Source of the DNA: a virus
Length of the DNA: 64,000 bases
IMG/VR virus record: IMGVR_UViG_3300031539_000002
Reading direction: 5' to 3' (one strand)
Position 1 is the stretch's first letter; every line of letters starts with the position of its first letter. The notes under the pieces are model-generated. The model was given only the letters and a program-made list of their open reading frames with translations. It had not been told where the DNA came from and did no database searches. The position numbers and the translations under genes are program-made. Shown here in pieces: positions 1-64,000 of this stretch.

Positions 1-2
1 GA

Positions 3-188
3 GTCCACATCAACCCGCTCGCGCAAAACACCCATCGAGGCCGTGAAGTTCGGCCGCAGATGGGAGAACTTCCTACTCTTGCGGTAGACGAGTTCGCCAG
101 GATTCTACAGCGCCGGGTCATTGAGCTGACGGGAGAACAGTCATCCAGTGGCAGACCGGCGAGACTCAACAACGTGGGTAGCTCTTGA
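3..188 (+). CDS. 3' end of an upstream gene (partial, unknown function)
   Basis: Open frame from the window edge (VHINPLAQN...NNVGSS) ending at TGA 186-188 and overlapping the next start; no motif recognised. Confidence 0.35.
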   Translation, partial: VHINPLAQNTHRGREVRPQMGELPTLAVDEFARILQRRVIELTGEQSSSGRPARLNNVGSS

Positions 189-681
189 GCTAACGCGAAA
201 TGGCGAGAAACTCGTCGAAGAAGGCACTCTCGCTCGAGACCTGCGAAGGGCTCTTGATGTCGAGGAGACGTGGCCCGTCTTCATCCCTGCGCGCATCTAC
301 GAGAAAAAGGGCCGCAGCGTCACCATCCATTTGATGGAGGGCTACGCCTTCGTGGCCACCGGCCTCGATGAGGTGCGCTATTTCCGTCTCGAGTACTCGA
401 AACTCGTGACTCAGGTGCTCTCTGAGAAGAAGGGGTCGCAGGCGATACGGGTGTTGTCCACCATCTCCGACGCCCGAATTACCGAACTTCGCCGCCAGCT
501 CAACGAAGAGGTTGCCTCTGACATTGTGCCGGGCATGGAGGTTTTGGTAACTGACGGAATTTACAGTAAGCTCGAGGGCACTGTTCTCGACGTTGAGGGC
601 GATTATGCGATCGTCCGCTTTGAGCTACGTTCCCTCAAGGTCCTGTCCAAGGTCCCTAAGGTCTTTTTGGACACCGTGTGA
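148..681 (+). CDS. NusG-family transcription elongation/antitermination factor
   Basis: NGN-like N-domain (W-V-A-L, VFIP, LMEGYAFV resembling LFPGYVFV) plus C-terminal KOW (PGMEVLVTDGIYSKLEGTV). Confidence 0.8.
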   Translation: MADRRDSTTWVALELTRNGEKLVEEGTLARDLRRALDVEETWPVFIPARIYEKKGRSVTIHLMEGYAFVATGLDEVRYFRLEYSKLVTQVLSEKKGSQAIRVLSTISDARITELRRQLNEEVASDIVPGMEVLVTDGIYSKLEGTVLDVEGDYAIVRFELRSLKVLSKVPKVFLDTV

Positions 682-687
682 GATTCA

Positions 688-1299
688 ATGTCAAGTGTAT
701 GGGCTGATTGCCGTTCTGTAGATCCCTCCGAACTCGAAAGCCGCGTAAGCGTGGCTGACAACATGGAGTTCCTTGGACAGATTCTGTCTGAGGAGCCCAC
801 CGAAGAATCCATTCGGAATTTGGAACGGGTTCGCGACATCATGTTGGAGCTGCCCCTTCGGGAAGCGGACTTCGTCGAACTCTACTTCTTCAACCACAAG
901 ACGCAGACCGACATCGCGGAGATCTTCCGAGTCAGCCAGCCGACCGTTTGCTACCGGCTCCAGCGAGCTACGGCTCGCATCCGGTTTGTTCTCAGTTTGC
1001 CGGACATCTCCGAAGCTGAGATGGAGATCGCGCTCCGCGGCTTCTTGGGTGACGAGGAGGATGTGGAGATCATGATGCGGATGTACGAGACGACCTGTCA
1101 GAGTGCCGTCGCCAAGGCGATGGAGATCACTCAGGGCAAGGTGCGTCATCGGTTCATGCGGTCAACGAAGCGGATGCTCGAAAACCCGCAGATGCAGCAA
1201 TATGCGAAGATTTTCCAAGCCATTGCGGAAAACTTGAACATCATGCGGGAAGTGGATCGGCCGAAGTGGGACGAGAAGGTCCATTTCGTCGTGGACTGA
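688..1299 (+). CDS. Sigma-70 region-4-like tandem HTH protein
   Basis: LPLREADFVELYFFNHKTQTDIAEIFRVSQPTV is a region-4-like HTH; second HTH CQSAVAKAMEITQGKVRH; no clear sigma region 2. Confidence 0.65.
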   Translation: MSSVWADCRSVDPSELESRVSVADNMEFLGQILSEEPTEESIRNLERVRDIMLELPLREADFVELYFFNHKTQTDIAEIFRVSQPTVCYRLQRATARIRFVLSLPDISEAEMEIALRGFLGDEEDVEIMMRMYETTCQSAVAKAMEITQGKVRHRFMRSTKRMLENPQMQQYAKIFQAIAENLNIMREVDRPKWDEKVHFVVD

Positions 1300-1310
1300 C
1301 GTTGGAGGCC

Positions 1311-1332
1311 GGTTTTCGTCCTATCTCAGCCC
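1311..1332 (+). promoter_or_regulatory. Putative phage late-promoter motif GGT-N7-YTAT-N6-(C/A)C
   Basis: GGTTTTCGTCCTATCTCAGCCC; the same pattern recurs in 8 other intergenic gaps. Confidence 0.6.
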
Positions 1333-1354
1333 TTGAGGTAGGAGCCATCCATCC

Positions 1355-2137
1355 ATGTCTCGTTTCGGAAAAATAGCAGCAAGCGCGCTTATCGTCCTTC
1401 CGATCGCCCTCGGCGGGTGCAGGCCCACAAAAGGCACCGCCAATCCCGAGGACTACTTCCCCCTGATCCAGGTGGCCCTTGCCGGTGGCGAGACGGCCGC
1501 CATGATTGGCCGAAACGAGGCATTCAAGGCCAAGAACTTCGAGGGATGTGTGGCCGCCGAGTCCCTGGTCTCGGCGTTCGACAGTGCCAACCAAGTCTTG
1601 GCCGGCCGGCTTTCGGATCAGATTGTGATCCCCGCTGTTGAGATTGACGTGTCGGATTGTCTCGCTCTTCGTGAGTCCTCCGATGTGGAGGAAGCGGCCA
1701 AGGTGACCACGTATTCCACGATGGTCGCGGGCTATGTTGCCCCGGTGAGCGACGCCAACCCCGAGGGTGCTGACCCGGCCCCGACGGAAGAGACCACGAC
1801 CGAGGAAGCTCTGGCCGAAGAAGCGGCTCCCGTGGAGGAGGCTCCGGCCGAAGAAGCGGCTCCTGTGGAGGAAGCTCCGGCCGAGCCCGAAGCCCTCAAA
1901 GGGAACCCGGACGCCGCCATGCTCGTCGAAACCATCGGTGGCATCACCATCATGGCTGTCCTGCATTACGCCACGAGGCTGCAGACCGCGAACTGTAAGA
2001 AGGGCACTGCTGCAATCGGTGCCATCAACTACGTCGGAGGAATGATCAAGCCGATCGCCGATGAGATCGCCGATCCCGACGGAAAGGTGTCGGTCCCTGC
2101 CGTCGCCATCGACCTGAGTGAATGTCAGGGGGGCTAG
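1355..2137 (+). CDS. Lipoprotein with internal duplication and acidic repeat linker
   Basis: Lipobox-like signal ending LGGC; IPAVEIDVSDC / VPAVAIDLSEC duplication; EEAAPVEEAPA tandem repeat (33-nt unit, ~1813-1884). Confidence 0.7.
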   Translation: MSRFGKIAASALIVLPIALGGCRPTKGTANPEDYFPLIQVALAGGETAAMIGRNEAFKAKNFEGCVAAESLVSAFDSANQVLAGRLSDQIVIPAVEIDVSDCLALRESSDVEEAAKVTTYSTMVAGYVAPVSDANPEGADPAPTEETTTEEALAEEAAPVEEAPAEEAAPVEEAPAEPEALKGNPDAAMLVETIGGITIMAVLHYATRLQTANCKKGTAAIGAINYVGGMIKPIADEIADPDGKVSVPAVAIDLSECQGG

Positions 2138-2166
2138 CCGACCAACCAACAGGCTACGGGAACACC

Positions 2167-2472
2167 ATGTCCGATAAACCATCAGCGCGCCGGGTCGTCA
2201 TGACCAAGAAGGTGGCCCGGCAGTGGCTGCTTGCTCAGGCGAAGCCAGAGTACCGCTTTCGGGTGTTCAATCCGAACGCGAAGGATTATCCCTCGGTGCT
2301 CCGTTCTTTTCGTGACGGTAAGCTCAGACTTGCTTCCGTCGAACCCCTTCCCGACCTCGGAGTCAGTGAAGACTTCGAGGGCTTTTACGTCTGGTCCTCC
2401 GATCGCGACTCCTTGAAGACCTTGGAGCGTTGGTTCGTGAGACGCGGGCTGGAGACGAACTGGATTTGGTGA
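2167..2472 (+). CDS. Hypothetical protein with N-terminal KKVARQW tag
   Basis: ATG 2167 in frame with track ORF 2122; tight operon spacing. Confidence 0.6.
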   Translation: MSDKPSARRVVMTKKVARQWLLAQAKPEYRFRVFNPNAKDYPSVLRSFRDGKLRLASVEPLPDLGVSEDFEGFYVWSSDRDSLKTLERWFVRRGLETNWIW

Positions 2473-2473
2473 G

Positions 2474-2917
2474 ATGTCGGGTGTTCGAACGCGCATCAAG
2501 AGTTGCTTCACGTACATGGTGCGGATCAATGATCCGTGCAACCCGTCGTGGATGTTCACCATTGACGTCAACCAAGATGGCACTTGCGGCGTCAGCAGCA
2601 TCAAGTCACCCAACGGCAGCATTTGCGATTCAAACACGCAAATTCCCGGGTGCGTCCTCGACGAGATTAACGCCGCGAAGGCGGATGTGGAGAACATCTT
2701 GGCACAGTCGAGCGCAGTAAACGGAACCCTGACTTTCACTGACGAGACGACGCAGTCGATCGTCTTTGCCACGCCGTTCGCCAACACGAACTATCGCGTG
2801 TACGTGACGCTCGAGGACTTCTTCGACTGGAGGATCGTCAACAAGACCACCGTCGGCTTCGACATCGAACTCAACATCACCTACACGGGAACGGTTCAGT
2901 ACGACGTGTTCGTCTAG
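2474..2917 (+). CDS. Putative virion structural protein
   Basis: C-terminal IVFATPFANTNYRVYV...KTTVGFDI domain shared with the C-terminus of 2927-4537. Confidence 0.55.
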   Translation: MSGVRTRIKSCFTYMVRINDPCNPSWMFTIDVNQDGTCGVSSIKSPNGSICDSNTQIPGCVLDEINAAKADVENILAQSSAVNGTLTFTDETTQSIVFATPFANTNYRVYVTLEDFFDWRIVNKTTVGFDIELNITYTGTVQYDVFV

Positions 2918-2926
2918 GAGCAAGCC

Positions 2927-4537
2927 ATGGCCGTCCAACCTCCATTCAGAAGCGACGCGTTCCAAGTCGAGAACGCAGACGCCCCCGTCGGCCCCCGCCT
3001 GCTCGAGGCAGACCTCAGCGACGGTTCGTTGCGGTTCACAGACCCGCGCATTCCGACCGGCATCAACCTCTCCGAGCTCGCAGGACTCCAGCAGCTCAAC
3101 AGCACCATCGTCGTCTCCCAGACGGGCGTAGGCGCCTCAAAGGACGCTAGCGGCGATCCCATCACCACCATCCAAGGTGGCCTGGATGCGGTGCCCGACA
3201 GCGCTGATGTTGACGATCCTTGGACCGTGTTCGTGGCCCCAGGCCTGTACGTCGAGGATGTGTATTTCCTCAAGGATGGCGTCACCCTACAAGGTCTCGG
3301 CACTGTTCGCCTGACCAACGCTTCGGGCGTTTCCACTCTCAGGATGCGTGCGGGGGTTTCGACCGTTCCGCGGCGCGTCATGGTCCGCTCGATGCGGATT
3401 GAAAACACGACTGCGGCGCAGGCGTGCATCGACATTGGGAGTGCGACCTTCGCTTCGGGAACCATCACGATTGCGTCGGTCCCGACCATCGGGGACATCG
3501 CTGGGACGGGGGGCGTCAACCTTACGGCCGTGGCCAACGGCGCGGTCCCTGCTCCTGGTGAATTTGAGCTGGGCACCGACACGGCGACCACGGCGACGAA
3601 CTTGGCTGCGGCCCTCAACGATCCGGTCAACGGCCTCACGGGCATCGTGGTGGCTACCGTGGTGGGTTCTGTCGTCACCATTCGCGCACTCGCGGACGGT
3701 GTGGCAGGCAACGCCATCACGCTCTCGAGCACGGTGGCCCTGGTCATCGTGGTTTCGGGGCCGACTCTCACGGGTGGGGCTGCGAGCTCGGCAGGTTCGA
3801 CTGTTGGCAACAATCTGATCCAGGTCATCGACTGCGATCTGGTGCCTACGGTGGGCGCGAGTTTCACATTGCGTGCTGCGGCCATCAACAATCTCTACGT
3901 CGAAGGTGGCAACTGGACTGAGGCTGCGACCGGTTCCGTGTTCAGCGTGACCGATTGCGCGGCCTGCAACTTGAACAACGTCGAGATCGAAGGAGCGGCT
4001 CTCAACTACGACAGCGCCAATCCTGATCTTCCTTTCCTCGGCACGTCTGCCTACGAGATGAACGACGTGTCGATCGGCGGCACGGGACTCCTTGCGGGCT
4101 ATTCGGGTGTTGGGAGTCTGACTTTGACGGAGTGTGACGTGGTCGGAGCCACGACATACAGTGGAGGCGCCCCGGCACAGAGTTTCACAGCTCGACGGTG
4201 CTCTTTCGGTGCGATGGTCGTTGGCGGGGTTGCCCCGGCAATGGTCCTCAGCAGTTGCACTCGAGGAACCCTTGCGGGAGGCGGCACCGGTACCCTGGCT
4301 GAAACGACGGTGTTCGGGTCGGCTGTTTTCGCTGCGGTTCCTGTGGTGACAGTGCCTTTTGCGGAGCCTCAGCCCGACCTTGCTTACACGGTGCTGTTGG
4401 AGCCTGAGGGGCCCCCCGCAGCCATCACGGATCTTGCTTTCGTGCCGAGCCCCGCGAAGACGGCCACAGGCTTTGACATTGCGTTCGGAGCCCCGCAGGC
4501 ATTGACCATCAACTTCGTCGTCAAGCGCGACATCTAG
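2927..4537 (+). CDS. Putative virion fibre/structural protein
   Basis: G/A/T/V-rich; beta-helix-cap-like TIQGGLDAV...VFVAPGLYVEDV; sheath-insert-like ATATNLAAALN...VVTIRA...GNAITL...LTGG; C-terminal beta domain. Confidence 0.6.
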   Translation: MAVQPPFRSDAFQVENADAPVGPRLLEADLSDGSLRFTDPRIPTGINLSELAGLQQLNSTIVVSQTGVGASKDASGDPITTIQGGLDAVPDSADVDDPWTVFVAPGLYVEDVYFLKDGVTLQGLGTVRLTNASGVSTLRMRAGVSTVPRRVMVRSMRIENTTAAQACIDIGSATFASGTITIASVPTIGDIAGTGGVNLTAVANGAVPAPGEFELGTDTATTATNLAAALNDPVNGLTGIVVATVVGSVVTIRALADGVAGNAITLSSTVALVIVVSGPTLTGGAASSAGSTVGNNLIQVIDCDLVPTVGASFTLRAAAINNLYVEGGNWTEAATGSVFSVTDCAACNLNNVEIEGAALNYDSANPDLPFLGTSAYEMNDVSIGGTGLLAGYSGVGSLTLTECDVVGATTYSGGAPAQSFTARRCSFGAMVVGGVAPAMVLSSCTRGTLAGGGTGTLAETTVFGSAVFAAVPVVTVPFAEPQPDLAYTVLLEPEGPPAAITDLAFVPSPAKTATGFDIAFGAPQALTINFVVKRDI

Positions 4538-4548
4538 GAGAAGACGCC

Positions 4549-5124
4549 ATGTCCCACGATGATGACTTTTGGACACAACTGACCCTCGGGCAGCAGAGCA
4601 ACACCGCGTCTGCGCTCGATGACTACCTGTCGGGCCGTGAGGCCGACGCACAGAACGCGGGGCTCCGTGCCCTCACCGACAAGGGGCGAGCAGCAAACGC
4701 TCTCCTGTTGCCGGCAGAGGCTGGCACGAGGGTGTCGTTCGTGACCAACATCGGCAGTGTCTTGTCGTATCCCGATCCTCCGGCCCCGGATGCCGAAGGC
4801 ACCATCGTCATGGTCCGTACGGCGGAAGGAGACCAGACAAGTTTGGGGGGGATGGCTTTCGTGAAGTTTGACGAAGGCCAGTTCATGGTGATCCACCCGG
4901 AGCATCTGCGTCGAGCGGCTCCGAACACGAAGCGCGCCAACAGTTTTGCGAGGCGTGTGTCAAATCTGGGGGACCTGGGCGGGTTTTTGCGGTGGGGCAC
5001 CGAGGACGACAACGAGCTCGTCCACAAGGCCACGAAGGACCTGTGGTCCTTTGAGAGCACCGATGGCGGGGACTTCGTGATCTCTCGTTTGTTTGACGAT
5101 ACGGGCTCCCCACTCAAGGTCTAA
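4549..5124 (+). CDS. Hypothetical protein (virion block)
   Basis: AGGAG RBS, phage-like codon use, no family motif. Confidence 0.7.
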   Translation: MSHDDDFWTQLTLGQQSNTASALDDYLSGREADAQNAGLRALTDKGRAANALLLPAEAGTRVSFVTNIGSVLSYPDPPAPDAEGTIVMVRTAEGDQTSLGGMAFVKFDEGQFMVIHPEHLRRAAPNTKRANSFARRVSNLGDLGGFLRWGTEDDNELVHKATKDLWSFESTDGGDFVISRLFDDTGSPLKV

Positions 5125-5168
5125 CAGGGGCGCCACTTGCGCCCGCCTCCAATCGCCTCAACGGGCGT

Positions 5169-5190
5169 GGTTTTCGCCTTATAGGCATCC
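5169..5190 (+). promoter_or_regulatory. Putative late-promoter motif
   Basis: GGTTTTCGCCTTATAGGCATCC. Confidence 0.6.
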
Positions 5191-5208
5191 CTTGACAGGA
5201 AGTTCGCT

Positions 5209-6003
5209 GTGCCCACACCCGACCCTAAACGCGTCGCCGCGACGTATCTGGCCCATCAGCAAATCAAAACTGCTGGCGAGGTCATTTTCAAGAAGGACCG
5301 GAGTGGGGATGTTGATTCGTGGGCCTACACCGATGTCCCGCCTTCGATGCGGGAGATCCCTCGAGACTTCAACTACGCGCCCAAGCATCAGAAGCCGTTG
5401 GCTCAGGTCTTGAGGTCCACGCTGGCCGCGCTCGGCTACGTGCTGATGGCCTACAACCGGTTCGCCAAGCTCAAGTCTTCCCGTCTCAGCCCCGATGGAA
5501 ACCTCGGAGGCCGTGGCTACATTCAGAAGATCCAAGACATGCGCAAGCAGTACATGAACTGTGTTGAGGCGCTGTCTGCTCTTTCCGACACGGTGCATGA
5601 CGAGATCAACGCTCCGCACTGGGCCCTCATGTCGCGTCAAGAAGATGATGAGGGGAAGAACGAAGTGTCGCAGCTCATTGAGGAAGCACAGGTCATCCGC
5701 GAGGACCCCCAAGAATGGGCCGAGCAGGAGACCGGTGAGTCGGTCGCTGACGAAGAGAACAAAGACGACGAGGAAGAAGAAGTCGTCGTGGAGGAGGGAT
5801 TCGGTGAGTCGATGGCCGGAGGTAAGGACGAGCGCACCAAGAAGAACGAGTCCAACCCCGCCGCGTGGATGAATCCTCCCGCACCCTCCGGGAACAAGAT
5901 GGCTTCCCACAAATCGGCCCGAGACATTCGCCTCGCTCTCGCAGTGGGTCGCATTGCCCAAAAGTGGGCTACCAACCAAGAGATCGAGGGAGGGCAAAAC
6001 TGA
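5209..6003 (+). CDS. Hypothetical head-associated protein
   Basis: N-terminal KRVAATY...KTA, C-terminal KMAS...GRIAQKW, acidic tract. Confidence 0.7.
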   Translation: MPTPDPKRVAATYLAHQQIKTAGEVIFKKDRSGDVDSWAYTDVPPSMREIPRDFNYAPKHQKPLAQVLRSTLAALGYVLMAYNRFAKLKSSRLSPDGNLGGRGYIQKIQDMRKQYMNCVEALSALSDTVHDEINAPHWALMSRQEDDEGKNEVSQLIEEAQVIREDPQEWAEQETGESVADEENKDDEEEEVVVEEGFGESMAGGKDERTKKNESNPAAWMNPPAPSGNKMASHKSARDIRLALAVGRIAQKWATNQEIEGGQN

Positions 6004-8282
6004 TGTCCAAGAAGTCCGAATCCAAGCTCCCCGGCGAGCTCAACGAAAACTGGGGCTCCAACTACATGATGGACGGCTTCTGGCACGACATGGAGTACGA
6101 GCATGGTCTCAAAGAGAACCCTGGCGCGAACCCTGTCCCGCAGCCCTCCACGTCTGGCATGAGCCATCTCCCCGACGGCATGATCATGGCTCTCCAAGCC
6201 GAACTCGAGATTGAGACTCAAGAAGAGGAAGGCGGTCTCGATCTTGAGGCGCTCGGCATTGTCGCCGCGATTTCTGGTGTTGACCCTGAGCAAGACTTCG
6301 ACGTTGATCGTGCAGACGCGGGCATCGTGGACTATACGTGGCTCTCCGAGGCGTACCAGGACCCCACTCGCCTCCCCAACAAGCCCGTCGATAACGGCAT
6401 CCCTGAACTGCAAGAGGCATGGGGCAACCGCACGGATGGCATTGCTCGCATCGACCTCACTGACCGTGACGCCGTGCGTTACCAGGATGCGTTTCAAGGC
6501 CAAGAGGACGACGACATACTGCATCCTGAGAAGCTCGCTTCTTTCGTGCAGTCGGCCATGCGTCGGTCTGCTGCGGGGGAGTCGATGGTTTCCATCAAGC
6601 GCCGTCTTGCATCGCATCTCAACCTCGCGTCGGCTCGGAAGATTCTCAACCCCGTCAAAGCCATCGAGGCCGAGCACGGGCTCGTGGGCAACGTCTACGT
6701 CCGTGCCTCCGCGTACCCTGGTCTTGAGCAAGGCAAGTGGCGCAACGACTTGATCAAGGCAGCCAAGGGCGCCCGGTACCTGATCGCTCAGTGTGGTCAG
6801 GATTGTTCGGGATGCGCGTGTTCCCTCGGCCTCACGGTTGTCAACCACCCTGATCAGATCGACTGGAACGACGCCTACGATCACTACTCGCCCAGGCTCG
6901 CGGCCACGGGTCGCCTCGACCGCATGGCTACGGTGATGGACAAGCGCTTGGCTCTCAAGCACGCGTTCGTCGCTGAGGAGAAGGCACCGAAGACTCACAT
7001 CGAGAACTCCAGGGTGCGTCACACGACGCCATCTGATCGAGTGTCTCGTCACGAAGCCGTGCAGGCCATCACGTCGCACAAAGAGACGCGTGAGCGCCTG
7101 GACCTGTCGGGCAAGGAGTTGCAGATCCAGCGGACGCAGCTCGCCAAAAAGCTCGGCGCGATGGCCAAGGCCAATCTCATCAGCATGGAGGAAGCCAAGA
7201 CGTTGATGGGTTCGGACCAGCCGATTCAGACGCGCATTCGCATGGCCAACCTCTTGGCAGCTCGTACCAAGAAGGCCGAGTTCAGCGGTGCTCTGATCGG
7301 GGATGCTCGCGTCTCCATCACGGCTGAGGAGTTCGCAGCCGCAGGCGAGCGTGGGAAGGCTGCTCAGCACAACGCTCGGACGGCCTCCGCATCTGAGGAT
7401 GCGGAGCGCAACCGTCTGCTCGAGGGATTCAATCGCCTCGAGGCTCGCTACCAGGCTGCGCGCGCGAAGGTCGGCAAGGTTCTTGAGGTCGTCGTCAACA
7501 AGAAGATGGCGGGCGCGAAACTCCGGGAGTGGGTTGACGGTCTGTTCGACGCCAACGAGCGTCAGATGGTCAAGGCAGCGCTCGACCCGGTGCTCGTCAA
7601 TGGCGGGTACTACGAGGACGAGAATGCAGGCAAGCCCCGTGCGTACGAGGGCAACGCGATGCACGAAGCCGAGTACAAGCGCCCCGAGCACATCGTCTCT
7701 GCCGGTGAGATCGCCAAGACGGTTCGGTGGGCTCGACAGCAAATGAGCGAAGGGTTCGCTTCTCGTGACCTCGACCAGCTCATCGACCATCGTGTCGAGG
7801 CTCGTGTGAAGAAGGCCGCATCCGAGCAGCTCGTTCAGATTCGCATGAAGCACGAGGGTCTGTCAGGCCACCTGTATGTGGATGCCGAAGCCTACGCCAC
7901 TCCCAAGACGGCCAAGGGCTGTGAAGAGGGGGCACTCAAGCATCGTACGAACGGCCTGCCTTACGTGCTCGCTATGAGCCAGTGCGGAAGCTGTGTCTTC
8001 AAGAACGCGGATGGTGTTTGCCAGAAGTACAACAAGACACTCGTGGATGAAGTGCCGACGGAGAACCTTGAAGAGTTCCGTCGTCAGGCACTCGCGTCTC
8101 ACGACATGAGCGACGCCGAGGAGACGGCATCCATGTTCCATGGGAACGATCTCCGTATGGCCGACAACCCCAATATCGTGGACGAGTTCGGGCTCCACAA
8201 CGCTACGCTCGATGACCTCGAAACAGAGGACACCACGATTGGAACTCTCGACGGGATCTTCTTCGGAGGGTTTGAGCTGTGA
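6003..8282 (+). CDS. Large head-associated protein with duplicated Cys-cluster domain
   Basis: ATG 6003 overlaps upstream TGA; EHGLVGNVYVRASAY...CGQDCSGCAC and HEGLSGHLYVDAEAY...CGSCVF...C. Confidence 0.7.
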   Translation: MSKKSESKLPGELNENWGSNYMMDGFWHDMEYEHGLKENPGANPVPQPSTSGMSHLPDGMIMALQAELEIETQEEEGGLDLEALGIVAAISGVDPEQDFDVDRADAGIVDYTWLSEAYQDPTRLPNKPVDNGIPELQEAWGNRTDGIARIDLTDRDAVRYQDAFQGQEDDDILHPEKLASFVQSAMRRSAAGESMVSIKRRLASHLNLASARKILNPVKAIEAEHGLVGNVYVRASAYPGLEQGKWRNDLIKAAKGARYLIAQCGQDCSGCACSLGLTVVNHPDQIDWNDAYDHYSPRLAATGRLDRMATVMDKRLALKHAFVAEEKAPKTHIENSRVRHTTPSDRVSRHEAVQAITSHKETRERLDLSGKELQIQRTQLAKKLGAMAKANLISMEEAKTLMGSDQPIQTRIRMANLLAARTKKAEFSGALIGDARVSITAEEFAAAGERGKAAQHNARTASASEDAERNRLLEGFNRLEARYQAARAKVGKVLEVVVNKKMAGAKLREWVDGLFDANERQMVKAALDPVLVNGGYYEDENAGKPRAYEGNAMHEAEYKRPEHIVSAGEIAKTVRWARQQMSEGFASRDLDQLIDHRVEARVKKAASEQLVQIRMKHEGLSGHLYVDAEAYATPKTAKGCEEGALKHRTNGLPYVLAMSQCGSCVFKNADGVCQKYNKTLVDEVPTENLEEFRRQALASHDMSDAEETASMFHGNDLRMADNPNIVDEFGLHNATLDDLETEDTTIGTLDGIFFGGFEL

Positions 8283-8746
8283 GCAAGACGGCAAATGGCA
8301 GGGCGACTGCGGTCGACCTGCTCCAGCACCTGCTGGGTCTCATGCGGGCTCAGTATTGGAGCTACCAAGAAGCTCATTGGAAGGTGAAGGGCGCAAGCTT
8401 CTACGGCAACCATCTTCTGTTTCAACGTCTCTATGAGAGCCTCGTGGAGCAGGTGGACACGCTTGCTGAGAAAATGGTGGGCAAGTACGGCCCTGAGGCT
8501 GTGTGCAGTTCGGCCCTCGTTCCGCGATTCGAGAGTTTCCTTGGGCGCTGGCAGGTGGTGGGTTGTCTGCACAAGCGGGGTCTCTTGTCTGAGGCTGATT
8601 TTCATGCCGTGGTCCAAAAGGTCTACAACGAACTCAAAGCACTGGGTGAACTTAGCCTCGGGATGGACGACTTCCTGATGGCCATCGCAAGTGAGCACGA
8701 GACCAACCAGTACCTTCTTCGCCAGGTGCTTCGATCCAAGGGGTAG
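8279..8746 (+). CDS. Dps/ferritin-like protein
   Basis: HWKVKGASFYGNHLLFQRLYESLVEQVDTLAEK matches the Dps ferroxidase signature HWxxxGxxFxxxHxxF...DxxAE. Confidence 0.8.
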   Translation: MSKTANGRATAVDLLQHLLGLMRAQYWSYQEAHWKVKGASFYGNHLLFQRLYESLVEQVDTLAEKMVGKYGPEAVCSSALVPRFESFLGRWQVVGCLHKRGLLSEADFHAVVQKVYNELKALGELSLGMDDFLMAIASEHETNQYLLRQVLRSKG

Positions 8747-8749
8747 ACC

Positions 8750-9373
8750 ATGCCAACCGTCGCACAACCGCCATACCAACTGCTTGTCGCGAACTTCTCG
8801 CGCCCGACGCAGAGCTCCATTGAGGGTTCTGACACGTCTCACATGGCACCGACGAAGACGCGCACGGGGTTCATTTTCCAGCACGTCCAGAACCTCGGGT
8901 TCGCTTCAGACCACGTCAGCGGCACGTCCTCTCCAGCGCGTTCGGTTGTCACGAACACGATCAACGCAACTTTCGATCCTTTCGGAGGAACTCCTCCTCC
9001 CACAGGGGATGTGGTTGTGGCCAGTGATGTGTTCGTGGGGCAGTCCGCAAGCCTATTCATTGGCCCCTACGAGCTCGTGTCCAACCGAGACTTCGTGACC
9101 GGAGGTGGCACCGCAGCCACGGCCACAGCCATTGCAACGGCTGTCAGTGCGTTGCCTGGCTACACCGGCACTCCAGCCGGGTCCACCGTGACCGTGGAGG
9201 GTCCTGACGGACAAAGCGGGCTTCGTTTCGATGCTGCCTATCGGGGCGGCGATCTGAACTTCACGTTCACCTACGTGGCTGAGGACGGCGTTTTGAGCCA
9301 GGGCATCGGTGGAGGCCCGATCGAGCCGCCGGACATTTTGCCCCCGGGTACGCCCAATGGTGTGGCGCCCTAG
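8750..9373 (+). CDS. Putative virion structural protein
   Basis: G/T/P-rich; AATATAIATAV...GSTVTV motif resembling the insert in 2927-4537. Confidence 0.55.
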   Translation: MPTVAQPPYQLLVANFSRPTQSSIEGSDTSHMAPTKTRTGFIFQHVQNLGFASDHVSGTSSPARSVVTNTINATFDPFGGTPPPTGDVVVASDVFVGQSASLFIGPYELVSNRDFVTGGGTAATATAIATAVSALPGYTGTPAGSTVTVEGPDGQSGLRFDAAYRGGDLNFTFTYVAEDGVLSQGIGGGPIEPPDILPPGTPNGVAP

Positions 9374-9382
9374 TAGCCGAAT

Positions 9383-10084
9383 GTGAATTTTATGAGTGCA
9401 GCAGAGCAGACACGAGATGAGTTAATCGCTTTGATTCCGACTGACGCAAAGCGCGTCAAGGTCATCGACGAGAAAGGCCAGGAGCGTTGGCGCGATCTTG
9501 AGGCCGATGGGTTCGATGCCATTTTGGATTCGGACGAGATCGTCTTGGTGTCTGGACGTCCGCACATCATGACTGAGAAGCCCGGTCGTCGGAAGAAGGC
9601 GCCGGCGCCCAAGCCCCCTGCTCCGACGAGCCAAACGGTTGCGCAGCTCATGGCTGCGAAGGCGTATTTCTTCGACAACGACCCTCTCTTGCTTCAGCTC
9701 GAGCGCGGTCTCGATTCGGAAGATGTCCTGCACCTTGTGATGCAGGGGTTCGCTCAAGAAGCTGCCTCTCTCAACTTTGAGCGCGTCGAGGCGGAGCGAA
9801 CTGGCAAGGAGACGAGCCAGCTTTCCATCCGTCGCATCAACGCCCTCAAGGCCCTTGGTGAAACGTGGATCAAGCGCAAGGAGCAACTTTCGGGTCGCAT
9901 GATCGACCTCGAGAGCCCCGCGTTTCGCCAGCTCTTTGAGTTCATGCTCGAGTGTTTCCGCGAGTCCATGCGCAATGGCGGGATCTCCCGAGACCAAGCC
10001 GAGACGGTCTTCGTCGCGCTCTCAGAGCGCATGACGGAGGAGACGTGGGAGGAAGAAGCGCGCAAGAAGATGAGGGGAGCGTGA
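9383..10084 (+). CDS. Candidate terminase small subunit
   Basis: Helical ~230-aa protein directly upstream of TerL; position is the only evidence. Confidence 0.4.
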   Translation: MNFMSAAEQTRDELIALIPTDAKRVKVIDEKGQERWRDLEADGFDAILDSDEIVLVSGRPHIMTEKPGRRKKAPAPKPPAPTSQTVAQLMAAKAYFFDNDPLLLQLERGLDSEDVLHLVMQGFAQEAASLNFERVEAERTGKETSQLSIRRINALKALGETWIKRKEQLSGRMIDLESPAFRQLFEFMLECFRESMRNGGISRDQAETVFVALSERMTEETWEEEARKKMRGA

Positions 10085-10088
10085 ACCC

Positions 10089-11993
10089 GTGGCAGGCAAA
10101 GCTTCCAGCAACCTCGCCCGGATCGCTCTCAACGCCGGGCGCCTCAAGATTGAGGGAGGCAGACGTGAAGTTGTTGACATCATCACCTTCATCGAAGCCG
10201 ACTGGGGTCTGAAGTTCAAGCTCTGGCCCGTCCAGAGAGTCATTCTCAAGGCGCACTACGGCATCGAGCTCGACGACAATCCTGCCAACAAGTTCAAGAT
10301 CACGGACTGGAAGCGGGAGAACGAGCAGTGGTTCACTGAGGCGGAGTACCTGCGGTGGAAGCACGAACGCGGCGAGTGCAACATCGCTGAGGTCGTCCCG
10401 GGGCATGAGCGTCGCAACCTGATTCTGCCCATTGGGCGCCGGTCGGGTAAGACGACGATCTCTGCGTGCATCGCTGCCTACGAGACGTACAAGCTGATCA
10501 ACAAGGGCAACCCGCAGAGCTATTACGGGCTCGCCCCTTCCAACCCGATCCGTCTCATCTCAGTTGCGACTGGCAAGGACCAGGCCGGTCTCCTCTACGA
10601 AGAGGTCAGCCACCACTTCGCCAAGTGCAACTTCTTCAAGCGCTACACAGCGAACAACACGCTGTCCTACGCGCGTTTCCAGACTCCTCACGACATCGAT
10701 GAGTTTGGCGCCTACTCGGAGAACCCCCGAGCTCGTGCAAGCGTCCGCGTCTCCTTCGCAGCTTGTAACGCCAAGAGCCTCCGCGGGTCTGGCAACGTCG
10801 TCATCATCCTCGATGAGGTTGCCCACTTCCTCGAGCAGGGCGGCAGCTCGGCCGAGGAGGTCTACACAGCGCTGTCTCCGTCAAACAAGGCGTTCACACC
10901 GAAGGATGAGTACGGAGAGAACATCTACGGAGAGGCCACTGAATCTGAGGGTCGGATCATCATGATCTCGTCGCCCCTCGGCAGGCAGGGGCTGTTCTAC
11001 GAGAAGTTCAAACAGGCGATGGGTGGCGGCGAGTCCACCACGAACATGCTCGCTGTGCAGGCGCCTACGTGGGAGGTCAACCCGACCATGTCCGCGGCGG
11101 CGTTCAAAGAGGAGTACGCCTTCGACCCCCGTAAGTTCGCGGTCGAGTTCGGGGCGGAGTTTTCCGACCGGACCCTCGGTTGGCTTGAGGACGACCAAGA
11201 CTTGTGGGCCTGCGTCGACAAGAGCCTACGAGCTCGTCATCGAGGACAACCTCGCTTGGCCTATTTCGTTGGATTCGACCTTGGTCTCGTCAACGATGCG
11301 TCTTCGATCGCCATCACGCACATCGATCCTGATGGCCGCATCATCCTCGATTACATCGGCAAGATGCAGGCCGGGGAGGGCGAGTACGCCGACTACGACC
11401 GCCTTGAGTTCGAGGACGTGGCCAACTGGATTCACCTTCTCTCGCGTCGATTCCGTTTCTACAAGGGTCTGTTCGATCAATGGGGAGCGATCCCTCTTGA
11501 GCAGGCACTCGCCAAGAAGGGGCTCACGATGCTCGAGGGCAAGCTGTTCACGGCGCCCGAGAAGAGCCAGATCTGGCAGAACTTCAAGTCGATGATGTGG
11601 GACCGCATTGGCGGCAAGCCCCGCCTCGGGTTCTACGACATCACGGACCGCGAGAAGCAGGAGTACATCCGGCGCGAAGAGAAGCCTCCTGAGCACCTTG
11701 AGTACCTTGAGGAGCTGCGGTCTCTCCAAGCCACCTTCAAGAGCAAGTACATCATCCACGTCGAAGCCCCGCAGTCGGATGGGAAACACGACGACATGGC
11801 AGACGCCTTGGCGCGTTCGATCTACTTGGCGAGTCAGCATCTCGGGAAGCTCAAGCACATCGCGGGTTCAAGGACGAACGCGGACCCCAATCAGCCACAA
11901 GTGTCTGCGAAGGTCCGTCGTTTGAACCATCGGAAACGTCTCGCCGGGGGCTCCGATCCAAAGCGGATGGTCCCCAGGAAGCGGAGGCGATAG
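10089..11993 (+). CDS. terL: Terminase large subunit
   Basis: Walker A GRRSGKT, Walker B IILDEVAH, coupling motif ISSP, RNase-H-like GFDLG and HDDMADA. Confidence 0.92.
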   Translation: MAGKASSNLARIALNAGRLKIEGGRREVVDIITFIEADWGLKFKLWPVQRVILKAHYGIELDDNPANKFKITDWKRENEQWFTEAEYLRWKHERGECNIAEVVPGHERRNLILPIGRRSGKTTISACIAAYETYKLINKGNPQSYYGLAPSNPIRLISVATGKDQAGLLYEEVSHHFAKCNFFKRYTANNTLSYARFQTPHDIDEFGAYSENPRARASVRVSFAACNAKSLRGSGNVVIILDEVAHFLEQGGSSAEEVYTALSPSNKAFTPKDEYGENIYGEATESEGRIIMISSPLGRQGLFYEKFKQAMGGGESTTNMLAVQAPTWEVNPTMSAAAFKEEYAFDPRKFAVEFGAEFSDRTLGWLEDDQDLWACVDKSLRARHRGQPRLAYFVGFDLGLVNDASSIAITHIDPDGRIILDYIGKMQAGEGEYADYDRLEFEDVANWIHLLSRRFRFYKGLFDQWGAIPLEQALAKKGLTMLEGKLFTAPEKSQIWQNFKSMMWDRIGGKPRLGFYDITDREKQEYIRREEKPPEHLEYLEELRSLQATFKSKYIIHVEAPQSDGKHDDMADALARSIYLASQHLGKLKHIAGSRTNADPNQPQVSAKVRRLNHRKRLAGGSDPKRMVPRKRRR

Positions 11994-11996
11994 CCG

Positions 11997-12257
11997 ATGT
12001 CCGACAAAGGGATCATGCCGGGCGATCCCAACCGGGCCGACCACCGGTTCATCGCCTATTCGCTCGATAACTTCATGAAGCCGAAGTGCCTTCATTTTCC
12101 GAAGGAGTTCGACAGAGTGGCGAAGGTTTTCAAACGTGCGGGAGGTTCTTGGGAACGCATCTTCACGGGTTCTGCCCGGGATGTGGTGCTCCTGCGCCGT
12201 ATTCTAAAGCTCGCAATCAAGAAGGGCTTCATCACCAAGGAGCCGACCTTTCGGTAG
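11997..12257 (+). CDS. Hypothetical protein
   Basis: GGAGG RBS, operon context. Confidence 0.6.
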   Translation: MSDKGIMPGDPNRADHRFIAYSLDNFMKPKCLHFPKEFDRVAKVFKRAGGSWERIFTGSARDVVLLRRILKLAIKKGFITKEPTFR

Positions 12258-12266
12258 GGTGTCGAG

Positions 12267-12719
12267 ATGTCCGAGCACGAGGATAGCGAAGAGCAGGAAA
12301 GGTTCGTGCCGGCGGAACGGCAGACCATTCGGGACGCCATTCTTGCCCAGGCTGAGGAGCGCCGCCGTGAAGAAGCGGAGCGTGAGCATGCGGAGCGTCG
12401 ACAGGCTCGGGAAGACCGTATCCAAAAACGACGCACCACGGATCTCAAGAAGGCTCGAGACCGCAAAGCGAAGAATCTGAGGGCCGTCAACGAGTCAAAT
12501 GCCCGGACGCGGGCGCACCTCTCGGACGCTGCTCGATCCCTCAAGGCTGCTCTCAAAGCCGCCACTGGGGTCAAACTGTCCCGGCACAGCGACGAGGGAC
12601 GGCAACAACAGCGCGATGTTCGTTCGATCCAGGCCTCGATGGCCTCGCTTCGTGGCGTCGGCGCAGGCGATTTTGACGAAGCCAACTTCGAGGTCGATCT
12701 TGACTTGGACGTTGGATAA
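12267..12719 (+). CDS. Hypothetical coiled-coil protein
   Basis: E/R-rich helical sequence between TerL and portal. Confidence 0.6.
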   Translation: MSEHEDSEEQERFVPAERQTIRDAILAQAEERRREEAEREHAERRQAREDRIQKRRTTDLKKARDRKAKNLRAVNESNARTRAHLSDAARSLKAALKAATGVKLSRHSDEGRQQQRDVRSIQASMASLRGVGAGDFDEANFEVDLDLDVG

Positions 12720-12772
12720 CCACCACACCACCACAGAACTACAGAACACAGAACTACAGGAGATGAGCAGCC

Positions 12773-14758
12773 ATGCCAGCGGAAGGATCAGGTAAAGCAA
12801 TCGCCGGACCAGCGTCAACGACGGTTCGGACAAACGAGGGCGCACGCGTCGTGGCTGAGGTGCCGAACCATCGGACTCAGGTTCGCATTGGCAAGCCGTC
12901 CCGGGTGGTCGTTGGATCGATGCGCTCGCAAAACAAGTCGAGCTTCCGAGCAAGGGTGGCCGCTTCTTGCGGCCCCGGCAGCGGTGGCTTTGGCGGGACC
13001 GGTGGCGCATACGGCGGTGGCGGTGGCGGTGGTGGTGGCGGCGGGTTCGGAGGCAACGGGGGTGGTGGCGCAGTTGCCCAAGCATCCGCGGGCAACTTCT
13101 ATTCGCCCGAGCTGTCGACGGACTTCCTTGAGCTTCCGCAGTCTCTCAACGAGCAGTGGAACTACTACCGATTCTTCTACAACAACGAGCCGTTCGTCGG
13201 GCAGGCCCTTGACCTGCACACTGAGCTGCCGTTGTCGAAGGTCCGCCTTGCTCGCCCCAAGGCCAAAAGCAAGGCGCTTGCAGACCGGGCACTCCGTTTC
13301 TGCGAGAAGTGGGTCGAGGGCATCGGACTGCTGCAACGGCTGCTGGAGATCGTCCACGACTACTTCCTCATCGGGGAGGTCTACATCTTCTGCGAGGATG
13401 CCAACCCCGACATGCCTCGGGAGGTTCGGCAGAAGGTCGTCCGTCGCGTGGAGCACGACGGCACTCTCACAGAGCAGTGGATCGACCGCGAAGAGGCCGA
13501 TGACCTCGCTGTTGAATGGCTCAAGCAGAACTACAAGGGGCTCACGAACGTCCGCATCCTACCTCCTGAGCAGGTGCACATCCAGACGTTCCCGTTCACG
13601 GATGAAGTGATCATCGAGCTTATCCCTGACTCCAAGACGAAGCACGTCCTCGAGATGGCTGAGCAGGGGGACCGCAACGCACAACGCGTGGCAGATTCTA
13701 TGGACCCTGTGGTCATCGAGGCTCTTCGTCGCGGTGACAACATCCCGCTGTCCACGGACCCTGATGGGGGCTCGTTCGTCCACTACATGGCGAACAAGAA
13801 GTCGCAGTACGAGCCGCGCGGCCACAGCATCCTCCAGCGATGCCTCCGTACGCTCGTGTACTTCGACAAACTCCGTCAGGCGCAGACGAGTATCGCTTCG
13901 CGCCACATGACTCCTGTGCGTCTCGTCTACGCCGAGGACATGAGCGAGGCCGACACGGAGAACCTGCGCGACCAGATTGACCTCGCGCTCCAAGACCCCG
14001 ACTACTCGATCGTCACGAACTTCCAGGTCACCTGGGAGGAGATGAACTCAAACGGCCGTCTCCTTGAGCTCACGGGAGAGTACGACCTCATCAGCCGTCA
14101 GCTCTACGCGGGCCTTGGTGTGACTGAGACGTTGCTCAACGGTGAGTCGAGCTACTCGGGTGACCGCATCAACCTCGAGGTCATCAACACGCGCTACATG
14201 CTGCTTCGTGAAAACGTGCAGCGCCTCGTCGAGCAGTACTTCTTCAAGCCGATGTGTCGACGCATGGGCTTCGTGGAGGAGGACGAGGACGGCGAGATGG
14301 TGGTCATCTACCCGAAGCTGAGCTTCACCAGGCTCGCGCTCCGGGACAATCAGGACACCTTCGATGCCCTGTTCCAGCTCTACCAGAAGGGCAGCCTGGA
14401 CATCGAGACGATCCTCGACCTGCTCAACATCGACCCGGTCATGGTCAAGGAGCGCCTCGAGCGAGACTTCGCCACGTTCAACGATGCGCAGTTCAACGAA
14501 GTCCTTCGTTCGGTCTACGGCCGGTCGGGCGACCAACTCGCCGAGAACTCCAACATCGTCAACAAGATCGCGGAACAGCTCGGGCTCGAGTACAGCAAGC
14601 CCGAAGAGCCTGGCATGGGCCGATTCGCGTCCCTCAAGACCGCATCAGAGGGGGGTCTCCAAATTGGTGACGACATGGTTTCCAAGATCGCTGATGCAGT
14701 GGTCGAACGGCTCATGGGGACGCGGAAGGCGCCCGGAGAGCCCTCTGACGAGTCTTAG
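12773..14758 (+). CDS. Portal protein
   Basis: Downstream of TerL; EPFVGQALD, YFLIGEVYIF, RILPPEQV, PRGHSILQRC, LGVTETLL patterns typical of portals; Gly-rich N-terminal extension. Confidence 0.8.
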   Translation: MPAEGSGKAIAGPASTTVRTNEGARVVAEVPNHRTQVRIGKPSRVVVGSMRSQNKSSFRARVAASCGPGSGGFGGTGGAYGGGGGGGGGGGFGGNGGGGAVAQASAGNFYSPELSTDFLELPQSLNEQWNYYRFFYNNEPFVGQALDLHTELPLSKVRLARPKAKSKALADRALRFCEKWVEGIGLLQRLLEIVHDYFLIGEVYIFCEDANPDMPREVRQKVVRRVEHDGTLTEQWIDREEADDLAVEWLKQNYKGLTNVRILPPEQVHIQTFPFTDEVIIELIPDSKTKHVLEMAEQGDRNAQRVADSMDPVVIEALRRGDNIPLSTDPDGGSFVHYMANKKSQYEPRGHSILQRCLRTLVYFDKLRQAQTSIASRHMTPVRLVYAEDMSEADTENLRDQIDLALQDPDYSIVTNFQVTWEEMNSNGRLLELTGEYDLISRQLYAGLGVTETLLNGESSYSGDRINLEVINTRYMLLRENVQRLVEQYFFKPMCRRMGFVEEDEDGEMVVIYPKLSFTRLALRDNQDTFDALFQLYQKGSLDIETILDLLNIDPVMVKERLERDFATFNDAQFNEVLRSVYGRSGDQLAENSNIVNKIAEQLGLEYSKPEEPGMGRFASLKTASEGGLQIGDDMVSKIADAVVERLMGTRKAPGEPSDES

Positions 14759-14759
14759 C

Positions 14760-14781
14760 GGTTTTCGGTCTATCGCGGCCC
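14760..14781 (+). promoter_or_regulatory. Putative late-promoter motif
   Basis: GGTTTTCGGTCTATCGCGGCCC. Confidence 0.6.
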
Positions 14782-14799
14782 TTCTAGCGGAGGGTTCGC

Positions 14800-16923
14800 G
14801 TGCCCCAGCCTGCGCCACAGAACTTCACGAAAATCGCTAACCGCGTCGTCCAGAGATGGATGCGGCGAAGTGTGCGTGTGGCCAAAGCGACGGGGACCAA
14901 GACCGGCCAAGGCGAATCGGTCGGGCTGTTCATCCCGCTCCCGAAGGACCTGGCCAAGCAGTTCCCAGACTTGGGGAAGAACGACTCTTCCCCCTCTCAT
15001 GTCACCTTCCTCTACATCGGGGATTTCAAGGACAAGGAGCAGCAAGAAAAACTCGTCGAGGTCCTCCGCGAGACGATGCGGAAGTGGTGGCCCGGAGCCA
15101 AGGCCACCCTCAATGGCCTTGAGTACTTCGACCACCACGACAAGGACCGTCGTGTCCCCCACGTCGCCGTCGATTTCGACAAGGACCTGAGCGGGTTCAA
15201 ACACCGCGTCAAGCAGGAACTCAGCGACGAAGGCATCGAGGTCGGTGACAAGTTCCCTGAGTTCAAGCCTCACGTCACCCTCTCGTACATGCCCGGCATG
15301 GACTCGGAGTGGGAAGGGGAGGTGCCCGAAGGGTCCTGGAACTTCGATGAGATGGAGGTCTGGGGGCTCCCCGAGCTCCACACCATCAAACTCGGACCCT
15401 CGGAGAAGAAGGTCGCCGCATCCTGGCTCCGAGGCAAGGTGGCCGGCTGGTGGGCCATCTCCCCCGGCAACCCAGGGATCAACCCGCCTCCCGTGGACAA
15501 GGGCGGCCTACTGAATGCACTCCCTGGCACAGACCCCGATAGCGCCCGCTACAACGGAGACGGGCCGGCTGACATCATGGGCAATGCGCTCGCTGCCGTG
15601 AACCAGGAGTATATTGACGCGTGGAAGCGTCCTGCGACTCCCGAGGAGATGCAGGCAGTCTTCGACTTCGTCTACGGAGGATTCGAGCGAGCACCCGAGC
15701 ACTACCTCCCCAAAGGCGATTCTGTCAGCCTCCGGGTAGCGGCTCGTTACATGCAGTCTTCCGTCCATCGCAAAAACATCTCCCTCATGAAGTGGCTCTC
15801 GCAACTGACCCGTCGATTGGGGGTTGGCCGGGACACGTACGTCGTGGGTGGTGCTGTGCGGAACTTTTTGATCGATCAGCCGATCAAGGACATCGACATT
15901 GTCATCGATACCACGAAGGCTGGCCGTGACTCTGACTGGCTCGCCAAGCAGATCGCTCGCAACATCCCAGCTCCCACGAACGTCACCACGAATCAATATG
16001 GCGTCGCCATCCTGACCGTGAAGGGGACGTGGATGATCGGAGGGGACGACCTCAACGGCGAAGTCCTTGAGATCGCCAACGCTCGCAAGGAAAGCTATGG
16101 GGGCCAGGGCGGCAAGGGCTACAAGCCTCACGCAGTCGCCCCTGCCACAATCGATGAGGACGTGCTTCGACGCGAGTTCACGTTCAACACGCTGCTATGG
16201 CGCATGATGGACTTGGCCCATGGTCCTGACAAAGCCGAGATCATCGACCTCACTGGCTGCGGTCGTCGTGACCTCGATCAGCGTGTGGTTCGTTGTCCGC
16301 AAGACCCCGACAAGGTGTTTTCGGATGACCCGACTCGGATGCTCCGGGCCATCAAGTTCACCGGCAAGTACGGCTTCAAGATTCCTCCCGATGTGGTGCG
16401 CTCCATCAAGCGCAACGTCTCCAAGCTCAAGCGCATGCCGTGGGAGGCTGTGGCGTCGATTCTCGTGAACGACGTGATGAGTCAGCCGACTGCTCGCAAG
16501 TCTCTCAAGCAGATGAAGGACCTTGGGTTGCTCGACACTGTGTCGGAGATGATCCAGGAGCAGAAGCCGTTCGCCACGTACATGAGCAACCAGCTCCGTC
16601 GCAACCGCAAGGTCCAGTTCTTGCTCGACCTCCTCGAGCTGGGCGTCCCCGCATCGACGCCGATCTCGTTTCTCGACCGCGCAGGCCAGCAGCGGTTGCG
16701 AGACCTGACTGTTTCGATGCCTGAGAAGGAGGCCGTCGCCTTCGTCGAGAATCTCATCAAGCCTCCTGTGGACAACAAGCGCATCATCGACGTGCTCAAG
16801 TTGGAGGGCCCCGATCGCCGTCACATCACCCCGACTGCTCGGCATCTGATCCTGCAAAATCCCGAGCTCGCGTCCAAGGGACAGCATCTCACTGACGCTG
16901 TCATCAAGGGATTGAGGAAGTGA
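14800..16923 (+). CDS. 2H phosphoesterase fused to CCA-adding/poly(A)-polymerase-type nucleotidyltransferase
   Basis: Two HxT motifs (HVTF, HVTL); class II NTase motifs VGGAVRN...DIDI, RREFTFN, DDPTRMLRAIKF. Confidence 0.85.
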   Translation: MPQPAPQNFTKIANRVVQRWMRRSVRVAKATGTKTGQGESVGLFIPLPKDLAKQFPDLGKNDSSPSHVTFLYIGDFKDKEQQEKLVEVLRETMRKWWPGAKATLNGLEYFDHHDKDRRVPHVAVDFDKDLSGFKHRVKQELSDEGIEVGDKFPEFKPHVTLSYMPGMDSEWEGEVPEGSWNFDEMEVWGLPELHTIKLGPSEKKVAASWLRGKVAGWWAISPGNPGINPPPVDKGGLLNALPGTDPDSARYNGDGPADIMGNALAAVNQEYIDAWKRPATPEEMQAVFDFVYGGFERAPEHYLPKGDSVSLRVAARYMQSSVHRKNISLMKWLSQLTRRLGVGRDTYVVGGAVRNFLIDQPIKDIDIVIDTTKAGRDSDWLAKQIARNIPAPTNVTTNQYGVAILTVKGTWMIGGDDLNGEVLEIANARKESYGGQGGKGYKPHAVAPATIDEDVLRREFTFNTLLWRMMDLAHGPDKAEIIDLTGCGRRDLDQRVVRCPQDPDKVFSDDPTRMLRAIKFTGKYGFKIPPDVVRSIKRNVSKLKRMPWEAVASILVNDVMSQPTARKSLKQMKDLGLLDTVSEMIQEQKPFATYMSNQLRRNRKVQFLLDLLELGVPASTPISFLDRAGQQRLRDLTVSMPEKEAVAFVENLIKPPVDNKRIIDVLKLEGPDRRHITPTARHLILQNPELASKGQHLTDAVIKGLRK

Positions 16924-19900
16924 ACGCTCTCGTCGCACGCGTGGCTGCACGCCACATGGCTGCTCAGGATGATTTCTCCGTGGGCGACGAGGTGCTGTTT
17001 GGCAAGTACAAGAACAAGCGCGGCAAGATCGTGCGTCTGTTTGAGGATGAACGCGGCATCCCATCCGTCGAGATTGAGCCCATCCCCAAGGGTCGCAAAC
17101 AGAACCGTGTGATCGGCCTCTACAAGATCTGGAAGGGCGACCATCGCAAGCAGGCCGCGTACTCCAAGGAGTTTTTGGAGTTCGTTCAGGGACGCCGTTT
17201 CCAAAACCCCGACACCGGCAACCAAGTCTTGTTCCAGAGCCTTGAGGTTCCTGAGCAGGTCAAGATTTACCAGCAGTGGGGTGCCGCACAGAACGCCCAA
17301 GAAGAGAAGCCTGAGGGCCGAGAGCGCCACGAGCCCGGAAGGCTCCCGCCTGCGTGGAACCGTGACTCGGACATGGCACGTAAGGTAGAGAAACTCGCGG
17401 AAGAGTACGCGACGGAGTACGAGGATTTCTTTGACGGAATGCGACAAGTGTCCGTGGAGGACGAGCGCTATCGAGGGGCCGAATTCGCGGGCGAGGCGGT
17501 TATGCTCCGCGAGTGGGACCGTCACATCCCTGGGTACGTGCGGTTGCCCCCCTCTTCCACTTTGGAGGCTATGAGCGACGAAGATCGGCGCATCGCGCTG
17601 ACTTCATGGGACGCCGGTGTCAAGTTCATGGACGAGGTGCTTGGGGATGGTGAACGTCTTTCCCTTTTAGAGACCATGAAGCCTTCGGGAGAAGGAGGGT
17701 CGCTGGGGTCCCCCGGAGAAGGCTGGATCGACTCGACCCACAGCCCTGGAGCCCAACGTCTGCAAGGAGCTCTCCGAGAGTTGGGTATCGAGACACACCT
17801 GCCGTCTCGAGGCATCGAAGACCATGCAAAATGGCGTGACGAAGGGGCATCGAACGACCTACTCAAGAGTGCGTTGACGAAGGCGATGGCATGGCAACGC
17901 GCCTACTTCGCTGCGATGGGTGTTGAGGATGTGATGCTTTTCCGGGGAGCCAGTCTCGGTGACGAGGTGGCACGTCAACAGGAGCCCCACCCAACCGACA
18001 AACAGCAGAAATATCTTCCTCAAGGGATTCCGGTCACGTTGCAGAGTCGCCAGGAACTCTCGAGTTTCACGATGGACCCTTACGTTGCCTACAACTTCAC
18101 TCATCGAAATCGGAGTCCGGGAGAGAGTGACGAGAGCTACGAGAGTCGGGCGGGGAATTCCCTTCGCGGAGCAGTGGCGTACCGGGTTCCTGTTGACCGG
18201 ATTGTTTTGTCCCCAGCCGCAATCCCACAGCTCGGGCCTGCAACTCCGAAAATCAAGGAGGGCTACCGAGAGGTCGAGTTCATTGTGGGGGGCATTGGGG
18301 AACTTGAAGGGCGCACGCTGCCTTCACTGGATGCGGGATACGGAGCGGGCCGGTACGACCCCGAGAAGATGAAGCTCGCGACCAAGATCACCATCGAGAT
18401 GTCCGACGAAGACGAGGATGCGTGGCATAAGAGCGTGCGACGCGAGAACAAGGGCGACCGCCGCAAACAGGCCGCGTACTCCAAGGAGTTTTTGGACTCT
18501 GTGCAGGGGCAGCGGTTCCGCAACCCCGACACAGGCAACAAGGTCGTTTTCAAGTCGCTCTCCGAAGCAGAGCAACGGAAGATCCACGAGCGATGGGAGG
18601 CCCGTCATCGTAGCCAAGACGCGTCGGGGCCCACGGTGACAGAGCGCGGCCGTACCTTCGAGACAGGCAAGCCCGTTGCGTTTGAGTTCCTCCGCAACAC
18701 TGAGAAGGCTCCCAAGGCCCCTTCGGATTCGGACCCGTACCAGCAGAAGATCGAGCCCGCAGGGTTCTATGTGACCCACAAGGACACGGACGGGGACCCA
18801 CTCCCGGGCTACGACACGGGCACCATCAGTTTTCAGAACCCGCTCGTGCTCGCGGTCAACACCAACCCTGATGGCCCGATCTACGACGAGAACTCTTGGA
18901 AGGCGCAACTCGAGCGTCAGTACGGCAAGCGTGGAAAGGCCCTCACCAAGGCCCTCCAAGCTGACGGATACGACGGCATCGTGACCGTCACCCAAGTTCG
19001 TGGAAAGCCCTACACGTCCGAGATTGTTGTGCTCGACTCCGAAAAGTCTGTGCAGAAGGGCGACGACCGTAAGCGCAGGGCACAAGAGATCGCGGGCATG
19101 GGGTACGAGGCGGCGGCGCAGCTCGACAACGATGAACTTGATAGTGTGGCGTTTGGCGTGAAGCAGGGGGTCCAAGACCTTCGCATCGACCAGCTCAAGG
19201 TCAAGTACGACGCGGATCTTGAGCAGGCTGAGCATGCGGTGTCTCGAGAGCCCGACCGCTGGAAGGAACACCTTGATGAGCCTATTGAGGTCCGTTTCAA
19301 GGATGGGGAGTTCCACATCGAGGACGGCCACCATCGGTACGTGACGGCCCAGCGCATGGGCCGCGACAGCGTGAAGGTGGACCTGACTATCGATGACAAC
19401 CCTGTGAAGAAGATCTTTGAAATGGCCGGCAAGAAAATGGCTTCCTTCCATCGTGAAGCGTGCATCATCGCCGGCCGTCGGTTCGGAGACAGTCTGTGTC
19501 TCATCAAGAACCGCGACCGTGCCTACGACGCAGAGCTCGAGATCGTGCACCTGGAGAAGGACGGCACCGAGATGGCTGTCATCCTCGATACCGTGACCGG
19601 GTACATGGAGGGCGTCAACGAGCACGGGATCGCGGTCGTCAACACAACTCTGATGGTTGTGCGCGACGAAGCCGAGGGCAAGAAGAAGTCCCCCAACGGA
19701 GACAAGGGCAAGAAGCCCCTCACGTCCAAGGACGGCCCCAAGATCTACCGCGCCCTGGCGTGTGACAACATTGAGGATGCCCTTGAGTCCTTGCGCACGG
19801 ACGACAACGGTATTCGGGGCCATACCTTCGTGGCCGACGGCAACAAGTTGTTCTCCATTGAGTGCAGCAAGACGCACCCAGCTCGCGTAACGGAACTCGA

Positions 19901-22900
19901 CCCAGACCGCGTCAACACTCGAACGAACCACGGCGTCTCGTACCCCGATGCCGGGTACACGCACGGCGAGGACTACGTTAGTTCCGTCGTGCGTCGGTGG
20001 GAGGCACAGAAACGTCTGCAGGACATCAAGCGTCCTGAGGCGGCAGCCGTGGCCCTCATTGAGGCGATCGATGAGGCTGACAGCCCGTTCAATCCGGTCC
20101 GCACCACGGACAAGATGCGAACGACGAGCCAGCTTACCATCGACACGACCAACCCGAGGTTGCTGCTCTATCTGATCCCTGGCCACGCCAAGGTCGTCAA
20201 GCGTCGCAACACGCTGCCGGATGGGCGCAAGCCCAAGATCCCTGTCCGTGTCTTCAAATACCGCAACAAGATGGAAGACCGGAAGAAGCCGGTCAACAAA
20301 GACGCCGCCTTGATCGAACGCGTCGCAGCCCGATCATTGGACAAGCTCCCCGGTGGGTTGGCCGATGAGAAGAAGCCTGAGGATTTCGATCCCGAACAGA
20401 TCGCCAAGGGCACTAAGGTCGAGCTTGAGCATACGGATGACCGTGCAGTGGCCCGTGAAGTGGCGATGGATCATCTCACTGAGGACCCGAAGTACTACGA
20501 CAAGCTTGAGACCATCGAGAAGCACGGCGCCCGCTACAAGTCCAAGAAGAAGGTCAAGACCAAGGACGGCGACGAGATGACGGTCTACGAGTACAGCGAC
20601 CGTCAAATCGCTGATCGGAACCGGGGCAAAGCAGAACGCATCGAGAAACTGCGCAAGCAGATGAAGAAGCTCCAGACCAAGGTCCGCAAGGACGTGAACT
20701 CCAAGGACGAGAAGACTCGTGACCTCGCGCTGGCAGTCGGCTTGATGGACGAGACCTTTGAGCGTGTTGGCAACGACGGGAGCGCCAAGGAAGGCCACTT
20801 CGGCGTCACCACCTGGCGGGTGAAGCACATGACCTTCGGTAAGGGCGGCGTCACGATCACGTACGTCGGCAAGTCGGGGGTTGACCAGAAGAAGAAGGTC
20901 ACGAACCCGCGCATCGTTTCGGGTCTCAAGGACGCCTGCAAAGACAAGGAGCCCAACGCTTGCGTCCTGAGCGTCACGGCTTCCGAAGTCAACGAATACC
21001 TCAAGCCGCTCGACATCACCGCCAAGGACATCCGAGGGTTCCACGCGAACCAGAAGATGAAAGAGGAACTCCGAAAGGTCCGCAAGGGGAAGCTCCCCGA
21101 AGACCCCAAGGAGAAAGAGAAGAAGCTCAAGGACGAGTTCAAGAGTGCCCTCGAGGCCACTGCTGACGCGGTAGGCCACGAGGCATCAACCTTGCGCAGC
21201 CAATACCTCGTCCCAGGCCTGGAGGATGACTACATGAGAGACGGGACCGTCAATGAGAGTCACACCAAAAAGGGCTCTACCCTCCACACCGCGGCGTTGG
21301 ACGGAACCCCAACAGAGCGCCACATCCTTGCCCATGCCCAACTCGCTCCGGTCCTGGTAACCGCCAACCGACGTTGGTGGATTCAAAAAGCTCCGAACCT
21401 GTACCGAATCGCGCGTGAAGACGAGAGGCCGCGCCCCCATATCGAGGGTGTTCGTTTCCCGCCAGAGGTCTTCACAGTGCTCTGGTACGAGGACGACGAC
21501 GGCAATCGCTATGAGATGCCCGAGGATGGTCCCGAGCATCCCGAAGGCGCCAAGTACCAACTCAGCCAGTTCCCGAACTACCTGCACGACAGCATGTTGC
21601 AGCTCAACGAGGATGGCACCTCTACGGAGATCATGAGCGGTCAGCGAGGGTTCCCTGAGGACCTTGTGACCTCCATGGTGCGCAGCGGCGAGTGGGACGT
21701 GGGCGACGCCATCATGGTCGGCGGCACGAGCTGCGAGCGCTGCATGAACGTCTTGTGCAATCGCTACTTGGGCCCGGAGGAAGGCTACCCCTACGACTCG
21801 GAAGAGTATTGGCAGTGCGGGACCCGATGCGCCATGTGTGGGCACGTCGACAACACCAACGAGCGGGTGGTCCGACAGCCCCGCTATGCGTCTCCGAGCT
21901 ACGACAGTTACGTCCAGCGCAAGCGCAGAGAAGGCGGCCCTGTGCTGTCCCGTGATGAATGGGAAGCCAAGGTCATGGGCGTCGAAGATGACGCTGACGA
22001 GACCCCTGAGGCTACCCGTGAAGACTGGGAGGCCCGTCGCAATGCTCTCATGGAGGAGCACGGCCTCGACAAGTTCCATTCGTCGTACCGTCCTGACGAG
22101 AAGCACATGACGATTGACCTCATCTCCGTTCCCAAGGAGAACAAGGGTCAAGGCAGTGCTTCAAAGGCCATGAAAGAGACGCTGGCGTGGGCTGACTCCA
22201 ACGGCGTCACGGTCACGTTGTCGCCAACTTCTGAGTTCGGTGCCTCCAAGAAGCGCCTTGAGAAGTGGTATCGCAGCATGGGCTTCGTGCCGAACAAGGG
22301 GCGCAACAAAGACTTCCGGTTCACAGACGCGATGCTCCGCGAGCCGCAGGCCAAAACGGCCACGAAATCCGATGCGGAGAACGAAGATGAGGCGGTGGCG
22401 AAGATGCTCCGCAAGGAGCCCAAACTCAAGCCTCCGCGCTACGACCTTCGTGACAACCGTACTCTCGACGACGACGACCCTGAGGACGATCTTGGCGGTG
22501 GCGATGACGGCGACCGCGACATGTCCATGAAGTGGAACAAGGTGGCGAGCCGCGTGGCTTTCCGTTGGACAGCGATTGGGCCTCGAGTCCCACGACCTGA
22601 ACGCGTTGCTCGACTGTTCTTGGCGGAGGCGCCCCCAAAGGACAAAGCCCAGCCCAAGAGCGGTCCGAGCTTCGAGGAGTGGGTCAAGAACCAGAAATTC
22701 AAGCACCCTGAGACCAGCAACGATGTTGGGTTCTCATCGCTCCCCTCTGACGAGCAGGCCAAGATCCGCGAGAAGTGGAAGGGTCAGCAACAGCCTGAGG
22801 ATGAGAGCGGCAAGGACAAGGGGAAGGGTGATGAGGATGCGAAGCGCACCAAAGAAGACGTGCAGGTCGACCTCAATAACGCGCGCGACGAGATGCGGGA

Positions 22901-25900
22901 CCTAGAGTCCCAGATGGGCGACATCGAGAACGAGATCAAAGACCTCGAGGCCAAACTTAAAGGGTTCAAGCAGTACGAAAATCTCTCAGGCGATGCCAAG
23001 AAGCAGATAGACGAGCATGTTCGGGACACCCAACGTGCCATTGGCCGCAAGAAGGATGAACTTGAGGACAAGAAGGAAGAGTTCGACGAAGCGAAGGAGA
23101 AGGTCAAAGAGCTCAGGGCTGAGCGAAAGGACCCCGGCTTCGCTCAAGCCAAGCGCAAGGAGCAGGCTCGCAAGCAGCGAGCCGAACGGGTGAGCCGTGC
23201 TGTCCTCAAGGCGCAAGGAGACATGCAGAAACTCCTCGGTAACGAGGATACCCAGATCCCAGGGGTCCTTGCCAAGCAGATTGCCAAGGCACTCAACAAC
23301 CTCGATGAGTCTGAGGTGGAGTCCTTTTCGATTGATTTTCAGGACACGCTCCAAAAGTTGATGGGGATGGACTCGAGTTCGGATGAGGCACTTGAGTTGG
23401 CGTCTCAAGCCGCCAAGTTTGGTGACCTCCATGGCCTTACTGATCCGGGGGAGTTGGCCGTGCGAATGGCTCAGCTCAGCTATGCGCAGAACGTCGTCGC
23501 CAATCCGATGAACATCGGGGGAAAGCCGGTCGGCGTCACGGAGATGGACAGTGACAAGTACGCCGAACGTGCTCGCGCATCCTACGACCAGTTTCAGAAC
23601 CTGCCGTCCTCTTTGCGTACGCAGGCTGCGAGGCAAGTGACGGAGGCGCTCGAGGGTCTGGACCCTGAGACGCACCGCTCACAGGAACTCAATGCCATTT
23701 TGACGGGCATGAACCTTGCTCAGGTGGCGGCGACGGGGGACTCCCTCCCAGGGCGCCCTCAACCGAGCAAAGGGATGGCGTCAGTCATCCAAGCGATGGC
23801 TGAAAAGGGCGATGTTGATGCCCTCTTCACTACTTCGGAGGACTACTTTGCAGAGCAAGCTCGCGGGAAGATGGAGAAGAGTCTTGATGACATGACGCCA
23901 CTTGAGGTGGCTCAGTTGGCCACACAAGGGGATTCCAATCACGGCTACGCGGGGATGGTCAAATTGATTGAGGAGGAGTCTACGCCTGATGTCATGAGAG
24001 CCATGATGAAAGACTATCTTATCCAAGACATCCTCAACGATCAGTGGGGCGACCGAGCCATCCGCGACACGATGCAGGCTGCGGGTCTTGTGGATGCTGA
24101 TGACCCCGAGGTACGCGCAGGAGTGGTGGGTGAAGCTAACGAGCGCATGAAGCCTCGGATGGAGCAGATGCTTGAGGCGCGGGAGCGTATTGCTCAAGCC
24201 GAGAAAGAAGGCAAAAAACCGGATCCCGAAGACGAGGCCATTGTTGCAGGCGTCTTGGACAAGGAAAAGGGTACCGGTCTACGTGAGAAGGCGAAGGCTG
24301 TTCTCGATACGATCAAGGACAAGTTCAAGAAGGTCGTCATCTCCCCGGCGAGCGCGGTGCTCCAGCACTTCGTCAACACGGGTGACCGAAAAGTGCTCGA
24401 GCAAGAGACGCTGCCACATCCTGATGAGAAGGCCAAAGCACCTCGTCCCAAGGAAGAGCGTGATGAGGCTCGTGGAGGCGAGAGCACGGCACCGAAGTCG
24501 AAGCGCGAGCGCATGATCGAACGTGTGCGTCTCAAGGCTGAGAGGGTCAAGCTCAAGGCACAGCGCGACAAGGTGAAGGGCGACGAGAAGGGCAAGTACG
24601 ACGAGAAGATCAAGGACCTCGATGGGAAGATCGAGGGCCTGTCGAAAGAGCCTGAGAGCGACGAGTCCGAGAGCGAGCAGCCCAAATCCCGCGAGGATTA
24701 CCGAGCGAAGTTCGATGGCTCGACGTGGGGTGACGACGACGCGGGCACCGAGTACCACGTCGGGGATCTCATCCATAAGGCTGAGTCCAAGGAGGTCGAA
24801 GAGGTTCCGATCGCGGACATCGAGGAGAGCCTCAAGAATATCTCGGCAGACGAGCCGGTGGGTTCGCCCGAGTTCAAAGAGCGAGCTGACAAGGCCGACC
24901 TCAAGTATCCCGTCGTTCTCATGCGACAGGAAGACGGCTCCCTCGAGATCGTGGATGGCTCCCATCGAGCTTGGAAGGCACGCGAGACGAAGCAGCCGTT
25001 GAAGGCTCGGATTCTGGAGCCCGCCGATCTTGAAGATCTTGAGCAGGTCTCCGACGCTGATCGTGAAAAGTGGGACGAAAACGTCGAGTCTCAGGACGAC
25101 GAGGAGCACGGCCCCGGCGACGTTTGGGAGACCGAGCAGGGCAACTGGCGCGCCAAGAACCCGGACGGCGTCCCCAAATCATTCAAGGACAAGGACAAGG
25201 CTGAGATCTACGCCAAGGGCCCAGACGAGAAGGAGTCCGAGGGGAGCGCTGAGAAGCCCAAGGGAGCGCCCGACGAGGCTGAGGGGAAAGGCCAAGCCGA
25301 GAAGGACGAAACGGCTGAGGGAGCGTCTGAGGGAGCGTCTGAGGGCGCCTCTGAGAAGCCCAAACAGCAGCGCCGGGCCGTCAAGGACGAGCACTTCGAC
25401 CGCACGCAGGATGCTGTGGACTCCGTAGGAGCACCCATCCAGGAGAGCTTTACGAAGCTGGCGGACGACCCTGCTTTCCTCAAGATGAGCCCGCAAGAGC
25501 GATACACGCGTCTCGGAGAGACGCTCAAGGAGGCCATTCCTGGTGCTCGAGCGATCCAAGTGCCTGGGGCCGGTTCTAACGCTCCCATCAGCATCACGGT
25601 GCCCGAGGAACACCGAGCTCCCGGCGTGACCTCCCGGCAGAAGATTCGCTTGCAGCCCAACAGCACGGGTGGCGAGGCGTCGGGTAAGGGCGGCCATCTG
25701 GGGCTCGGTGTGAAGGACCTGCTTGAGGCCAAGACGCCCGAGGAGATCAAGAATGCGACTGCGCGGGTCATGGGCACGATGGTGCATGAGATGACCCACA
25801 TTTACGGGCATCATGGGACCAACCCCGATGAGTTTGACGATGAGGACAAGAAGGTGCGCCACATCCGATACATCTCGGACCCGGGGGAGATGCGGGCCCA

Positions 25901-26297
25901 CGCGAAGGAATTCGCGTGGCGTTACGCTCAGGACCACCCCGATGAGGGGGAGGTCGACATCGACAAATTAGAAGAGGCTCACAAGGGAGTGGGTAAGGAT
26001 TGGAAGATCCGGCAGTACTTCCAACAGCTCGGTGACAAGGAAGTCCAAGCCAAGTACGACCCTGAGGTCCAGAAGCTCATGCAGGACACGCATGAGGAGA
26101 TGGGCGACTTGGTGCAGCACTACGTCGACGAGTACCGGAAGCGCAATGGCCAACAGCGCAAGATGGGGAGCCGCGTGGCCCAAGCGTGGCTCGAGAAGGA
26201 ACGTCCCGTTCGCATGGCGAATGACTGGTTGGCACACGTCCGTTCGTTCCATCCAGACGACCCAAAACGTCCGATTGTCGTGCTCGACGCGGCTTGA
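16920..26297 (+). CDS. Giant polyvalent protein (3125 aa): ART, second ART-like, ParB x2, Ntn-hydrolase, DUF5661-like, topoisomerase IB, GNAT, coiled coil, zincin
   Basis: LFRG/SSFT/EVEF; NPL..GYDGI..EIVVL; DGHHR and DGSHR; A-CIIA..KNRD..GVNEHG..TNHG; GTKVELEHT..AMDHLTEDPKYY; RVGN..GKSG..KDIR..GH..SQY; VPKENKGQG..WYRSMGF; HEMTH..E. Confidence 0.85.
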   Translation: MNALVARVAARHMAAQDDFSVGDEVLFGKYKNKRGKIVRLFEDERGIPSVEIEPIPKGRKQNRVIGLYKIWKGDHRKQAAYSKEFLEFVQGRRFQNPDTGNQVLFQSLEVPEQVKIYQQWGAAQNAQEEKPEGRERHEPGRLPPAWNRDSDMARKVEKLAEEYATEYEDFFDGMRQVSVEDERYRGAEFAGEAVMLREWDRHIPGYVRLPPSSTLEAMSDEDRRIALTSWDAGVKFMDEVLGDGERLSLLETMKPSGEGGSLGSPGEGWIDSTHSPGAQRLQGALRELGIETHLPSRGIEDHAKWRDEGASNDLLKSALTKAMAWQRAYFAAMGVEDVMLFRGASLGDEVARQQEPHPTDKQQKYLPQGIPVTLQSRQELSSFTMDPYVAYNFTHRNRSPGESDESYESRAGNSLRGAVAYRVPVDRIVLSPAAIPQLGPATPKIKEGYREVEFIVGGIGELEGRTLPSLDAGYGAGRYDPEKMKLATKITIEMSDEDEDAWHKSVRRENKGDRRKQAAYSKEFLDSVQGQRFRNPDTGNKVVFKSLSEAEQRKIHERWEARHRSQDASGPTVTERGRTFETGKPVAFEFLRNTEKAPKAPSDSDPYQQKIEPAGFYVTHKDTDGDPLPGYDTGTISFQNPLVLAVNTNPDGPIYDENSWKAQLERQYGKRGKALTKALQADGYDGIVTVTQVRGKPYTSEIVVLDSEKSVQKGDDRKRRAQEIAGMGYEAAAQLDNDELDSVAFGVKQGVQDLRIDQLKVKYDADLEQAEHAVSREPDRWKEHLDEPIEVRFKDGEFHIEDGHHRYVTAQRMGRDSVKVDLTIDDNPVKKIFEMAGKKMASFHREACIIAGRRFGDSLCLIKNRDRAYDAELEIVHLEKDGTEMAVILDTVTGYMEGVNEHGIAVVNTTLMVVRDEAEGKKKSPNGDKGKKPLTSKDGPKIYRALACDNIEDALESLRTDDNGIRGHTFVADGNKLFSIECSKTHPARVTELDPDRVNTRTNHGVSYPDAGYTHGEDYVSSVVRRWEAQKRLQDIKRPEAAAVALIEAIDEADSPFNPVRTTDKMRTTSQLTIDTTNPRLLLYLIPGHAKVVKRRNTLPDGRKPKIPVRVFKYRNKMEDRKKPVNKDAALIERVAARSLDKLPGGLADEKKPEDFDPEQIAKGTKVELEHTDDRAVAREVAMDHLTEDPKYYDKLETIEKHGARYKSKKKVKTKDGDEMTVYEYSDRQIADRNRGKAERIEKLRKQMKKLQTKVRKDVNSKDEKTRDLALAVGLMDETFERVGNDGSAKEGHFGVTTWRVKHMTFGKGGVTITYVGKSGVDQKKKVTNPRIVSGLKDACKDKEPNACVLSVTASEVNEYLKPLDITAKDIRGFHANQKMKEELRKVRKGKLPEDPKEKEKKLKDEFKSALEATADAVGHEASTLRSQYLVPGLEDDYMRDGTVNESHTKKGSTLHTAALDGTPTERHILAHAQLAPVLVTANRRWWIQKAPNLYRIAREDERPRPHIEGVRFPPEVFTVLWYEDDDGNRYEMPEDGPEHPEGAKYQLSQFPNYLHDSMLQLNEDGTSTEIMSGQRGFPEDLVTSMVRSGEWDVGDAIMVGGTSCERCMNVLCNRYLGPEEGYPYDSEEYWQCGTRCAMCGHVDNTNERVVRQPRYASPSYDSYVQRKRREGGPVLSRDEWEAKVMGVEDDADETPEATREDWEARRNALMEEHGLDKFHSSYRPDEKHMTIDLISVPKENKGQGSASKAMKETLAWADSNGVTVTLSPTSEFGASKKRLEKWYRSMGFVPNKGRNKDFRFTDAMLREPQAKTATKSDAENEDEAVAKMLRKEPKLKPPRYDLRDNRTLDDDDPEDDLGGGDDGDRDMSMKWNKVASRVAFRWTAIGPRVPRPERVARLFLAEAPPKDKAQPKSGPSFEEWVKNQKFKHPETSNDVGFSSLPSDEQAKIREKWKGQQQPEDESGKDKGKGDEDAKRTKEDVQVDLNNARDEMRDLESQMGDIENEIKDLEAKLKGFKQYENLSGDAKKQIDEHVRDTQRAIGRKKDELEDKKEEFDEAKEKVKELRAERKDPGFAQAKRKEQARKQRAERVSRAVLKAQGDMQKLLGNEDTQIPGVLAKQIAKALNNLDESEVESFSIDFQDTLQKLMGMDSSSDEALELASQAAKFGDLHGLTDPGELAVRMAQLSYAQNVVANPMNIGGKPVGVTEMDSDKYAERARASYDQFQNLPSSLRTQAARQVTEALEGLDPETHRSQELNAILTGMNLAQVAATGDSLPGRPQPSKGMASVIQAMAEKGDVDALFTTSEDYFAEQARGKMEKSLDDMTPLEVAQLATQGDSNHGYAGMVKLIEEESTPDVMRAMMKDYLIQDILNDQWGDRAIRDTMQAAGLVDADDPEVRAGVVGEANERMKPRMEQMLEARERIAQAEKEGKKPDPEDEAIVAGVLDKEKGTGLREKAKAVLDTIKDKFKKVVISPASAVLQHFVNTGDRKVLEQETLPHPDEKAKAPRPKEERDEARGGESTAPKSKRERMIERVRLKAERVKLKAQRDKVKGDEKGKYDEKIKDLDGKIEGLSKEPESDESESEQPKSREDYRAKFDGSTWGDDDAGTEYHVGDLIHKAESKEVEEVPIADIEESLKNISADEPVGSPEFKERADKADLKYPVVLMRQEDGSLEIVDGSHRAWKARETKQPLKARILEPADLEDLEQVSDADREKWDENVESQDDEEHGPGDVWETEQGNWRAKNPDGVPKSFKDKDKAEIYAKGPDEKESEGSAEKPKGAPDEAEGKGQAEKDETAEGASEGASEGASEKPKQQRRAVKDEHFDRTQDAVDSVGAPIQESFTKLADDPAFLKMSPQERYTRLGETLKEAIPGARAIQVPGAGSNAPISITVPEEHRAPGVTSRQKIRLQPNSTGGEASGKGGHLGLGVKDLLEAKTPEEIKNATARVMGTMVHEMTHIYGHHGTNPDEFDDEDKKVRHIRYISDPGEMRAHAKEFAWRYAQDHPDEGEVDIDKLEEAHKGVGKDWKIRQYFQQLGDKEVQAKYDPEVQKLMQDTHEEMGDLVQHYVDEYRKRNGQQRKMGSRVAQAWLEKERPVRMANDWLAHVRSFHPDDPKRPIVVLDAA

Positions 26298-26528
26298 AGG
26301 TCGAAAAACCTTCCTTAGAAACCTCCTTTGGCCCTCGGTCAAGGTTTCTAAGGAAGCAAACCATCCCTAGCAGGCCCTAAGTAGGTTTTCCGTCCTCAGA
26401 AGGTGCGGTTGAACTTCCTTGGAGGGGTCTAGGTGCTCAGACCTTCCCTGAGAACCTTGGTCGAGGTCTGACCGAGGGTGTCGGGGAAGGTTTGTGAACT
26501 GAAAAGTGCGGATTATTCCGTTTTTCAC
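26296..26528 (+). ncRNA. Candidate structured RNA / multi-hairpin element
   Basis: Perfect 15-bp IR 26310-26324/26342-26356; long stem 26438-26494 with G-U pairs on the + strand; further hairpins at 26296-26313 and 26500-26527. Confidence 0.4.
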
Positions 26529-26541
26529 CTTATAGCGCGAC
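26520..26541 (+). promoter_or_regulatory. Putative late-promoter motif (variant)
   Basis: GTTTTTCACCTTATAGCGCGAC. Confidence 0.45.
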
Positions 26542-26611
26542 CCAAATAGACGAAGGGCTGCCCCTCCTCTCGGAGGGTCTCTGTGCGCCCATTTTCGCCA
26601 GGAGAAATTCA

Positions 26612-27121
26612 ATGCCGGATCAGCTCACGAAACAAGGCGCCTTGCAGGTCTCGAGCGACCTCGACCGCCTCGCCACCCTCTTCCAATCTGAAACCGACAC
26701 TCTTGGGGTAACCGAGAAGATCGCCAAGGACTTCGCCCTTCGTTGCGACATCCTGGCCGATCATGTCGAGAAGAAGGCTGGAGTCGAGCGCGACGAGGAC
26801 GGCACCATCAAGGACCCCGACCTCAACAAGTACGCCTCTGCACTCTCCAAGCGGGCCCAGATGGACCCCACGAAGAACATCTCCATCGACCACGGCAGCG
26901 GTTTCAACCCCGCCGAGATCGGTGAGGAGCAGTCCAAGGCCCTTCTGCGCAATCAAGACGAGCCCTACATGGACGTCTTCAAGCAGGACGAGTTCGACCA
27001 GCTTCGTGAAGTTCAGCAGAACGGCATGTTCTCGAACGCGAAGTCGGCAGCCGCCGTCATCGCCAAAATGGCCAAGCTGCTCAGCGACAACAACATCAAG
27101 TTCCCTGTCGCCGTCGGCTAA
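26612..27121 (+). CDS. Hypothetical head-associated protein
   Basis: AGGAG RBS, strongly biased codons, first gene of the head operon. Confidence 0.75.
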   Translation: MPDQLTKQGALQVSSDLDRLATLFQSETDTLGVTEKIAKDFALRCDILADHVEKKAGVERDEDGTIKDPDLNKYASALSKRAQMDPTKNISIDHGSGFNPAEIGEEQSKALLRNQDEPYMDVFKQDEFDQLREVQQNGMFSNAKSAAAVIAKMAKLLSDNNIKFPVAVG

Positions 27122-27187
27122 CACCCCTGGCGGCTTTTCACGTTCCGGTTCTCGGAGCGTCGTCAAGCCGCCTTCATGGGACGCCTC

Positions 27188-28186
27188 ATGCCCAGTCTCT
27201 CCCTACAGCAGACCAGAACGTACATCGACAGGCTCGGTGATCTCGAAAACGAGCTCACCCGATCCTGTCGTGTCGCAGAGGTCATGTCCAAAGGCGCCGA
27301 CAAAGATCAGGCGGCCGCGGGCGGTCGTCTGAAAGACGCCTGCGACTCGGCGCGGGAGCACCTCAAGTACGTCGCGGAGGCGAAGACACGCCTGCTCGAG
27401 TTCGATGGGTTCCTGCATGCGCAAAGCCAGACCATCCGTGAGTCGCTCGATCGACCACACATGGTCTCGTTCATGAACGAGGTGGGCTCCAAACTGGGGC
27501 GCTCCATGGAAAGTCACGTCGAAGCCATCGTCAGCGGTGCCATCGACGCCCTTCGCAGAGTCGCCGGCTCCATCAAGGACATGCGCGATGCGAAGGCTGG
27601 TACCGAGGGCGACGCGTCCGCCAAGGGGAGTGCCAAAGCACTCGACAAGATCTGTGACGCTGCTGAGAAGGCCATTCGAGAAGGGGTCAAGGAGCGCAAA
27701 GCTGCTCCGGCACCTGCTCCTGAGGTCGAAGTTGAAGTCGAAGTCGAACTCGACGAGGAGACCGAAAAAATGGCAGCACATGGTTACAACCTGACAGCAG
27801 GCCTTCCTCCCGAGTTCTTGGAGAATATCCAGAAGAAAAAGGATGAAGCCAAGGGCAAGAAGGACGACGACAAAGAGGACGAGAAAGACGCGGGCAAGAA
27901 AGCCTACGTCCAAGTCCAATACCTGACGGCGGGCCTTCCTCCTGAGTTCCTGGAGAACATCCAGAAGAAAAAGGACGAAGCCAAGGGCAAGAAGGACGAC
28001 GACAAAGAGGACGAGAAAGACGCGGGCAAGAAAGCCCACGGCTACACCCTCACCGCCGACTCCTTGACCCCCGGCAATGAATCCAAAGGCCCCAAGGACG
28101 AGGGCGAAGAAGACGAGGGTTGGGTTCCGGGTCATCGCACCGATGGCAAGGACAAGAAGGCCCACGGCTACACGCTTACTGCGTAG
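27188..28186 (+). CDS. Head-associated protein with repeated KKAHGYxLTA units
   Basis: Helical N-half; near-exact duplication of LTAGLPPEFLENIQKKKDEAKGKKDDDKEDEKDAGKKA; start could be 27176. Confidence 0.7.
   Translation: MPSLSLQQTRTYIDRLGDLENELTRSCRVAEVMSKGADKDQAAAGGRLKDACDSAREHLKYVAEAKTRLLEFDGFLHAQSQTIRESLDRPHMVSFMNEVGSKLGRSMESHVEAIVSGAIDALRRVAGSIKDMRDAKAGTEGDASAKGSAKALDKICDAAEKAIREGVKERKAAPAPAPEVEVEVEVELDEETEKMAAHGYNLTAGLPPEFLENIQKKKDEAKGKKDDDKEDEKDAGKKAYVQVQYLTAGLPPEFLENIQKKKDEAKGKKDDDKEDEKDAGKKAHGYTLTADSLTPGNESKGPKDEGEEDEGWVPGHRTDGKDKKAHGYTLTA
27790..28036 (+). repeat. Intragenic tandem duplication (132-nt period)
   Basis: ~27790-27904 and ~27922-28036 encode identical peptides and differ by a few synonymous changes. 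Confidence 0.85.
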
Positions 28187-28196
28187 GAGGATCTTG

Positions 28197-28820
28197 ATGG
28201 AGCGACGAGCAGACGAAGGTAACTGGCAAGCCCGTGGACAAGAGTTCCGCGTGGGTCAGACCGTGCAGCTCGTCAACGGGGGCGAGACGGATGTGGGGCG
28301 CGTCGTTGCGGTCTGGCCGGGCATCGGCATGTGTGACGTGCAGTTCCCACACACGAGCTACCGCTTCCCCGTCGAAGACCTCCAGATCATCAATCAAGGG
28401 GACGACCCCTTCATCGCTCCCATGCACGAGGACGTTCCGGGTGGCCCCGGCTCCGAAGGCGACGTGTCCGAAGGCGCTCCTGCCACCAACGTCATCGAGG
28501 GCGAAGTGCCCCGCATCGAACTCGTCCACGAGGTCGGCAAGACCGCCGAGGAAATGACGAGCCGCGTTGCTCAAGCTTTTGTGAAGAAGTCGCTCTACTG
28601 GCACGCCACCGATCGCAAATATCGGGTGAGCCGTGAAGAGCACGCGAACGGTCACTACAAGTGCCCGGCCAAGTCCTGCACAGGCCACCTGCGTCGCGCG
28701 AACTACAAGATGGAGGACGGCCGCATGGTCAAACTCCACGCCTGCCCCGAGTGCCTGTTCATGATCCGAGCTTCGGACATCATGGACGACCATTGCGCTT
28801 CGTCGAAGGGAGCTGCCTGA
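28197..28820 (+). CDS. SH3-like + Zn-ribbon protein
   Basis: AGGAGG RBS; FRVGQTVQL..GRVVAVW; CPAKSC...CPEC; linker KTAEEMTSRVAQAF. Confidence 0.65.
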   Translation: MERRADEGNWQARGQEFRVGQTVQLVNGGETDVGRVVAVWPGIGMCDVQFPHTSYRFPVEDLQIINQGDDPFIAPMHEDVPGGPGSEGDVSEGAPATNVIEGEVPRIELVHEVGKTAEEMTSRVAQAFVKKSLYWHATDRKYRVSREEHANGHYKCPAKSCTGHLRRANYKMEDGRMVKLHACPECLFMIRASDIMDDHCASSKGAA

Positions 28821-28821
28821 T

Positions 28822-30330
28822 ATGGCGTTCTCTAAGACCGCTCGAGCAGACGTGACGCAGCCTTCGTGGTCGATGGACCATTGGGGCAACTTCGTGCAGC
28901 AAGCGCGTGGGCGCGTTCGTACTGCTTCAGGTTCCCCGAACCTGGTGTCCCAGGCATCGGAGATCCTCCAAGAGAACTTCTCTCCCGAGAAGTACCTCCT
29001 GACGCACGCGACCATCGTGGCGTCGGTGGATACCGATGACGTGCAGAACGTCAAGCTCGGGAACATCAACGAGCTCGGTCGCAAGGTGAATCGCCGGTGG
29101 GCGAACTACCGCATCAAGCCGGGCTGCGACATCTACATCAACAACAACCACGACGCGTGGGACCGACCGGTGCTCCTCAAGAGCTACCGAACCTTCGTCG
29201 GCGCCCACAACTTCGTGGAGCACGTTCAGATCGAGGACCAGTCGAAGGGCCGCATCATCGATGCTGCTGCCCGCGACATCGGCGACTCGGTCTACGTGGA
29301 CATCCTCATCGCGACCAACCGCCGTCACTCGAGCCTGATTCGGGACATCGAAGCTGGCCGCATGAACACGATGAGCATGGGCTGCTCCGTCACGGAAACG
29401 ATCTGCACGAAGTGCGGGAACGTGGCCGCCGACGAGACGGAGATGTGCGAGCACGTCAAGTACGCCAAGGGGCAGTACGAGTACGACTCGTTGGGACGCA
29501 AGTACCGAGTGGCCGAACTCTGCGGCCATAGTGACATCGACCCCACAGGCGGCGTGACGTTCATCGAAGCGTCATGGGTCGCGGTCCCTGCTTTCCAGGG
29601 TGCCGTGATGCGCAACATCCTTGCGCCAGGCTCCATCAACTTGGATACGCGGAGTCAGATGCAGAAGGTGCTCTCAGAGCCCCCTTCGCAGTGGACTGCC
29701 GACGATGATCAAATGGCCAAGGCCGCTCGCACACTCGAAGTGACGTTCGATGAGAACTCCCTCGATGCTGTGCAGCTCGCCGAGCGCCGTCGCCTCCAGC
29801 GTATTGCTGAGATGCCCGCCATGCCTGAGATGCCCCCAATGGGTGCTCCGGGCGAAGGTGGCGCACCAGGCGGTGAAGAAGCTGACCCGATGAAGGATCT
29901 CGAGGACGAGATCGAGAAGTACGTCCTCGACAAGATCAAGAAGAAGATTCGGGACAAGATGGTTTCGGAGGAGGACGAGGACCAGGTTTCCGAAGAGGAA
30001 CTTGCCACGTCGTCCAACGAGAACATCAACCACCAAGCAGCCAAAGTCGCTGCACTGACGAACGGTACGAAGACCCTTCTTCGCATCGCTCGCTCTGACG
30101 TGGAGTTGCTCGACGGGATGGCCCGTCTCCAGCAAAGCCACGGCATCAAAGTTTCGAGAGAACTGTACAGGACCGCCCTCCGGGTCGGGTCTACCGACGG
30201 GCACCCCTCTCTCGAAAAGTACCTCGTGCAATGTGCCGAGGTGCTTGGTCACAACCCAAACACGGGAGAATCCAAGACCTTGGTGCGTCTTGGGCGAATC
30301 CTTTCAATGCGAAAGAAGACCCGGTTCTAG
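28822..30330 (+). CDS. Prohead (capsid maturation) protease with Zn-ribbon insert
   Basis: FVEH, GRIIDA, SMGC (putative catalytic Ser), CTKC..CEH, EASWVAVPAF; lies upstream of scaffold and capsid genes. Confidence 0.75.
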   Translation: MAFSKTARADVTQPSWSMDHWGNFVQQARGRVRTASGSPNLVSQASEILQENFSPEKYLLTHATIVASVDTDDVQNVKLGNINELGRKVNRRWANYRIKPGCDIYINNNHDAWDRPVLLKSYRTFVGAHNFVEHVQIEDQSKGRIIDAAARDIGDSVYVDILIATNRRHSSLIRDIEAGRMNTMSMGCSVTETICTKCGNVAADETEMCEHVKYAKGQYEYDSLGRKYRVAELCGHSDIDPTGGVTFIEASWVAVPAFQGAVMRNILAPGSINLDTRSQMQKVLSEPPSQWTADDDQMAKAARTLEVTFDENSLDAVQLAERRRLQRIAEMPAMPEMPPMGAPGEGGAPGGEEADPMKDLEDEIEKYVLDKIKKKIRDKMVSEEDEDQVSEEELATSSNENINHQAAKVAALTNGTKTLLRIARSDVELLDGMARLQQSHGIKVSRELYRTALRVGSTDGHPSLEKYLVQCAEVLGHNPNTGESKTLVRLGRILSMRKKTRF

Positions 30331-30361
30331 CCAGAACACCAAGTCTCAGGAGAAAAAAATC

Positions 30362-31807
30362 ATGGCACGTCAACGACTCACCCGTAAGCTGGCCGAGCAA
30401 AGCAAAAAGGCCTCCCCTCCCCCACAGATCCCCGCGGTCGATCGCACTGAGGGCCCGAGCAATCCGGCCTACTACCCCGATCCCGACGCGGACAAGTATC
30501 AGAACGGCGACACCAGCTCGTGGGCAGAAGATCCCCACAAGCCGATGGAGCCCGAGAGCCCGCCCCCGGCCATGCCCGGTAACCTGACCACGGAGAAGCT
30601 GGATCACCCCGGCACCTCCGAGTTCAGCAAGAAGCCCGAAACCCCGGAGCAAGCTGCTGCCGAAGGTGGCGGCGGTGGCAAGTCGGCGTCCCTCAAGGAG
30701 CTCGCCGAGCAGCGCGCTACCCTGTGCGTCCGTCTCGCTTCTGCAATGCTGCCCAAGTCCTCGGCCCTCGAGATCGAGGAGCGCGCTGTCAGGCTCATGG
30801 ACCTTGACGACGCAAAGCTCAAGGCCGCAATGGAGACCTTCAACGTCCTCGCCGGCGAAGAGCCCGACGAGTTCGAAGAGGGCGAAGAGTCCGAAGGGAC
30901 CAAGGAGTTCGACGAAGAGAAGGAAGGCGGCAAGAAGGCTGCTCACGAACTCACCGCGCACTCGGCACGCATCGCGAAGATTGAGGGTGCGCTTGGTCGC
31001 ATCGTCAAGGCCATGGGCCACTTCTTCGGGATGGAAGAGGGCGACGAGGGCATGAGCGACAAGGAGCTCATGGCCTACCTCATGGCCGAGGACATGGACG
31101 GCGACGGCGTCGACCAGAACGAGCCCGACTACGGCTACGGCGGTGGCGGCGAGAAGTCCTCCATGGAAGAGGAAGTGGAAGAGGAAGAGGCCATGCTTCG
31201 CGCCATGCTCGAGGAGATGGACGAGGAAATGGCTGTCATGGCTTCGGCCGCGACCGAGACCACCGAGCCTCTCGCCAAGGGTGCGGACATCCAATCGGGT
31301 GAGGGCGGCAACGTCAATCCCGATCCCGCTCCCCACACTCCCGTCGTCGCTCAGAGCGACGGTGCCGAGAAGAAGGCCAACGAGGACCCCACCGACAACG
31401 ACATCGAGATCAGCGCCTCTGGTGCTGACCCGATGGGTCTGATGGACCTCACCGCTTCGGCCGACGACGAGCTGCTTGCTCTCTACGCCGATCTCGACCT
31501 GCCCAAGACGGCCGGTGAGGAAATGGAAGAGGCCGAGGAAGCCCCGGTCGACGACGAAGCCGGAACCGATGAGAAGGCCGAAGAGGACGACATCGAGTTC
31601 GGTGCCGACGACGAGAAGAAGGGTGGCAAGAAGGCCGCACCCGTCAAGCAACGTCCGCAGCCCAAGGCGGCTTCGGCCGGCGCTCGCACGCTCGGCAATG
31701 TTGCCGGGATGCCCAAGGCTGCACACGACGAGATCGCCGAGCTCGGCAAGATCTGGGACACCGCTCCCGACGTTGCGTCTGTGTTCGGACTCCCCAGCGG
31801 AAGCTGA
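30362..31807 (+). CDS. Putative scaffolding protein
   Basis: Very acidic and low-complexity, between protease and capsid genes; AGGAG RBS; many KxA motifs. Confidence 0.65.
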   Translation: MARQRLTRKLAEQSKKASPPPQIPAVDRTEGPSNPAYYPDPDADKYQNGDTSSWAEDPHKPMEPESPPPAMPGNLTTEKLDHPGTSEFSKKPETPEQAAAEGGGGGKSASLKELAEQRATLCVRLASAMLPKSSALEIEERAVRLMDLDDAKLKAAMETFNVLAGEEPDEFEEGEESEGTKEFDEEKEGGKKAAHELTAHSARIAKIEGALGRIVKAMGHFFGMEEGDEGMSDKELMAYLMAEDMDGDGVDQNEPDYGYGGGGEKSSMEEEVEEEEAMLRAMLEEMDEEMAVMASAATETTEPLAKGADIQSGEGGNVNPDPAPHTPVVAQSDGAEKKANEDPTDNDIEISASGADPMGLMDLTASADDELLALYADLDLPKTAGEEMEEAEEAPVDDEAGTDEKAEEDDIEFGADDEKKGGKKAAPVKQRPQPKAASAGARTLGNVAGMPKAAHDEIAELGKIWDTAPDVASVFGLPSGS

Positions 31808-31821
31808 TCAGAGAGTTCTCC

Positions 31822-31864
31822 AGGTCGAAGGGGCTTTTAGTTTCCCTATAAGCCCTTTCGACCT
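31822..31864 (+). terminator. Hairpin after the scaffold gene (terminator or processing stem)
   Basis: AGGTCGAAGGGGCTT...AAGCCCTTTCGACCT; no U-tract. Confidence 0.45.
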
Positions 31865-31865
31865 C

Positions 31866-31888
31866 GGTAAAGCCCCTATCTGGGGACC
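31866..31888 (+). promoter_or_regulatory. Putative late-promoter motif for the decoration/capsid genes
   Basis: GGTAAAGCCCCTATCTGGGGACC. Confidence 0.6.
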
Positions 31889-31997
31889 ATATATGTGAAT
31901 GACGAGGTTTCGGGTCGGTAGCGTGAATTGATCTTATTCCGAGATCAGCCGACACGAACCCCATCACACTCAGCCAGTAAACAAGGAGCACAGCGAT

Positions 31998-32657
31998 ATG
32001 CCAATGCTTGGACAGGCGAGTGGCGGGTTCACGGAGAGCTCTGCAGCCCTACGGCTTTTGCACGTAGGAATTAGGAACGCAACGGGCGTTCTGACCGCAG
32101 ATGGCTTCACCCAGACCAACCCTCCCATCGTCACTACAGCGGGCACGATTTCCACTCAGACCAACACCGGCGTTGCCGGCGTCCTGAGCGGTTCCGTGGC
32201 CTTCACCCGACCCGATCAAGGGTCGAACTTCATCGGAGGTCCGGTTGAACCCGGCGCCCCCGACAACATTCTCATCCGCCCCCTCGGCGTGTTCGTGAAC
32301 ACGGCCGTCGGCAATGCGTTTGAGAACCAACCCGGACCTGCATCCGGCAAGAACACCTACGTGTCTGCACAAGGAACCTACGGGAACCAACTGTTCGAGA
32401 CGCAGGCCCTTGCCACGGTCGGTGCCGTCACCGTCGGTGACGACCTGATCTACCAGGCCGGCCAAGAGCTCGTCGCTTCTCGCAACGGGTACCTCATGAT
32501 GCGCGTCACCACGCAGACTGGTGCGGCGATTTCCCTGGACGTGGCTTCCACCACTTCCGAGGTCGCCAACGGCAATACTGCCTCAACCCTGCTGGGCGTC
32601 CTCAAGATGCCGCCCGACAGCGAGCAATTCGAGCTCGTCTACGACCAGCGCGTCTAG
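31998..32657 (+). CDS. Putative head decoration/cement protein
   Basis: G/T/V-rich ~220 aa immediately upstream of the MCP; AAGGAG RBS. Confidence 0.55.
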   Translation: MPMLGQASGGFTESSAALRLLHVGIRNATGVLTADGFTQTNPPIVTTAGTISTQTNTGVAGVLSGSVAFTRPDQGSNFIGGPVEPGAPDNILIRPLGVFVNTAVGNAFENQPGPASGKNTYVSAQGTYGNQLFETQALATVGAVTVGDDLIYQAGQELVASRNGYLMMRVTTQTGAAISLDVASTTSEVANGNTASTLLGVLKMPPDSEQFELVYDQRV

Positions 32658-32672
32658 GAAAGGAGAGAGAAA

Positions 32673-33548
32673 ATGACCGGTGTATCCAACGCTGTGAAGC
32701 AAAAACTCATCTCCGAGTACATCAAGACCCCCGCGGGTCGTGCCAAGCTCGCTGCCTCTCTGACGCAGCCGCTCCGTACTCGGCGAGACTACACCTCGGT
32801 AGGCCGCAAGACCTTTTTGGTCGAGCAGCTCCCCGATGGTGCCCTGCCCATCTACGACAAAGACCCGGACGTGACAGCGTACGTGGTCGGCGAGGAAGGC
32901 GAGAACATCATCGCCGTCACCAAGCCACGTCGTGTGATTTTTCCGTTGTTCGAGATCGCCTCGAACCCGGAGATTCCACTCACCCAAATCAAGGAGCGTC
33001 GTTTCGATCTGATCGAGCGTGCTCAGGATCTTGCGCGTGCGCAGATCCAGGCTGCCGAAGACGAGCGCGTCTTCGCTGTCCTTGATGCCATCGCCACCAA
33101 CGGGTTCGACTCGATCCCCGGTGGTACCAACCCCGACATTCCAGTGGTCGCTCCGATCTCTGGTGCGGTGCTGGCCGACGCCTTCGCTCTCATCGAGCGC
33201 CACGACCTCCGGGTCGCGCGCGTGTACATGAACGCGCGGGACTACGCCGACATCAGGAAGTTTGGCCGCGATATTCTCGACATCGAGAGTCAGGCCACGC
33301 TGCTCAAGACCGGCCTCCAGGCTACCCTTTGGGGTGCCCAGGTCATCACGAGTCGCATCGTTCCTGCTGGCACCGTCTATGTATGTTGCGAACCTGAAAT
33401 GTTCGGTAGGATTCCGGTCCGCACCGAGCTGACCGTCCTCTCTGCGGACGATCCCAAGGCTCGGACCATTGGCTTCAGTGTGTTCGAAAACTTGGGTATT
33501 GGTGCGTATAACCCGCGTGGGTTGACTCGCCTCACCGTGACCCGCTAG
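32673..33548 (+). CDS. Major capsid protein (HK97 fold)
   Basis: Strong AAGGAG RBS; E-loop-like VVGEEG, QAAEDERVF spine helix, YMNARDYADI, LWGAQVITSRIVPAG; followed by a terminator. Confidence 0.85.
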   Translation: MTGVSNAVKQKLISEYIKTPAGRAKLAASLTQPLRTRRDYTSVGRKTFLVEQLPDGALPIYDKDPDVTAYVVGEEGENIIAVTKPRRVIFPLFEIASNPEIPLTQIKERRFDLIERAQDLARAQIQAAEDERVFAVLDAIATNGFDSIPGGTNPDIPVVAPISGAVLADAFALIERHDLRVARVYMNARDYADIRKFGRDILDIESQATLLKTGLQATLWGAQVITSRIVPAGTVYVCCEPEMFGRIPVRTELTVLSADDPKARTIGFSVFENLGIGAYNPRGLTRLTVTR

Positions 33549-33568
33549 TAGCGGCAGAACGGCCAAAC

Positions 33569-33608
33569 AAGGGAAGCCCTCACTCTTCGGAGTGGGGGCT
33601 TTTCCTTT
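33569..33608 (+). terminator. Rho-independent terminator
   Basis: AAGCCCTCACTC-TTCG-GAGTGGGGGCTT followed by a T-rich tail; cUUCGg loop. Confidence 0.85.
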
Positions 33609-33651
33609 GGTTGCGGAGCATACTGGAGCGTAGTAAAAGACCTTAGTACCT

Positions 33652-34626
33652 ATGCGTGCCATCCCGTGTCCCATCACCAAAGCCGAACTCGAGCAGCTCT
33701 ATCTCGGCGAGAAACTCACCGACGACGAGGTCGCAGTCCGTATCGGCAAGGAGGCGACAGCCAAGCGTGTGCGCTCATGGAGGAAGCGTCTGGGCATTCG
33801 CACGCTCCAGCGGTGGGAACGGTACGACGTGCCTCCGATCGAGGGGCGTCTCAAGTCGCTGCTCGTGGGATCGATGCTCGGTGACGGGAGGCTCGTCCAC
33901 AGGACGCACGCGACCCACTACACGGAGAACCACGAGGACGACCAGAAACCCTATCTTGAGTGGAAAATGGCTCAGTGGGGCTCCTGGGTCCGCGTGGAGC
34001 CCAAGCACGTAGACAAGACGAAGGACGGCAAGACATACCGGTCTTGGCGGTTCCACACGGTCGCCCATGAGGCCCTGAACGACTGGCAAGCGTTGTTCTA
34101 CGAGAACCGTGATCGAGGGTGGAAGATCCTTGTGCCCGAACTCGTGGATCACGTCGATGAATTCGCGCTCGCCATCTGGTACCTCGATGACGGCTACGCG
34201 GGGTGGTGGCCCGAGTACCTTTTCGGTTCGACAGCCGAGAGCCGCAAAGTGGCATGGGCGATCTTTGAGAAGTTCGGGCTCAAACCTCGGTGGCAATTCG
34301 TCAAAGAGATGGAGGGACGTGAAACTGGCAAGTTCCACATGGAGCGCGAGGACACAGCCGAGCGTTTTCTTGAGATCGTGCGCCCGCACGTCCCGGCCTG
34401 CATGGCCTACAAGGTCAAGAGCTTCGGTTACAACAGCGGGCGCAACAACATCATCAAGGGCAAGCTCGACCCCGAGGTCTTGCGCGAGCTGGCGGCCGAG
34501 GGGATTCCGATCCGACGCATGGCCAAGTTGTTCGGGGTCGGGGGCGCGACCATCGACCGACATCTCAAGAAGCATGGCATCGAGCACGCGAGAACCAAAG
34601 GGAACCCGCGCCACAGGACCCCATGA
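33652..34626 (+). CDS. Free-standing LAGLIDADG homing endonuclease with N- and C-terminal HTH
   Basis: LVGSMLGDGRL and LAIWYLDDG motifs; C-terminal IRRMAKLFGVGGATIDRHL. Confidence 0.85.
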   Translation: MRAIPCPITKAELEQLYLGEKLTDDEVAVRIGKEATAKRVRSWRKRLGIRTLQRWERYDVPPIEGRLKSLLVGSMLGDGRLVHRTHATHYTENHEDDQKPYLEWKMAQWGSWVRVEPKHVDKTKDGKTYRSWRFHTVAHEALNDWQALFYENRDRGWKILVPELVDHVDEFALAIWYLDDGYAGWWPEYLFGSTAESRKVAWAIFEKFGLKPRWQFVKEMEGRETGKFHMEREDTAERFLEIVRPHVPACMAYKVKSFGYNSGRNNIIKGKLDPEVLRELAAEGIPIRRMAKLFGVGGATIDRHLKKHGIEHARTKGNPRHRTP

Positions 34627-35114
34627 GCAACAAAGACTTCCCACTGTTTCCGGTCCCGGATGAGGGGCTGCCTTTGTTCGACGGGGTTGAGTACCGGCTG
34701 GATGGTCTGGAGCGGGAAGTTCGTGAAATTCTGTGGTCTCTTGCGGACCGTCTTGGTGAGTTGAAAGAGTGGGCCTGGCTGGTGGGCGGCACGCTGGAGA
34801 AGGGAGGTCTGCGAACGATTGTGCGGATGGCCGCTGTGGAGCTGAACCGTTGTGGGGTCCTTGCGGATGGGGTGTCCCCTGTAGACCTTCAAGAGGACAT
34901 GGTGACGTGTTTCGTGCCGGAGGACTGCGCAGGGTTGTGGCGTAAGACGGTGGTGTGGCATGCCGTGGTGGTGGCGGTCACGACGTTGTCGGAGAAGGGG
35001 TCGAATCCAGTTTCCGATCGTCTTTGGTCACAGATTCGGCCTCGGCTGTTTGAAGCCTGGACCGAGCTTGCCGACAAGTTAGGCGTTGATGCGCCGGTTC
35101 TGGATGTGTGGTGA
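34623..35114 (+). CDS. Hypothetical protein
   Basis: ATGA overlap with the endonuclease gene; no motif recognised. Confidence 0.55.
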   Translation: MSNKDFPLFPVPDEGLPLFDGVEYRLDGLEREVREILWSLADRLGELKEWAWLVGGTLEKGGLRTIVRMAAVELNRCGVLADGVSPVDLQEDMVTCFVPEDCAGLWRKTVVWHAVVVAVTTLSEKGSNPVSDRLWSQIRPRLFEAWTELADKLGVDAPVLDVW

Positions 35115-35256
35115 GGGATCATCAGCGGGAGCCTGTCCTGGTGTTCCGCAAGCCGTAGGGGCGCCCTCCGCAGGAGAAGGGGTAGAAGGAGAGACATGGG
35201 CGTCCGCGACGAAACGACTTGACTTTTGTTCTGCGTTCTCCTAGAACGGGAGAGAC

Positions 35257-35865
35257 ATGCCACAGCATTCTCTAAAAGAGATTCAACGCAGCATCCGGGA
35301 GTTCTACAAGGAGCATGGAAAACGCCCGACGAGTCGGAGCTCCGGGGAGGGCCTGAACTGGAATGGGGTGGATCAGTGGCTCCGCAAAAACGACTACGGG
35401 TCTGTTGCTCAGGTCTCTCAGGATCTGGGGATCTCAGGGCCCCATGCCGATCATGGCCTTGCAAAGATCAAGAAGGGCATTCGGAAGTTCAAGGCGGAGC
35501 ACGGGAAAATCCCTAGTGTTTTGACGGGAGACGCCACGGAGGACGTGGGGTACAGGACGAGCTGGGTGAACGTGAACAACTGGCTCCGTACACACGGGCA
35601 CGGCTCTCTCGCTCAGCTATGTCAGAGGATGGGGGTTGCGTCTTCGGTGAGCCATTCGCTGGAGGCTATCCGTGTTGGCGTCGCACTTTTTGAGAAGGAG
35701 CACGGGCGCCCTCCTCGTCAACGTGACGGGGACGCGACCTCTTATGTGACCTACAGGACTACGTGGCGAGCGGTGGATGCGTGGTTGCGCCGGAACGGAA
35801 CTTCTCTTGGGGCATCGAGCACCGACAGGAAAAAGCACACGACTGACAAGGACAAAAAATCATGA
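35257..35865 (+). CDS. Helical repeat protein (3 repeats)
   Basis: 3 x FxxEHGxxP...WxxVxxWLR..GS. Confidence 0.75.
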   Translation: MPQHSLKEIQRSIREFYKEHGKRPTSRSSGEGLNWNGVDQWLRKNDYGSVAQVSQDLGISGPHADHGLAKIKKGIRKFKAEHGKIPSVLTGDATEDVGYRTSWVNVNNWLRTHGHGSLAQLCQRMGVASSVSHSLEAIRVGVALFEKEHGRPPRQRDGDATSYVTYRTTWRAVDAWLRRNGTSLGASSTDRKKHTTDKDKKS

Positions 35866-37886
35866 AATTCCGCAAGCTCCGCAAGTACCAAGCCAAGCAC
35901 AAGCGCGCGATCCTCCAGGCCCTCCACGAGGACCGGGATGTGCTCTACAACGCCCCGACAGGTGCGGGGAAGGGCACGGTGGGAACCTCGGTCATCGACG
36001 ATCTCAGCCGGGGGGACTGGAACGGTGTCGTGGTGGTCGTTCCGATGCACACCATCCGGGACAGTTTCATGTACAACGGCGCGGGTTCGCCTGACTTGTT
36101 CGATCTCGAGATCTACAACGGCGAACCGAGCACGAAACGGAGGTTCGCGAAGTGGATGCGCAAGCACTGGCAGGACCGGTCGTTCGCCTCGGTGATCTGC
36201 CGGCAGTCCTTCGTGCACGTTTCGTTGCCTCAAGATCTCACCGGTTGGACCCTCGTCATTGACGAGGCCCACGGCAGCACGATCGAGACGGGAGATGATG
36301 CGCCGCTCATGGGGATGAAGCGCAAAGAGTGGACCGATCGAGGGGGGCGCCTCGTCGTGATCTCGGCGACGCCCTACCGCGGCGACGGTCTCCAAGTCTA
36401 CGACGACACCTTTGTCCAAGTGCGTCGCTCCATCGCGGAGCATTCGCTGCCTGACGAGGACGGCAAGCGGTACGCGCCGAAACATTTCGAGATTCGCGCG
36501 GTGGGTCTCACGGGCTACCAGGTCCGAACGAAGGACGAGCTCTACGGGGAAAAGGCGCCGCGCCACATCACCCCCACTGCCATCAGAAAGATGGTCCGGG
36601 AGTGGAAGGGTGCGGGGTGTCCCAAGACCGTTATCATCGTCCCGGCCGGGGAGTCTGGCTCGTGGAGTTATCAAGTAGTCGAGGCGTTCGAGCGTGAGAA
36701 GGTTCCGTACCGAGGCGGTACCGCGGCGCAGGTCCACAACGCAGTCGGTACTGGTAAGGAGTGCCAAGACAAGCTCCTGGCACTCCTCGCCCGTGAGCGC
36801 GAAGTGACGCACATCGACCAGTCCCAGGCGGATGTGATCGTCGCCTGCGCGCGTTTCGATGAAGGGACCGACTGGCCCTTGTGCAGTCACATCTACCACG
36901 TCGGGTTTCCGAAGACGATCCGGCGCACCAATCAGCGGTGGGGTCGTTCTTTCCGTAGCAAGGCCGGGATCAAGGGACATCCGCACCCGGATGTGGCGCA
37001 GATCTGTTTCTTCGTGCCGGAGTTGACGAAGGAGATGCGCGACCAGATGGCGGTGCCCGCGTTTGAGCGGCTCCACCTTCGTATGGCGCTTCTGATGGCC
37101 GGCCACCTCGAGGACCACGAGGCTGGCCAGATGCTCGTGTCTGTGATCCGGGACGTGGTCAAGATGAACACGCCCTCGGTCCCAGTCAACGTGGACCTCG
37201 ACGAGATCGAGGCGCGGCTGCAGCCCACGGATGAGGAGATGCAGGCCGTCTCTGTCGCGTTCAAGTATCTGCGACCCGCCGAGAAGGGGCTCAGCCTTGC
37301 GGAAGTGGACCGTGTCGCCGAGCGCCATGGGTTCGACGACCGGTGCAAGATGCTGCTGCGGCTCCGGGTAGCTGCGGCGGTCAAGGACCCGAAGACGCGC
37401 GCGGCGATGTTCGAGGCGCTTCACCATGCGTGCCGCAAGATGTTCAAGAAAGCCAAGAGTACGAAGGGTGACAAACGCAAGTCCTCGGTGTCGAGCCCCA
37501 TCGATCTGTTGCCGGGAGTTTTCAATGAGCTGTTCGACGAGTACGTCGTGCGAGAGCACAGGGGACTCATCAAATTCGACCCGCCGATGACGAAGAAGAA
37601 CTGGCGGATGCTTTCGCGCCTGACTGGTCGGGACCCCAAGGAGATCGATCAGAGCATGCGGAAGGTCATCGGCATCTTGCACCGCACCGACGACATCATG
37701 GCCGGCACCGTGAAGTACATCGAGGAGCATAGTAAGCCCCCCACGGACTCATCGGGGGATGCCACGCCCTACGTTGGGTACGAAGCGACTTGGAAGTCCG
37801 TCAACGCTTACCTCCGGGGTCACCCGCTATCCAAGGGCGCCGTCGAGGCGTGGCGCCAGAGGAACATGGAGGCGCCGGGGCGGTGA
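35862..37886 (+). CDS. SF2 (DEAH, ResIII-like) helicase with one C-terminal repeat unit
   Basis: APTGAGKG, VVVVP, IDEAH, SATP, FDEGTDWP, QRWGRSFR; C-terminal YIEEHSKPP..GDAT..WKSVNAYLR. Confidence 0.88.
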   Translation: MKFRKLRKYQAKHKRAILQALHEDRDVLYNAPTGAGKGTVGTSVIDDLSRGDWNGVVVVVPMHTIRDSFMYNGAGSPDLFDLEIYNGEPSTKRRFAKWMRKHWQDRSFASVICRQSFVHVSLPQDLTGWTLVIDEAHGSTIETGDDAPLMGMKRKEWTDRGGRLVVISATPYRGDGLQVYDDTFVQVRRSIAEHSLPDEDGKRYAPKHFEIRAVGLTGYQVRTKDELYGEKAPRHITPTAIRKMVREWKGAGCPKTVIIVPAGESGSWSYQVVEAFEREKVPYRGGTAAQVHNAVGTGKECQDKLLALLAREREVTHIDQSQADVIVACARFDEGTDWPLCSHIYHVGFPKTIRRTNQRWGRSFRSKAGIKGHPHPDVAQICFFVPELTKEMRDQMAVPAFERLHLRMALLMAGHLEDHEAGQMLVSVIRDVVKMNTPSVPVNVDLDEIEARLQPTDEEMQAVSVAFKYLRPAEKGLSLAEVDRVAERHGFDDRCKMLLRLRVAAAVKDPKTRAAMFEALHHACRKMFKKAKSTKGDKRKSSVSSPIDLLPGVFNELFDEYVVREHRGLIKFDPPMTKKNWRMLSRLTGRDPKEIDQSMRKVIGILHRTDDIMAGTVKYIEEHSKPPTDSSGDATPYVGYEATWKSVNAYLRGHPLSKGAVEAWRQRNMEAPGR

Positions 37887-39511
37887 GGCAAGAGGCTCAC
37901 AACTGCTACCAGCTTGCTTGTCTCATCGGGGTCGTGGAGCCTCGTACATCTCGCAAAAAGAGCGTGAACAGAACGATGAAGGGGGTGGAGGGCGAGATCC
38001 TCGCTTTCTTCAAGAAGCACGGGCGACGCCCAAGAGACAAAGATGGGTTCCGCAACGTGGACGCGTGGTTGATGCGGCGTGGGAGTTCGATCCACAAGAT
38101 CTGCGAGAAGCTGGGTCTTCCTGGTGGCCGGGATTTTGGGCGCACGAAGGGAAGCATCGAACGAAAAATCAGGAAGTTCTACGACCGGGAGGGTAGGCGG
38201 CCCAAGAACAGGGAGATGGTGGACGAAAGCCGGTGGCTTGCCTACCACCACAAGATGTCTCTCCATGATCTATGTGACGAAATGGGGCTTCCCACAGAGA
38301 AGGTCCTTCGCACGATTACACGAGTCCGCAAAGAGATCCGGGAGTTCTATGCCCGTGAAGGGCGTCGTCCGACCAATAAGGAGCTGCTTGGGTGGCTCAA
38401 TTTCTTGAGAAGAAAAAACACGACTCTATCCAAACTCTGCGACAAGATGGGGCTTCCCGAAGGCCACAGAAAGCGTCGTTCAATGGCACGGCTCCGCGAG
38501 GTGCTTCAAGCATTTTTCGACGAGCACGGACGGCGCCCCACTACTGAAGAGATGGGGGCTTGGTGCGGTTGGCTTCGAGCACACCACAAAGGCAATACGC
38601 TCTACGGCGTCTGCAATGAGATGGGACTGCCTTCTCGGAGCGGGCAATCCGGGAAAGCCAGTGTGAGGTACTCCAAGAAGGAGGTGCTCCAAGAGGTCCA
38701 AAAGTTTTACGACCGTGAGAAACGGCGCCCGATGAGCAAGGAGGTACGGAAATGTGCTGGCTGGCTCAAGCGACGTGGCAGCAGTCTTCGAGAGCTGTGC
38801 GATGAGATGGGACTCCCCGCAGACGGGTACACCATGGAGATTGCTCGACAGGAACTCGGGAAATTTAACGAGACCCACGGGCATCGGCCGAGACACCAGG
38901 ATCTCCCCAAACTCGCGCGGTGGCTGCGGTCGCAGGGCATTTCGTTGCCTCGGCTCGGTGAAAAAATGGGGCTCCCTGCGAAACGCCAAGAGGTCTCTGG
39001 CAGGACGATGAACTCCGTCCGGGCCGAGATCCGTAAATTCGTCAAGGCACATGGCCGTCGACCGGGCGTCCATGACATGCAGAAGATCGACAGTTGGCTG
39101 CGGGTCCGGGGTACGGGGCTGCCTGCGGTGTGCGACGAGATGGGGTACGCACCGCTCATGCGAAGGGATCGCACTGAGGAAGAAGCACGGCAGGTGGTGC
39201 TCCGTTTCTACAAGGAGAACGGAAACCGCCCGCGCAAGGTTGACCTGCCGGTGTGGCAGGGATGGTTTGAGCATCGAGGATCTTCATTGCGCAAGTTTTG
39301 TGATGCACTTGGTCTGCCGAAGGAGTGTGAGTACGACAGGACCCTCAAGAAGGCACGCATCGCGATGAAGGCATTTTTCAAGGAGCACGGGCACCGTCCC
39401 GTACAGTCGGACCTTTGGGCTTGGGACGGTTGGCTACGGAACAACCACGGTCTGTCCGTCTCGAAACTCTGCGACGAACTTGGGTTTCCCAAGAAGGGAC
39501 GCCGGCCATGA
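37883..39511 (+). CDS. Tandem helical repeat protein (9 repeats)
   Basis: GTGA overlap with the helicase stop; 9 x FxxxxGRRP...W L...LCDEMGLP. Confidence 0.8.
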   Translation: MRQEAHNCYQLACLIGVVEPRTSRKKSVNRTMKGVEGEILAFFKKHGRRPRDKDGFRNVDAWLMRRGSSIHKICEKLGLPGGRDFGRTKGSIERKIRKFYDREGRRPKNREMVDESRWLAYHHKMSLHDLCDEMGLPTEKVLRTITRVRKEIREFYAREGRRPTNKELLGWLNFLRRKNTTLSKLCDKMGLPEGHRKRRSMARLREVLQAFFDEHGRRPTTEEMGAWCGWLRAHHKGNTLYGVCNEMGLPSRSGQSGKASVRYSKKEVLQEVQKFYDREKRRPMSKEVRKCAGWLKRRGSSLRELCDEMGLPADGYTMEIARQELGKFNETHGHRPRHQDLPKLARWLRSQGISLPRLGEKMGLPAKRQEVSGRTMNSVRAEIRKFVKAHGRRPGVHDMQKIDSWLRVRGTGLPAVCDEMGYAPLMRRDRTEEEARQVVLRFYKENGNRPRKVDLPVWQGWFEHRGSSLRKFCDALGLPKECEYDRTLKKARIAMKAFFKEHGHRPVQSDLWAWDGWLRNNHGLSVSKLCDELGFPKKGRRP

Positions 39512-40395
39512 GCACCCAAGAACTCCGCGCTCGAAGTTGCATTGAGGTTGCGGCACTCCTCGGGCTCCACGAGCGACCGATACGCTCGAGGACGCTGGAG
39601 AGCGCGCGTGCGGAGGTTTTAGCCTCTTATGAGAAGCACGGGAGACGCCCTTCGGAGCAGCGTTTGAGTGCCACGGGTCAGTGGCTTCGGTATCGCGGAT
39701 CATCTCTCCGGCGTGTCTGCGACGAGCTGGGCTTGCCTGGTGGGACCAACCTAGGCCGAACGAAGGAGGGAGCGAAAACGGTAACTCAAGGTTTTTTTGA
39801 CAAGCATGGACGCCGCCCTGTGGCACAAGATCTTCGTGCGTGGGATTCGTGGCTGCGCGGGCGGGGGTCTTCGCTTGTCGTCCTCTGTGACGAGATGGGG
39901 CTTCCTGAGCGCACCAGAATCATCCGAAGGAAAAGCAGCGCAACAAGGATGATCCGAGCTTTCTACCAGGAACAGGGCCGGTGCCCCGAGCCAGGAGAGA
40001 TTCCTGTGCTGGATCGTTGGCTACATAAGCACGCGTTGGTGTTGTCTCTTCTTTGCGACGAGTTAAGCCTCCCCTCTGATTGGGGCGACGCGAAAAAAAC
40101 CATTCAAGAGTTCTTCAACAAGCACGGGAGACGCCCGAAGTCCACGGAGCTACCGCAGTGGGCCCGCTGGCTGCGTGCGCAGGGGTCTTCCCTCTCCCGC
40201 CTCTGTGACGAGCTGGAATTTCCCGGTCCCGGGGTGCCCAGAACCAAGCAAATGGCGCAGCATGTAATTCGAGCTTTCGTTCAGAAAAACGGGCACCGAC
40301 CGTCCGAAGCGAGCCTTCCTGATTGGTACGAATGGTTGCGGCATGTGCCTGGGGTTTCGCTTCAGCAACTCTGCAATGAGATGGGGGTGCCTTGA
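39508..40395 (+). CDS. Tandem helical repeat protein (5 repeats)
   Basis: ATGA overlap; same repeat unit. Confidence 0.8.
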   Translation: MSTQELRARSCIEVAALLGLHERPIRSRTLESARAEVLASYEKHGRRPSEQRLSATGQWLRYRGSSLRRVCDELGLPGGTNLGRTKEGAKTVTQGFFDKHGRRPVAQDLRAWDSWLRGRGSSLVVLCDEMGLPERTRIIRRKSSATRMIRAFYQEQGRCPEPGEIPVLDRWLHKHALVLSLLCDELSLPSDWGDAKKTIQEFFNKHGRRPKSTELPQWARWLRAQGSSLSRLCDELEFPGPGVPRTKQMAQHVIRAFVQKNGHRPSEASLPDWYEWLRHVPGVSLQQLCNEMGVP

Positions 40396-42158
40396 GCTCT
40401 TTGGATGGACACGCGAGTAACTGCACTGAGATCGCGGCCATCCTCGGCCTCCACGAGCTTCCGAAGCGCAGGACGATGGAGGGGGCGCGGGTGGAGGTCC
40501 GGGAGTTCTACGAGAAGCATGGTCGTCGTCCTTGGTGCACAGACCTCATGAATTTGGACGCGTGGCTGCGCAAGAAAAGGACGAATTTGCCTGACCTGTG
40601 CGATGAGCTGGGACTCCCTGGGGGGAAGAACCTGCGTCGCACGATGGAAGAGGTCCGCCAAGAGGTCCAAGCGTTTTTCGATGAACACGGTCGTCGCCCG
40701 AGTTGTCACGAAATGGCTTCTACCGACCGCTGGCTCCGAGTGCAGGGCACCGCTCTTCGCAAGTTATGCGACGAGATGGGGCTCCCCGGCGGTGCGGTGT
40801 TCGGTCGCACGATGGAAGGGGCCCGCCAAGAGATTCAGGCGTTCTTCGAGGAGCATGGCCGCCGCCCCTACGAGGCTGATTTGAATGGCGCCAGTCTTTG
40901 GCTGCGGAAGGAAGGAACAAGTTTACAAAAACTGTGCGACGAGATGGGCCTCCCGAAGCATCGGGACAGTTGGTCAGCAGAAAGAGCACGCCAAGAAGTC
41001 CAGGCTTTTTTTGACGAGCACGGTCGGCGCCCTTTGGTAAAAGAGAACACAGCACTGGGGCACTGGCTGACCAGACGTGGCACGAGCTTGTCCAAGTTGT
41101 GCGACGAGATGGGGTTGCCTTGGCCTTCCCGCTCCAAGTACACGAGGGAGAAGATACGCCCGAAAATCCAAGCATTTTTCGATGAGCACGGACGCCGCCC
41201 GATAGATAAGGAGGTGAATGGCATCAGCCTCTGGTTGCGGAGGGTCGGGGCGACCCTTCGAGATGTCTGCAATGAGATGGAACTCCCCGGAGGTCTGGTG
41301 CTCGATCGGACGATGGAAGGGGCCCGCCAAGAGATTCAGGCGTTCTTCGAGGAGCATGGCACACGTCCTAGAGTGGTTGACAAGAAGGCGCTGGCATCTT
41401 GGTTACGGGGACAAGGAACAAATTTACGAAAACTGTGCGACGAGATGGGCCTCCCGAAGATCATTCGGGCTCGGAACGCGTCCACGGAAGAAGTAGTCAA
41501 CGAAGCGACCAAAGAGATCCAAGCGTTTTTTGATGAGCATGGCCGCCGCCCTTCGGTGAGAGAGAGAGCGGCACTCGCCGCGACTCTTCGATCGCGTGCT
41601 TCCTCCATCCCCCAAATTTGCGAAGCGATGGGGCTTCCAAAACGATCGCGCTCAAAACGTACGCTGGAAGGGGCCCGCCAAGAGATTCAGGCGTTCTTCG
41701 AGGAGCATGGCCGCCGCCCTGCCTGCGCCGAGATGGGTGGCCTGTCGAACTGGTCGGCTACGCAGGGCACGACTTTGCGCAAGCTGTGCGATGAGTTGGA
41801 ACTCCCTGGCAATCGCCGTTATGACCGGACGATAGAGGGTGTTCGACGAGAGATTCAGGCGTTCTTCGAGGAGCATGGCCGCCGCCCAAAGCAGAAAGAG
41901 GGCCATTTCAACACCCTCGATCAGTGGCTTTTTCGTCACGGAAGTTCTATCCCCAAACTCTGCAATGAGATGGGGCTCCCCGGAGGTCTGGTGCTCGATC
42001 GGACGATGGAGGGGGCGCGCCAAGAGATTCAAGCATTTTTCGACGAGCACGGCCGGCGCCCCATGGCGAAGGAGCTGCGGCCACTCAATAAGTGGCTCTT
42101 GGTCCAGACCCCGCGCTCGACCGTGGCGAAACTGTGCCATGAGATGGGACTGCCTTGA
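40392..42158 (+). CDS. Tandem helical repeat protein (10 repeats)
   Basis: TTGA overlap; TMEGARQEIQAFFEEHGRRP...LCDEMGLP x10. Confidence 0.8.
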   Translation: MSSLDGHASNCTEIAAILGLHELPKRRTMEGARVEVREFYEKHGRRPWCTDLMNLDAWLRKKRTNLPDLCDELGLPGGKNLRRTMEEVRQEVQAFFDEHGRRPSCHEMASTDRWLRVQGTALRKLCDEMGLPGGAVFGRTMEGARQEIQAFFEEHGRRPYEADLNGASLWLRKEGTSLQKLCDEMGLPKHRDSWSAERARQEVQAFFDEHGRRPLVKENTALGHWLTRRGTSLSKLCDEMGLPWPSRSKYTREKIRPKIQAFFDEHGRRPIDKEVNGISLWLRRVGATLRDVCNEMELPGGLVLDRTMEGARQEIQAFFEEHGTRPRVVDKKALASWLRGQGTNLRKLCDEMGLPKIIRARNASTEEVVNEATKEIQAFFDEHGRRPSVRERAALAATLRSRASSIPQICEAMGLPKRSRSKRTLEGARQEIQAFFEEHGRRPACAEMGGLSNWSATQGTTLRKLCDELELPGNRRYDRTIEGVRREIQAFFEEHGRRPKQKEGHFNTLDQWLFRHGSSIPKLCNEMGLPGGLVLDRTMEGARQEIQAFFDEHGRRPMAKELRPLNKWLLVQTPRSTVAKLCHEMGLP

Positions 42159-42266
42159 GTTCTTTGATTGGGTACGCGAGGATCAAGGGGAACCCGCGCC
42201 ACAGGGGCGCCTGAGTCCGCCACCGAGCCCATCCTCATCTTCCGCAAGCCGAGGTAGAGTGACGGC

Positions 42267-42350
42267 ATGAAGATCTGGGCATTCGTTCTCGGCGTTGTCG
42301 CGCTCCTGCTCCTCCTGAGCGTATGGCCCGCCCTCGGGTCCTTGGCCTGA
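42267..42350 (+). CDS. 27-aa single-helix membrane peptide (not in ORF track)
   Basis: MKIWAFVLGVVALLLLLSVWPALGSLA; TAGAGT -10-like box 6 nt upstream of the ATG. Confidence 0.5.
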   Translation: MKIWAFVLGVVALLLLLSVWPALGSLA

Positions 42351-42519
42351 ACTTGGGTCGTGCCCGTGCTGTGGCCAGCCTTGGTCGCCACCTCACTATC
42401 CTCCGATTGGCCCCTCTCCGTTTGAACCATGGGAAGTTCCTGCGTATCCCGAGCTCAAGAAGCCCGAGCCGAGTCCGTTCCTGGTCGAGGAAGAGCCTGA
42501 GGAGCCGACGCTCTCGGTG

Positions 42520-43065
42520 TCAGGCGTCAGCTTGAGGCTCTTGTTGTTCGTCGCCGGTGAGGATAGCTAGAGTTCGCGCCACGTCCTCTGGTTGGATGCC
42601 TCGAGCCCAGCTCGTGCGCACGAGATAGGGCGCCATGTGGGCGAAAGCACCGTCTCCCATGTCATCGAGGATGACGAAGTTCTCGACGTTGAGGTGCTTG
42701 TTCTTTACGAGCCAGACTTCGATTTCGAGTCCACGGAGCCCACGGTTCGCCAGGCCTGGCGGCATCTCATTGGAGAGTGGTGTGCGTCCGATGACTTCGC
42801 CGGTGAAGCCTCGGGAACTGAGGTAGCGCTGCATGTCTTCGGGAGTGCAGTGGTAGCGCCACGAGGATGAGATGACGACCTTCGCGTCACCGAGGGCCAC
42901 GATGGCGTTGAGGCGCTCCACGGAGGTGGGGTTGATCATGCGGGTCCACCAGTAGTCGTCTTTGGGGTCCGGTGCTGTGGACGTGTCCGCGTCCAGGTCT
43001 GGATTGGACCCGAAGTACTCGGCGCTGTTGAGCACCCCGTCCATGTCTAGGAACACGACGCGCAT
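42520..43065 (-). CDS. HAD-family phosphatase (Swiss-Army-knife RNA-repair-type HAD)
   Basis: FLDMDGVLN, VVISSSWR, RGLEI, FVILDD. Confidence 0.85.
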   Translation of the reverse strand: MRVVFLDMDGVLNSAEYFGSNPDLDADTSTAPDPKDDYWWTRMINPTSVERLNAIVALGDAKVVISSSWRYHCTPEDMQRYLSSRGFTGEVIGRTPLSNEMPPGLANRGLRGLEIEVWLVKNKHLNVENFVILDDMGDGAFAHMAPYLVRTSWARGIQPEDVARTLAILTGDEQQEPQADA

Positions 43066-43214
43066 CAGAGAGCCTGTAGCACGATGAGAGTCCCGATGAC
43101 CACCGACTGTAAGACCACGATCCGAAGGAGATTCACGATAGTTCCCTCGGTGAGCTGGGAGGTCTGACCCATGCCTGTTTTGTGGTCAAATACGACGAGG
43201 GGCTTGGAATCCAT
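43065..43214 (-). CDS. 49-aa membrane protein (not in ORF track)
   Basis: MDSKPLVVFD...LLRIVVLQSVVIGTLIVLQAL; TGATG coupling to the HAD gene; GGGTAAAGT box 5 nt upstream. Confidence 0.55.
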   Translation of the reverse strand: MDSKPLVVFDHKTGMGQTSQLTEGTIVNLLRIVVLQSVVIGTLIVLQAL

Positions 43215-43267
43215 GAGCCACTTTACCCGACCGTGATCTGGTGGGGTAGAAGAGGTAGAGGTTCACG

Positions 43268-43687
43268 ATGGTTTGCCGACATCAACCCGGAGATCCCAAC
43301 TGCTCTTCCTCCCCTCAGGGCCGCGCTCGAGCTGAGGCAGAGGCCCACCACTACCGGGAGAAGAAGGCGAAGGAGCGGATGGAGGAGCTGCTTTCTCGCA
43401 CCCCCAACCCCGACGACTACGAGCTCGTGGAACTTGAGCAAGTGGGGCCGCACCTTGTCGTGATGGCGCAGTACTCGTCGTGTACGAAGTGCTCGTTCGA
43501 CGCGAAGAAGGTCATGGTGTTTTTCAACCGCACTGTGAAGGACGCGGCGTTCTGGAATCACATTGACCCCCACTTCAACGAGCCCGGAAACGTCATGCGC
43601 AGGATAGCGCCCCCTCCCCGTGCGAGGTTTCCGGCTGACGACCAAGGCTGGAACGACGCGCTGGAGTTTGCGAGGAGTAAGGTCTGA
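43268..43687 (+). CDS. Hypothetical protein
   Basis: Good codon bias, TGATG coupling to the next gene. Confidence 0.65.
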   Translation: MVCRHQPGDPNCSSSPQGRARAEAEAHHYREKKAKERMEELLSRTPNPDDYELVELEQVGPHLVVMAQYSSCTKCSFDAKKVMVFFNRTVKDAAFWNHIDPHFNEPGNVMRRIAPPPRARFPADDQGWNDALEFARSKV

Positions 43688-44007
43688 TGGCTGAGGAGTT
43701 GGAGCGCGTCGTCGCCATGCGGAACGCGGATGGTAAAAAGAAAATCGCCTACGTCTACGGAGAGGGCGTGATGCTCGGAAGCCTGCATCCTCCCCACGGA
43801 ACGATGACGATGCTCGGGCCTGTGGACGACAGTTTCCCGGCGGATTGGACGAACCCCTGCATCATGCTCAACGGGGGTGGGATCATCTGGGGATGCCAAT
43901 GTTGGTGGGGTCCTGTTGAGAAAATGCAGAAACGGTTCGGGGACTACACCTGGGAGACCGTTGACGTGGCCGAACTTGAGAACCCTCCCTTACCGTCAGA
44001 CGGGTAG
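43687..44007 (+). CDS. Hypothetical protein
   Basis: NPCIML..G.IIWGCQCWWG; coupled to the upstream gene. Confidence 0.65.
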   Translation: MAEELERVVAMRNADGKKKIAYVYGEGVMLGSLHPPHGTMTMLGPVDDSFPADWTNPCIMLNGGGIIWGCQCWWGPVEKMQKRFGDYTWETVDVAELENPPLPSDG

Positions 44008-44030
44008 GGTTGAGGGGTAAAAGGAGTGCC

Positions 44031-44717
44031 ATGACAGACGTGACCCCCGCCACCCCCGCCAACGATCTCACCGAGGTCGCCATCATTCTCGATCGCAGTG
44101 GTTCCATGTCCTCCATCAAAGACGACATGGAAGGCGGCTTGTGGACCACCATCACCGAACAGAACGGGCTTCCTGGCCGGTGCCGGGTGAGTCTCTACCA
44201 GTTCGATGACAAATGGGAGACGGTCTTCGAGGCCAAGCCCTCGGGTGAGATCTGCCAAGACGACTGTCGCCTCGTACCTCGTGGTCAGACCGCGCTCCTT
44301 GACGGAGCCGTGAAGTCCCTGTCCGCGCTCGAGGCACGGATTCTTGCTGAGGCCGAAGACGAGCGTCCGGGCAACGTGATCGTCGTGATGATCACGGACG
44401 GCCGTGAGAACGCGTCACGCGAGAACACTCGGGAGGACGCCAACAAGATCATCGATCGCGTGACGGACAAGTACAACTGGGAGTTCCTGTTCCTCGCTGC
44501 GGACAAGCAAGGGTTTGAGGACGGGGCGTCCATGATGAAGGGCACGAAGGGCAAGCGCCTCATGTACGACAAGTCCAACACGCGCGGCATGTCTCAGGCG
44601 TACAGCTCCGCCATCGGCAGCATGCGAGGCGGCGGCAAGATGGACATCGGCGTCAGCGATGTCCCCGACTCCGACGACAGTTCCGACAGTTCCGACAGCG
44701 GACCTAAGGTGCACTGA
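44031..44717 (+). CDS. von Willebrand factor A domain protein
   Basis: MIDAS DRSGSM, TALLD, ITDGREN. Confidence 0.88.
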   Translation: MTDVTPATPANDLTEVAIILDRSGSMSSIKDDMEGGLWTTITEQNGLPGRCRVSLYQFDDKWETVFEAKPSGEICQDDCRLVPRGQTALLDGAVKSLSALEARILAEAEDERPGNVIVVMITDGRENASRENTREDANKIIDRVTDKYNWEFLFLAADKQGFEDGASMMKGTKGKRLMYDKSNTRGMSQAYSSAIGSMRGGGKMDIGVSDVPDSDDSSDSSDSGPKVH

Positions 44718-44718
44718 G

Positions 44719-45078
44719 ATGAGTGAATACGAAATACCCCCCCTAGCAGCCGAAGTGGAGATCAGCGCCCTCGATGGTGTTGACCTCCGTGTTGGCAAAG
44801 TCACCGCTTGTGAGCTCGTGGAAGGAGCCGACAAGCTCTTGAAACTCGAAGTGGACCTCGGCCCTCTGGGCAAGCGCACCATCCTCAGTGGGCTCAGGAA
44901 GACGTACGAGCCCGACGATTTGGTGAGCAAGCATGTCGTCGTGTTTGCCAATCTCAAGCCCCGCATGATGCGAGGCATCGAGAGTCAGGGGATGGTCCTG
45001 GCCGCGGGGGACTCTGACGATGAACTCGTCGTGGTCGAGCTTCATCGCAGCAGTGTCCCGGGTGAAAAGGTCGCTTGA
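44719..45078 (+). CDS. Stand-alone tRNA-binding OB fold (Trbp111/MetRS-C-terminal/CsaA-like)
   Basis: DLRVGKV, ADKLLKLEVDLG, RTILSG, NLKPRMMRGIESQGMVL. Confidence 0.9.
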   Translation: MSEYEIPPLAAEVEISALDGVDLRVGKVTACELVEGADKLLKLEVDLGPLGKRTILSGLRKTYEPDDLVSKHVVVFANLKPRMMRGIESQGMVLAAGDSDDELVVVELHRSSVPGEKVA

Positions 45079-45395
45079 TGCTTGGGGGTGTCCCCGTCAT
45101 CCGACTCAACGGTGAGCCGGTTTCGTGGCGCCCTTTCACGGAGGATGAACTCGCTCCACTGCGCAAGCACAAAGACGCCGCGTTTCGTTCGTTCGAGAAG
45201 CGCAAGGCTGAGGGGAAGTCAAATGCGGGCATGTGGCTCAACCTCAAGAAGCAGTTCCACGCATTTCTGCTCGTCGAGCCAGCGCCGGGCGACAACATCA
45301 CGGCCGACGGTCTCCCGGAGGACTACGAGGAAGTGTGGGTTCGGTTCCGGGTCAAAGGGACGACGATGCACGGCAACATGAGGATCGCGCCATGA
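45078..45395 (+). CDS. Hypothetical protein
   Basis: TGATG coupling. Confidence 0.55.
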   Translation: MLGGVPVIRLNGEPVSWRPFTEDELAPLRKHKDAAFRSFEKRKAEGKSNAGMWLNLKKQFHAFLLVEPAPGDNITADGLPEDYEEVWVRFRVKGTTMHGNMRIAP

Positions 45396-45415
45396 TCGGA
45401 ATCGTAGACTAGGCC

Positions 45416-45437
45416 GGTTCTGAGCCTATAGGAGGCC
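45416..45437 (+). promoter_or_regulatory. Putative late-promoter motif
   Basis: GGTTCTGAGCCTATAGGAGGCC; start codon follows 14 nt after CTAT. Confidence 0.6.
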
Positions 45438-45443
45438 ATTCGT

Positions 45444-46706
45444 GTGCAGCGCGTTGCGGCCCAGCTCCTGAGGTTTGCCCTCGAGAACCCTGCGTTTGCA
45501 CGGGTGCTCGTTGCCGAGCTCAAGACGCGCCCTGAGTTTCGTGAATATGTGGACGGAAAACGGTTCCACAATCCCGAAACGGGCAACAAGGTTCTCTTCG
45601 AGAGCCTGCCCGAACCGGACCAGCGGCGCGTGTACTTGGAATGGTGGCGCGCTCAGCGACGGGACAAAGAGCCCAAGGCCGATCCCAAGAAGCTCGAGGA
45701 GCGCCGCGAGACCATCGAGAGCGGCAACCCGTGGGCGATCCCTTTGTGGGAGTACTACACTCGCGTCCAAGAAGGGTCGGGCAAGAAGCACCACGCCCCT
45801 GGCGACATCAAGACGCAAACCGTCGAGAGTCTTGAGTGGATGGGGGAACCCAAAGAGAGCGATGTCAAAATCGGAGAGCGAGAGTTTGGCGACACGACGG
45901 TGAGTTTCTATCGCAGCACCGAGCGCAACAAGTACACGAGGAAGGACGAGAACGATGAGATCGTTCGCGATCCAGAGACAGGTCTGGCCACGTATCTGAG
46001 CGACGAAGAGATGCTCGACCGTGGGCTCCCCGCGTTCGGGACCACTGTCCGTGCGTATGATGGAGACACACCGATCGGCTCCGTAGCGGACGAGTGGGGC
46101 GCGAGCTTGGTGCAGGTTGCCGAGGAGCATCAGAAGAAAGGCATCGGCAGGTTCCTGAGTAAACTCTGGCGCAAGGCGTTCCCGTTCAAAAGCTCGGGTG
46201 GTTTCAGCGACCAGGGACTCTCCACCTTCAAACGTGTCTACCAGGACTTTGTGCGCGAGGCTCTTGAAAGCGGGGAGTACGACCGGGCGATGAAGGAGGG
46301 GTGGATGTCACCCCGTCGGTTCAAAGACATCCTCGACAGCGCAGGTTTGGACCCTCAAGGCAAGGAAGTGCGAAAGCCTCGGATTGACGCGCCCGATGCG
46401 GGGGGTTCCGATGAGTTGCACAAGGTTCGCGGAGAGCTGGCCGAAGCGGGCAAGCTGATGCGCGAGATGGATTGGGAAGAGACCGATTACACGGACGCTC
46501 AGAAGGCCGAGCATCGCAAGAAGTACCACGCACTTCTGAGCCAGGCCATGCGTCTCGAGGAGGAAGAGAAGGACAAGGACGACGACGAAGGGCGCCAGAG
46601 GGATCAAAAGATGAGCGACCTCGCAGGCGCCTATTGGAAGGCCAAGCAGCGCGGAGATGCCGAAGAGGCTAAGCGCCTCTGGGACCAGATGGGCGCGATG
46701 GCGTAG
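45444..46706 (+). CDS. Tagged GNAT-like protein (putative head cargo)
   Basis: N-terminal RVAAQ / LLRFALENPAF / RFHNPETGNKVLFESL tags; acetyl-CoA motif VAEEHQKKGIG. Confidence 0.7.
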   Translation: MQRVAAQLLRFALENPAFARVLVAELKTRPEFREYVDGKRFHNPETGNKVLFESLPEPDQRRVYLEWWRAQRRDKEPKADPKKLEERRETIESGNPWAIPLWEYYTRVQEGSGKKHHAPGDIKTQTVESLEWMGEPKESDVKIGEREFGDTTVSFYRSTERNKYTRKDENDEIVRDPETGLATYLSDEEMLDRGLPAFGTTVRAYDGDTPIGSVADEWGASLVQVAEEHQKKGIGRFLSKLWRKAFPFKSSGGFSDQGLSTFKRVYQDFVREALESGEYDRAMKEGWMSPRRFKDILDSAGLDPQGKEVRKPRIDAPDAGGSDELHKVRGELAEAGKLMREMDWEETDYTDAQKAEHRKKYHALLSQAMRLEEEEKDKDDDEGRQRDQKMSDLAGAYWKAKQRGDAEEAKRLWDQMGAMA

Positions 46707-46715
46707 AAGAGATAG

Positions 46716-47231
46716 ATGGCCGCCACTTCGCTTGAAATCCTTGAGTACCCCGACCCTCGGTTGACCGCCCCTTGTGTTCCTGTTGGCGTCGCGCAGCTCG
46801 AGACGATGCAGGGGTTCATCGACGATCTCATCTACACGATGTTCTTCTCAGGGGGTGTGGGGCTTGCGGCCCCGCAGGTCGGCAACAACGTACGCATCTT
46901 CACGATTGACCAGAAGCCCATCAACGGGAGCCAGGGCGATCCATGGGTCTTCGTGAACCCCAAGGTCGAGGTTCTCGGCGAGGACATTGAGCGCCGCCGT
47001 GAGGGCTGCTTGAGTTTCCCCGGCGTGTTCATCTTCGCCAAGCGTCCCAAGTGGGTGAGGGTCACGGCCCTTGACCGCCATGGTGTGGAGTTCACGATGG
47101 ACACGACGGGAACGGACCTGCTTTCCTTGGCAGTCCAGCATGAGAACGACCATCTCGATGGCGTCTTGATGTCCGAGTACGCCGACAAGCGCGGTTTGAA
47201 GTCCATCAAGGCCTGGGCGGCTCAGCGGTAG
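46716..47231 (+). CDS. def: Peptide deformylase
   Basis: GVGLAAPQVG, EGCLS, QHENDHLDG. Confidence 0.95.
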   Translation: MAATSLEILEYPDPRLTAPCVPVGVAQLETMQGFIDDLIYTMFFSGGVGLAAPQVGNNVRIFTIDQKPINGSQGDPWVFVNPKVEVLGEDIERRREGCLSFPGVFIFAKRPKWVRVTALDRHGVEFTMDTTGTDLLSLAVQHENDHLDGVLMSEYADKRGLKSIKAWAAQR

Positions 47232-47248
47232 CGCTCCTATGCGACCAC
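47227..47248 (+). promoter_or_regulatory. Putative late-promoter motif
   Basis: GGTAGCGCTCCTATGCGACCAC; GTG follows 14 nt after CTAT. Confidence 0.55.
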
Positions 47249-47254
47249 CTCCGT

Positions 47255-47800
47255 GTGGTCATCGTAGTTCTCAACGGGTTTCTTGGTGCCCGACGTACAC
47301 GGCTCGATGTCACCGAGATCGTGGACAAGGCCGTGGCCGATTTGAAGGTTCGGCCCGAAGGCGTCATCCGCGGTCGAGGAGGGGCCGGCCCGGTGAAGTT
47401 CAACAAGCTCGCCAAACGCGTTGGAGGGTTGGCCTCGCAGGATCGTGTGCTCTTGCTGGTGGGCAAGAGTTTCGGGGCCCATTGGATCGTAAAAATGCTC
47501 TGGGATATGGCCGAGCGCGAGCAACTCGAGAAGTTCAAAGCAGTCGGGGCACTTACGGTGGACCCTGCCAATGCGCTTCACAAGCTGCAGCGGAAGACGA
47601 AGTCCATCCCCACGATCGACCGCATCGTGAATCTTCATCAGTACGGGTTCCGGTCTGGGTATCGCATCGGGCCGCCGGCCACGAACTTGGCGCTCGCGGC
47701 CACCCACAAAGGCATCGAGACCCACGCTCGAGTGGACTACGAGGTCCGTGAACTCCTCCAGTGGGGGTGCGCGTACCAGAGGGCTTCTCAGGCGTTCTGA
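47255..47800 (+). CDS. Small alpha/beta-hydrolase-like protein
   Basis: VLNGFLG oxyanion-like loop, LVGKSFGA nucleophile elbow (GxSxG), TVDP, distal His. Confidence 0.6.
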   Translation: MVIVVLNGFLGARRTRLDVTEIVDKAVADLKVRPEGVIRGRGGAGPVKFNKLAKRVGGLASQDRVLLLVGKSFGAHWIVKMLWDMAEREQLEKFKAVGALTVDPANALHKLQRKTKSIPTIDRIVNLHQYGFRSGYRIGPPATNLALAATHKGIETHARVDYEVRELLQWGCAYQRASQAF

Positions 47801-47938
47801 GGGGCCCGGGAGGTGGGCCGGGGATCAGGGCCCGAGCTTCTCACGGAGGCGCACAGGGCTTCTGGGAATGGATTTCGGGGTGCCTCGGTAGTATCCCCCG
47901 TGGGTGCGTATAACCCACCCGCCCTCCAAGGAATCCTG

Positions 47939-48832
47939 ATGAAAAAGAGCCCCCTCGTCTTGCTAGCCCTCAGCGCCCTCCTCACCGCCGCTTGCGGTCA
48001 ACGTGTCACTGTGGAAACCGGAGAAGTCGGGAAGGTCCTCGGCACTAGCGGTCTTGCAGATCGGGTACAGCAGCCGAGCAGCTTTCGCATGGAGACCTGT
48101 TGGGTCAGTGCGTGTCCGAAGCTCGTCCGTCTCCAGGTCAGCAAGAGCACGACGGTTCTCACCATCGACAGCCTCTACCTCCCGAAGTCCAACGTGGACA
48201 TCAGGAACGTGCAGGTGGGCATCGTCTACGAGGTCAAGTCCGACGAGGAAAGCATCGCGCAGATCTACGAAGAAGTGCGCCCTGAGTCTGTCGAGTCACA
48301 GATCATGTTGATCTCGGCTGAGAAGGTCTACGAGACATACCTTGCTCGCAAAGCTCCCGACGCCATCGTCACCGAGCTGCGCAAGCACACCGTCGAGGAC
48401 GTGCTCAGCAACGTGCCCGAGATTGCACAGGCCACCAAGGCGGCCATCGAAGAGATGCTGGGCGACGCCCCCATCCAAGTCACTGAACTCGGGTTCCCGA
48501 ACGGCATCGGTGAGGTGCCCCGCGAAGTCATCCAAGCCAAGCGCCGTCTCTACGCGGTGGATGAGGAGAAGGCCCGCACCGTTCGTGCGCTCGCGGCGGA
48601 ACTTGAGGTCGAGGCACAACGCCAAGCGGTGCAGAAGGTTCGTGCCGAGAACGATGTGCTCAACGCCAAGATCGCCGGTGTCCCCTACGACGTGTACGAG
48701 CATCTCAAGGTTCAGGAGCGTTTCGCGGACGCCGCCGACGCGATGGCAGAGGCGATCTCCGAAGGCAACCATGACGTGATCGTTCAAGCTCCCGCACCGC
48801 AGCTTCCGGCTGTGAAAGAAGAAGGCAAGTAG
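47939..48832 (+). CDS. SPFH/band-7 family lipoprotein
   Basis: Signal ending LTAAC; VETGEVGKV; C-terminal coiled coil. Confidence 0.7.
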   Translation: MKKSPLVLLALSALLTAACGQRVTVETGEVGKVLGTSGLADRVQQPSSFRMETCWVSACPKLVRLQVSKSTTVLTIDSLYLPKSNVDIRNVQVGIVYEVKSDEESIAQIYEEVRPESVESQIMLISAEKVYETYLARKAPDAIVTELRKHTVEDVLSNVPEIAQATKAAIEEMLGDAPIQVTELGFPNGIGEVPREVIQAKRRLYAVDEEKARTVRALAAELEVEAQRQAVQKVRAENDVLNAKIAGVPYDVYEHLKVQERFADAADAMAEAISEGNHDVIVQAPAPQLPAVKEEGK

Positions 48833-48834
48833 TC

Positions 48835-49203
48835 ATGGGCATCGTCAGTGTTCTGGGAATGTTCGGGGGCCTCGCGCTCTTGGTCGTCATCGCCCTCAAG
48901 ATCAACGCGCTTCGGAAGGAGGAGCCGGACGAGGACATCGCATGGGGGCTCAAACTCGGTGTGGCCGGGTGTCTCTTCGCCGTCGTGCTTGGCGTCACAG
49001 GGATCGTCAACAACTACTTCGTGAAAATCGAGACACCATTCGATCCCCCTGCTGCGGAACTCCCCGCCAAAGAGGGGCCGAAGGAGCCCATCGAAGTCCC
49101 TGAGGTCAAGTCCGTTGCCAAGCCTGATCCGATGAAGGACGCGAAGGACGACCATCACAAGGCGCTTGACGAATTCGGCAAGCAGCCCGAAGCCGACAAG
49201 TAG
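48835..49203 (+). CDS. Membrane protein (2 TM)
   Basis: Two hydrophobic segments. Confidence 0.65.
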   Translation: MGIVSVLGMFGGLALLVVIALKINALRKEEPDEDIAWGLKLGVAGCLFAVVLGVTGIVNNYFVKIETPFDPPAAELPAKEGPKEPIEVPEVKSVAKPDPMKDAKDDHHKALDEFGKQPEADK

Positions 49204-49395
49204 ATGGACCAGTTCGTCAAGGTCGCAGGGTACGCCCTTCTTTTCGTCATGTTCGGGGCGGCAGTGCTGTTGCTCCTGCACTACGCCGGGATCATCGTGG
49301 CCACGAGTGTTGCAGGGCTGTGGGCGTTTGTATGGGCCCCCGTGGCGGTGACTGTCACGGGCATTTTTGTCATCTGGATCTTCGACCAGATCTGA
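49204..49395 (+). CDS. Small membrane protein (2 TM)
   Basis: Hydrophobic 63 aa directly after the upstream stop. Confidence 0.6.
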   Translation: MDQFVKVAGYALLFVMFGAAVLLLLHYAGIIVATSVAGLWAFVWAPVAVTVTGIFVIWIFDQI

Positions 49396-49423
49396 CCATT
49401 TCCCCTGAGGGGTAGAATGATGG

Positions 49424-50533
49424 ATGGCAGACAAGGCACTGGTTCCTGGTGACCTCGAGCTTCTGAGTGGTGTCGAACACATCAGAAAGCGCCCGGGCAT
49501 GTACGTCGGGGATCTCGGACAGACCGGGGTTCACCACATGCTCTACTGGGCACTCGACGACATCCTCGCTAACGCGCGCGCCGGTCGAGGGAGTTTCGTT
49601 CAGGTCAAGCACTCGCACGACGGCTCCCTGACGATCTCTGATGATGGTAACACTATGCCGTCTCCTGACGAGAGGGGTGCAGGCATCACAGACCGCTTGG
49701 ACAATCTCGTGACTGAGATGCACGCGGGACATGACACTCGAGGCACGGCGCCCAAAGTCCAGCTCCGCGATTGGCTCGTCGTCATCCGAGCTCTGTCCGA
49801 GATGTTCACCATCACCGCGCGTGTGGGGGCTGAGTACTACACGCGAACCTATGCCGCAGGCGTCCCCATGACGGAATGGGAGACGACGGAGGTTCGCAGT
49901 CTCCTCAATCCGAACATGGTGGTCCGGTTCAAACCCGACCCGGAGATCTTCGAGCGTACCGACTTCGTATGGGACCGTATCCGAACTCGGCTCCGACACA
50001 TGGCGGCGACGTACCCCAAGTTGCTGACGGACTTCGTCTACGAGCCCAGTAACAACGAACCCCTGGAGTACGAGCACATCAGGATGCCGAATGGCATGGC
50101 CGATATGCTCAAGGTCATCACCAAGGACGACAGGTTTTACGGCCAGAGGCCCAAGGAACCTTTGCGTCTGTGTGTACAGCAAGATGGGCTTGCGTTCGAC
50201 GTAGCCCTCCAGTGGGGATCGGTTCCCCCTCCTGCGGAGAGCGCGTCCCGACGCATTCATTCGTGGGCCAACACCGTCGAAACGCGCGATGGGTCCCACG
50301 TCCTTGGGCTCAAAGACGCGTTGCGGGAAACGGGGCTTGAGGACGTGCCCTACTACGTTTGCATTTCTGTGTTCGTCCCGCAGCCCAAGTTCGTAACGCC
50401 TACGAAAAACGAGCTCCGCAACCCCGAGATCCGCAGGCTCATTCGGGAGCACTTGACGCCAGCACTGCGGAGGCTTCAAGAGAACGACGGGTTCGCACTC
50501 GACCTTGAGCACATCAGGGGGCGCCGGTTGTGA
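49424..50533 (+). CDS. GyrB/ParE N-terminal-like fragment (degenerate GHKL + transducer)
   Basis: LSGVEHIRKRPGMYVG, ISDDG, VRFKPDPEIF, SWANTVETRDGSH, PKF..TKNEL; no TOPRIM domain. Confidence 0.8.
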   Translation: MADKALVPGDLELLSGVEHIRKRPGMYVGDLGQTGVHHMLYWALDDILANARAGRGSFVQVKHSHDGSLTISDDGNTMPSPDERGAGITDRLDNLVTEMHAGHDTRGTAPKVQLRDWLVVIRALSEMFTITARVGAEYYTRTYAAGVPMTEWETTEVRSLLNPNMVVRFKPDPEIFERTDFVWDRIRTRLRHMAATYPKLLTDFVYEPSNNEPLEYEHIRMPNGMADMLKVITKDDRFYGQRPKEPLRLCVQQDGLAFDVALQWGSVPPPAESASRRIHSWANTVETRDGSHVLGLKDALRETGLEDVPYYVCISVFVPQPKFVTPTKNELRNPEIRRLIREHLTPALRRLQENDGFALDLEHIRGRRL

Positions 50534-50847
50534 TGGAGCACTACGAACAGGTCCAAGACCTTCTGCGCAAGATCCACAAGGACACCATGTTCCGGTCGGA
50601 CCCTGCGCTCGACCACCCTTGCTATGCCGAACTCGTGGGCATGGGCCCCGAGATCGTTCCGGCGCTCCTACGTCAGCTCGAGGAGTTCCACGACCCCGGC
50701 GACTTGTCGATCTGGCACGCCATTTCAGCCCTGTACGCGTTGACCAAGGCCAGCCCAATTCCGCAGGAACACGCCGGCAGGCTGAGGCTCATCATCGAAG
50801 ACTGGCTTGAGTGGGGACGGAAGGAAGGCATCGAATGGGGTTCGTAA
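50533..50847 (+). CDS. Hypothetical protein
   Basis: TGATG coupling; HEAT-like YAELVGMGPEIVPALL. Confidence 0.6.
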   Translation: MEHYEQVQDLLRKIHKDTMFRSDPALDHPCYAELVGMGPEIVPALLRQLEEFHDPGDLSIWHAISALYALTKASPIPQEHAGRLRLIIEDWLEWGRKEGIEWGS

Positions 50848-51506
50848 TCGGAATCGACGAAGCTGGACGTGGCCCCGTGCTTGGGCCGTTGGTGATGGCG
50901 GCCGTGATGATCACGCCCGAGCAGGAAGCGGAACTTGAGGGATTCGGTATTCAAGACAGCAAGAAGTACGGCAGTGGCAAAAAGGCCAAGCAGGCTCGTC
51001 TCGCAGCTCGTCCTGCGGTGCTCTCCAGGTGCGAGCACAGGATTGTGGTGTTCTCCCCTGAGGAGATCGATCGCTACGTGGAGCAGGGACGCCTTGACGA
51101 TCTTGAGCGCGAAGGGGCCGAACGCCTTCTCGCTGAGATCGGCGCTACGTCCGTGGACAAGATCATCTGCGACGGAGAACCCATCTTCGCTCGACTCCAG
51201 CACCGGTGGCCGAAGCTGGTGGCAGAGAACAAGGCTGACGGTAAGTATGTCTGCGTGTCTGCGGCTTCCATCCTCGCCAAGGTCCGACGTGACGAGCTCA
51301 TGGACGAGATCGTCTGCAAGTACGAAACAGAGTACGGCAAGATTACAGGGGGCGGCTACGTCAACAAGGGGAGTCGAGATTTCCTTGAGGCGTACGAGGC
51401 CAAACACGGAACCCTTCCACCGGAGGCACGCAAATCATGGACGTGGCGGAAGAAGCCAGACTTCGTCGATGGGCCGAGCATCGCCGACATGCTCAACGAC
51501 GCTTGA
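50835..51506 (+). CDS. rnhB: Ribonuclease HII
   Basis: GIDEAGRGPVLGP, DSKK, KAD, SAASILAKV. Confidence 0.93.
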   Translation: MGFVIGIDEAGRGPVLGPLVMAAVMITPEQEAELEGFGIQDSKKYGSGKKAKQARLAARPAVLSRCEHRIVVFSPEEIDRYVEQGRLDDLEREGAERLLAEIGATSVDKIICDGEPIFARLQHRWPKLVAENKADGKYVCVSAASILAKVRRDELMDEIVCKYETEYGKITGGGYVNKGSRDFLEAYEAKHGTLPPEARKSWTWRKKPDFVDGPSIADMLNDA

Positions 51507-51820
51507 AGTCTACCGAGGACCACCTGTTCCACGAGCGCCTCGTGGCTCACTTCGGGGATCGCGTCGCGGAGTTCTCCGTTGACCTGCTCGAGATGTTCCA
51601 CGGCCTCTGGATTGACGGACAACTTCACGGAGCCGGACTCTTGTGCGACCGCTGCGGGGCCACTGAGGGGGTCAAGCTCATCGGGGCCATGACTTCGTAT
51701 ACCGAGACCGAGGACAACCCCGATCCCAATCATCCCACGCCCTACTGTCTCCCCTGCGCCAAAGAGTACGAGGAGCACTGGCAAGAGATGTGGGACGAGT
51801 ACAATGCGGGAAGGCTGTGA
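51503..51820 (+). CDS. Small Zn-binding hypothetical protein
   Basis: CDRC...CLPC; TTGA/GTGA overlaps. Confidence 0.5.
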   Translation: MKSTEDHLFHERLVAHFGDRVAEFSVDLLEMFHGLWIDGQLHGAGLLCDRCGATEGVKLIGAMTSYTETEDNPDPNHPTPYCLPCAKEYEEHWQEMWDEYNAGRL

Positions 51821-52335
51821 AACGCGTCTACACCATCGGGCACAGCAACCGCCCCACCGAGCATCTCGTAGCTCGTCTCAAGCGCCATGGGGTCAAGGTT
51901 CTCGCGGACGTGCGCAGCCGACCTTTTAGCCGTCACAACCCGCAGTTCAACCGCTACGAAATCGCAGAGGTTCTGCGCCAAGCGAGCATTCCCTACGTCT
52001 GGATGGGGCACGCGCTTGGGGGGATGCCTGACGATCCGGCGCTCAAGATAGGGGGCCGGGCAGACTACGCGAAGATTCGTCGCTCTCAGCCGTACCAAGA
52101 CGGGCTTGAGGACCTTGTGACAGGGCTGGAGTCCCCGTTGACCCCGGTGGCGCTCATGTGCAGTGAGCAGGACCCATCAGGGTGTCATCGACGACGCCTT
52201 GTTGGTGTCGATCTCGTGAGCCGGGGATACGAGCTCGTGCACATCTTGGGGGATGGTGAGCTGGCGACGGAGCACGACATCCGTGAGGGCACTGGCGAGA
52301 ACCAGCCTTCGGTGCTTGACCTGTTCAGTGATTGA
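51817..52335 (+). CDS. DUF488-family protein
   Basis: YTIGHSN, LADVRSRPFS, LMCSE..CHRR. Confidence 0.85.
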   Translation: MKRVYTIGHSNRPTEHLVARLKRHGVKVLADVRSRPFSRHNPQFNRYEIAEVLRQASIPYVWMGHALGGMPDDPALKIGGRADYAKIRRSQPYQDGLEDLVTGLESPLTPVALMCSEQDPSGCHRRRLVGVDLVSRGYELVHILGDGELATEHDIREGTGENQPSVLDLFSD

Positions 52336-52858
52336 GGTCGAGGCCCAGTTCGCGTAGACACCTGAAAGCGATTATCTCGAGGTCTTGGATGGTGCCGTCG
52401 TTGGTGATCGCCGCGTCCACCGGGAGCTTGTGTTTCTCTGCTTCGTGTCCGGTGTCAGGAGCCTCGACGCCGGGGCGCGTGATACGGAGGACCTTGGCTT
52501 TGTGCCCCCGGAAGAAGGGAATCTCGTTGGGGTAGCGCAGGTCATCGACCACAAGAGGGCCATCGGGTCGTGTGTTGTGCCAGGCCATCAGCCAGAGGTC
52601 CGGGTGGATGAGGTCACGCCACTCTTTGCCGAGGGTCTGCATCGCCCACCGAGGAGTCTTCCCGCCAAGAAGGTCCGTGGGCAACTCTTTGAGAGCACCC
52701 TCGATGTGTTCCTCCGTGAGGCCCAGACAGCGCAGCATGTTTTTGAGCGGGGTGGCGATCTTGTGCCTGGTGAACCCGTACTCACGAATGAGGTAGTCGG
52801 CCACGACTCCTTTGCCAGAGTGCGGGAGACCGTTCAGACAGACGATGGGGGCACTCAT
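52325..52858 (-). CDS. Deoxynucleoside monophosphate kinase
   Basis: GLPHSGKG, TPRWAMQTLGKEW, DDLRYPNE, ITNDGT. Confidence 0.85.
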   Translation of the reverse strand: MSAPIVCLNGLPHSGKGVVADYLIREYGFTRHKIATPLKNMLRCLGLTEEHIEGALKELPTDLLGGKTPRWAMQTLGKEWRDLIHPDLWLMAWHNTRPDGPLVVDDLRYPNEIPFFRGHKAKVLRITRPGVEAPDTGHEAEKHKLPVDAAITNDGTIQDLEIIAFRCLRELGLDLNH

Positions 52859-53154
52859 GAGACGTTGAACCCTACGCAGGTGAGGACGCCATTGACAACG
52901 AGATCGCCGCCCACGAATACGTCCCCGTCGAACGTGGCGCCTTGTTCGTAGGTGACGGGCTCCTTGAAAAGATGGACGGTTTCGACCTGGAGGTTTGTGC
53001 CCGATTTCTCAAGTTCGCGGAGTACCCAGTCGAGTTCCCCGATGGCGGCGTCCGCAGCCGTGGAGGCGTCCCAGTCCCGGCGGTCTCCCGCAGAAGCGCT
53101 TTGGTTGCGACGCTCCTCGAGGCGCTTTTTGATGGCTTCTCGCAGCTCTCTCAT
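52855..53154 (-). CDS. Hypothetical protein
   Basis: ATGA coupling; GGTATGGT box upstream. Confidence 0.55.
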   Translation of the reverse strand: MRELREAIKKRLEERRNQSASAGDRRDWDASTAADAAIGELDWVLRELEKSGTNLQVETVHLFKEPVTYEQGATFDGDVFVGGDLVVNGVLTCVGFNVS

Positions 53155-53279
53155 GAATCGACCATACCGACTTGACGCGACCGGCTTCGACCCCTACTTT
53201 GGGATCTCGTGCCACTCGCACCACAACTGAATCTGCCTGAGAGGGGACCTCCGTGACGTAGCTGCTCTGCAACTACGTC

Positions 53280-53615
53280 ATGTCGAAGTCCAACACTCAC
53301 AAGAGCCAGAACAGCAACCCCAACCCCCGCAAGAAGAACGATCCCCGCTACAAGCGGGTAATCGTTGGCTACCGTCTGGTAGCCATGACGGCGGACCAGG
53401 TGGACCAAATCTCCGAGATGGAGGGTCGTACGGACCCCCGGACCGCTTGGTGGAACGCCATCAGTAAGGGGCCCCGGTGCCGCAAGTGTTTCCTGCGGCT
53501 CCCCGAGGGCCGCAAGACCCACTTCTGTCGGTGGGACATCAAACAGGAGGGGCCACGAGACCCGAAGCCGGCCATGCGCCAGGTGCCCCTTTACCGGTGG
53601 GTGCTCAAGGAGTGA
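53280..53615 (+). CDS. Basic hypothetical protein with Cys/His cluster
   Basis: CRKC...HFC. Confidence 0.55.
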   Translation: MSKSNTHKSQNSNPNPRKKNDPRYKRVIVGYRLVAMTADQVDQISEMEGRTDPRTAWWNAISKGPRCRKCFLRLPEGRKTHFCRWDIKQEGPRDPKPAMRQVPLYRWVLKE

Positions 53616-53632
53616 GGCGGGTACGGTGAAGC

Positions 53633-53857
53633 ATGCCCATCACTCCTGAGGAATTGGACAAGCGCTTCACCTACCATCCTCCAACCGGAGACCAGCCCGA
53701 GCGGTACACGAAGATCGGCGCGAAGGTTCGCGAACTTGCGGACCTCATCGTCGAACTCTGTCCCGACTCGCGAGAACAGGCGCTCGCCATGACGCATCTC
53801 GAGGAAGTGCGTATGTGGGCCAACGCGGGCATCGCTCGGAGGTTGACCGGTGGGTAG
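53633..53857 (+). CDS. Acb2/Tad1-like helical hairpin protein (candidate nucleotide-signal sponge)
   Basis: FTYHPP...SREQALAMTHLEEVRMWAN resembles the Tad1 C-terminal SRExxxAxTxxEEAxMWxN helix (recalled, not searched). Confidence 0.65.
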   Translation: MPITPEELDKRFTYHPPTGDQPERYTKIGAKVRELADLIVELCPDSREQALAMTHLEEVRMWANAGIARRLTGG

Positions 53858-54062
53858 TTTCGACATCAAAGGCGGTCACGGCGGCGTCTCCATGGGCTGT
53901 CGTTACTGCGGCGAGAGTCTTGTGCGCGACCCTTCAACGGGCAACTACCGGTGTGACACCGCCGGTTGTGGGAAGGGGAGCCTCTCGAGCCCCGATGGGA
54001 TCGAAACCACTGTCGATGAGCACGGGAACGTGAGGCTCACGTCGGGCAAGAAGCCTTCGTGA
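53850..54062 (+). CDS. Small Zn-ribbon protein
   Basis: CRYC...CDTAGC. Confidence 0.5.
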   Translation: MGSFDIKGGHGGVSMGCRYCGESLVRDPSTGNYRCDTAGCGKGSLSSPDGIETTVDEHGNVRLTSGKKPS

Positions 54063-54094
54063 ATTTGTCTATTCCCCCACGGGTATAAGGGAAG

Positions 54095-54424
54095 ATGGCA
54101 GCGGAAGATCGCACCGAAGAACGCAAAGGGGGCGTGGAGCTCAAGGAGCGCGACGAGCAGCGCCTCAAGAAGCCTCGGAAGTACCGGGTGATCATCCTCA
54201 ACGATGACTTCACGCCTATCGAGTTCGTCGTGGGTCTTGTGGTCAACGTGTTCCGCAAGAGCCACGAGGATGCTGCGAGGATTACGCTCGAGGTTCACCA
54301 GAAAGGTGCGGCAGTGGCGGGGATTTACACGCACGAGATTGCCGAAACCAAATGCGCCATCGCACTGTCCTACGCGGCCCAGAACGAGCATCCCCTCCAG
54401 CTCACGATGGAACCCGAGGACTGA
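54095..54424 (+). CDS. clpS: ClpS N-end-rule adaptor
   Basis: YRVIILNDDFTPIEFVV, VHQKG, EIAETK, HPLQLTME. Confidence 0.95.
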   Translation: MAAEDRTEERKGGVELKERDEQRLKKPRKYRVIILNDDFTPIEFVVGLVVNVFRKSHEDAARITLEVHQKGAAVAGIYTHEIAETKCAIALSYAAQNEHPLQLTMEPED

Positions 54425-54430
54425 GCTCGT

Positions 54431-54452
54431 GGTAAGCGCCCTATAGCTCTCC
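54431..54452 (+). promoter_or_regulatory. Putative late-promoter motif
   Basis: GGTAAGCGCCCTATAGCTCTCC; ATG follows 14 nt after CTAT. Confidence 0.6.
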
Positions 54453-54458
54453 CTGAGC

Positions 54459-55187
54459 ATGGTTACGCTCAGAGACGGTTCCGAAGTCCAAGACACCCGA
54501 CTCGCGCGTCTCGTGCAGTTTGACGAGCGGTCTCGGAACCACCCCATCATGGCCGCTGTGGGCACCAAGAAGAAGCCCCGGAGCTACTCTTGGTCCTGCG
54601 CGCAGCATCTCGACCAAGGCTCTGAGGGGGCTTGTGTTGGCTTCTCGATGACGCACGAGCTGATCGCTCGCCCTGCCGAGGTTCAACATCTCAGCGCCCC
54701 CTTTGCGAGGGAGCAAGTCTACTGGGAGGCGCAGCGGATCGACGAGTGGGAGGGCGGTTCTTATCCTGGAGCGTCTCCGACGTACGAAGGGACTTCGGTT
54801 CTGGCTGGCATCAAAGTGCTCCAGAAAATGGGCTACATCGAGGGGTACAAATGGGCCTTTGGCTTGAACGATCTGGTCATGGCTGTGGGCTACTGCGGAC
54901 CTGCGGTGCTCGGGGTGCCTTGGTACGAAGGCATGTTCGATCCGTGGGCGTGTGGTCATCTTCATGTTCAGGGGGAGTTGATGGGAGGCCACGCCATTCT
55001 CTGCAACGGAGTGAACGTCAAGGATCGCACCTTCACGCTTCACAACTCGTGGGGAGCAGCTTGGGGGAACGGCGGAGACGCCAAGGTCTCGTGGGATGAG
55101 ATGGACCGCCTGCTTCATGAACAAGGTGAGGCGGTGATCCCGATGGGTCGTAAAAAGTCCCTTCTGAGCCGTTTGTTGGGACGTTGA
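54459..55187 (+). CDS. Papain-like (C1) cysteine peptidase
   Basis: DQGSEGACVGF, GGHAI, NSWG..WG. Confidence 0.9.
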   Translation: MVTLRDGSEVQDTRLARLVQFDERSRNHPIMAAVGTKKKPRSYSWSCAQHLDQGSEGACVGFSMTHELIARPAEVQHLSAPFAREQVYWEAQRIDEWEGGSYPGASPTYEGTSVLAGIKVLQKMGYIEGYKWAFGLNDLVMAVGYCGPAVLGVPWYEGMFDPWACGHLHVQGELMGGHAILCNGVNVKDRTFTLHNSWGAAWGNGGDAKVSWDEMDRLLHEQGEAVIPMGRKKSLLSRLLGR

Positions 55188-55210
55188 GTAGAATACCGGG
55201 AGACCGGTAC

Positions 55211-56392
55211 ATGACCCATCGTCGAATCGTCCTCACTGGAGGCCCCTGCGGGGGCAAGACCACAGCGATGTCCCGCATCGCCGAGCGCCTTGAGAACCTG
55301 GGCTTCCGAGTCTTCATGGTTCCTGAGACTCCGACCATGCTGTTCCAGGGAGGGTTCTCTCTGCACGATGTTACGCCTGCGCAGATCGTCGAACTCGAGA
55401 CGGTCTTGCTGACGACGGTGATGAACACCGAGGACTCGTTCCGACGTATCGCGAGCGTCTACGCCAACCCCGATACCGTGTTCCTTTGCGACCGCGGGAT
55501 GATGGACACGAAGGCATACGTTTCTGCCGAGATGTGGCAGACGATCCTGAGCAACCTCGGACATACTGAGGTGCAGCTCCGCGACCAGCGATACGATGCG
55601 GTCATCCACATGGTCACCGCTGCGATCGGAGCAGAGGAGCACTACACCCTCGCCAACAACACCGCCCGCACAGAGACGCCCGAGCAGGCGCGTGACCTTG
55701 ACCGTAAGACGCAGGATGCTTGGGTTGGGCACCCGCACCTGCGTGTCGTGGACAACAGTTCGGATTTCGATGACAAGGTGCGCGAGGCCATCGCGGCCGT
55801 GTGCAACGTCGTGGGCATCCCGGAGCCGCAAGAGAACGAGCGCAAGTTCCTTGTGACTTCCGTTGATGAGATCCCCGTCAAGAACGTCACCGTCGACATC
55901 GAGCAGGTGTACCTCACCACTGAGGGGAGTCCTCCGGGGCTCCCCCTCGCCGTCGAGGAGCGCGTCCGAAAGAGGGGGCGCGACGGGAGTTTCGTCTACA
56001 CGCACACGACCAAACGGCGCCAAGGTCCCGGCTCTGCCGCGGAACTCGACCGCATGATCACACCGGCCGAGCACCTGATGGCCCTGGAGCGGCGCGACCC
56101 TTTGTGCGCGACCATTCGGAAGAAACGGACGTGTTTCATCTGGGAGGGCCGGTATTTCGAGCTCGACACGTATCTCGACTGGCGCCGAGGCAAGCACGCC
56201 GACGGGGAGCCGCTCTGCGTGTTGGAATTGGAAGTCGATGCCGAGAGTTTGGATGCCACGATCCCGCTTCCCCCGTTCGTGAAAATCGAACGCGAGGTCA
56301 CCGGCGAGAACGGGTTCTCCAACCGAGAACTTGCGCAGAGCCTCGCCAGTTCCCAGCTTTGGGGTTCTCGATTAGGGTTGACGCTACCCTAA
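55211..56392 (+). CDS. P-loop kinase (AAA_28/NadR-like) fused to CYTH domain
   Basis: LTGGPCGGKTT, CDRG; ENERKFL, RVRKR, IRKKR, ELEV. Confidence 0.85.
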   Translation: MTHRRIVLTGGPCGGKTTAMSRIAERLENLGFRVFMVPETPTMLFQGGFSLHDVTPAQIVELETVLLTTVMNTEDSFRRIASVYANPDTVFLCDRGMMDTKAYVSAEMWQTILSNLGHTEVQLRDQRYDAVIHMVTAAIGAEEHYTLANNTARTETPEQARDLDRKTQDAWVGHPHLRVVDNSSDFDDKVREAIAAVCNVVGIPEPQENERKFLVTSVDEIPVKNVTVDIEQVYLTTEGSPPGLPLAVEERVRKRGRDGSFVYTHTTKRRQGPGSAAELDRMITPAEHLMALERRDPLCATIRKKRTCFIWEGRYFELDTYLDWRRGKHADGEPLCVLELEVDAESLDATIPLPPFVKIEREVTGENGFSNRELAQSLASSQLWGSRLGLTLP

Positions 56393-56425
56393 ATATGGGC
56401 TAACTCACCCTAAAAGGATAGAACG

Positions 56426-57001
56426 ATGGAAGCGAACAAGTTGAAGCAGTACTCGAAGCTGATGAGCCTCGTGCTGCGACATGACCCGGCGAAGATCGGG
56501 ATTGAATTAGACGACGCTGGGTGGACTGACGTTGCGAAGCTCGTGCGACAGGCGAACTCGGTCGAGGTCAAGAGGGGTCGCGGGCTCACGCTCGAGATCC
56601 TCCACGAGGTTGTCGAGAAGAACGACAAGAAGCGGTTTGAAATCTCCGAGGACGGACGCCGTATCCGAGCACGTCAGGGACACAGTGTCCAGGTCGAGCT
56701 CGGGGACGAGAAGCGGGAGCCTCCCGAGTTTCTCTACCACGGCACCCCTGAGAAGTTCGTCGCTGCGATTCGGTCAGGAGGGTTGCTCAAGATGAGTCGC
56801 CATGCCGTTCACCTGTCGCCCGACACGGTGACCGCCGACCGGGTGGGCTCAAGGCGAGGCAAGCCCGCGATCCTGATGATCCGAGCAAAGCAGATGCACG
56901 ACGATGGCCATGCGTTTTACTTGACCGGCAACAACGTCTGGTACACGGACCACGTCCCGACCGACTACATCGTCTGGCCGGGGCACCGTCCCAATCTCTA
57001 G
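56426..57001 (+). CDS. kptA: RNA 2'-phosphotransferase Tpt1/KptA
   Basis: LRH, KKRFE, IRARQGHS, LYHGT, RHAVHLS, NNVW. Confidence 0.95.
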   Translation: MEANKLKQYSKLMSLVLRHDPAKIGIELDDAGWTDVAKLVRQANSVEVKRGRGLTLEILHEVVEKNDKKRFEISEDGRRIRARQGHSVQVELGDEKREPPEFLYHGTPEKFVAAIRSGGLLKMSRHAVHLSPDTVTADRVGSRRGKPAILMIRAKQMHDDGHAFYLTGNNVWYTDHVPTDYIVWPGHRPNL

Positions 57002-57459
57002 GCGCCGTAGATCTTGATCGATCCGCCTTGCCCTGAGCCGGAGCCAGTGCCGGAGATAAACGTGATGTCGCCTCCTGACATGCCGTTGCCCGCAGTAAGG
57101 AACACAGACCCATCACTGACTGGCGGCGGTGGCGGCGGCGGCTTCGGCATGTCGGCTTCGGGCACCCGTTCCCATGGTCCCTCCATGACTTCGACGGTCA
57201 TGATCAGCTCCTCAACGCTCTCAACGCCCTGAGGAGAGCCTCCTCGCGAGGTTGCCACCGCAGGGCCATGTACGACTTCGGGGCGCTCTGAGAGCGGCAG
57301 ACGCCATTTCTCGAGGCGAACACGATGGCCGGCTTCGCATTGTCTCCGAGCCCATTTGAGGTCCCGTGTTCCCGGGGCTGCGTGGGCAAGGGAAGGAGCA
57401 GCAACGGCGGCCACAGCTCCGCCGAGACCAAAAGCCGAGAGGAAGTTACGCCTACGCAT
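56998..57459 (-). CDS. Tat-signal protein
   Basis: MRRRNFLSAFGLGGAVAAVAAPSLAHA twin-arginine signal with AxA cleavage site. Confidence 0.6.
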   Translation of the reverse strand: MRRRNFLSAFGLGGAVAAVAAPSLAHAAPGTRDLKWARRQCEAGHRVRLEKWRLPLSERPEVVHGPAVATSRGGSPQGVESVEELIMTVEVMEGPWERVPEADMPKPPPPPPPVSDGSVFLTAGNGMSGGDITFISGTGSGSGQGGSIKIYGA

Positions 57460-57467
57460 CCTTCACT

Positions 57468-58097
57468 CTACCGATCACGCGGCGTGTAGAGCTTCGAGAA
57501 CTCAGCGCCGAATCGGTCGTTGACGATCTTGAAAGCCTCGGGGGTGTAGTAGCTTCCCCAGGGCTTTTTGTCCTTCGTCTCGTTGTGTCGCTCGAGGGGG
57601 ACCGTGGGTAGCCCGAGAGTACCCATCAGGGCATCGAGGTCGGGCTGGAGGGTCTCGTACCGAATCAGGGTTTGGCAGTCCTGTGCGAGGTAGTAGATGC
57701 GCCCATCCTCGATGTACGGCGACTCGTGGTAGTTGCGAACGAAGTCCACGAAAGTCTTGGAGCCTCCGCGACGGACGAAGCAGCTCACGAGGAAGTCGTA
57801 GGGGTTGCGTACGACTCCGAAGATATGCTCGTCGCCGGTCACGAGTTCGTGCACGATTTCGGGGTTCCATTCGCCCGGTTTGGAGGGTTTCCAGATGCGT
57901 GTGCGAGCCCTACTGATCTGTTCCATGCGGACGGCCCCTGGTGCGCCTTTCACATCGGCGAGGCCCATGTGCTGAGGTCGCAGATCGAACGCCTCGGGGA
58001 AGACATCTTGGAGCGCGAGCACCATCGCGCTTGATCCGGTGTGGGGGTGGGCGAGGAAGAGGAATTTGCCCGGTAGAAGGACGGCCACGTTGCACAC
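57468..58097 (-). CDS. Sulfotransferase family 2-like protein
   Basis: FLAHPHTGSS (5'-PSB-like), VRNPYD..VS (3'-PB-like), RYETL. Confidence 0.7.
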   Translation of the reverse strand: MCNVAVLLPGKFLFLAHPHTGSSAMVLALQDVFPEAFDLRPQHMGLADVKGAPGAVRMEQISRARTRIWKPSKPGEWNPEIVHELVTGDEHIFGVVRNPYDFLVSCFVRRGGSKTFVDFVRNYHESPYIEDGRIYYLAQDCQTLIRYETLQPDLDALMGTLGLPTVPLERHNETKDKKPWGSYYTPEAFKIVNDRFGAEFSKLYTPRDR

Positions 58098-58205
58098 TAC
58101 CCTCGAGGTGGGTATGGTCCTGAGGTCGCGCCCTCCGTGGTGCCGCGGCTGCTGAATCTGACAGACCCCTTTTCCGCCCTGCGATGCAGGGGAGGCGATT
58201 CAGTG

Positions 58206-58892
58206 ATGGAAAACGAACAACAACAAGACGGTGTCGTCCGCATGGGCGACTTCTACGAAGACTGCCGCTACCACCCGATGCTTTGCGTCTGGAGAGACGG
58301 CGATGACTTGACCGGTGTTTCGCTTGTGACCGGGAAGATCGGGTGTTGCAGCGCGAGCCACTGCGGAGTTCAGAAGCTCGACAAATTCGATGCCCTGTAT
58401 CTGCGGATGCACGGACCACTCGATGCGTGGCCGATCGGGGAACGATGCCCGTGGCCGAAGGAACAGCAGTGGTGGAAAGAGGAGGCCGTGAAGCACTCGC
58501 AACATTCACGGTCGATCCCCATCAAGACTCCACCTGGATGGAAGATCTACCCTGGATGGTCACCTGAGGGAGGTGAGTTGTGGGAGAGCTCCGATCAGAT
58601 GCACTGGAACGAGGACATGTGGGGCGCGACTGGCGACGAGTGGGTTCTCGACATCGGGTCCTATGGGAACCACCACGTCTACACCTGCAAAGCCCTTCGA
58701 CGCCGACCGGTGCGGGAGGTGTTCCCCGAGGACTACGAAGAGACGATCAAGTTCTGGAATCTCGACGGGCCTGACGCTTTGGTCGTAAATTGGCAGGAGC
58801 CCGACGTGGAGGTTGATTTTCACGATCCAGAGGAAGCTGCTGCGTGGGCTGCTGCGTGGATGCAGCGGGGCGGTCCGCCAAAGAGCTCCTAA
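58206..58892 (+). CDS. Hypothetical protein
   Basis: GDFYEDCRYHPMLC Cys-rich N-domain, Trp-rich C-domain; GGAGG RBS. Confidence 0.6.
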   Translation: MENEQQQDGVVRMGDFYEDCRYHPMLCVWRDGDDLTGVSLVTGKIGCCSASHCGVQKLDKFDALYLRMHGPLDAWPIGERCPWPKEQQWWKEEAVKHSQHSRSIPIKTPPGWKIYPGWSPEGGELWESSDQMHWNEDMWGATGDEWVLDIGSYGNHHVYTCKALRRRPVREVFPEDYEETIKFWNLDGPDALVVNWQEPDVEVDFHDPEEAAAWAAAWMQRGGPPKSS

Positions 58893-58906
58893 ACGCCTCA
58901 GGTCTT

Positions 58907-58929
58907 GGTTTTTCGTTCTATCGAGGTCC
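58907..58929 (+). promoter_or_regulatory. Putative late-promoter motif (variant)
   Basis: GGTTTTTCGTTCTATCGAGGTCC. Confidence 0.55.
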
Positions 58930-58947
58930 ATAGGTGGGACGCCCCTC

Positions 58948-60489
58948 ATGGCTCAGCTTCGATCTGCAACCGACCAGAACCTCGTGCGCCTTTTGCGGGC
59001 CCGCGCGGAAGGTGACACTGCGTTTCGTGAATCTCTTGCGCGCGAGATTCAAGCTGAGCCGAAGTACCAAGAGTACATCCAGCGCAAGCGCCAGGAAGGC
59101 GCCTCGCAATGGCTTTCCGAAGAGGATTGGGAGGCATACGTCTTTGGCAAGGAGCCCGCGAACGAAGCTCCTGCTGAGCAGCCTGTTGAACAGGCTCCGA
59201 CTCAAGAGCAGTCCGAGGAGCAGCGGCCAAGCGAAAAAGCCGACCCAGATGCGAAGGAGGAGAAGCGAAGCGACCGTTTGATGGGTCGGGTTAAACAGTT
59301 CATCAAAAACCGGCGTCGGCAGCGTGGGAAGAAGTTCTGGGAGGCTACCCAAACGACGGGGTCGATGCCCAAGCGGTTGTTCCCGACCCGGGAGACGCGG
59401 CACCTTCCGAAGTGGGCCGCGCAAACGAGCAACAACCCTGAGCGCATCATGGCGCAAGCTCAAGAGTCACAGTCGTTGATGATTGATTGGCTCAACCGAG
59501 GCCGCGGCATCGACAAGGCTATCGGCGCCACGACCGTGCGTCGTGATGAAGACCCGAAAGCTGAGATCGACCTTTCGCAGAAGGGTCCTGTTCTTGTGAT
59601 TGGACCTCCCAAGACGAAGAAGGCGATGGAGGACAAGGTCCGGGAGCGGTACTCGCCGCGAGGAGTGCCGAATTGGAGCGAGGGAGCTGTGGACCTCATC
59701 CGTGCTTCGATCGCTGTGGATCGTTACGATGACTTGGCTGGCGTCGTGGACAAGCTCAAGGAAAGCGGCATCGAACTCGTATCGAAACCCCGAAATCGGT
59801 TTCGCCAGGCCACCGCTTCGGGGTATCGAGATGTTGTGCTCAACGCCCGACTTCCCAACGGCCACATCATGGAGCTTCAACTCCATGTGAAGCCGATGAT
59901 CAAGGCCAAAGACAAGACCCATGGTCTCTACCAAGAGATTCGAGGGCTCGACACGAAGGACAAGGACGAGCTCAACGAGGAGCAGCAAGCTTTGCTCGAC
60001 CGGGTTGCAGCGGTGCAGCGGGCTTCTTTCGATGCCGCTTGGGAGATGTCTTTGGAGGGGGTAGAGCCTGAGTCCATCTTCGATGCTCCTCTCTTCTCGG
60101 AGTCCAAGAAACCCAAGAAGCCCAAGCGACGCAAAAGAGCGGGAGAAGAAGAGGGAGAAGAGACGCTTTACTTTGACGTGGACGGCCTCCCTGTGTCGTG
60201 GGACCGCCCCAAGATCCCGAAGATCCACGGTGGCGGGGAGCCCCGCAAAGTCCAAGATCTCGCTTGGTTCATGGAGCGCGCCGTTCCTATTGCGAAGGAC
60301 GAGTTTGAGATCTTGGTCAACGCCCGCAAAGAGACGCCTCCGAAGGGTAAAGACGACAAGAGCGAGAAGAGCGAGAAGGCGGCGCGAGACCTGCATCTTC
60401 TAGCGGCCATGCGACGCCGTGCCGCAACCGATCCCGAGTTCCGAAGCGCGCTCCAGAAGGCGATGCGGGCACGGAAAGAGAACCCCTGA
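58948..60489 (+). CDS. RelA/SpoT-like nucleotidyltransferase (small alarmone synthetase-like) with tag motifs
   Basis: K..K, DLIRASI, SGYRD, ELQLH, HGLY. Confidence 0.8.
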   Translation: MAQLRSATDQNLVRLLRARAEGDTAFRESLAREIQAEPKYQEYIQRKRQEGASQWLSEEDWEAYVFGKEPANEAPAEQPVEQAPTQEQSEEQRPSEKADPDAKEEKRSDRLMGRVKQFIKNRRRQRGKKFWEATQTTGSMPKRLFPTRETRHLPKWAAQTSNNPERIMAQAQESQSLMIDWLNRGRGIDKAIGATTVRRDEDPKAEIDLSQKGPVLVIGPPKTKKAMEDKVRERYSPRGVPNWSEGAVDLIRASIAVDRYDDLAGVVDKLKESGIELVSKPRNRFRQATASGYRDVVLNARLPNGHIMELQLHVKPMIKAKDKTHGLYQEIRGLDTKDKDELNEEQQALLDRVAAVQRASFDAAWEMSLEGVEPESIFDAPLFSESKKPKKPKRRKRAGEEEGEETLYFDVDGLPVSWDRPKIPKIHGGGEPRKVQDLAWFMERAVPIAKDEFEILVNARKETPPKGKDDKSEKSEKAARDLHLLAAMRRRAATDPEFRSALQKAMRARKENP

Positions 60490-63400
60490 TGGCGGATTTC
60501 GAGTGGCAGAGTTTCTTCCTTGATGTGACGCCCGAGCCCCCGCGCTCGAAGGTGGCGCTGTCTATTTTCGATGCGCCAGATTCAGTGGAATCTGAGCCTC
60601 CTGAGAAGAAGAAAGAGCCCAAGCCCAAAGCTGAGGAGCCCAAGGCAGAGTCCAAACCGGAGGCGCCTGCGAGCATCTTTGAGACTCCGTCTGCGGAGCC
60701 GGCAGCCCCTGCCGAAGAGAAGCCTAAGGAGACGCCCGAAGAAGGGGGCCAACCTTACAGCCCTCCTGCGGGCGCACAGGACTCCGGTAAGTGGGAGGAG
60801 TTTCTCAACCTGTTTTACGAGGGCGGTAAAAAGAAGGTCAAGAACCCGAACGCGGAAACGAAGGACAAGTATCCCGAGGTTCAGCTAAGCACGGCACTCA
60901 AAGACCAAATGTTCGCCCATGGGATTCAGCAAGAGTTCCATGCGTGGCTACAGCAGGGCAAAGAAGACGATCCCGCGTCCGATGCCCCTGCGGTTGAAGA
61001 GAAGCCGAAGTCCGAGCAGAAAAAGAAGCCCAAAGTCGGCACGAAGGTCGAGAGCTTGGACCAGGTTGTCCCAGGCATGTTCATTGAGAACGCATGGGGG
61101 ACGGTCGGCAAGGTCACCTCGATGCTGCCCGATGGCGGTTTTCGCTATCGGCAGTTCGACAAGATCACAAACAAGTGGAAGGGCACGACTAAGATCGACA
61201 AGGCGAAGGCCGAGCAGTACTTCTCAGGGCAGTCGTTTACCGTCACTGAGGATCCGGCCCAAGACATCCCGAAGGGCTCCACGACGGTTCACGGCACTGA
61301 TGTCACGCCAGGGGATACCGTCTGGTTCAACGGTGACCCCCGCAAGGTCAAGAAGGTTGAGGAGGACCCGAACAAGCACGGCTACCGGTATCAGCTAGAG
61401 GACGGCACTTGGGTCAACATGCACGACGTGGAGGGGCCCAAGATGGAGTCCCCACACTCGTACGTCTACCACCAGCCCGGTGATCCCGAACCGGAGCCAG
61501 AGCCCTCGGCCGAAACCCCTAAGCCCAAGAAGAAGGAGAAGGTTGACGTTGGCGATAAGGTTGAGACCTCTTCGCAGCTCACCGAAGGGGATTGGCTTGA
61601 GAGCTTCGACGCCGATGACCCGAGTGAAAAGTATCTCGGCAAGGTCACTGAGGTGGTTGAGGGGGGTCCCTTCGGAGAGAAGGGGGAGTATGGCCCTGGG
61701 GTCATGATCCAAGACTACAGCGCCGTGACCGGGAAGATGTCGGGCAAGCCTTGGTTCCTTTCAGATGAGAAGTTGCCAGAAGGGGACACGACGAAGGTCA
61801 AGCCTCCGAAGGTCAAGAAGGGACTGACGGGCAAAGAGGTCACTGACTCCAAGAAGCTCCAAGAAGGCGACGTTCTTCGTATCCATGAGTACGACGGTGG
61901 CAAGACGTACACGGCCCAGGTCATCAAGAACGATGACGGCTGGATCGTTTACAACATCGTGAACCCCAAGACCGGAAAGGTCTCGGATACTCGCACGGTC
62001 TCACCGCAGACGTTTGCGGACGAGCTCCAGGTTGCACGTTTGCCTGCGTCGAAGGTCCCCAAGAAGCTCAAGCCGATGTCGAAGACGAACGATGACGGCT
62101 CCGTCAACCCGTTCGCGCTCGTCATGGAGCAGCACGCCGAGAAGGAGCTGGCCAAGGCGAAGGCCAAGAGCAAGGAGCAGACCGAAGACCTTCAAGAGGA
62201 CGCGGACCCTCCGGCTGCTGCGCCCAAAAAGGACAAGCCCAAAGGCAAGACCAAGAAGGTCGACAAGGGCAAGTGGAAGCTCCAGACGGAGCAAGTCGGT
62301 TGGGACGACATCAAAGTCGGTGACATGGTCCACACGGCGGACTACGGGCCGCAGCGCGTCGTGGGCCATACGGGAAGCGGCGTACGCCTTGAGAGTGGCG
62401 TTGTCCTTACGAAGAGCCAGCTCAAAAAAGACAAGGGTCAGTTCACCGTTTCCCGAGGAGACAAGCCACAGAAGGCTAAGGCACCTCCGATTCCCGAACG
62501 TCCGCAAGGGAAACTCGTCTCGAAGGCGGATACTGTTCAAGAGGGCGATGTCATCGAGTACGAGCACAACGGCACCACCTACCGTGGTGAGGTTGTCTCG
62601 TGGGACACCCTTGGAGAGAAGTTCCGCGTTCGCATCATCTATCCGCCTGAATACGTCGCCAAGTACGAGACCTACGACGAGGCGACGGGTGAGAAGAAGT
62701 TCAAGACCCCTTCGTTCGACCAAGCCAAGATTGACAAGCGCAAGCCTCGAATCCTCTCGAAGGATGAGATGAAGGCGTACGACGCCAAGGTCAAGGGGTA
62801 CACGCAGAAGATCAAGGACATCGACAAGCAGTATTCCGAAGATGTGGCGGAGTACGAGGCCGCGATGTCGGGTCAGGAAACGGTCACCACGGGGCCGCTT
62901 CAGCACCTTGAACCCCCCAAGGATTGGAACCACGACAGCACCATTGCGCATGACGCTGACCGATTCTTTGAGCAGTACAAGGCGATGCTTGGAGATAAGA
63001 TCGAGTCCATTGTGGGCGGGATGTCCTCGGGCAAGTCCTACTGGTCGGGGACATCTGCCATGTGGGACGAGATGTCCGAAGGAGAGCGTAAGCTCGCGCA
63101 GTCGGCCCACGATGCGGCACCTGAGTTCAGGAAGCTGTTGACTACGGAGGAATGGAGTGCGTGGCAAAGCGCGCTCTCAACTTGGCAGGGCTCGAGCGGA
63201 GGCTCGACCGCACATACGCTGATGGGTGGCCTTGAAAACCTCGGGGTCGAGGGAGGCCCCAAGTATTTTGAGTCCTCAAACGTGCAGCATTACCGGGAAG
63301 AGGGGCGCAAGAACGAGGCGCTCCATCGCGCGATCTCCAAGGCGATGGCGTACAGCCAGCTCGTCTACGACGCTCTTGGCGTGAAGGACGTATCCCTCTA

Positions 63401-64000
63401 CCGCGGTACCAAGACCAAACCGGTTCAAGGGGCCGAGCAGGGCAAGAAGATCACGACTACCACTGCGCGTGAACTTGCATCCTTCTCGATCGATCCTCAA
63501 GTCGCTTACAGTTTTGCGGGCGGAGACAAGCGAGTCGTCAGATATCGCGTGCCTGTTTCTCGCCTGTTCATTTCGCCTATCACGTTCGCCCCGCTTTCTT
63601 CGGCGAAGTCGCCGCACAGCGAGAACGAGTACGTCGTTGCCGGCCAGGATGGCATGGAGGGCAAGGTGATGCCCCAGAGCCTGTCCTCGTTCAGTTCGTC
63701 GAAGATGAAACTCGCAGCCTACGAGCGCCGCCCCTTGTTTGGGCCTGTCCTTGATGATGAGGCGTTGATCATCGAGTTTGAGCCTGAGGATGATGCGTGG
63801 CTGCGGGCGCCGGTCAAAGAGACCTGGTGGCCCAGCTACTGCAACCAGTACGATCAGTGGGCTGAGGAGTACGAGCCTCGAGTCGCCTCCAAGATCCTTC
63901 GATTGGCTCGTCAGCACTCGGGGTTCCGACGTGAACTCCTTGCGGTCCTGCATCCCGTCAAGAAGGCCACGACGGTTTTCGACGCTCCCGACACCAAGAT
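60489..64000 (+). CDS. Giant multidomain protein, partial (SH3/KOW-like repeats + ADP-ribosyltransferase); missing from ORF track
   Basis: TGATG coupling at 60489; by manual translation the frame stays open to the window end; several (V/L)xxGDx(V/L) barrels; LYRG, SFS, ENEYVV. Confidence 0.8.
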   Translation, partial: MADFEWQSFFLDVTPEPPRSKVALSIFDAPDSVESEPPEKKKEPKPKAEEPKAESKPEAPASIFETPSAEPAAPAEEKPKETPEEGGQPYSPPAGAQDSGKWEEFLNLFYEGGKKKVKNPNAETKDKYPEVQLSTALKDQMFAHGIQQEFHAWLQQGKEDDPASDAPAVEEKPKSEQKKKPKVGTKVESLDQVVPGMFIENAWGTVGKVTSMLPDGGFRYRQFDKITNKWKGTTKIDKAKAEQYFSGQSFTVTEDPAQDIPKGSTTVHGTDVTPGDTVWFNGDPRKVKKVEEDPNKHGYRYQLEDGTWVNMHDVEGPKMESPHSYVYHQPGDPEPEPEPSAETPKPKKKEKVDVGDKVETSSQLTEGDWLESFDADDPSEKYLGKVTEVVEGGPFGEKGEYGPGVMIQDYSAVTGKMSGKPWFLSDEKLPEGDTTKVKPPKVKKGLTGKEVTDSKKLQEGDVLRIHEYDGGKTYTAQVIKNDDGWIVYNIVNPKTGKVSDTRTVSPQTFADELQVARLPASKVPKKLKPMSKTNDDGSVNPFALVMEQHAEKELAKAKAKSKEQTEDLQEDADPPAAAPKKDKPKGKTKKVDKGKWKLQTEQVGWDDIKVGDMVHTADYGPQRVVGHTGSGVRLESGVVLTKSQLKKDKGQFTVSRGDKPQKAKAPPIPERPQGKLVSKADTVQEGDVIEYEHNGTTYRGEVVSWDTLGEKFRVRIIYPPEYVAKYETYDEATGEKKFKTPSFDQAKIDKRKPRILSKDEMKAYDAKVKGYTQKIKDIDKQYSEDVAEYEAAMSGQETVTTGPLQHLEPPKDWNHDSTIAHDADRFFEQYKAMLGDKIESIVGGMSSGKSYWSGTSAMWDEMSEGERKLAQSAHDAAPEFRKLLTTEEWSAWQSALSTWQGSSGGSTAHTLMGGLENLGVEGGPKYFESSNVQHYREEGRKNEALHRAISKAMAYSQLVYDALGVKDVSLYRGTKTKPVQGAEQGKKITTTTARELASFSIDPQVAYSFAGGDKRVVRYRVPVSRLFISPITFAPLSSAKSPHSENEYVVAGQDGMEGKVMPQSLSSFSSSKMKLAAYERRPLFGPVLDDEALIIEFEPEDDAWLRAPVKETWWPSYCNQYDQWAEEYEPRVASKILRLARQHSGFRRELLAVLHPVKKATTVFDAPDTK

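Follow-up and report, generated by a model that had tools for sequence, protein, structure and literature searches.

Shared peptide modules on otherwise unrelated effector-type proteins of an uncultured huge phage: candidate labels for virion incorporation

Foreign proteins fused to the capsid targeting sequence (CTS) of phage T4 are packaged, and sequences of this type are N-terminal, are followed by a prohead-protease cleavage site and are removed on maturation. Loading of the phage P1 Dar proteins into the head relies on helper proteins, and we know of no shared peptide for this process. The internal proteins of T4 are diverse, defence-countering proteins, which have only the prohead-directing CTS in common (PMC3012670). 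Polyvalent proteins are giant and multi-enzymatic, are encoded together with portal and terminase genes and have been predicted to be packaged in the capsid and injected (Iyer, Burroughs, Anand, de Souza and Aravind, 2017, PMC5512222). In the searched text of that article, P1 DdrB is described as processed before packaging, and term searches for shared linker or address peptides found no mention of them (PMC5512222). Finally, the cargo-loading peptides of encapsulins are short and terminal and direct diverse enzymes into an HK97-fold shell, which also encapsulates heterologous fusions (PMC11866011, PMC8346489).

Here, we analysed a window of 64,000 nucleotides from an uncultured huge phage, comprising the head-gene region and an adjoining effector cluster; the analysis covered 103 kb of the contig, whose 99 proteins were used for the counts in this genome. 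The phage and its relatives carry the same few peptide modules, hereafter tags, and one promoter-like DNA motif on otherwise unrelated effector-type enzymes, and literature searches found no published description of these tags. All features listed below are on the plus strand. The terminase large subunit (10089..11993; phrog_2, E 2.8e-21) and the portal protein (12956..14758; phrog_16240, E 8.7e-31) are untagged. They are followed by the prohead maturation protease (28822..30330; phrog_18299, E 1.2e-11) and the 291-aa HK97-type major capsid protein (32673..33548; phrog_2522 major head protein, E 4e-50), whose relatives are annotated as HK97 family. Between the latter two lies an acidic 481-aa protein, g30362 (30362..31807), for which a family match was not found and which is a scaffold candidate by position and composition. 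The tagged proteins, or carriers, fall into two groups by position. Some, namely g14800, g16920 and g28197, are encoded between the gene for the portal and those for protease, scaffold-like protein and capsid, which is the place given by Iyer et al. (2017) for polyvalent proteins with predicted capsid packaging (PMC5512222), and the others lie behind the promoter-like motif of that block.

The locus resembles the T4 IPI-III proteins in that one short peptide is common to otherwise unrelated proteins of one phage. In all-against-all BLAST, similarity among g45444, g5209, g2167, g28197 and g14800 was confined to the tags, and for the eight tag B proteins of the 485-kb phage LR745208.1 no BLAST similarity beyond the tag was found. 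The first-pass annotation had described all carriers as unrelated, which holds for these five, but not for g16920, g60489, g66104 and g75207, which share paralogous domains. In contrast to the CTS, several tag types are present here, which are N-terminal in many carriers but C-terminal or internal, including interdomain, in others, and one of them is a folded domain of 45 residues. g16920 and g14800 fit the polyvalent proteins as far as these are described in the searched text (PMC5512222), as both are multi-enzyme proteins with a number of effector-type domains within the range of two to fifteen per polypeptide and are encoded among virion genes, with terminase, portal, protease and capsid genes flanking them. 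The likeness to encapsulins is one of putative mechanism only, namely terminal peptides on varied enzymes next to an HK97-fold shell protein; whereas an encapsulin is a cellular compartment, the portal, terminase and protease genes mark a tailed phage, and the presence of portal and terminase therefore argues against an encapsulin compartment. As with P1 Dar and the MuF-type portal-adjacent fusions, large anti-defence enzymes would be built into heads, which is putative here, and no match to the MuF or Dar families was found among the PHROG and Pfam matches of the phage proteins.

Tag A, (R/K)VAxx(aromatic)(L/M), forms a helix of some 10 residues. Among the small carriers, it is found in g2167 (2167..2472; 101 aa, a candidate effector-like protein) as KKVARQW at nt 2209-2229, with the counterparts SVARQWL in G003, a close relative of 230 kb, and SVAGRWL in LR745208.1. 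In g5209 (5209..6003; 264 aa), KRVAATY at nt 5230-5250 (residue 8) belongs to an N-terminus that is identical in G003 and precedes a segment that appears SH3-like by eye; the fold predicted for tag A together with this segment had too low a confidence to be interpreted (pLDDT 49). An internal copy, SRVAQAF at nt 28563-28583, is present in g28197 (28197..28820; 207 aa, with a Cys-rich C-terminus), directly 5' of the protease gene, and is retained in G003 and LR745208.1. The stand-alone carrier g45444 (45444..46706; 420 aa) begins with tags A and B (45447-45521), followed by tag C. g14800 (14800..16923; 707 aa) combines a 2H phosphoesterase with a poly(A) polymerase/CCA-type nucleotidyltransferase and is predicted to be an RNA-repair type enzyme; its tag A copies (nt 14839, A-like, 15409, 15436 and 15733) occupy the N-terminal end and the stretch separating its two enzyme domains. 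The 3125-aa polyvalent protein g16920 (16920..26297), in which Pfam recognises an Ntn-hydrolase-like domain (residues 890-1048), DUF5661 (1159-1201), topoisomerase IB (1232-1424) and, weakly, GNAT (1722-1766), has copies at nt 16938, 20316 (A-like), 22551, 22602 and 26172. g60489 (60489..64000; 1872 aa, continuing beyond the window end) is a fusion of two units, each paralogous to g66104, with tags A and B at the unit junction (63876-63950). Besides g16920, the set includes giant proteins that have an ADP-ribosyltransferase-like region.

All tag strings quoted in the first-pass annotation were present at or beside the positions given there. Across the contig proteome, the pattern [KR]VA..[YWFH] occurs 17 times against 2.25 expected, and none of 1000 within-protein shuffles reached 17. 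Since the motifs were defined from this genome, out-of-sample counts are the better test, and these gave 20 against 5.6 in G003, at orthologous positions, and 24 against 10 in LR745208.1. About five of the 17 strict matches are probably background, namely those in an SbcD-like protein, g11997, the capsid protein core, g35862 and g72420; the internal RVARVY string of the capsid protein belongs to its conserved core and is probably not a tag. In agreement with the earlier remark that tags had not been noticed in the ordinary accessory enzymes, neither tag C nor a conserved tag A was found in the upstream replication and recombination enzymes, where the only strict match to tag A, that of the SbcD-like protein, looks like background. 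In G003, the 147-230 kb block has 5.7 tag A copies per 10,000 residues, compared with 1.25 in the rest of the genome. That tags sit at protein ends or between domains could be upheld in part: numerous tag A copies are interdomain within the giant proteins, but the terminal excess is marginal (11 of 37 copies no more than 20 residues from a terminus, 6.8 expected, p 0.06).

Tag C is found at 17172-17279, 18489-18596 and 22671-22778 in g16920 and at 45537-45644 in g45444. It had been taken for a short peptide, but the AlphaFold model of g45444, with two helices followed by a helix, a beta hairpin and a helix (pLDDT 90-96 over tag C), predicts that it is a folded, apparently uncatalogued minidomain of some 45 residues, built from a helix, a hairpin and a second helix. 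We counted 5 copies in the contig proteome and likewise 5 in G003, at orthologous positions, against 0 expected in each case. The copies are 44-67% identical at the DNA level with many synonymous differences, which points to selection on the peptide. In metagenomes, the family comprises 382 cluster representatives (E ≤ 1e-3), with as many as 6 copies in one protein. In 90 of 133 proteins, the first copy begins within 65 residues of the N-terminus. Its fusion partners include pentapeptide repeats, topoisomerase IB, PI3/4-kinase-like and RNA-repair HAD/2H domains as well as RNase T, RelA/SpoT, peptidase M91, GNAT and SprT, and a tag A-like motif lies upstream of 29% of the copies, as opposed to 6.6% of control windows. 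NCBIfam gave no match for g45444, and Foldseek returned nothing for tag C at E ≤ 0.001. Tag C was not found in LR745208.1 or Tunturi_5. As LR745208.1 has the same head module as the phage studied here, with a capsid protein 91% identical, tag C is not required for that head, and an obligatory role in loading it is ruled out.

Tag B, a helix-turn-helix spanning some 25 residues, was best defined in LR745208.1, where eight proteins share a near-identical 25-residue copy, located at residues 7-9 in seven of them, with codons that vary synonymously among carriers. The case for tag B in the present genome (45447-45521, 58981-59049, 60391-60465 and 63876-63950) is weak, as judged from sequence: these copies did not match the canonical tag B profile (E > 3), and they are supported by a pairwise match with E 0.007 and by [PD][ED]FR..L, observed 3 times against 0.1 expected. 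By BLAST, neither tag B nor tag C was detected in cultured phages within a collection of 50,697 records.

Tags D, E and F are lineage-restricted. Tag D is present at 21900-21980 in g16920 and at 59065-59148 in g58948 (58948..60489; 513 aa), which also contains B-like helices at 58981-59049 and 60391-60465 and tag E at 60073-60090; further tag E copies start at 60561, 60672 and 63972 in g60489. Tag F (W.EFL..FY.GGKK.V.NPN..T..KYPEV; 60792-60881 in g60489) is a further module, beyond those listed in the first-pass annotation. Tags D and E were found only in this phage and its closest relative, with 2 copies of tag D against 0 expected and 7 of tag E against 0.07 in the contig proteome, and the L035 orthologue of g60489 retains tag E. 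Both tags are set in paralogous or low-complexity contexts and need not serve as addresses. The proposed excess over background is borne out for tags A, C, D and E, whose observed counts were reached in none of the 1000 shuffles.

The promoter-like motif, GGTTTTCG-NN-CTATCG, has five copies in the window, each of which precedes a tagged gene or operon by 28-44 nt (first base of the motif to start codon). The 5 sites compare with 0.70 expected, a number reached in 0 of 100 shuffles, and the association of the motif with tagged genes has a hypergeometric p of 6e-4. The first copy, GGTTTTCGTCCTATCT (1311..1326), with the exact core TTTTCSNNCTATC, lies 44 nt before g1355, which is followed by the tag A gene g2167, and a variant (5169..5184) lies 40 nt before g5209. 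The copy at 14760..14775, 40 nt before g14800, heads a candidate g14800-g16920 cargo operon and is kept before the orthologue in G003 and L026. Another variant, GGTTCTGAGCCTATAG (45416..45431), lies 28 nt before g45444 with its tags A, B and C, and the last copy (58908..58923), 40 nt before g58948, heads the giant-protein cluster with tags B, D, E and F. Three of the five sites head the operons in which the terminase, portal, protease and capsid genes are also found, and in G003 tagged operons are headed by four of seven sites. Judging from the downstream genes, the motif-led operons are presumably of a 'late' type.

Comparison of the giant proteins with their orthologues places the indels between or at tag copies. 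In g16920, tag C marks their limits and the tagged ends of the protein are both retained; residues 129-510 are missing in L026 and residues 95-836 in G003. Similarly, residues 212-310 of g14800, which separate the second and third copies of tag A, are missing in the L026 orthologue, again with the tagged termini in place. The idea of a plug-and-play payload is in keeping with this gain and loss of enzyme cassettes between tag copies in relatives.

Based on this context, we propose that the tags are candidate virion-incorporation labels, that is, a capsid-cargo addressing system, a reading to which we give a probability of about one half. The motif-sharing late-type operons would encode effector-like proteins, namely the RNA-repair enzyme and the polyvalent, giant and small proteins, and the tags would dock these onto a component of the assembling prohead. 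Docked carriers would then be enclosed in the prohead, to be ejected afterwards along with the DNA. The polyproteins might be strings of formerly separate tagged modules, which the prohead protease could possibly cut apart. We infer each of these steps, prohead binding, packaging, cleavage and ejection.

Alternatively, the tags might be generic docking modules onto a common, hypothetical hub other than the capsid, with a role in the cytoplasm or once injected and not as a packaging address. Candidates for such a hub are a host machine, a complex made by the phage, and the SH3-like domains of the giant proteins themselves. Several tags per protein, with tag C in up to six copies, and the repeated SH3-like segments within the giant carriers would suit such a role, as would the tag B genes of LR745208.1, which are dispersed genome-wide without clustering at the head genes, and the fact that this phage has the same head module without tag C. 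However, both the genome studied here and G003 concentrate their carriers in the head-gene block and behind the same promoter-like motif, and we consider a hub outside the capsid unlikely.

It is less likely still that the tags are recognition sites of the prohead protease or structural linkers at module junctions and have no addressing role. Their position at module boundaries and indel break points could be explained in this way, as could the R/K-V-A within tag A, the K/R-x-A that usually follows the canonical tag B and the repeated KKA-H motifs in the scaffold-like proteins g27188 and g30362. On the other hand, [KR]xA is too common to be tested by counts, and a folded domain of 45 residues exceeds a cleavage site. 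Many carriers are also small, single-module proteins with a tag at the extreme N- or C-terminus, so that there is nothing to cut apart.

The hairpin of tag C, NPxTGN, recalls RNPxTG, a motif of HU-family arms. One might speculate that tag C, alone or with the A/B helices, is a small nucleic-acid-binding domain of the winged-helix or HU-arm type, which would let the effectors bind DNA or RNA, whether inside the capsid or within the host. The model, with three helices and then a beta hairpin, and the best VIA-align row, the winged-helix region of ORC (Z 5.2), point in this direction, but this Z lies under the tool's meaningful level. Moreover, no family sequence match was found for tag C, neither in Pfam, which does not cover the module in any of 96 carriers or the window proteins, nor in the PDB profile search (best E 0.37). 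Judged from the sequences shown, tag C has no marked basic character and its invariant residues are mostly hydrophobic plus E-Q, and we regard a nucleic-acid-binding role as improbable.

Chance matches or low-complexity artefacts, as might be suspected from the background-like strict tag A matches and from the Pro/Lys/Glu-rich linkers in which tag E is set, are hardly credible, and a chance origin is refuted as regards tags A, C, D and E. Against it stand the shuffles, which never reached the observed counts, the replication of tags in G003 and LR745208.1, and the tag C profile, which gives E ≤ 1e-11 for true copies and E > 0.1 for all other sequences.

Taken together, our results support the tags as real peptide modules under peptide-level selection, which are carried by effector-type proteins. 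Relative to the polyvalent proteins as presented in the searched text of Iyer et al. (2017), the tags themselves, their family-wide census and a dedicated promoter-like motif go beyond what has been described, and would be in line with a phage that may address its effectors to the virion.

Of the peptide modules shared by effector-type proteins of this virus, here termed tags A to F, tags A, C, D and E occur more often than expected by chance. All strings quoted in the first-pass annotation were found at or beside the coordinates it gave, and the motifs are indeed commoner than background: when the residues of each of the 99 predicted proteins were shuffled 1000 times, no shuffle matched the counts observed for tag A ([KR]VA..[YWFH]; 17 observed, 2.25 expected), tag C (5 and 0), tag D (2 and 0) or tag E (7 and 0.07). 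As these patterns were derived from this very genome, tests on other genomes are more telling. The 230-kb IMG/VR contig G003 is syntenic with this genome (~55-75% protein identity) and contains 20 copies of tag A versus 5.6 expected and five of tag C versus 0, and its orthologues of g5209, g14800, g16920 and g28197 (genes are named by start coordinate) carry tags at orthologous positions. The 147-230 kb block of G003 has 5.7 copies of tag A for every 10,000 residues, compared with 1.25 elsewhere (binomial p 0.0014), the latter value being close to the shuffle expectation. In the 485-kb uncultured phage LR745208.1, 24 copies of tag A were found versus 10 expected. Tags D and E are absent from both G003 and LR745208.1 and are retained in the closest relative, contig 3300037470_000856 (loci L026 and L035). 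About five of the 17 strict tag A matches are probably background, and the canonical tag B profile gave no significant match to the B-like helices of this genome.

The window sits on a viral contig of 102,757 bp with 60% G+C, in which the + strand holds nearly all genes; its sequence differs from the genome record at positions 8051 and 15154. Relatives identified through the portal are LR745208.1 (64% identity), Tunturiibacter phage Tunturi_5 and Bacillus phage G. The head-gene block, all on the + strand, starts with the terminase large subunit (10089-11993) and the portal (12956-14758), followed by the polyvalent tag carriers g14800 (14800-16923; 707 aa, 2H phosphoesterase and poly(A)-polymerase/CCA-type nucleotidyltransferase) and g16920 (16920-26297; 3125 aa, Ntn-hydrolase-like, DUF5661, topoisomerase IB and weak GNAT matches). 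Between g16920 and the prohead protease (28822-30330) lie the genes of three small proteins, and after the protease come the acidic scaffold candidate g30362 (30362-31807) and the HK97-type capsid protein (32673-33548). The protease was considered as a further bearer of the same tag, a candidate that was dropped since its C-terminal LLRIARSDVELL segment is conserved in the closest relative only. The g27188 protein (27188-28186) has an internal duplication of ~45 residues and three copies of KKAHGY(T/N)LTA, similar to KKAAHELTA in g30362; these motifs may be protease sites or scaffold repeats. The capsid protein is conserved far beyond the rest of the genome, with 98% identity to G003 and 91% to LR745208.1, for which the terminase, portal and protease values are 50%, 64% and 42%. 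A database search with it returned 2083 homologues; among the matches listed, 120 of 120 clusters were at least 90% identical, on contigs of up to 473 kb. Directly 3' of the capsid gene lies a LAGLIDADG homing endonuclease gene (33652-34626; Pfam LAGLIDADG_2, E 1.2e-21), and at 35257-42158, beside a helicase-like gene, BLAST self-matches revealed four genes with many helical repeats of ~56 residues. In G003, the portal and prohead protease genes (202254-205703 and 218132-220912) each contain a large insert that the window genes lack, and the nucleotidyltransferase gene (205745-208309) may be interrupted too. A portal-cargo fusion in G003 was rejected, as the 550 additional residues of this portal resemble an intein built around a homing-endonuclease core.

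A cluster of giant paralogues begins at 58948 and comprises g58948, g60489 (1872 aa), g66104 (1248 aa) and g75207 (1248 aa), which have a region in common with residues 110-500 of g16920; a sub-threshold match to an ADP-ribosyltransferase family was seen for one of these paralogues. No structural protein could be assigned in the g71159-g80890 cluster by PHROG and Pfam scans, and an Atlas search with g73134 returned no match. Upstream of the window, the contig encodes ribonucleotide reductase, a helicase, a UvsX-like recombinase, SbcCD-like proteins and a clamp. The proposal that tags are borne by unrelated proteins thus applies to part of the carriers, but not to the giant ones, which are paralogues of each other. 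Similarly, C-terminal and inter-domain copies were seen as described, but tag A is only marginally enriched in the 20 residues next to a terminus (p 0.06). No tags had been noticed in the ordinary accessory enzymes; the replication and recombination enzymes lack tag C and a conserved tag A, and a single strict tag A string, in an SbcD-like protein, reads as background.

Tag C is not the short peptide originally described, but a module of ~45 residues with the consensus F-x8-F-x-(N/H)-P-x-T-G-N-x-V-x-F-x-S-L-P-x2-E-Q-x6-W. A profile built from 14 copies matched 382 proteins at E <= 1e-3, 197 of them at E <= 1e-10, among 1.84 billion cluster representatives; on two phage proteomes, true copies scored E <= 1e-11 and everything else E > 0.1. 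Metagenomic carriers have up to six copies in one protein, and 90 of 133 proteins have their first copy starting within residues 1-65. In 96 carriers no Pfam family spans the module, and outside it these proteins carry pentapeptide repeats or domains of the topoisomerase IB, PI3/4-kinase-like, RNA-repair HAD and 2H, RNase T, RelA/SpoT, peptidase M91, GNAT or SprT type, or have no recognisable domain. In the 20-60 residues before tag C, metagenomic carriers usually have a tag A helix (e.g. RVAxRYL) or the canonical tag B, L-R-S-x-L-I-R-L-A-H-x-N-P-E-L-R-P-x-L-L-P-L-L; an A-like motif precedes tag C in 29% of cases versus 6.6% of control windows. Nine of the metagenomic carriers have tag A within 15 residues of the C-terminus, as do g74787 and g75207 of this contig and a 508-aa topoisomerase IB protein of LR745208.1. 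Four metagenomic proteins with three to six tag C copies (P0001, P0002, P0005 and P0009) share a C-terminal domain of ~80 residues (PPPPAQ..RMR.MGR.LM.SGM.AP.QQ...LGLRNRV) and repeat a D-W-x-F motif before every tag C. A further module, tag F (W.EFL..FY.GGKK.V.NPN..T..KYPEV), lies at 60792-60881; in the giant paralogues it comes after the tag E linkers, with more copies in g60489 (residues ~1290-1340), g66104 (residues ~107-140) and a stretch by which the L026 nucleotidyltransferase protein is extended at its N-terminus. Tag F is laid out much like tag C, yet it is missed by the tag C profile.

An AlphaFold model of residues 1-119 of g45444, a 420-aa stand-alone carrier of tags A, B and C, was obtained from a 60-row alignment and predicts tags A and B as two helices and tag C, at pLDDT 90-96, as a beta hairpin between a first helix and a long second one. 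The corresponding model for residues 1-160 of the polyvalent protein (tag A, SH3-like segment, tag C) had a pLDDT of 49 from a 4-row alignment and is unusable. A less likely alternative to addressing is that the A-B-C unit is winged-helix-like and binds nucleic acid. In searches with the model, Foldseek found no PDB match at E <= 0.001, and the best hit in VIA-align wide, to an ORC region, had a Z of 5.2, below the meaningful level. A sequence-profile search of the PDB gave no convincing relatives of tag C. Its second half (F-x-S-L-P-x2-E-Q-x6-W; e.g. 17230-17279) resembles the DNA polymerase iota ubiquitin-binding motif at E 1.1, a likeness in sequence that is probably due to chance. Tag C appears to be a new domain family that has neither a family model nor a solved structure, a conclusion that stands even if the addressing idea fails.

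Analysis of the entire LR745208.1 genome (627 genes called) revealed tag B in eight proteins versus 0.18 expected. In seven of the eight, which are 93 to 326 residues long, the tag starts at residue 7-9; beyond the tag, BLAST detected no similarity between these proteins, and the 75 nt coding for it show many synonymous differences among copies. A longer-protein search with the 93-aa protein gave two matches, the 25-residue tag being too short for that database. The tag B proteins of LR745208.1 thus follow the pattern of T4, whose internal proteins are described as diverse defence proteins with a capsid targeting sequence as their sole common feature (PMC3012670).

The five tag C copies of this contig share 39-61% protein and 44-67% DNA identity, and many identical residues are encoded by different codons, indicating conservation at the peptide level. 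Maintenance of the tags as DNA recombination joints was rejected as the main cause on the basis of this low DNA identity and the synonymous differences. Recombination between tag copies may still be a source of insertions and deletions. Residues 129-510 of g16920, the region common with the giant paralogues, are missing in L026, where the two flanking tag C copies are reduced to one, and residues 95-836 are missing in G003, with the left break where tag C begins. The versions of the polyvalent protein in g16920, L026 and G003 all retain the N-terminal tag A unit and the last 30-50 residues, a C-terminal segment that contains tag A in g16920 and L026. Likewise, residues 212-310 of g14800 are missing in L026, the gap lying exactly between two tag A copies. 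One 1387-aa protein in L038 unites topoisomerase IB with a 2H domain and with tags A and C, and g60489 consists of two g66104-like units head to tail with tags A and B at the junction. Most simply, polyvalent proteins can be read as chains of formerly independent tagged modules, which would explain why tags are found between domains. The indels between orthologues show this assembly by module joining irrespective of whether the tags are addresses.

A promoter-like motif, GGTTTTCG-NN-CTATCG, is associated with the tagged genes. The pattern GGTTYTNNNNCTATVG with at most one mismatch has five sites in the window versus 0.70 expected (five were reached in 0 of 100 shuffles), all on the + strand and intergenic. 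The sites precede g1355 (then g2167), g5209, g14800, g45444 and g58948, at a distance of 28-44 nt from the first base of the motif to the gene start; four of these five lead genes are tagged (hypergeometric p 6e-4) and the fifth is followed by a tagged gene. As three sites head the + strand gene run that also holds the terminase, portal, protease and capsid genes, we infer a promoter active at the time of morphogenesis. G003 has seven sites, six of them 29-59 nt upstream of a start codon and four heading tagged operons, one of which, at 84.9 kb, encodes a stand-alone carrier of tags A and C, and the motif also precedes tagged reading frames in two further relatives. LR745208.1 does not use the exact motif; a CTATC-type motif upstream of 5 of its 16 tagged genes versus 28 of 611 others was noticed post hoc and is a lead only. 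The link between tags and motif defines a regulon, whether or not the addressing idea holds.

We propose that the tags most likely act as virion-incorporation labels, with a probability of about one half. This reading, put forward in the first-pass annotation by analogy with T4, is favoured by where the genes lie and by the promoter-like motif they share, by the effector-type nature of the enzymes joined to the tags, by ends that are conserved while the interior varies, by the precedent of T4 and by the polyvalent-protein framework (PMC5512222). Encapsulin cargo-loading peptides provide a second working analogy, as they likewise load an HK97-fold shell (PMC11866011, PMC8346489). A complex prediction pairing the capsid protein with the A-B-C segment of g45444 (residues 1-78) gave no answer (score 0.00) and counts neither for nor against binding. 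A simple obligatory address is disfavoured, since LR745208.1 lacks tag C despite its 91% identical capsid protein and the same head module, and its tag B genes are scattered over the whole genome. The tags could instead dock effectors on a hub other than the capsid, or they could be processing sites only. Building on virion labels, we consider it a tentative and somewhat doubtful possibility that the widespread huge-phage clade with capsid proteins >90% identical uses a combinatorial address code, in which the tag A helix, the helix-turn-helix of tag B and the tag C minidomain together with a dedicated promoter would allow any enzyme cassette to be loaded and delivered with the DNA. Injected effectors would then be readable straight from sequence, and the tags could be reused for loading foreign proteins into capsids.

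Our literature searches found no description of these tags, and no family model covers them. By analogy, we rate the system as T4-like targeting on polyvalent proteins, extended by what would be a library of several tags, a new family of minidomains and a promoter-like motif dedicated to the system. Should the tags be loading labels, they would provide portable means to enclose foreign proteins in HK97-type capsids and a sequence-only listing of the proteins that a huge phage injects before its own gene expression. This set is likely rich in counter-defence enzymes (RNA repair, ADP-ribosylation, topoisomerase, DNA mimics), and such injected proteins are very hard to spot in uncultured phages. 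The T4 targeting-sequence principle would thereby be widened to a large and environmentally common phage clade.

What the first reader, a model, noticed from the sequence alone, without database searches (positions are those of the whole stretch)
35257..42158. SF2 helicase coupled to four arrays of a ~56-aa repeat with a hypervariable helix: candidate modular nucleic-acid-reading system
Seen: five genes are chained by 4-nt stop/start overlaps (ATGA, GTGA, ATGA, TTGA). They carry 3+1+9+5+10 = 28 copies of one unit, RTxxxxRxEIxxFFxEHGRRP-[variable ~12 aa]-WLxxxG-SLxxLCDEMGLP. The scaffold is conserved, while the residues between RRP and W differ in essentially every copy (WCTDLMNLDA, SCHEMASTDR, YEADLNGASL, LVKENTALGH and so on). 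The helicase has intact motifs I-VI, no visible nuclease domain, and one repeat unit of its own. Knowledge: the unit loosely resembles helicase-associated (HA) small helical domains. Inference: this is an array of HTH-like readers whose variable helix sets specificity (zinc-finger/TALE logic), serving a shared motor. Plausible roles are targeting rival phages or elements, or host takeover.
Basis: partly seen in the sequence, partly recalled or inferred. Interest (0 to 1): 0.9.

Follow-up and report, generated by a model that had tools for sequence, protein, structure and literature searches.

The report
Phage helicase plus HA-repeat array genes
An uncultured large phage carries a DNA-motor (SF2 helicase) gene chained to four genes made of 27 copies of a small three-helix "helicase-associated" module, probably detachable DNA-binding tails for the motor; the module family is known but uncharacterised, and the split, fast-changing multi-gene layout has not been described.

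Summary
Five + strand genes (35257-42158) are joined by ATGA/GTGA/ATGA/TTGA overlaps and hold 3+1+9+5+10 = 28 copies of a ~56-aa unit.

The unit belongs to a known family. It passes Pfam HNH_repeat (PF18780) and is a profile-level relative of the helicase-associated HA domain (PF03457). AlphaFold2 models it as a confident three-helix bundle.

The link to the helicase is strong. Eight other uncultured-phage contigs keep helicase-then-arrays synteny, and 17 of 158 array-bearing proteins are direct helicase-array fusions. The same repeat is also fused to the Tn7 target selector TniQ.

The variable patch is real. It comprises three residues after RRP and the exposed face of helix 2. It is conserved between g3 orthologues (omega 0.22). 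In g5 it stays at random-level nucleotide identity between scaffold blocks that are 90-95% identical. Array content turns over between phages whose helicases are 88% identical.

My reading is that these are trans-acting, probably DNA-binding tails of a conserved motor. DNA binding, sequence specificity and any TALE or zinc-finger-like code remain untested; I give a code about 7%. This scan has noted HA-repeat arrays before in other genomes.

Verdict: a new variant of a known kind, of moderate interest.

The parts
35257..35865 (+). g1: 202-aa basic protein (pI 10.0) made of three long-loop, HA-like units with a conserved GDAT..Y.GY insert. The last unit lacks helix 3.
35862..37886 (+). g2: 674-aa SF2 (ResIII/DEAD-type) helicase or translocase with intact motifs I, II and VI. 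It has a helical region at aa ~400-600 and one C-terminal HA-like unit.
37659..37883 (+). The helicase's own C-terminal repeat unit (aa ~600-674), of the g1 type. It is conserved in all close helicase homologues.
37883..39511 (+). g3: 542-aa array with an N-terminal leader and 9 units (pI 10.3, net charge +54). Unit-by-unit orthologues exist in two related phages.
39508..40395 (+). g4: 295-aa array with a leader and 5 units. No unit-level orthologue was found in the relatives examined.
40392..42158 (+). g5: 588-aa array (TTG start) with a leader and 10 units of period 168 nt. Its DNA is a mosaic of near-identical scaffold blocks around unrelated variable segments.
40392..40463 (+). Conserved N-terminal leader of the array proteins (consensus RAR.C.EVA.LLG). 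It is also present at 37883-37945 (g3) and 39508-39579 (g4).
40807..40867 (+). One copy of the helix-1 coding block that is nearly nucleotide-identical in g5 units 3, 6 and 8 (also at 41308-41368 and 41659-41719), while the codons after RRP are unrelated.

Best explanation
The module is the split form of a known architecture: an SF2 helicase with a C-terminal tail of helicase-associated (HA / HNH_repeat superfamily) three-helix domains. In this phage lineage the conserved motor (g2) keeps a single unit. The rest of the tail has become separate genes (g1, g3, g4, g5), whose 4-nt start/stop overlaps suggest translational coupling.

Each ~56-aa unit is an independent three-helix bundle joined to the next by a 6-8-residue linker. 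A constant scaffold, including conserved basic residues (RT, GRRP, WLR), frames a unit-specific surface patch. That patch comprises the three residues after RRP and the exposed face of helix 2.

I infer that the arrays bind nucleic acid, most likely double-stranded DNA. I infer that they act with the helicase as exchangeable anchoring or targeting subunits, in the way a Type I restriction motor works from a separate specificity subunit. The unit-specific patches would tune what the whole array prefers, and the shared N-terminal leader may be the docking element.

- Shown: the repeat family, the fold class, the linkage to the helicase, selection on the patch, and turnover of the arrays.
- Inferred: DNA binding, physical docking, and the biological role.
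For: Family: Pfam HNH_repeat scores 81.1 bits for g5 and 55.7 bits for g3 against a cut-off of 26. hhalign of the unit profile against eight HA units of P0051 (Pfam HA 128.5 bits) gives 96.5% probability, E 9e-10.

Fold: AlphaFold2 on a 89-row three-unit alignment gives pLDDT 91.4, with three helices per unit.

Linkage to the helicase:
- Helicase followed by arrays, mostly with 4-nt overlaps, is found in L005, L006, L012, L017, L016, L015, L011, the P0003 contig and a 399-kb contig.
- 17 of 158 array-bearing cluster representatives carry this helicase core fused N-terminally to 3-7 units.
- The 1093-aa homologue P0012 has at least 6 units in its tail.

Partners elsewhere act on DNA:
- The repeat is fused to TniQ inside a TnsA/B-TniB-TniQ Tn7-like element. 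A preprint figures TniQ-HA fusions (10.1101/2025.07.27.667033).
- Atlas leads point to LAGLIDADG and EcoEI-R fusions.
- The title of the HA NMR paper says the structure 'indicates domain binding to DNA' (Mills 2013, cited in PMC12191111).

Charge: the array proteins have pI 9.25-10.3, and g3 has net charge +54.

Selection on the patch:
- g3 against its L005 orthologue gives omega 0.22 at variable columns and 0.12 at scaffold columns.
- g3 units are colinear with the L005 and P0042 orthologues.
- g5 units 3 and 6 are 90% (helix 1) and 95% (helix 3) identical in nucleotides but 37% identical in the variable segment.

Exchangeability: the L016 helicase is 88% identical to g2, yet its downstream array is only 43% identical to any array here.

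Docking (weak):
- Complex prediction of g2 with the first 133 residues of g4 (leader plus two units) scored a median 0.44, with best control 0.00.
- The tool's verdict was 'weak support'. The mark was reached by 58 of 80 solved complexes and 2 of 110 mismatched pairs. At 0.60 or under it was reached by only 7 of those 80 and by both mismatches that passed.
- The runs agree in at least 78% of contacts and the partner pLDDT is at least 74. My own alignments were used, so these counts hold only roughly.
Against: - No experiment or DNA co-fold bears on binding, and no model coordinates were available to map the patch.
- Structural matches to HTH domains are weak (Z no higher than 4.5), and Foldseek found nothing at E <= 0.001.
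- In those superpositions the helix at the canonical recognition position is conserved and acidic (CDEMG). g5 units carry little net charge (-2 to +4).
- The helicase core does not resolve to a DNA-specific family. RadD, FANCM, Mfd, INO80, RIG-I, NS3 and DEAD-box proteins all score Z 19-21.
- Arrays also occur without any adjacent helicase, for example L014 next to ArdA.
- The docking prediction is weak by the tool's own calibration.
Confidence: 0.55

Rival explanations
1. Programmable reader: each unit reads a fixed, short stretch of bases through its variable patch, so the order of units spells a long DNA target (TALE, zinc-finger or PUF logic), and the helicase is delivered there.
For: - The variable residues fall at the same few exposed positions across 335 units.
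- The patch is conserved between orthologous units but differs between paralogous units.
- Scaffold homogenisation stops at the patch.
- TniQ fusions imply site selection.
Against: - There are 7-9 variable positions per unit rather than 1-3, with no recurring residue 'alphabet'.
- The units are not predicted to pack into a regular solenoid (pTM 0.56).
- The patch is not on the canonical recognition helix.
- As established knowledge, very few repeat families read nucleic acid by a code. Earlier notes of this scan report that later checks gave the same bold reading low odds for similar HA arrays (unchecked by me).
Confidence: 0.07
2. Protein-recognition arrays: the variable patches bind host or rival-phage proteins (takeover, anti-defence or decoy), and the helicase is only a co-expressed neighbour or is itself the regulated target.
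For: - Array content turns over quickly between close phages, and g4/g5 lack unit-level orthologues, as expected in an arms race.
- g5 units are nearly neutral in charge.
- The variable patches include hydrophobic residues (W, C, Y, L, V).
Against: - Covalent fusion to helicases, TniQ and nucleases across the family points to a nucleic-acid role.
- g3 is strongly basic and conserved.
- Identical g3 and g5 sequences occur on six contigs, with no microdiversity.
Confidence: 0.15
3. RNA-directed module: the arrays bind RNA and the SF2 enzyme is an RNA helicase or remodeller. This would fit the RNA-repair-like genes nearby.
For: - The neighbours include a 2H-phosphoesterase plus PolyA_pol-head protein (14800-16923) and HAD_SAK_2 (42520-43065, minus strand).
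- The helicase core scores as well against RIG-I, NS3 and DEAD-box proteins as against DNA translocases.
- The best, non-significant Foldseek rows for the array are designer PPR proteins (E 0.13).
Against: - Family-wide partners (TniQ, homing endonucleases, Type I R subunits) act on DNA.
- The PPR rows are not significant.
- The RNA-repair genes are not conserved next to the module in the relatives.
Confidence: 0.1

Closest known systems
SF2 helicases with C-terminal helicase-associated (HA, Pfam PF03457) domain repeats; structural prototype BVU_0683(627-691) of Bacteroides vulgatus (Mills et al. 2013, J Struct Funct Genomics 14:19; seen only as a citation in PMC12191111)
   Same: - A ResIII/DEAD-type motor followed by tandem ~55-70-aa three-helix units with the F..EHG..P ... 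W ... G-hydrophobic signature.
- The unit profile aligns to true HA units at 96.5% probability.
- Fused helicase-array relatives exist.
   Different: - The Pfam HA profile itself does not reach threshold on any protein here (21.6 bits against 28.4; no six-frame hit).
- The units are shorter, with a short helix 2-3 connection.
- Most units are on four separate, overlapping genes that share an N-terminal leader, in a phage.
Pfam HNH_repeat (PF18780), 'homing endonuclease associated repeat'
   Same: g5 and g3 score above the gathering cut-off. The unit length and three-helix layout match. In 2021 the family was listed among repeat families without a known structure (PMC8078820).
   Different: None of the five proteins has an endonuclease domain. 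The nearby LAGLIDADG gene (33652-34626) is a separate gene and is not conserved with the module.
TniQ/TnsD-type target selectors of Tn7-like transposons carrying HA/HNH_repeat arrays (P0116 in L010; TniQ-HA fusions figured in bioRxiv 10.1101/2025.07.27.667033)
   Same: The same repeat family, at 9 or more units, is attached to a protein whose job is choosing a DNA site.
   Different: The partner there is a transposition protein, not a helicase, and the array is fused rather than encoded separately.
Type I / Type ISP restriction enzymes (SF2 motor plus exchangeable specificity module)
   Same: This is a working analogy only. A conserved SF2 motor goes with a rapidly exchanged, modular part that may choose the target. 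LlaBIII and EcoR124I HsdR are among the Foldseek hits of the motor.
   Different: No nuclease, methyltransferase or HsdS-like TRD is present. PADLOC hits are marginal. It is not a member of these systems.
TALE, PUF and PPR code-type repeat arrays
   Same: Tandem helical units with a constant scaffold and position-restricted variability.
   Different: The fold is different. There is no evidence of a packed solenoid, there are many variable positions per unit, and no code is known.

Membership tests
Pfam HNH_repeat (PF18780) | Profile score above the gathering cut-off (26 bits) | tested here: met
   g5 scores 81.1 bits and g3 55.7 bits. g4 (16.2) and g1 (18.7) fall below on their own, but my unit HMM ties them to g5 at E 1e-12 to 1e-23 (g4) and 1e-6 to 4e-10 (g1).
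Pfam HNH_repeat (PF18780) | Association with a homing endonuclease domain in the same protein | tested here: not met
   No HNH, LAGLIDADG or GIY-YIG domain is found in g1-g5. LAGLIDADG_2 lies in a separate upstream gene.
HA, helicase-associated domain (PF03457) | Profile score above the gathering cut-off (28.4 bits) | tested here: not met
   The best score is 21.6 bits, on g3. There is no six-frame hit at E <= 0.1 in the whole record.
HA, helicase-associated domain (PF03457) | Homology to bona fide HA units at profile level | tested here: met
   hhalign of A1 against A5 (units of P0051, Pfam HA 128.5 bits) gives 96.5% probability, E 9e-10, over 28 columns.
HA, helicase-associated domain (PF03457) | Tandem three-helix units C-terminal to an SF2 helicase | tested here: met
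   g2 carries one tail unit. There are 17 fused relatives with 3-7 units. AlphaFold2 gives three helices per unit.
SF2 helicase/translocase | Walker A, DExH and motif VI arginines, with two RecA-like lobes | tested here: met
   Pfam ResIII, DEAD and Helicase_C match. K37, D134/E135 and Q358/G361/R362/R365 are invariant or nearly so. The best structural match is RadD at Z 21.3 (rmsd 4.5, 325 aligned), with many SF2 families within 2 Z units.
Helix-turn-helix DNA-binding domains | Clear structural match to a solved HTH domain, with the recognition helix exposed | tested here: inconclusive
   The best matches have Z 4.5 or lower (SauUSI 617-668, FapR, TetR family, AraC, Myb, DsrC), with 46-55 residues aligned at rmsd 2.1-3.8.
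Code-type repeat readers (TALE, PUF, PPR) | A regular packed solenoid, with one or two specificity residues per unit and a known target | tested here: inconclusive
   pTM is 0.56 for three units despite pLDDT 91. There are 7-9 variable columns per unit. The target cannot be tested with these tools.
Restriction-modification (Type I/ISP/III) or other PADLOC defence systems | Nuclease and/or methyltransferase partner, or a defence-family profile hit | tested here: not met
   Only marginal PADLOC hits to helicase cores were found (PbeA 4e-7, DpdF about 1e-2). No nuclease or methyltransferase domain is present in g1-g5.
Diversity-generating retroelement target | Reverse transcriptase and template repeat, with adenine-specific variation | tested here: not met
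   There is no RVT_1 hit in the 102.7-kb record, although the record is an incomplete fragment. The variable segments differ at all bases, at random-level identity. Sequences are identical across six contigs.

The most novel reading that the evidence does not exclude
The arrays are a natural, modular DNA-address system. Each three-helix unit reads a short stretch of bases through its unit-specific patch. The arrays dock through their shared leader onto one conserved translocase. Phages re-program the motor's genomic address by swapping whole arrays and by patch-sparing gene conversion.
Probability: 0.07. Interest if true: 0.9.

Novelty: new variant of a known kind. Interest (0 to 1): 0.5.

Why it matters
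HA and HNH_repeat domains are widespread. The unit profile matches 784 clusters, at 50% identity, among 1.84 billion proteins. They sit on helicases, homing endonucleases and transposon target selectors, yet their function is essentially unstudied.

This phage lineage offers a clean natural experiment, with four features:
- a conserved motor;
- detachable arrays with a common leader;
- one array (g3) whose unit-specific residues are conserved over deep divergence;
- other arrays (g4, g5) that are replaced between near-identical phages and kept diverse at one surface patch.

If the arrays prove to be DNA binders with tunable preference, this would explain what HA repeats do on many enzymes. It could also provide a new small modular DNA-binding scaffold.

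If they bind DNA only promiscuously, the finding is an unusual gene arrangement of a known accessory domain.

Tried and rejected
- Sequence search of the PDB found nothing significant, with g2, g5 or the unit profile.
- Foldseek of the three-unit model against the PDB gave no hit at E <= 0.001. The VIA-align searches gave only Z 4.5 or lower, and the solved HA structure was not among the rows. This says nothing either way.
- The helicase fold searches (PDB and BFVD) returned generic SF2 families and no specific functional family.
- Neither the region (blastn) nor g2 or g5 (tblastn) matched any of 50,697 GenBank phage records.
- Pairwise dN/dS between paralogous units is uninformative, because synonymous sites are saturated (pS about 0.7).
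- The search for population microdiversity failed. The 90%-cluster members of g3 and g5 are the same sequence with different called starts.
- The DGR idea was rejected.
- The run of ~58-aa ORFs in L006 was tested as possible single-unit genes. They are not repeat units.
- No sigma-70-type promoter was found and no convincing terminator bounds the module.
- LAGLIDADG as part of the module was rejected, because it is not conserved beside it.
- The HA NMR paper could not be read.

Full report
WHAT IS THERE

The window is part of a 102.7-kb IMG/VR virus record, which CheckV estimates at 22% complete. Nearly all of its genes lie on the + strand. They include a capsid-family gene and many ORFs without any family match.

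Five genes run between 35257 and 42158, head to tail, with the junctions ATGA, GTGA, ATGA and TTGA.

- An HMM built from the ten g5 units recovers 10, 9, 5 and 3 units in g5, g3, g4 and g1.
- The last ~70 residues of the helicase g2 are a unit of the g1 type.
- No other copy exists in the record.

WHAT THE UNIT IS

Pfam places g5 (81 bits) and g3 (56 bits) in HNH_repeat (PF18780, 'homing endonuclease associated repeat'). The helicase-associated HA domain (PF03457) appears only below its threshold.

The HA link is nevertheless real. P0051 is a ResIII/Helicase_C protein found with g5 as the query. It carries HA units at 128 bits that also score on HNH_repeat. A profile of the 28 units aligns to those HA units with 96.5% probability, E 9e-10.

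AlphaFold2, run on a 89-row alignment of three-unit windows, gives pLDDT 91.4.

- Each unit has three helices of 15, 9 and 7 residues.
- pTM is only 0.56, so the units look like separately folded beads on short linkers.

Fold searches give only weak matches, at Z 4.5 or lower. Almost all are small tri-helical HTH-like domains: TetR, FapR, AraC, Myb, homeodomain and DsrC, and a segment of the helicase-coupled nuclease SauUSI. The unit profile matches 784 clusters among 1.84 billion representatives, with 3-14 units per protein.

THE VARIABLE PATCH

High-entropy columns are the inter-unit linker, the three residues after RRP, four positions of helix 2 that alternate with conserved hydrophobic positions, and one position after WLR. 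The same pattern holds in 335 non-redundant units from 89 proteins. By helical periodicity these are exposed positions; this is read from the sequence, because no coordinates were available.

Between paralogous units, synonymous sites are saturated, so dN/dS there is uninformative. Three other tests are informative.

1. g3 has an orthologue in a phage whose helicase is 74% identical. At variable columns omega is 0.22 (68% amino-acid identity). At scaffold columns it is 0.12 (84% identity).
2. g3 units are colinear, patch by patch, with that orthologue and with a more distant one (helicase 64% identical). g4 and g5 units have no patch-level counterparts in related arrays.
3. Inside g5 the scaffold blocks are locally almost nucleotide-identical. 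A ~46-nt block is shared by units 3, 6 and 8. Units 3 and 6 are 90% and 95% identical in the helix-1 and helix-3 blocks. The variable segment between those blocks sits at random-level identity, 37%.

The third test confirms a lead from an earlier first-reader note on this genome. Scaffold homogenisation that spares the patch, together with purifying selection on the patch in orthologues, shows that the diversity is maintained by selection.

LINK TO THE HELICASE

The close helicase homologues (52-88% identity) all keep one tail unit. Where flanks are available, they are followed by array genes.

| Contig | Units in the array genes after the helicase |
|---|---|
| L005 | 9 + 2 |
| L006 | 2 + 6 |
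| L012 | 9 + 11 + 4 |
| L017 | 4 + 9 + 6 |
| L016 | 4 or more, cut by the contig end |
| P0003 contig | an HNH_repeat protein downstream |
| 399-kb contig | four overlapping genes of 390, 268, 382 and 229 aa |

Two more distant contigs pair a profile-detectable member of the helicase clade with arrays that carry a different N-terminal domain (L011 and L015).

Seventeen of 158 array-bearing representatives are direct fusions of this helicase core to 3-7 units. The 1093-aa homologue P0012 has at least 6 units.

The arrays are also plastic. The L016 helicase is 88% identical to g2, but its downstream array is only 43% identical to anything here.

Array proteins of this clade share a nearly invariant N-terminal leader, RAR.C.EVA.LLG, that is not part of a unit. 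A complex prediction of g2 with the first 133 residues of g4 (leader plus two units) gave only weak support. The median score was 0.44 and the best control 0.00, a range in which the tool's calibration says passes are more often wrong than right unless the guess was already likely.

WHAT IT PROBABLY DOES

Elsewhere the same repeat sits on proteins that select or act on DNA.

- It is fused to TniQ inside a TnsA/B-TniB-TniQ element of an archaeal contig. A preprint figures TniQ-HA fusions.
- By Atlas leads it also occurs on LAGLIDADG endonucleases and Type I R subunits.
- The only structural paper on HA is known to me just from its title, which says the structure 'indicates domain binding to DNA'.

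The array proteins are basic, with pI 9.25-10.3 and a net charge of +54 for g3. The motor has intact catalytic motifs. It has a generic SF2 fold whose best matches include the dsDNA translocases RadD, FANCM, Mfd, INO80 and Snf2-type enzymes. RNA helicases score almost as well.

I therefore read the locus as a split helicase-HA system. Trans-acting, probably DNA-binding arrays anchor or direct a conserved motor. g3 is a conserved core array, and g4 and g5 are exchangeable ones.

I commit to this at about 55%. My odds for the rivals are:

- a strict per-unit code, about 7%;
- protein recognition, about 15%;
- an RNA-directed role, about 10%.

Points against a canonical HTH reader are these. The helix in the recognition position is the most conserved part of the unit and is acidic. 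The variable patch lies on the preceding loop and the start of helix 2.

NOVELTY

The domain superfamily and the helicase-HA architecture are known, so this is not a new kind of system. Three things appear undescribed in the literature I could search:

- the phage-borne, multi-gene split arrangement with a shared leader;
- the contrast between a conserved array and exchangeable arrays;
- the patch-sparing mosaic at the DNA level.

Cultured phages lack the module. Earlier notes of this scan describe HA-repeat arrays in other genomes, including a nine-gene array, a Type ISP fusion and a giant-virus helicase. They report that later checks priced the code reading low. I did not test those notes, but they tempered my odds.

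Noticed in passing
window 33652-34626 (+): A free-standing LAGLIDADG_2 homing endonuclease gene (E 1e-21) lies directly after the capsid-family gene (32673-33548). It overlaps the next ORF (34623-35114) by 4 nt. The same capsid-then-LAGLIDADG order occurs on the P0003 contig.
   Followed up: partly
window 16920-26297 (+): A giant 3125-aa ORF carries a eukaryotic-type topoisomerase IB core (aa 1232-1424), DUF5661 and an AAT-like region. The relative's version also carries NUDIX.
   Followed up: no
window 14800-16923 (+) and 42520-43065 (-): RNA-repair-like genes: a 2H phosphoesterase plus PolyA_pol head (nucleotidyltransferase) fusion, and a HAD_SAK_2 'Swiss Army Knife RNA repair' HAD domain just downstream of g5 on the opposite strand.
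   Followed up: no
window 27789-28040: A 132-nt tandem duplication (1.9 copies, 94% match) lies inside a coding region that encodes a K/D/E-rich segment.
   Followed up: no
L006 7166-13313: In a related 246-kb contig, about 25 tandem paralogous ORFs of ~58 aa (W/R/V/Q-rich, ending E-E-I-N-Q/R), many with 4-nt overlaps, follow the helicase-array module. The family is absent from this window's record.
   Followed up: partly
P0054, P0058, P0070, P0073 and others; L011, L015: A second clade of array proteins replaces the RAR.C.EVA.LLG leader with a ~55-70-aa N-terminal domain that begins W-P-x-x-W-D-x-x-E-G-W-P. It also lies downstream of a divergent helicase of the same clade.
   Followed up: partly
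window 40392-40550: Public gene calls start g5 33 or 52 codons downstream (555- and 536-aa products), cutting into the first unit. The conserved leader supports the TTG start at 40392.
   Followed up: yes
L014 8001-14354: Two very large array proteins (1303 and 785 aa, HNH_repeat) sit beside ArdA and DUF3849 genes, which suggests a conjugative element. No helicase is adjacent.
   Followed up: no
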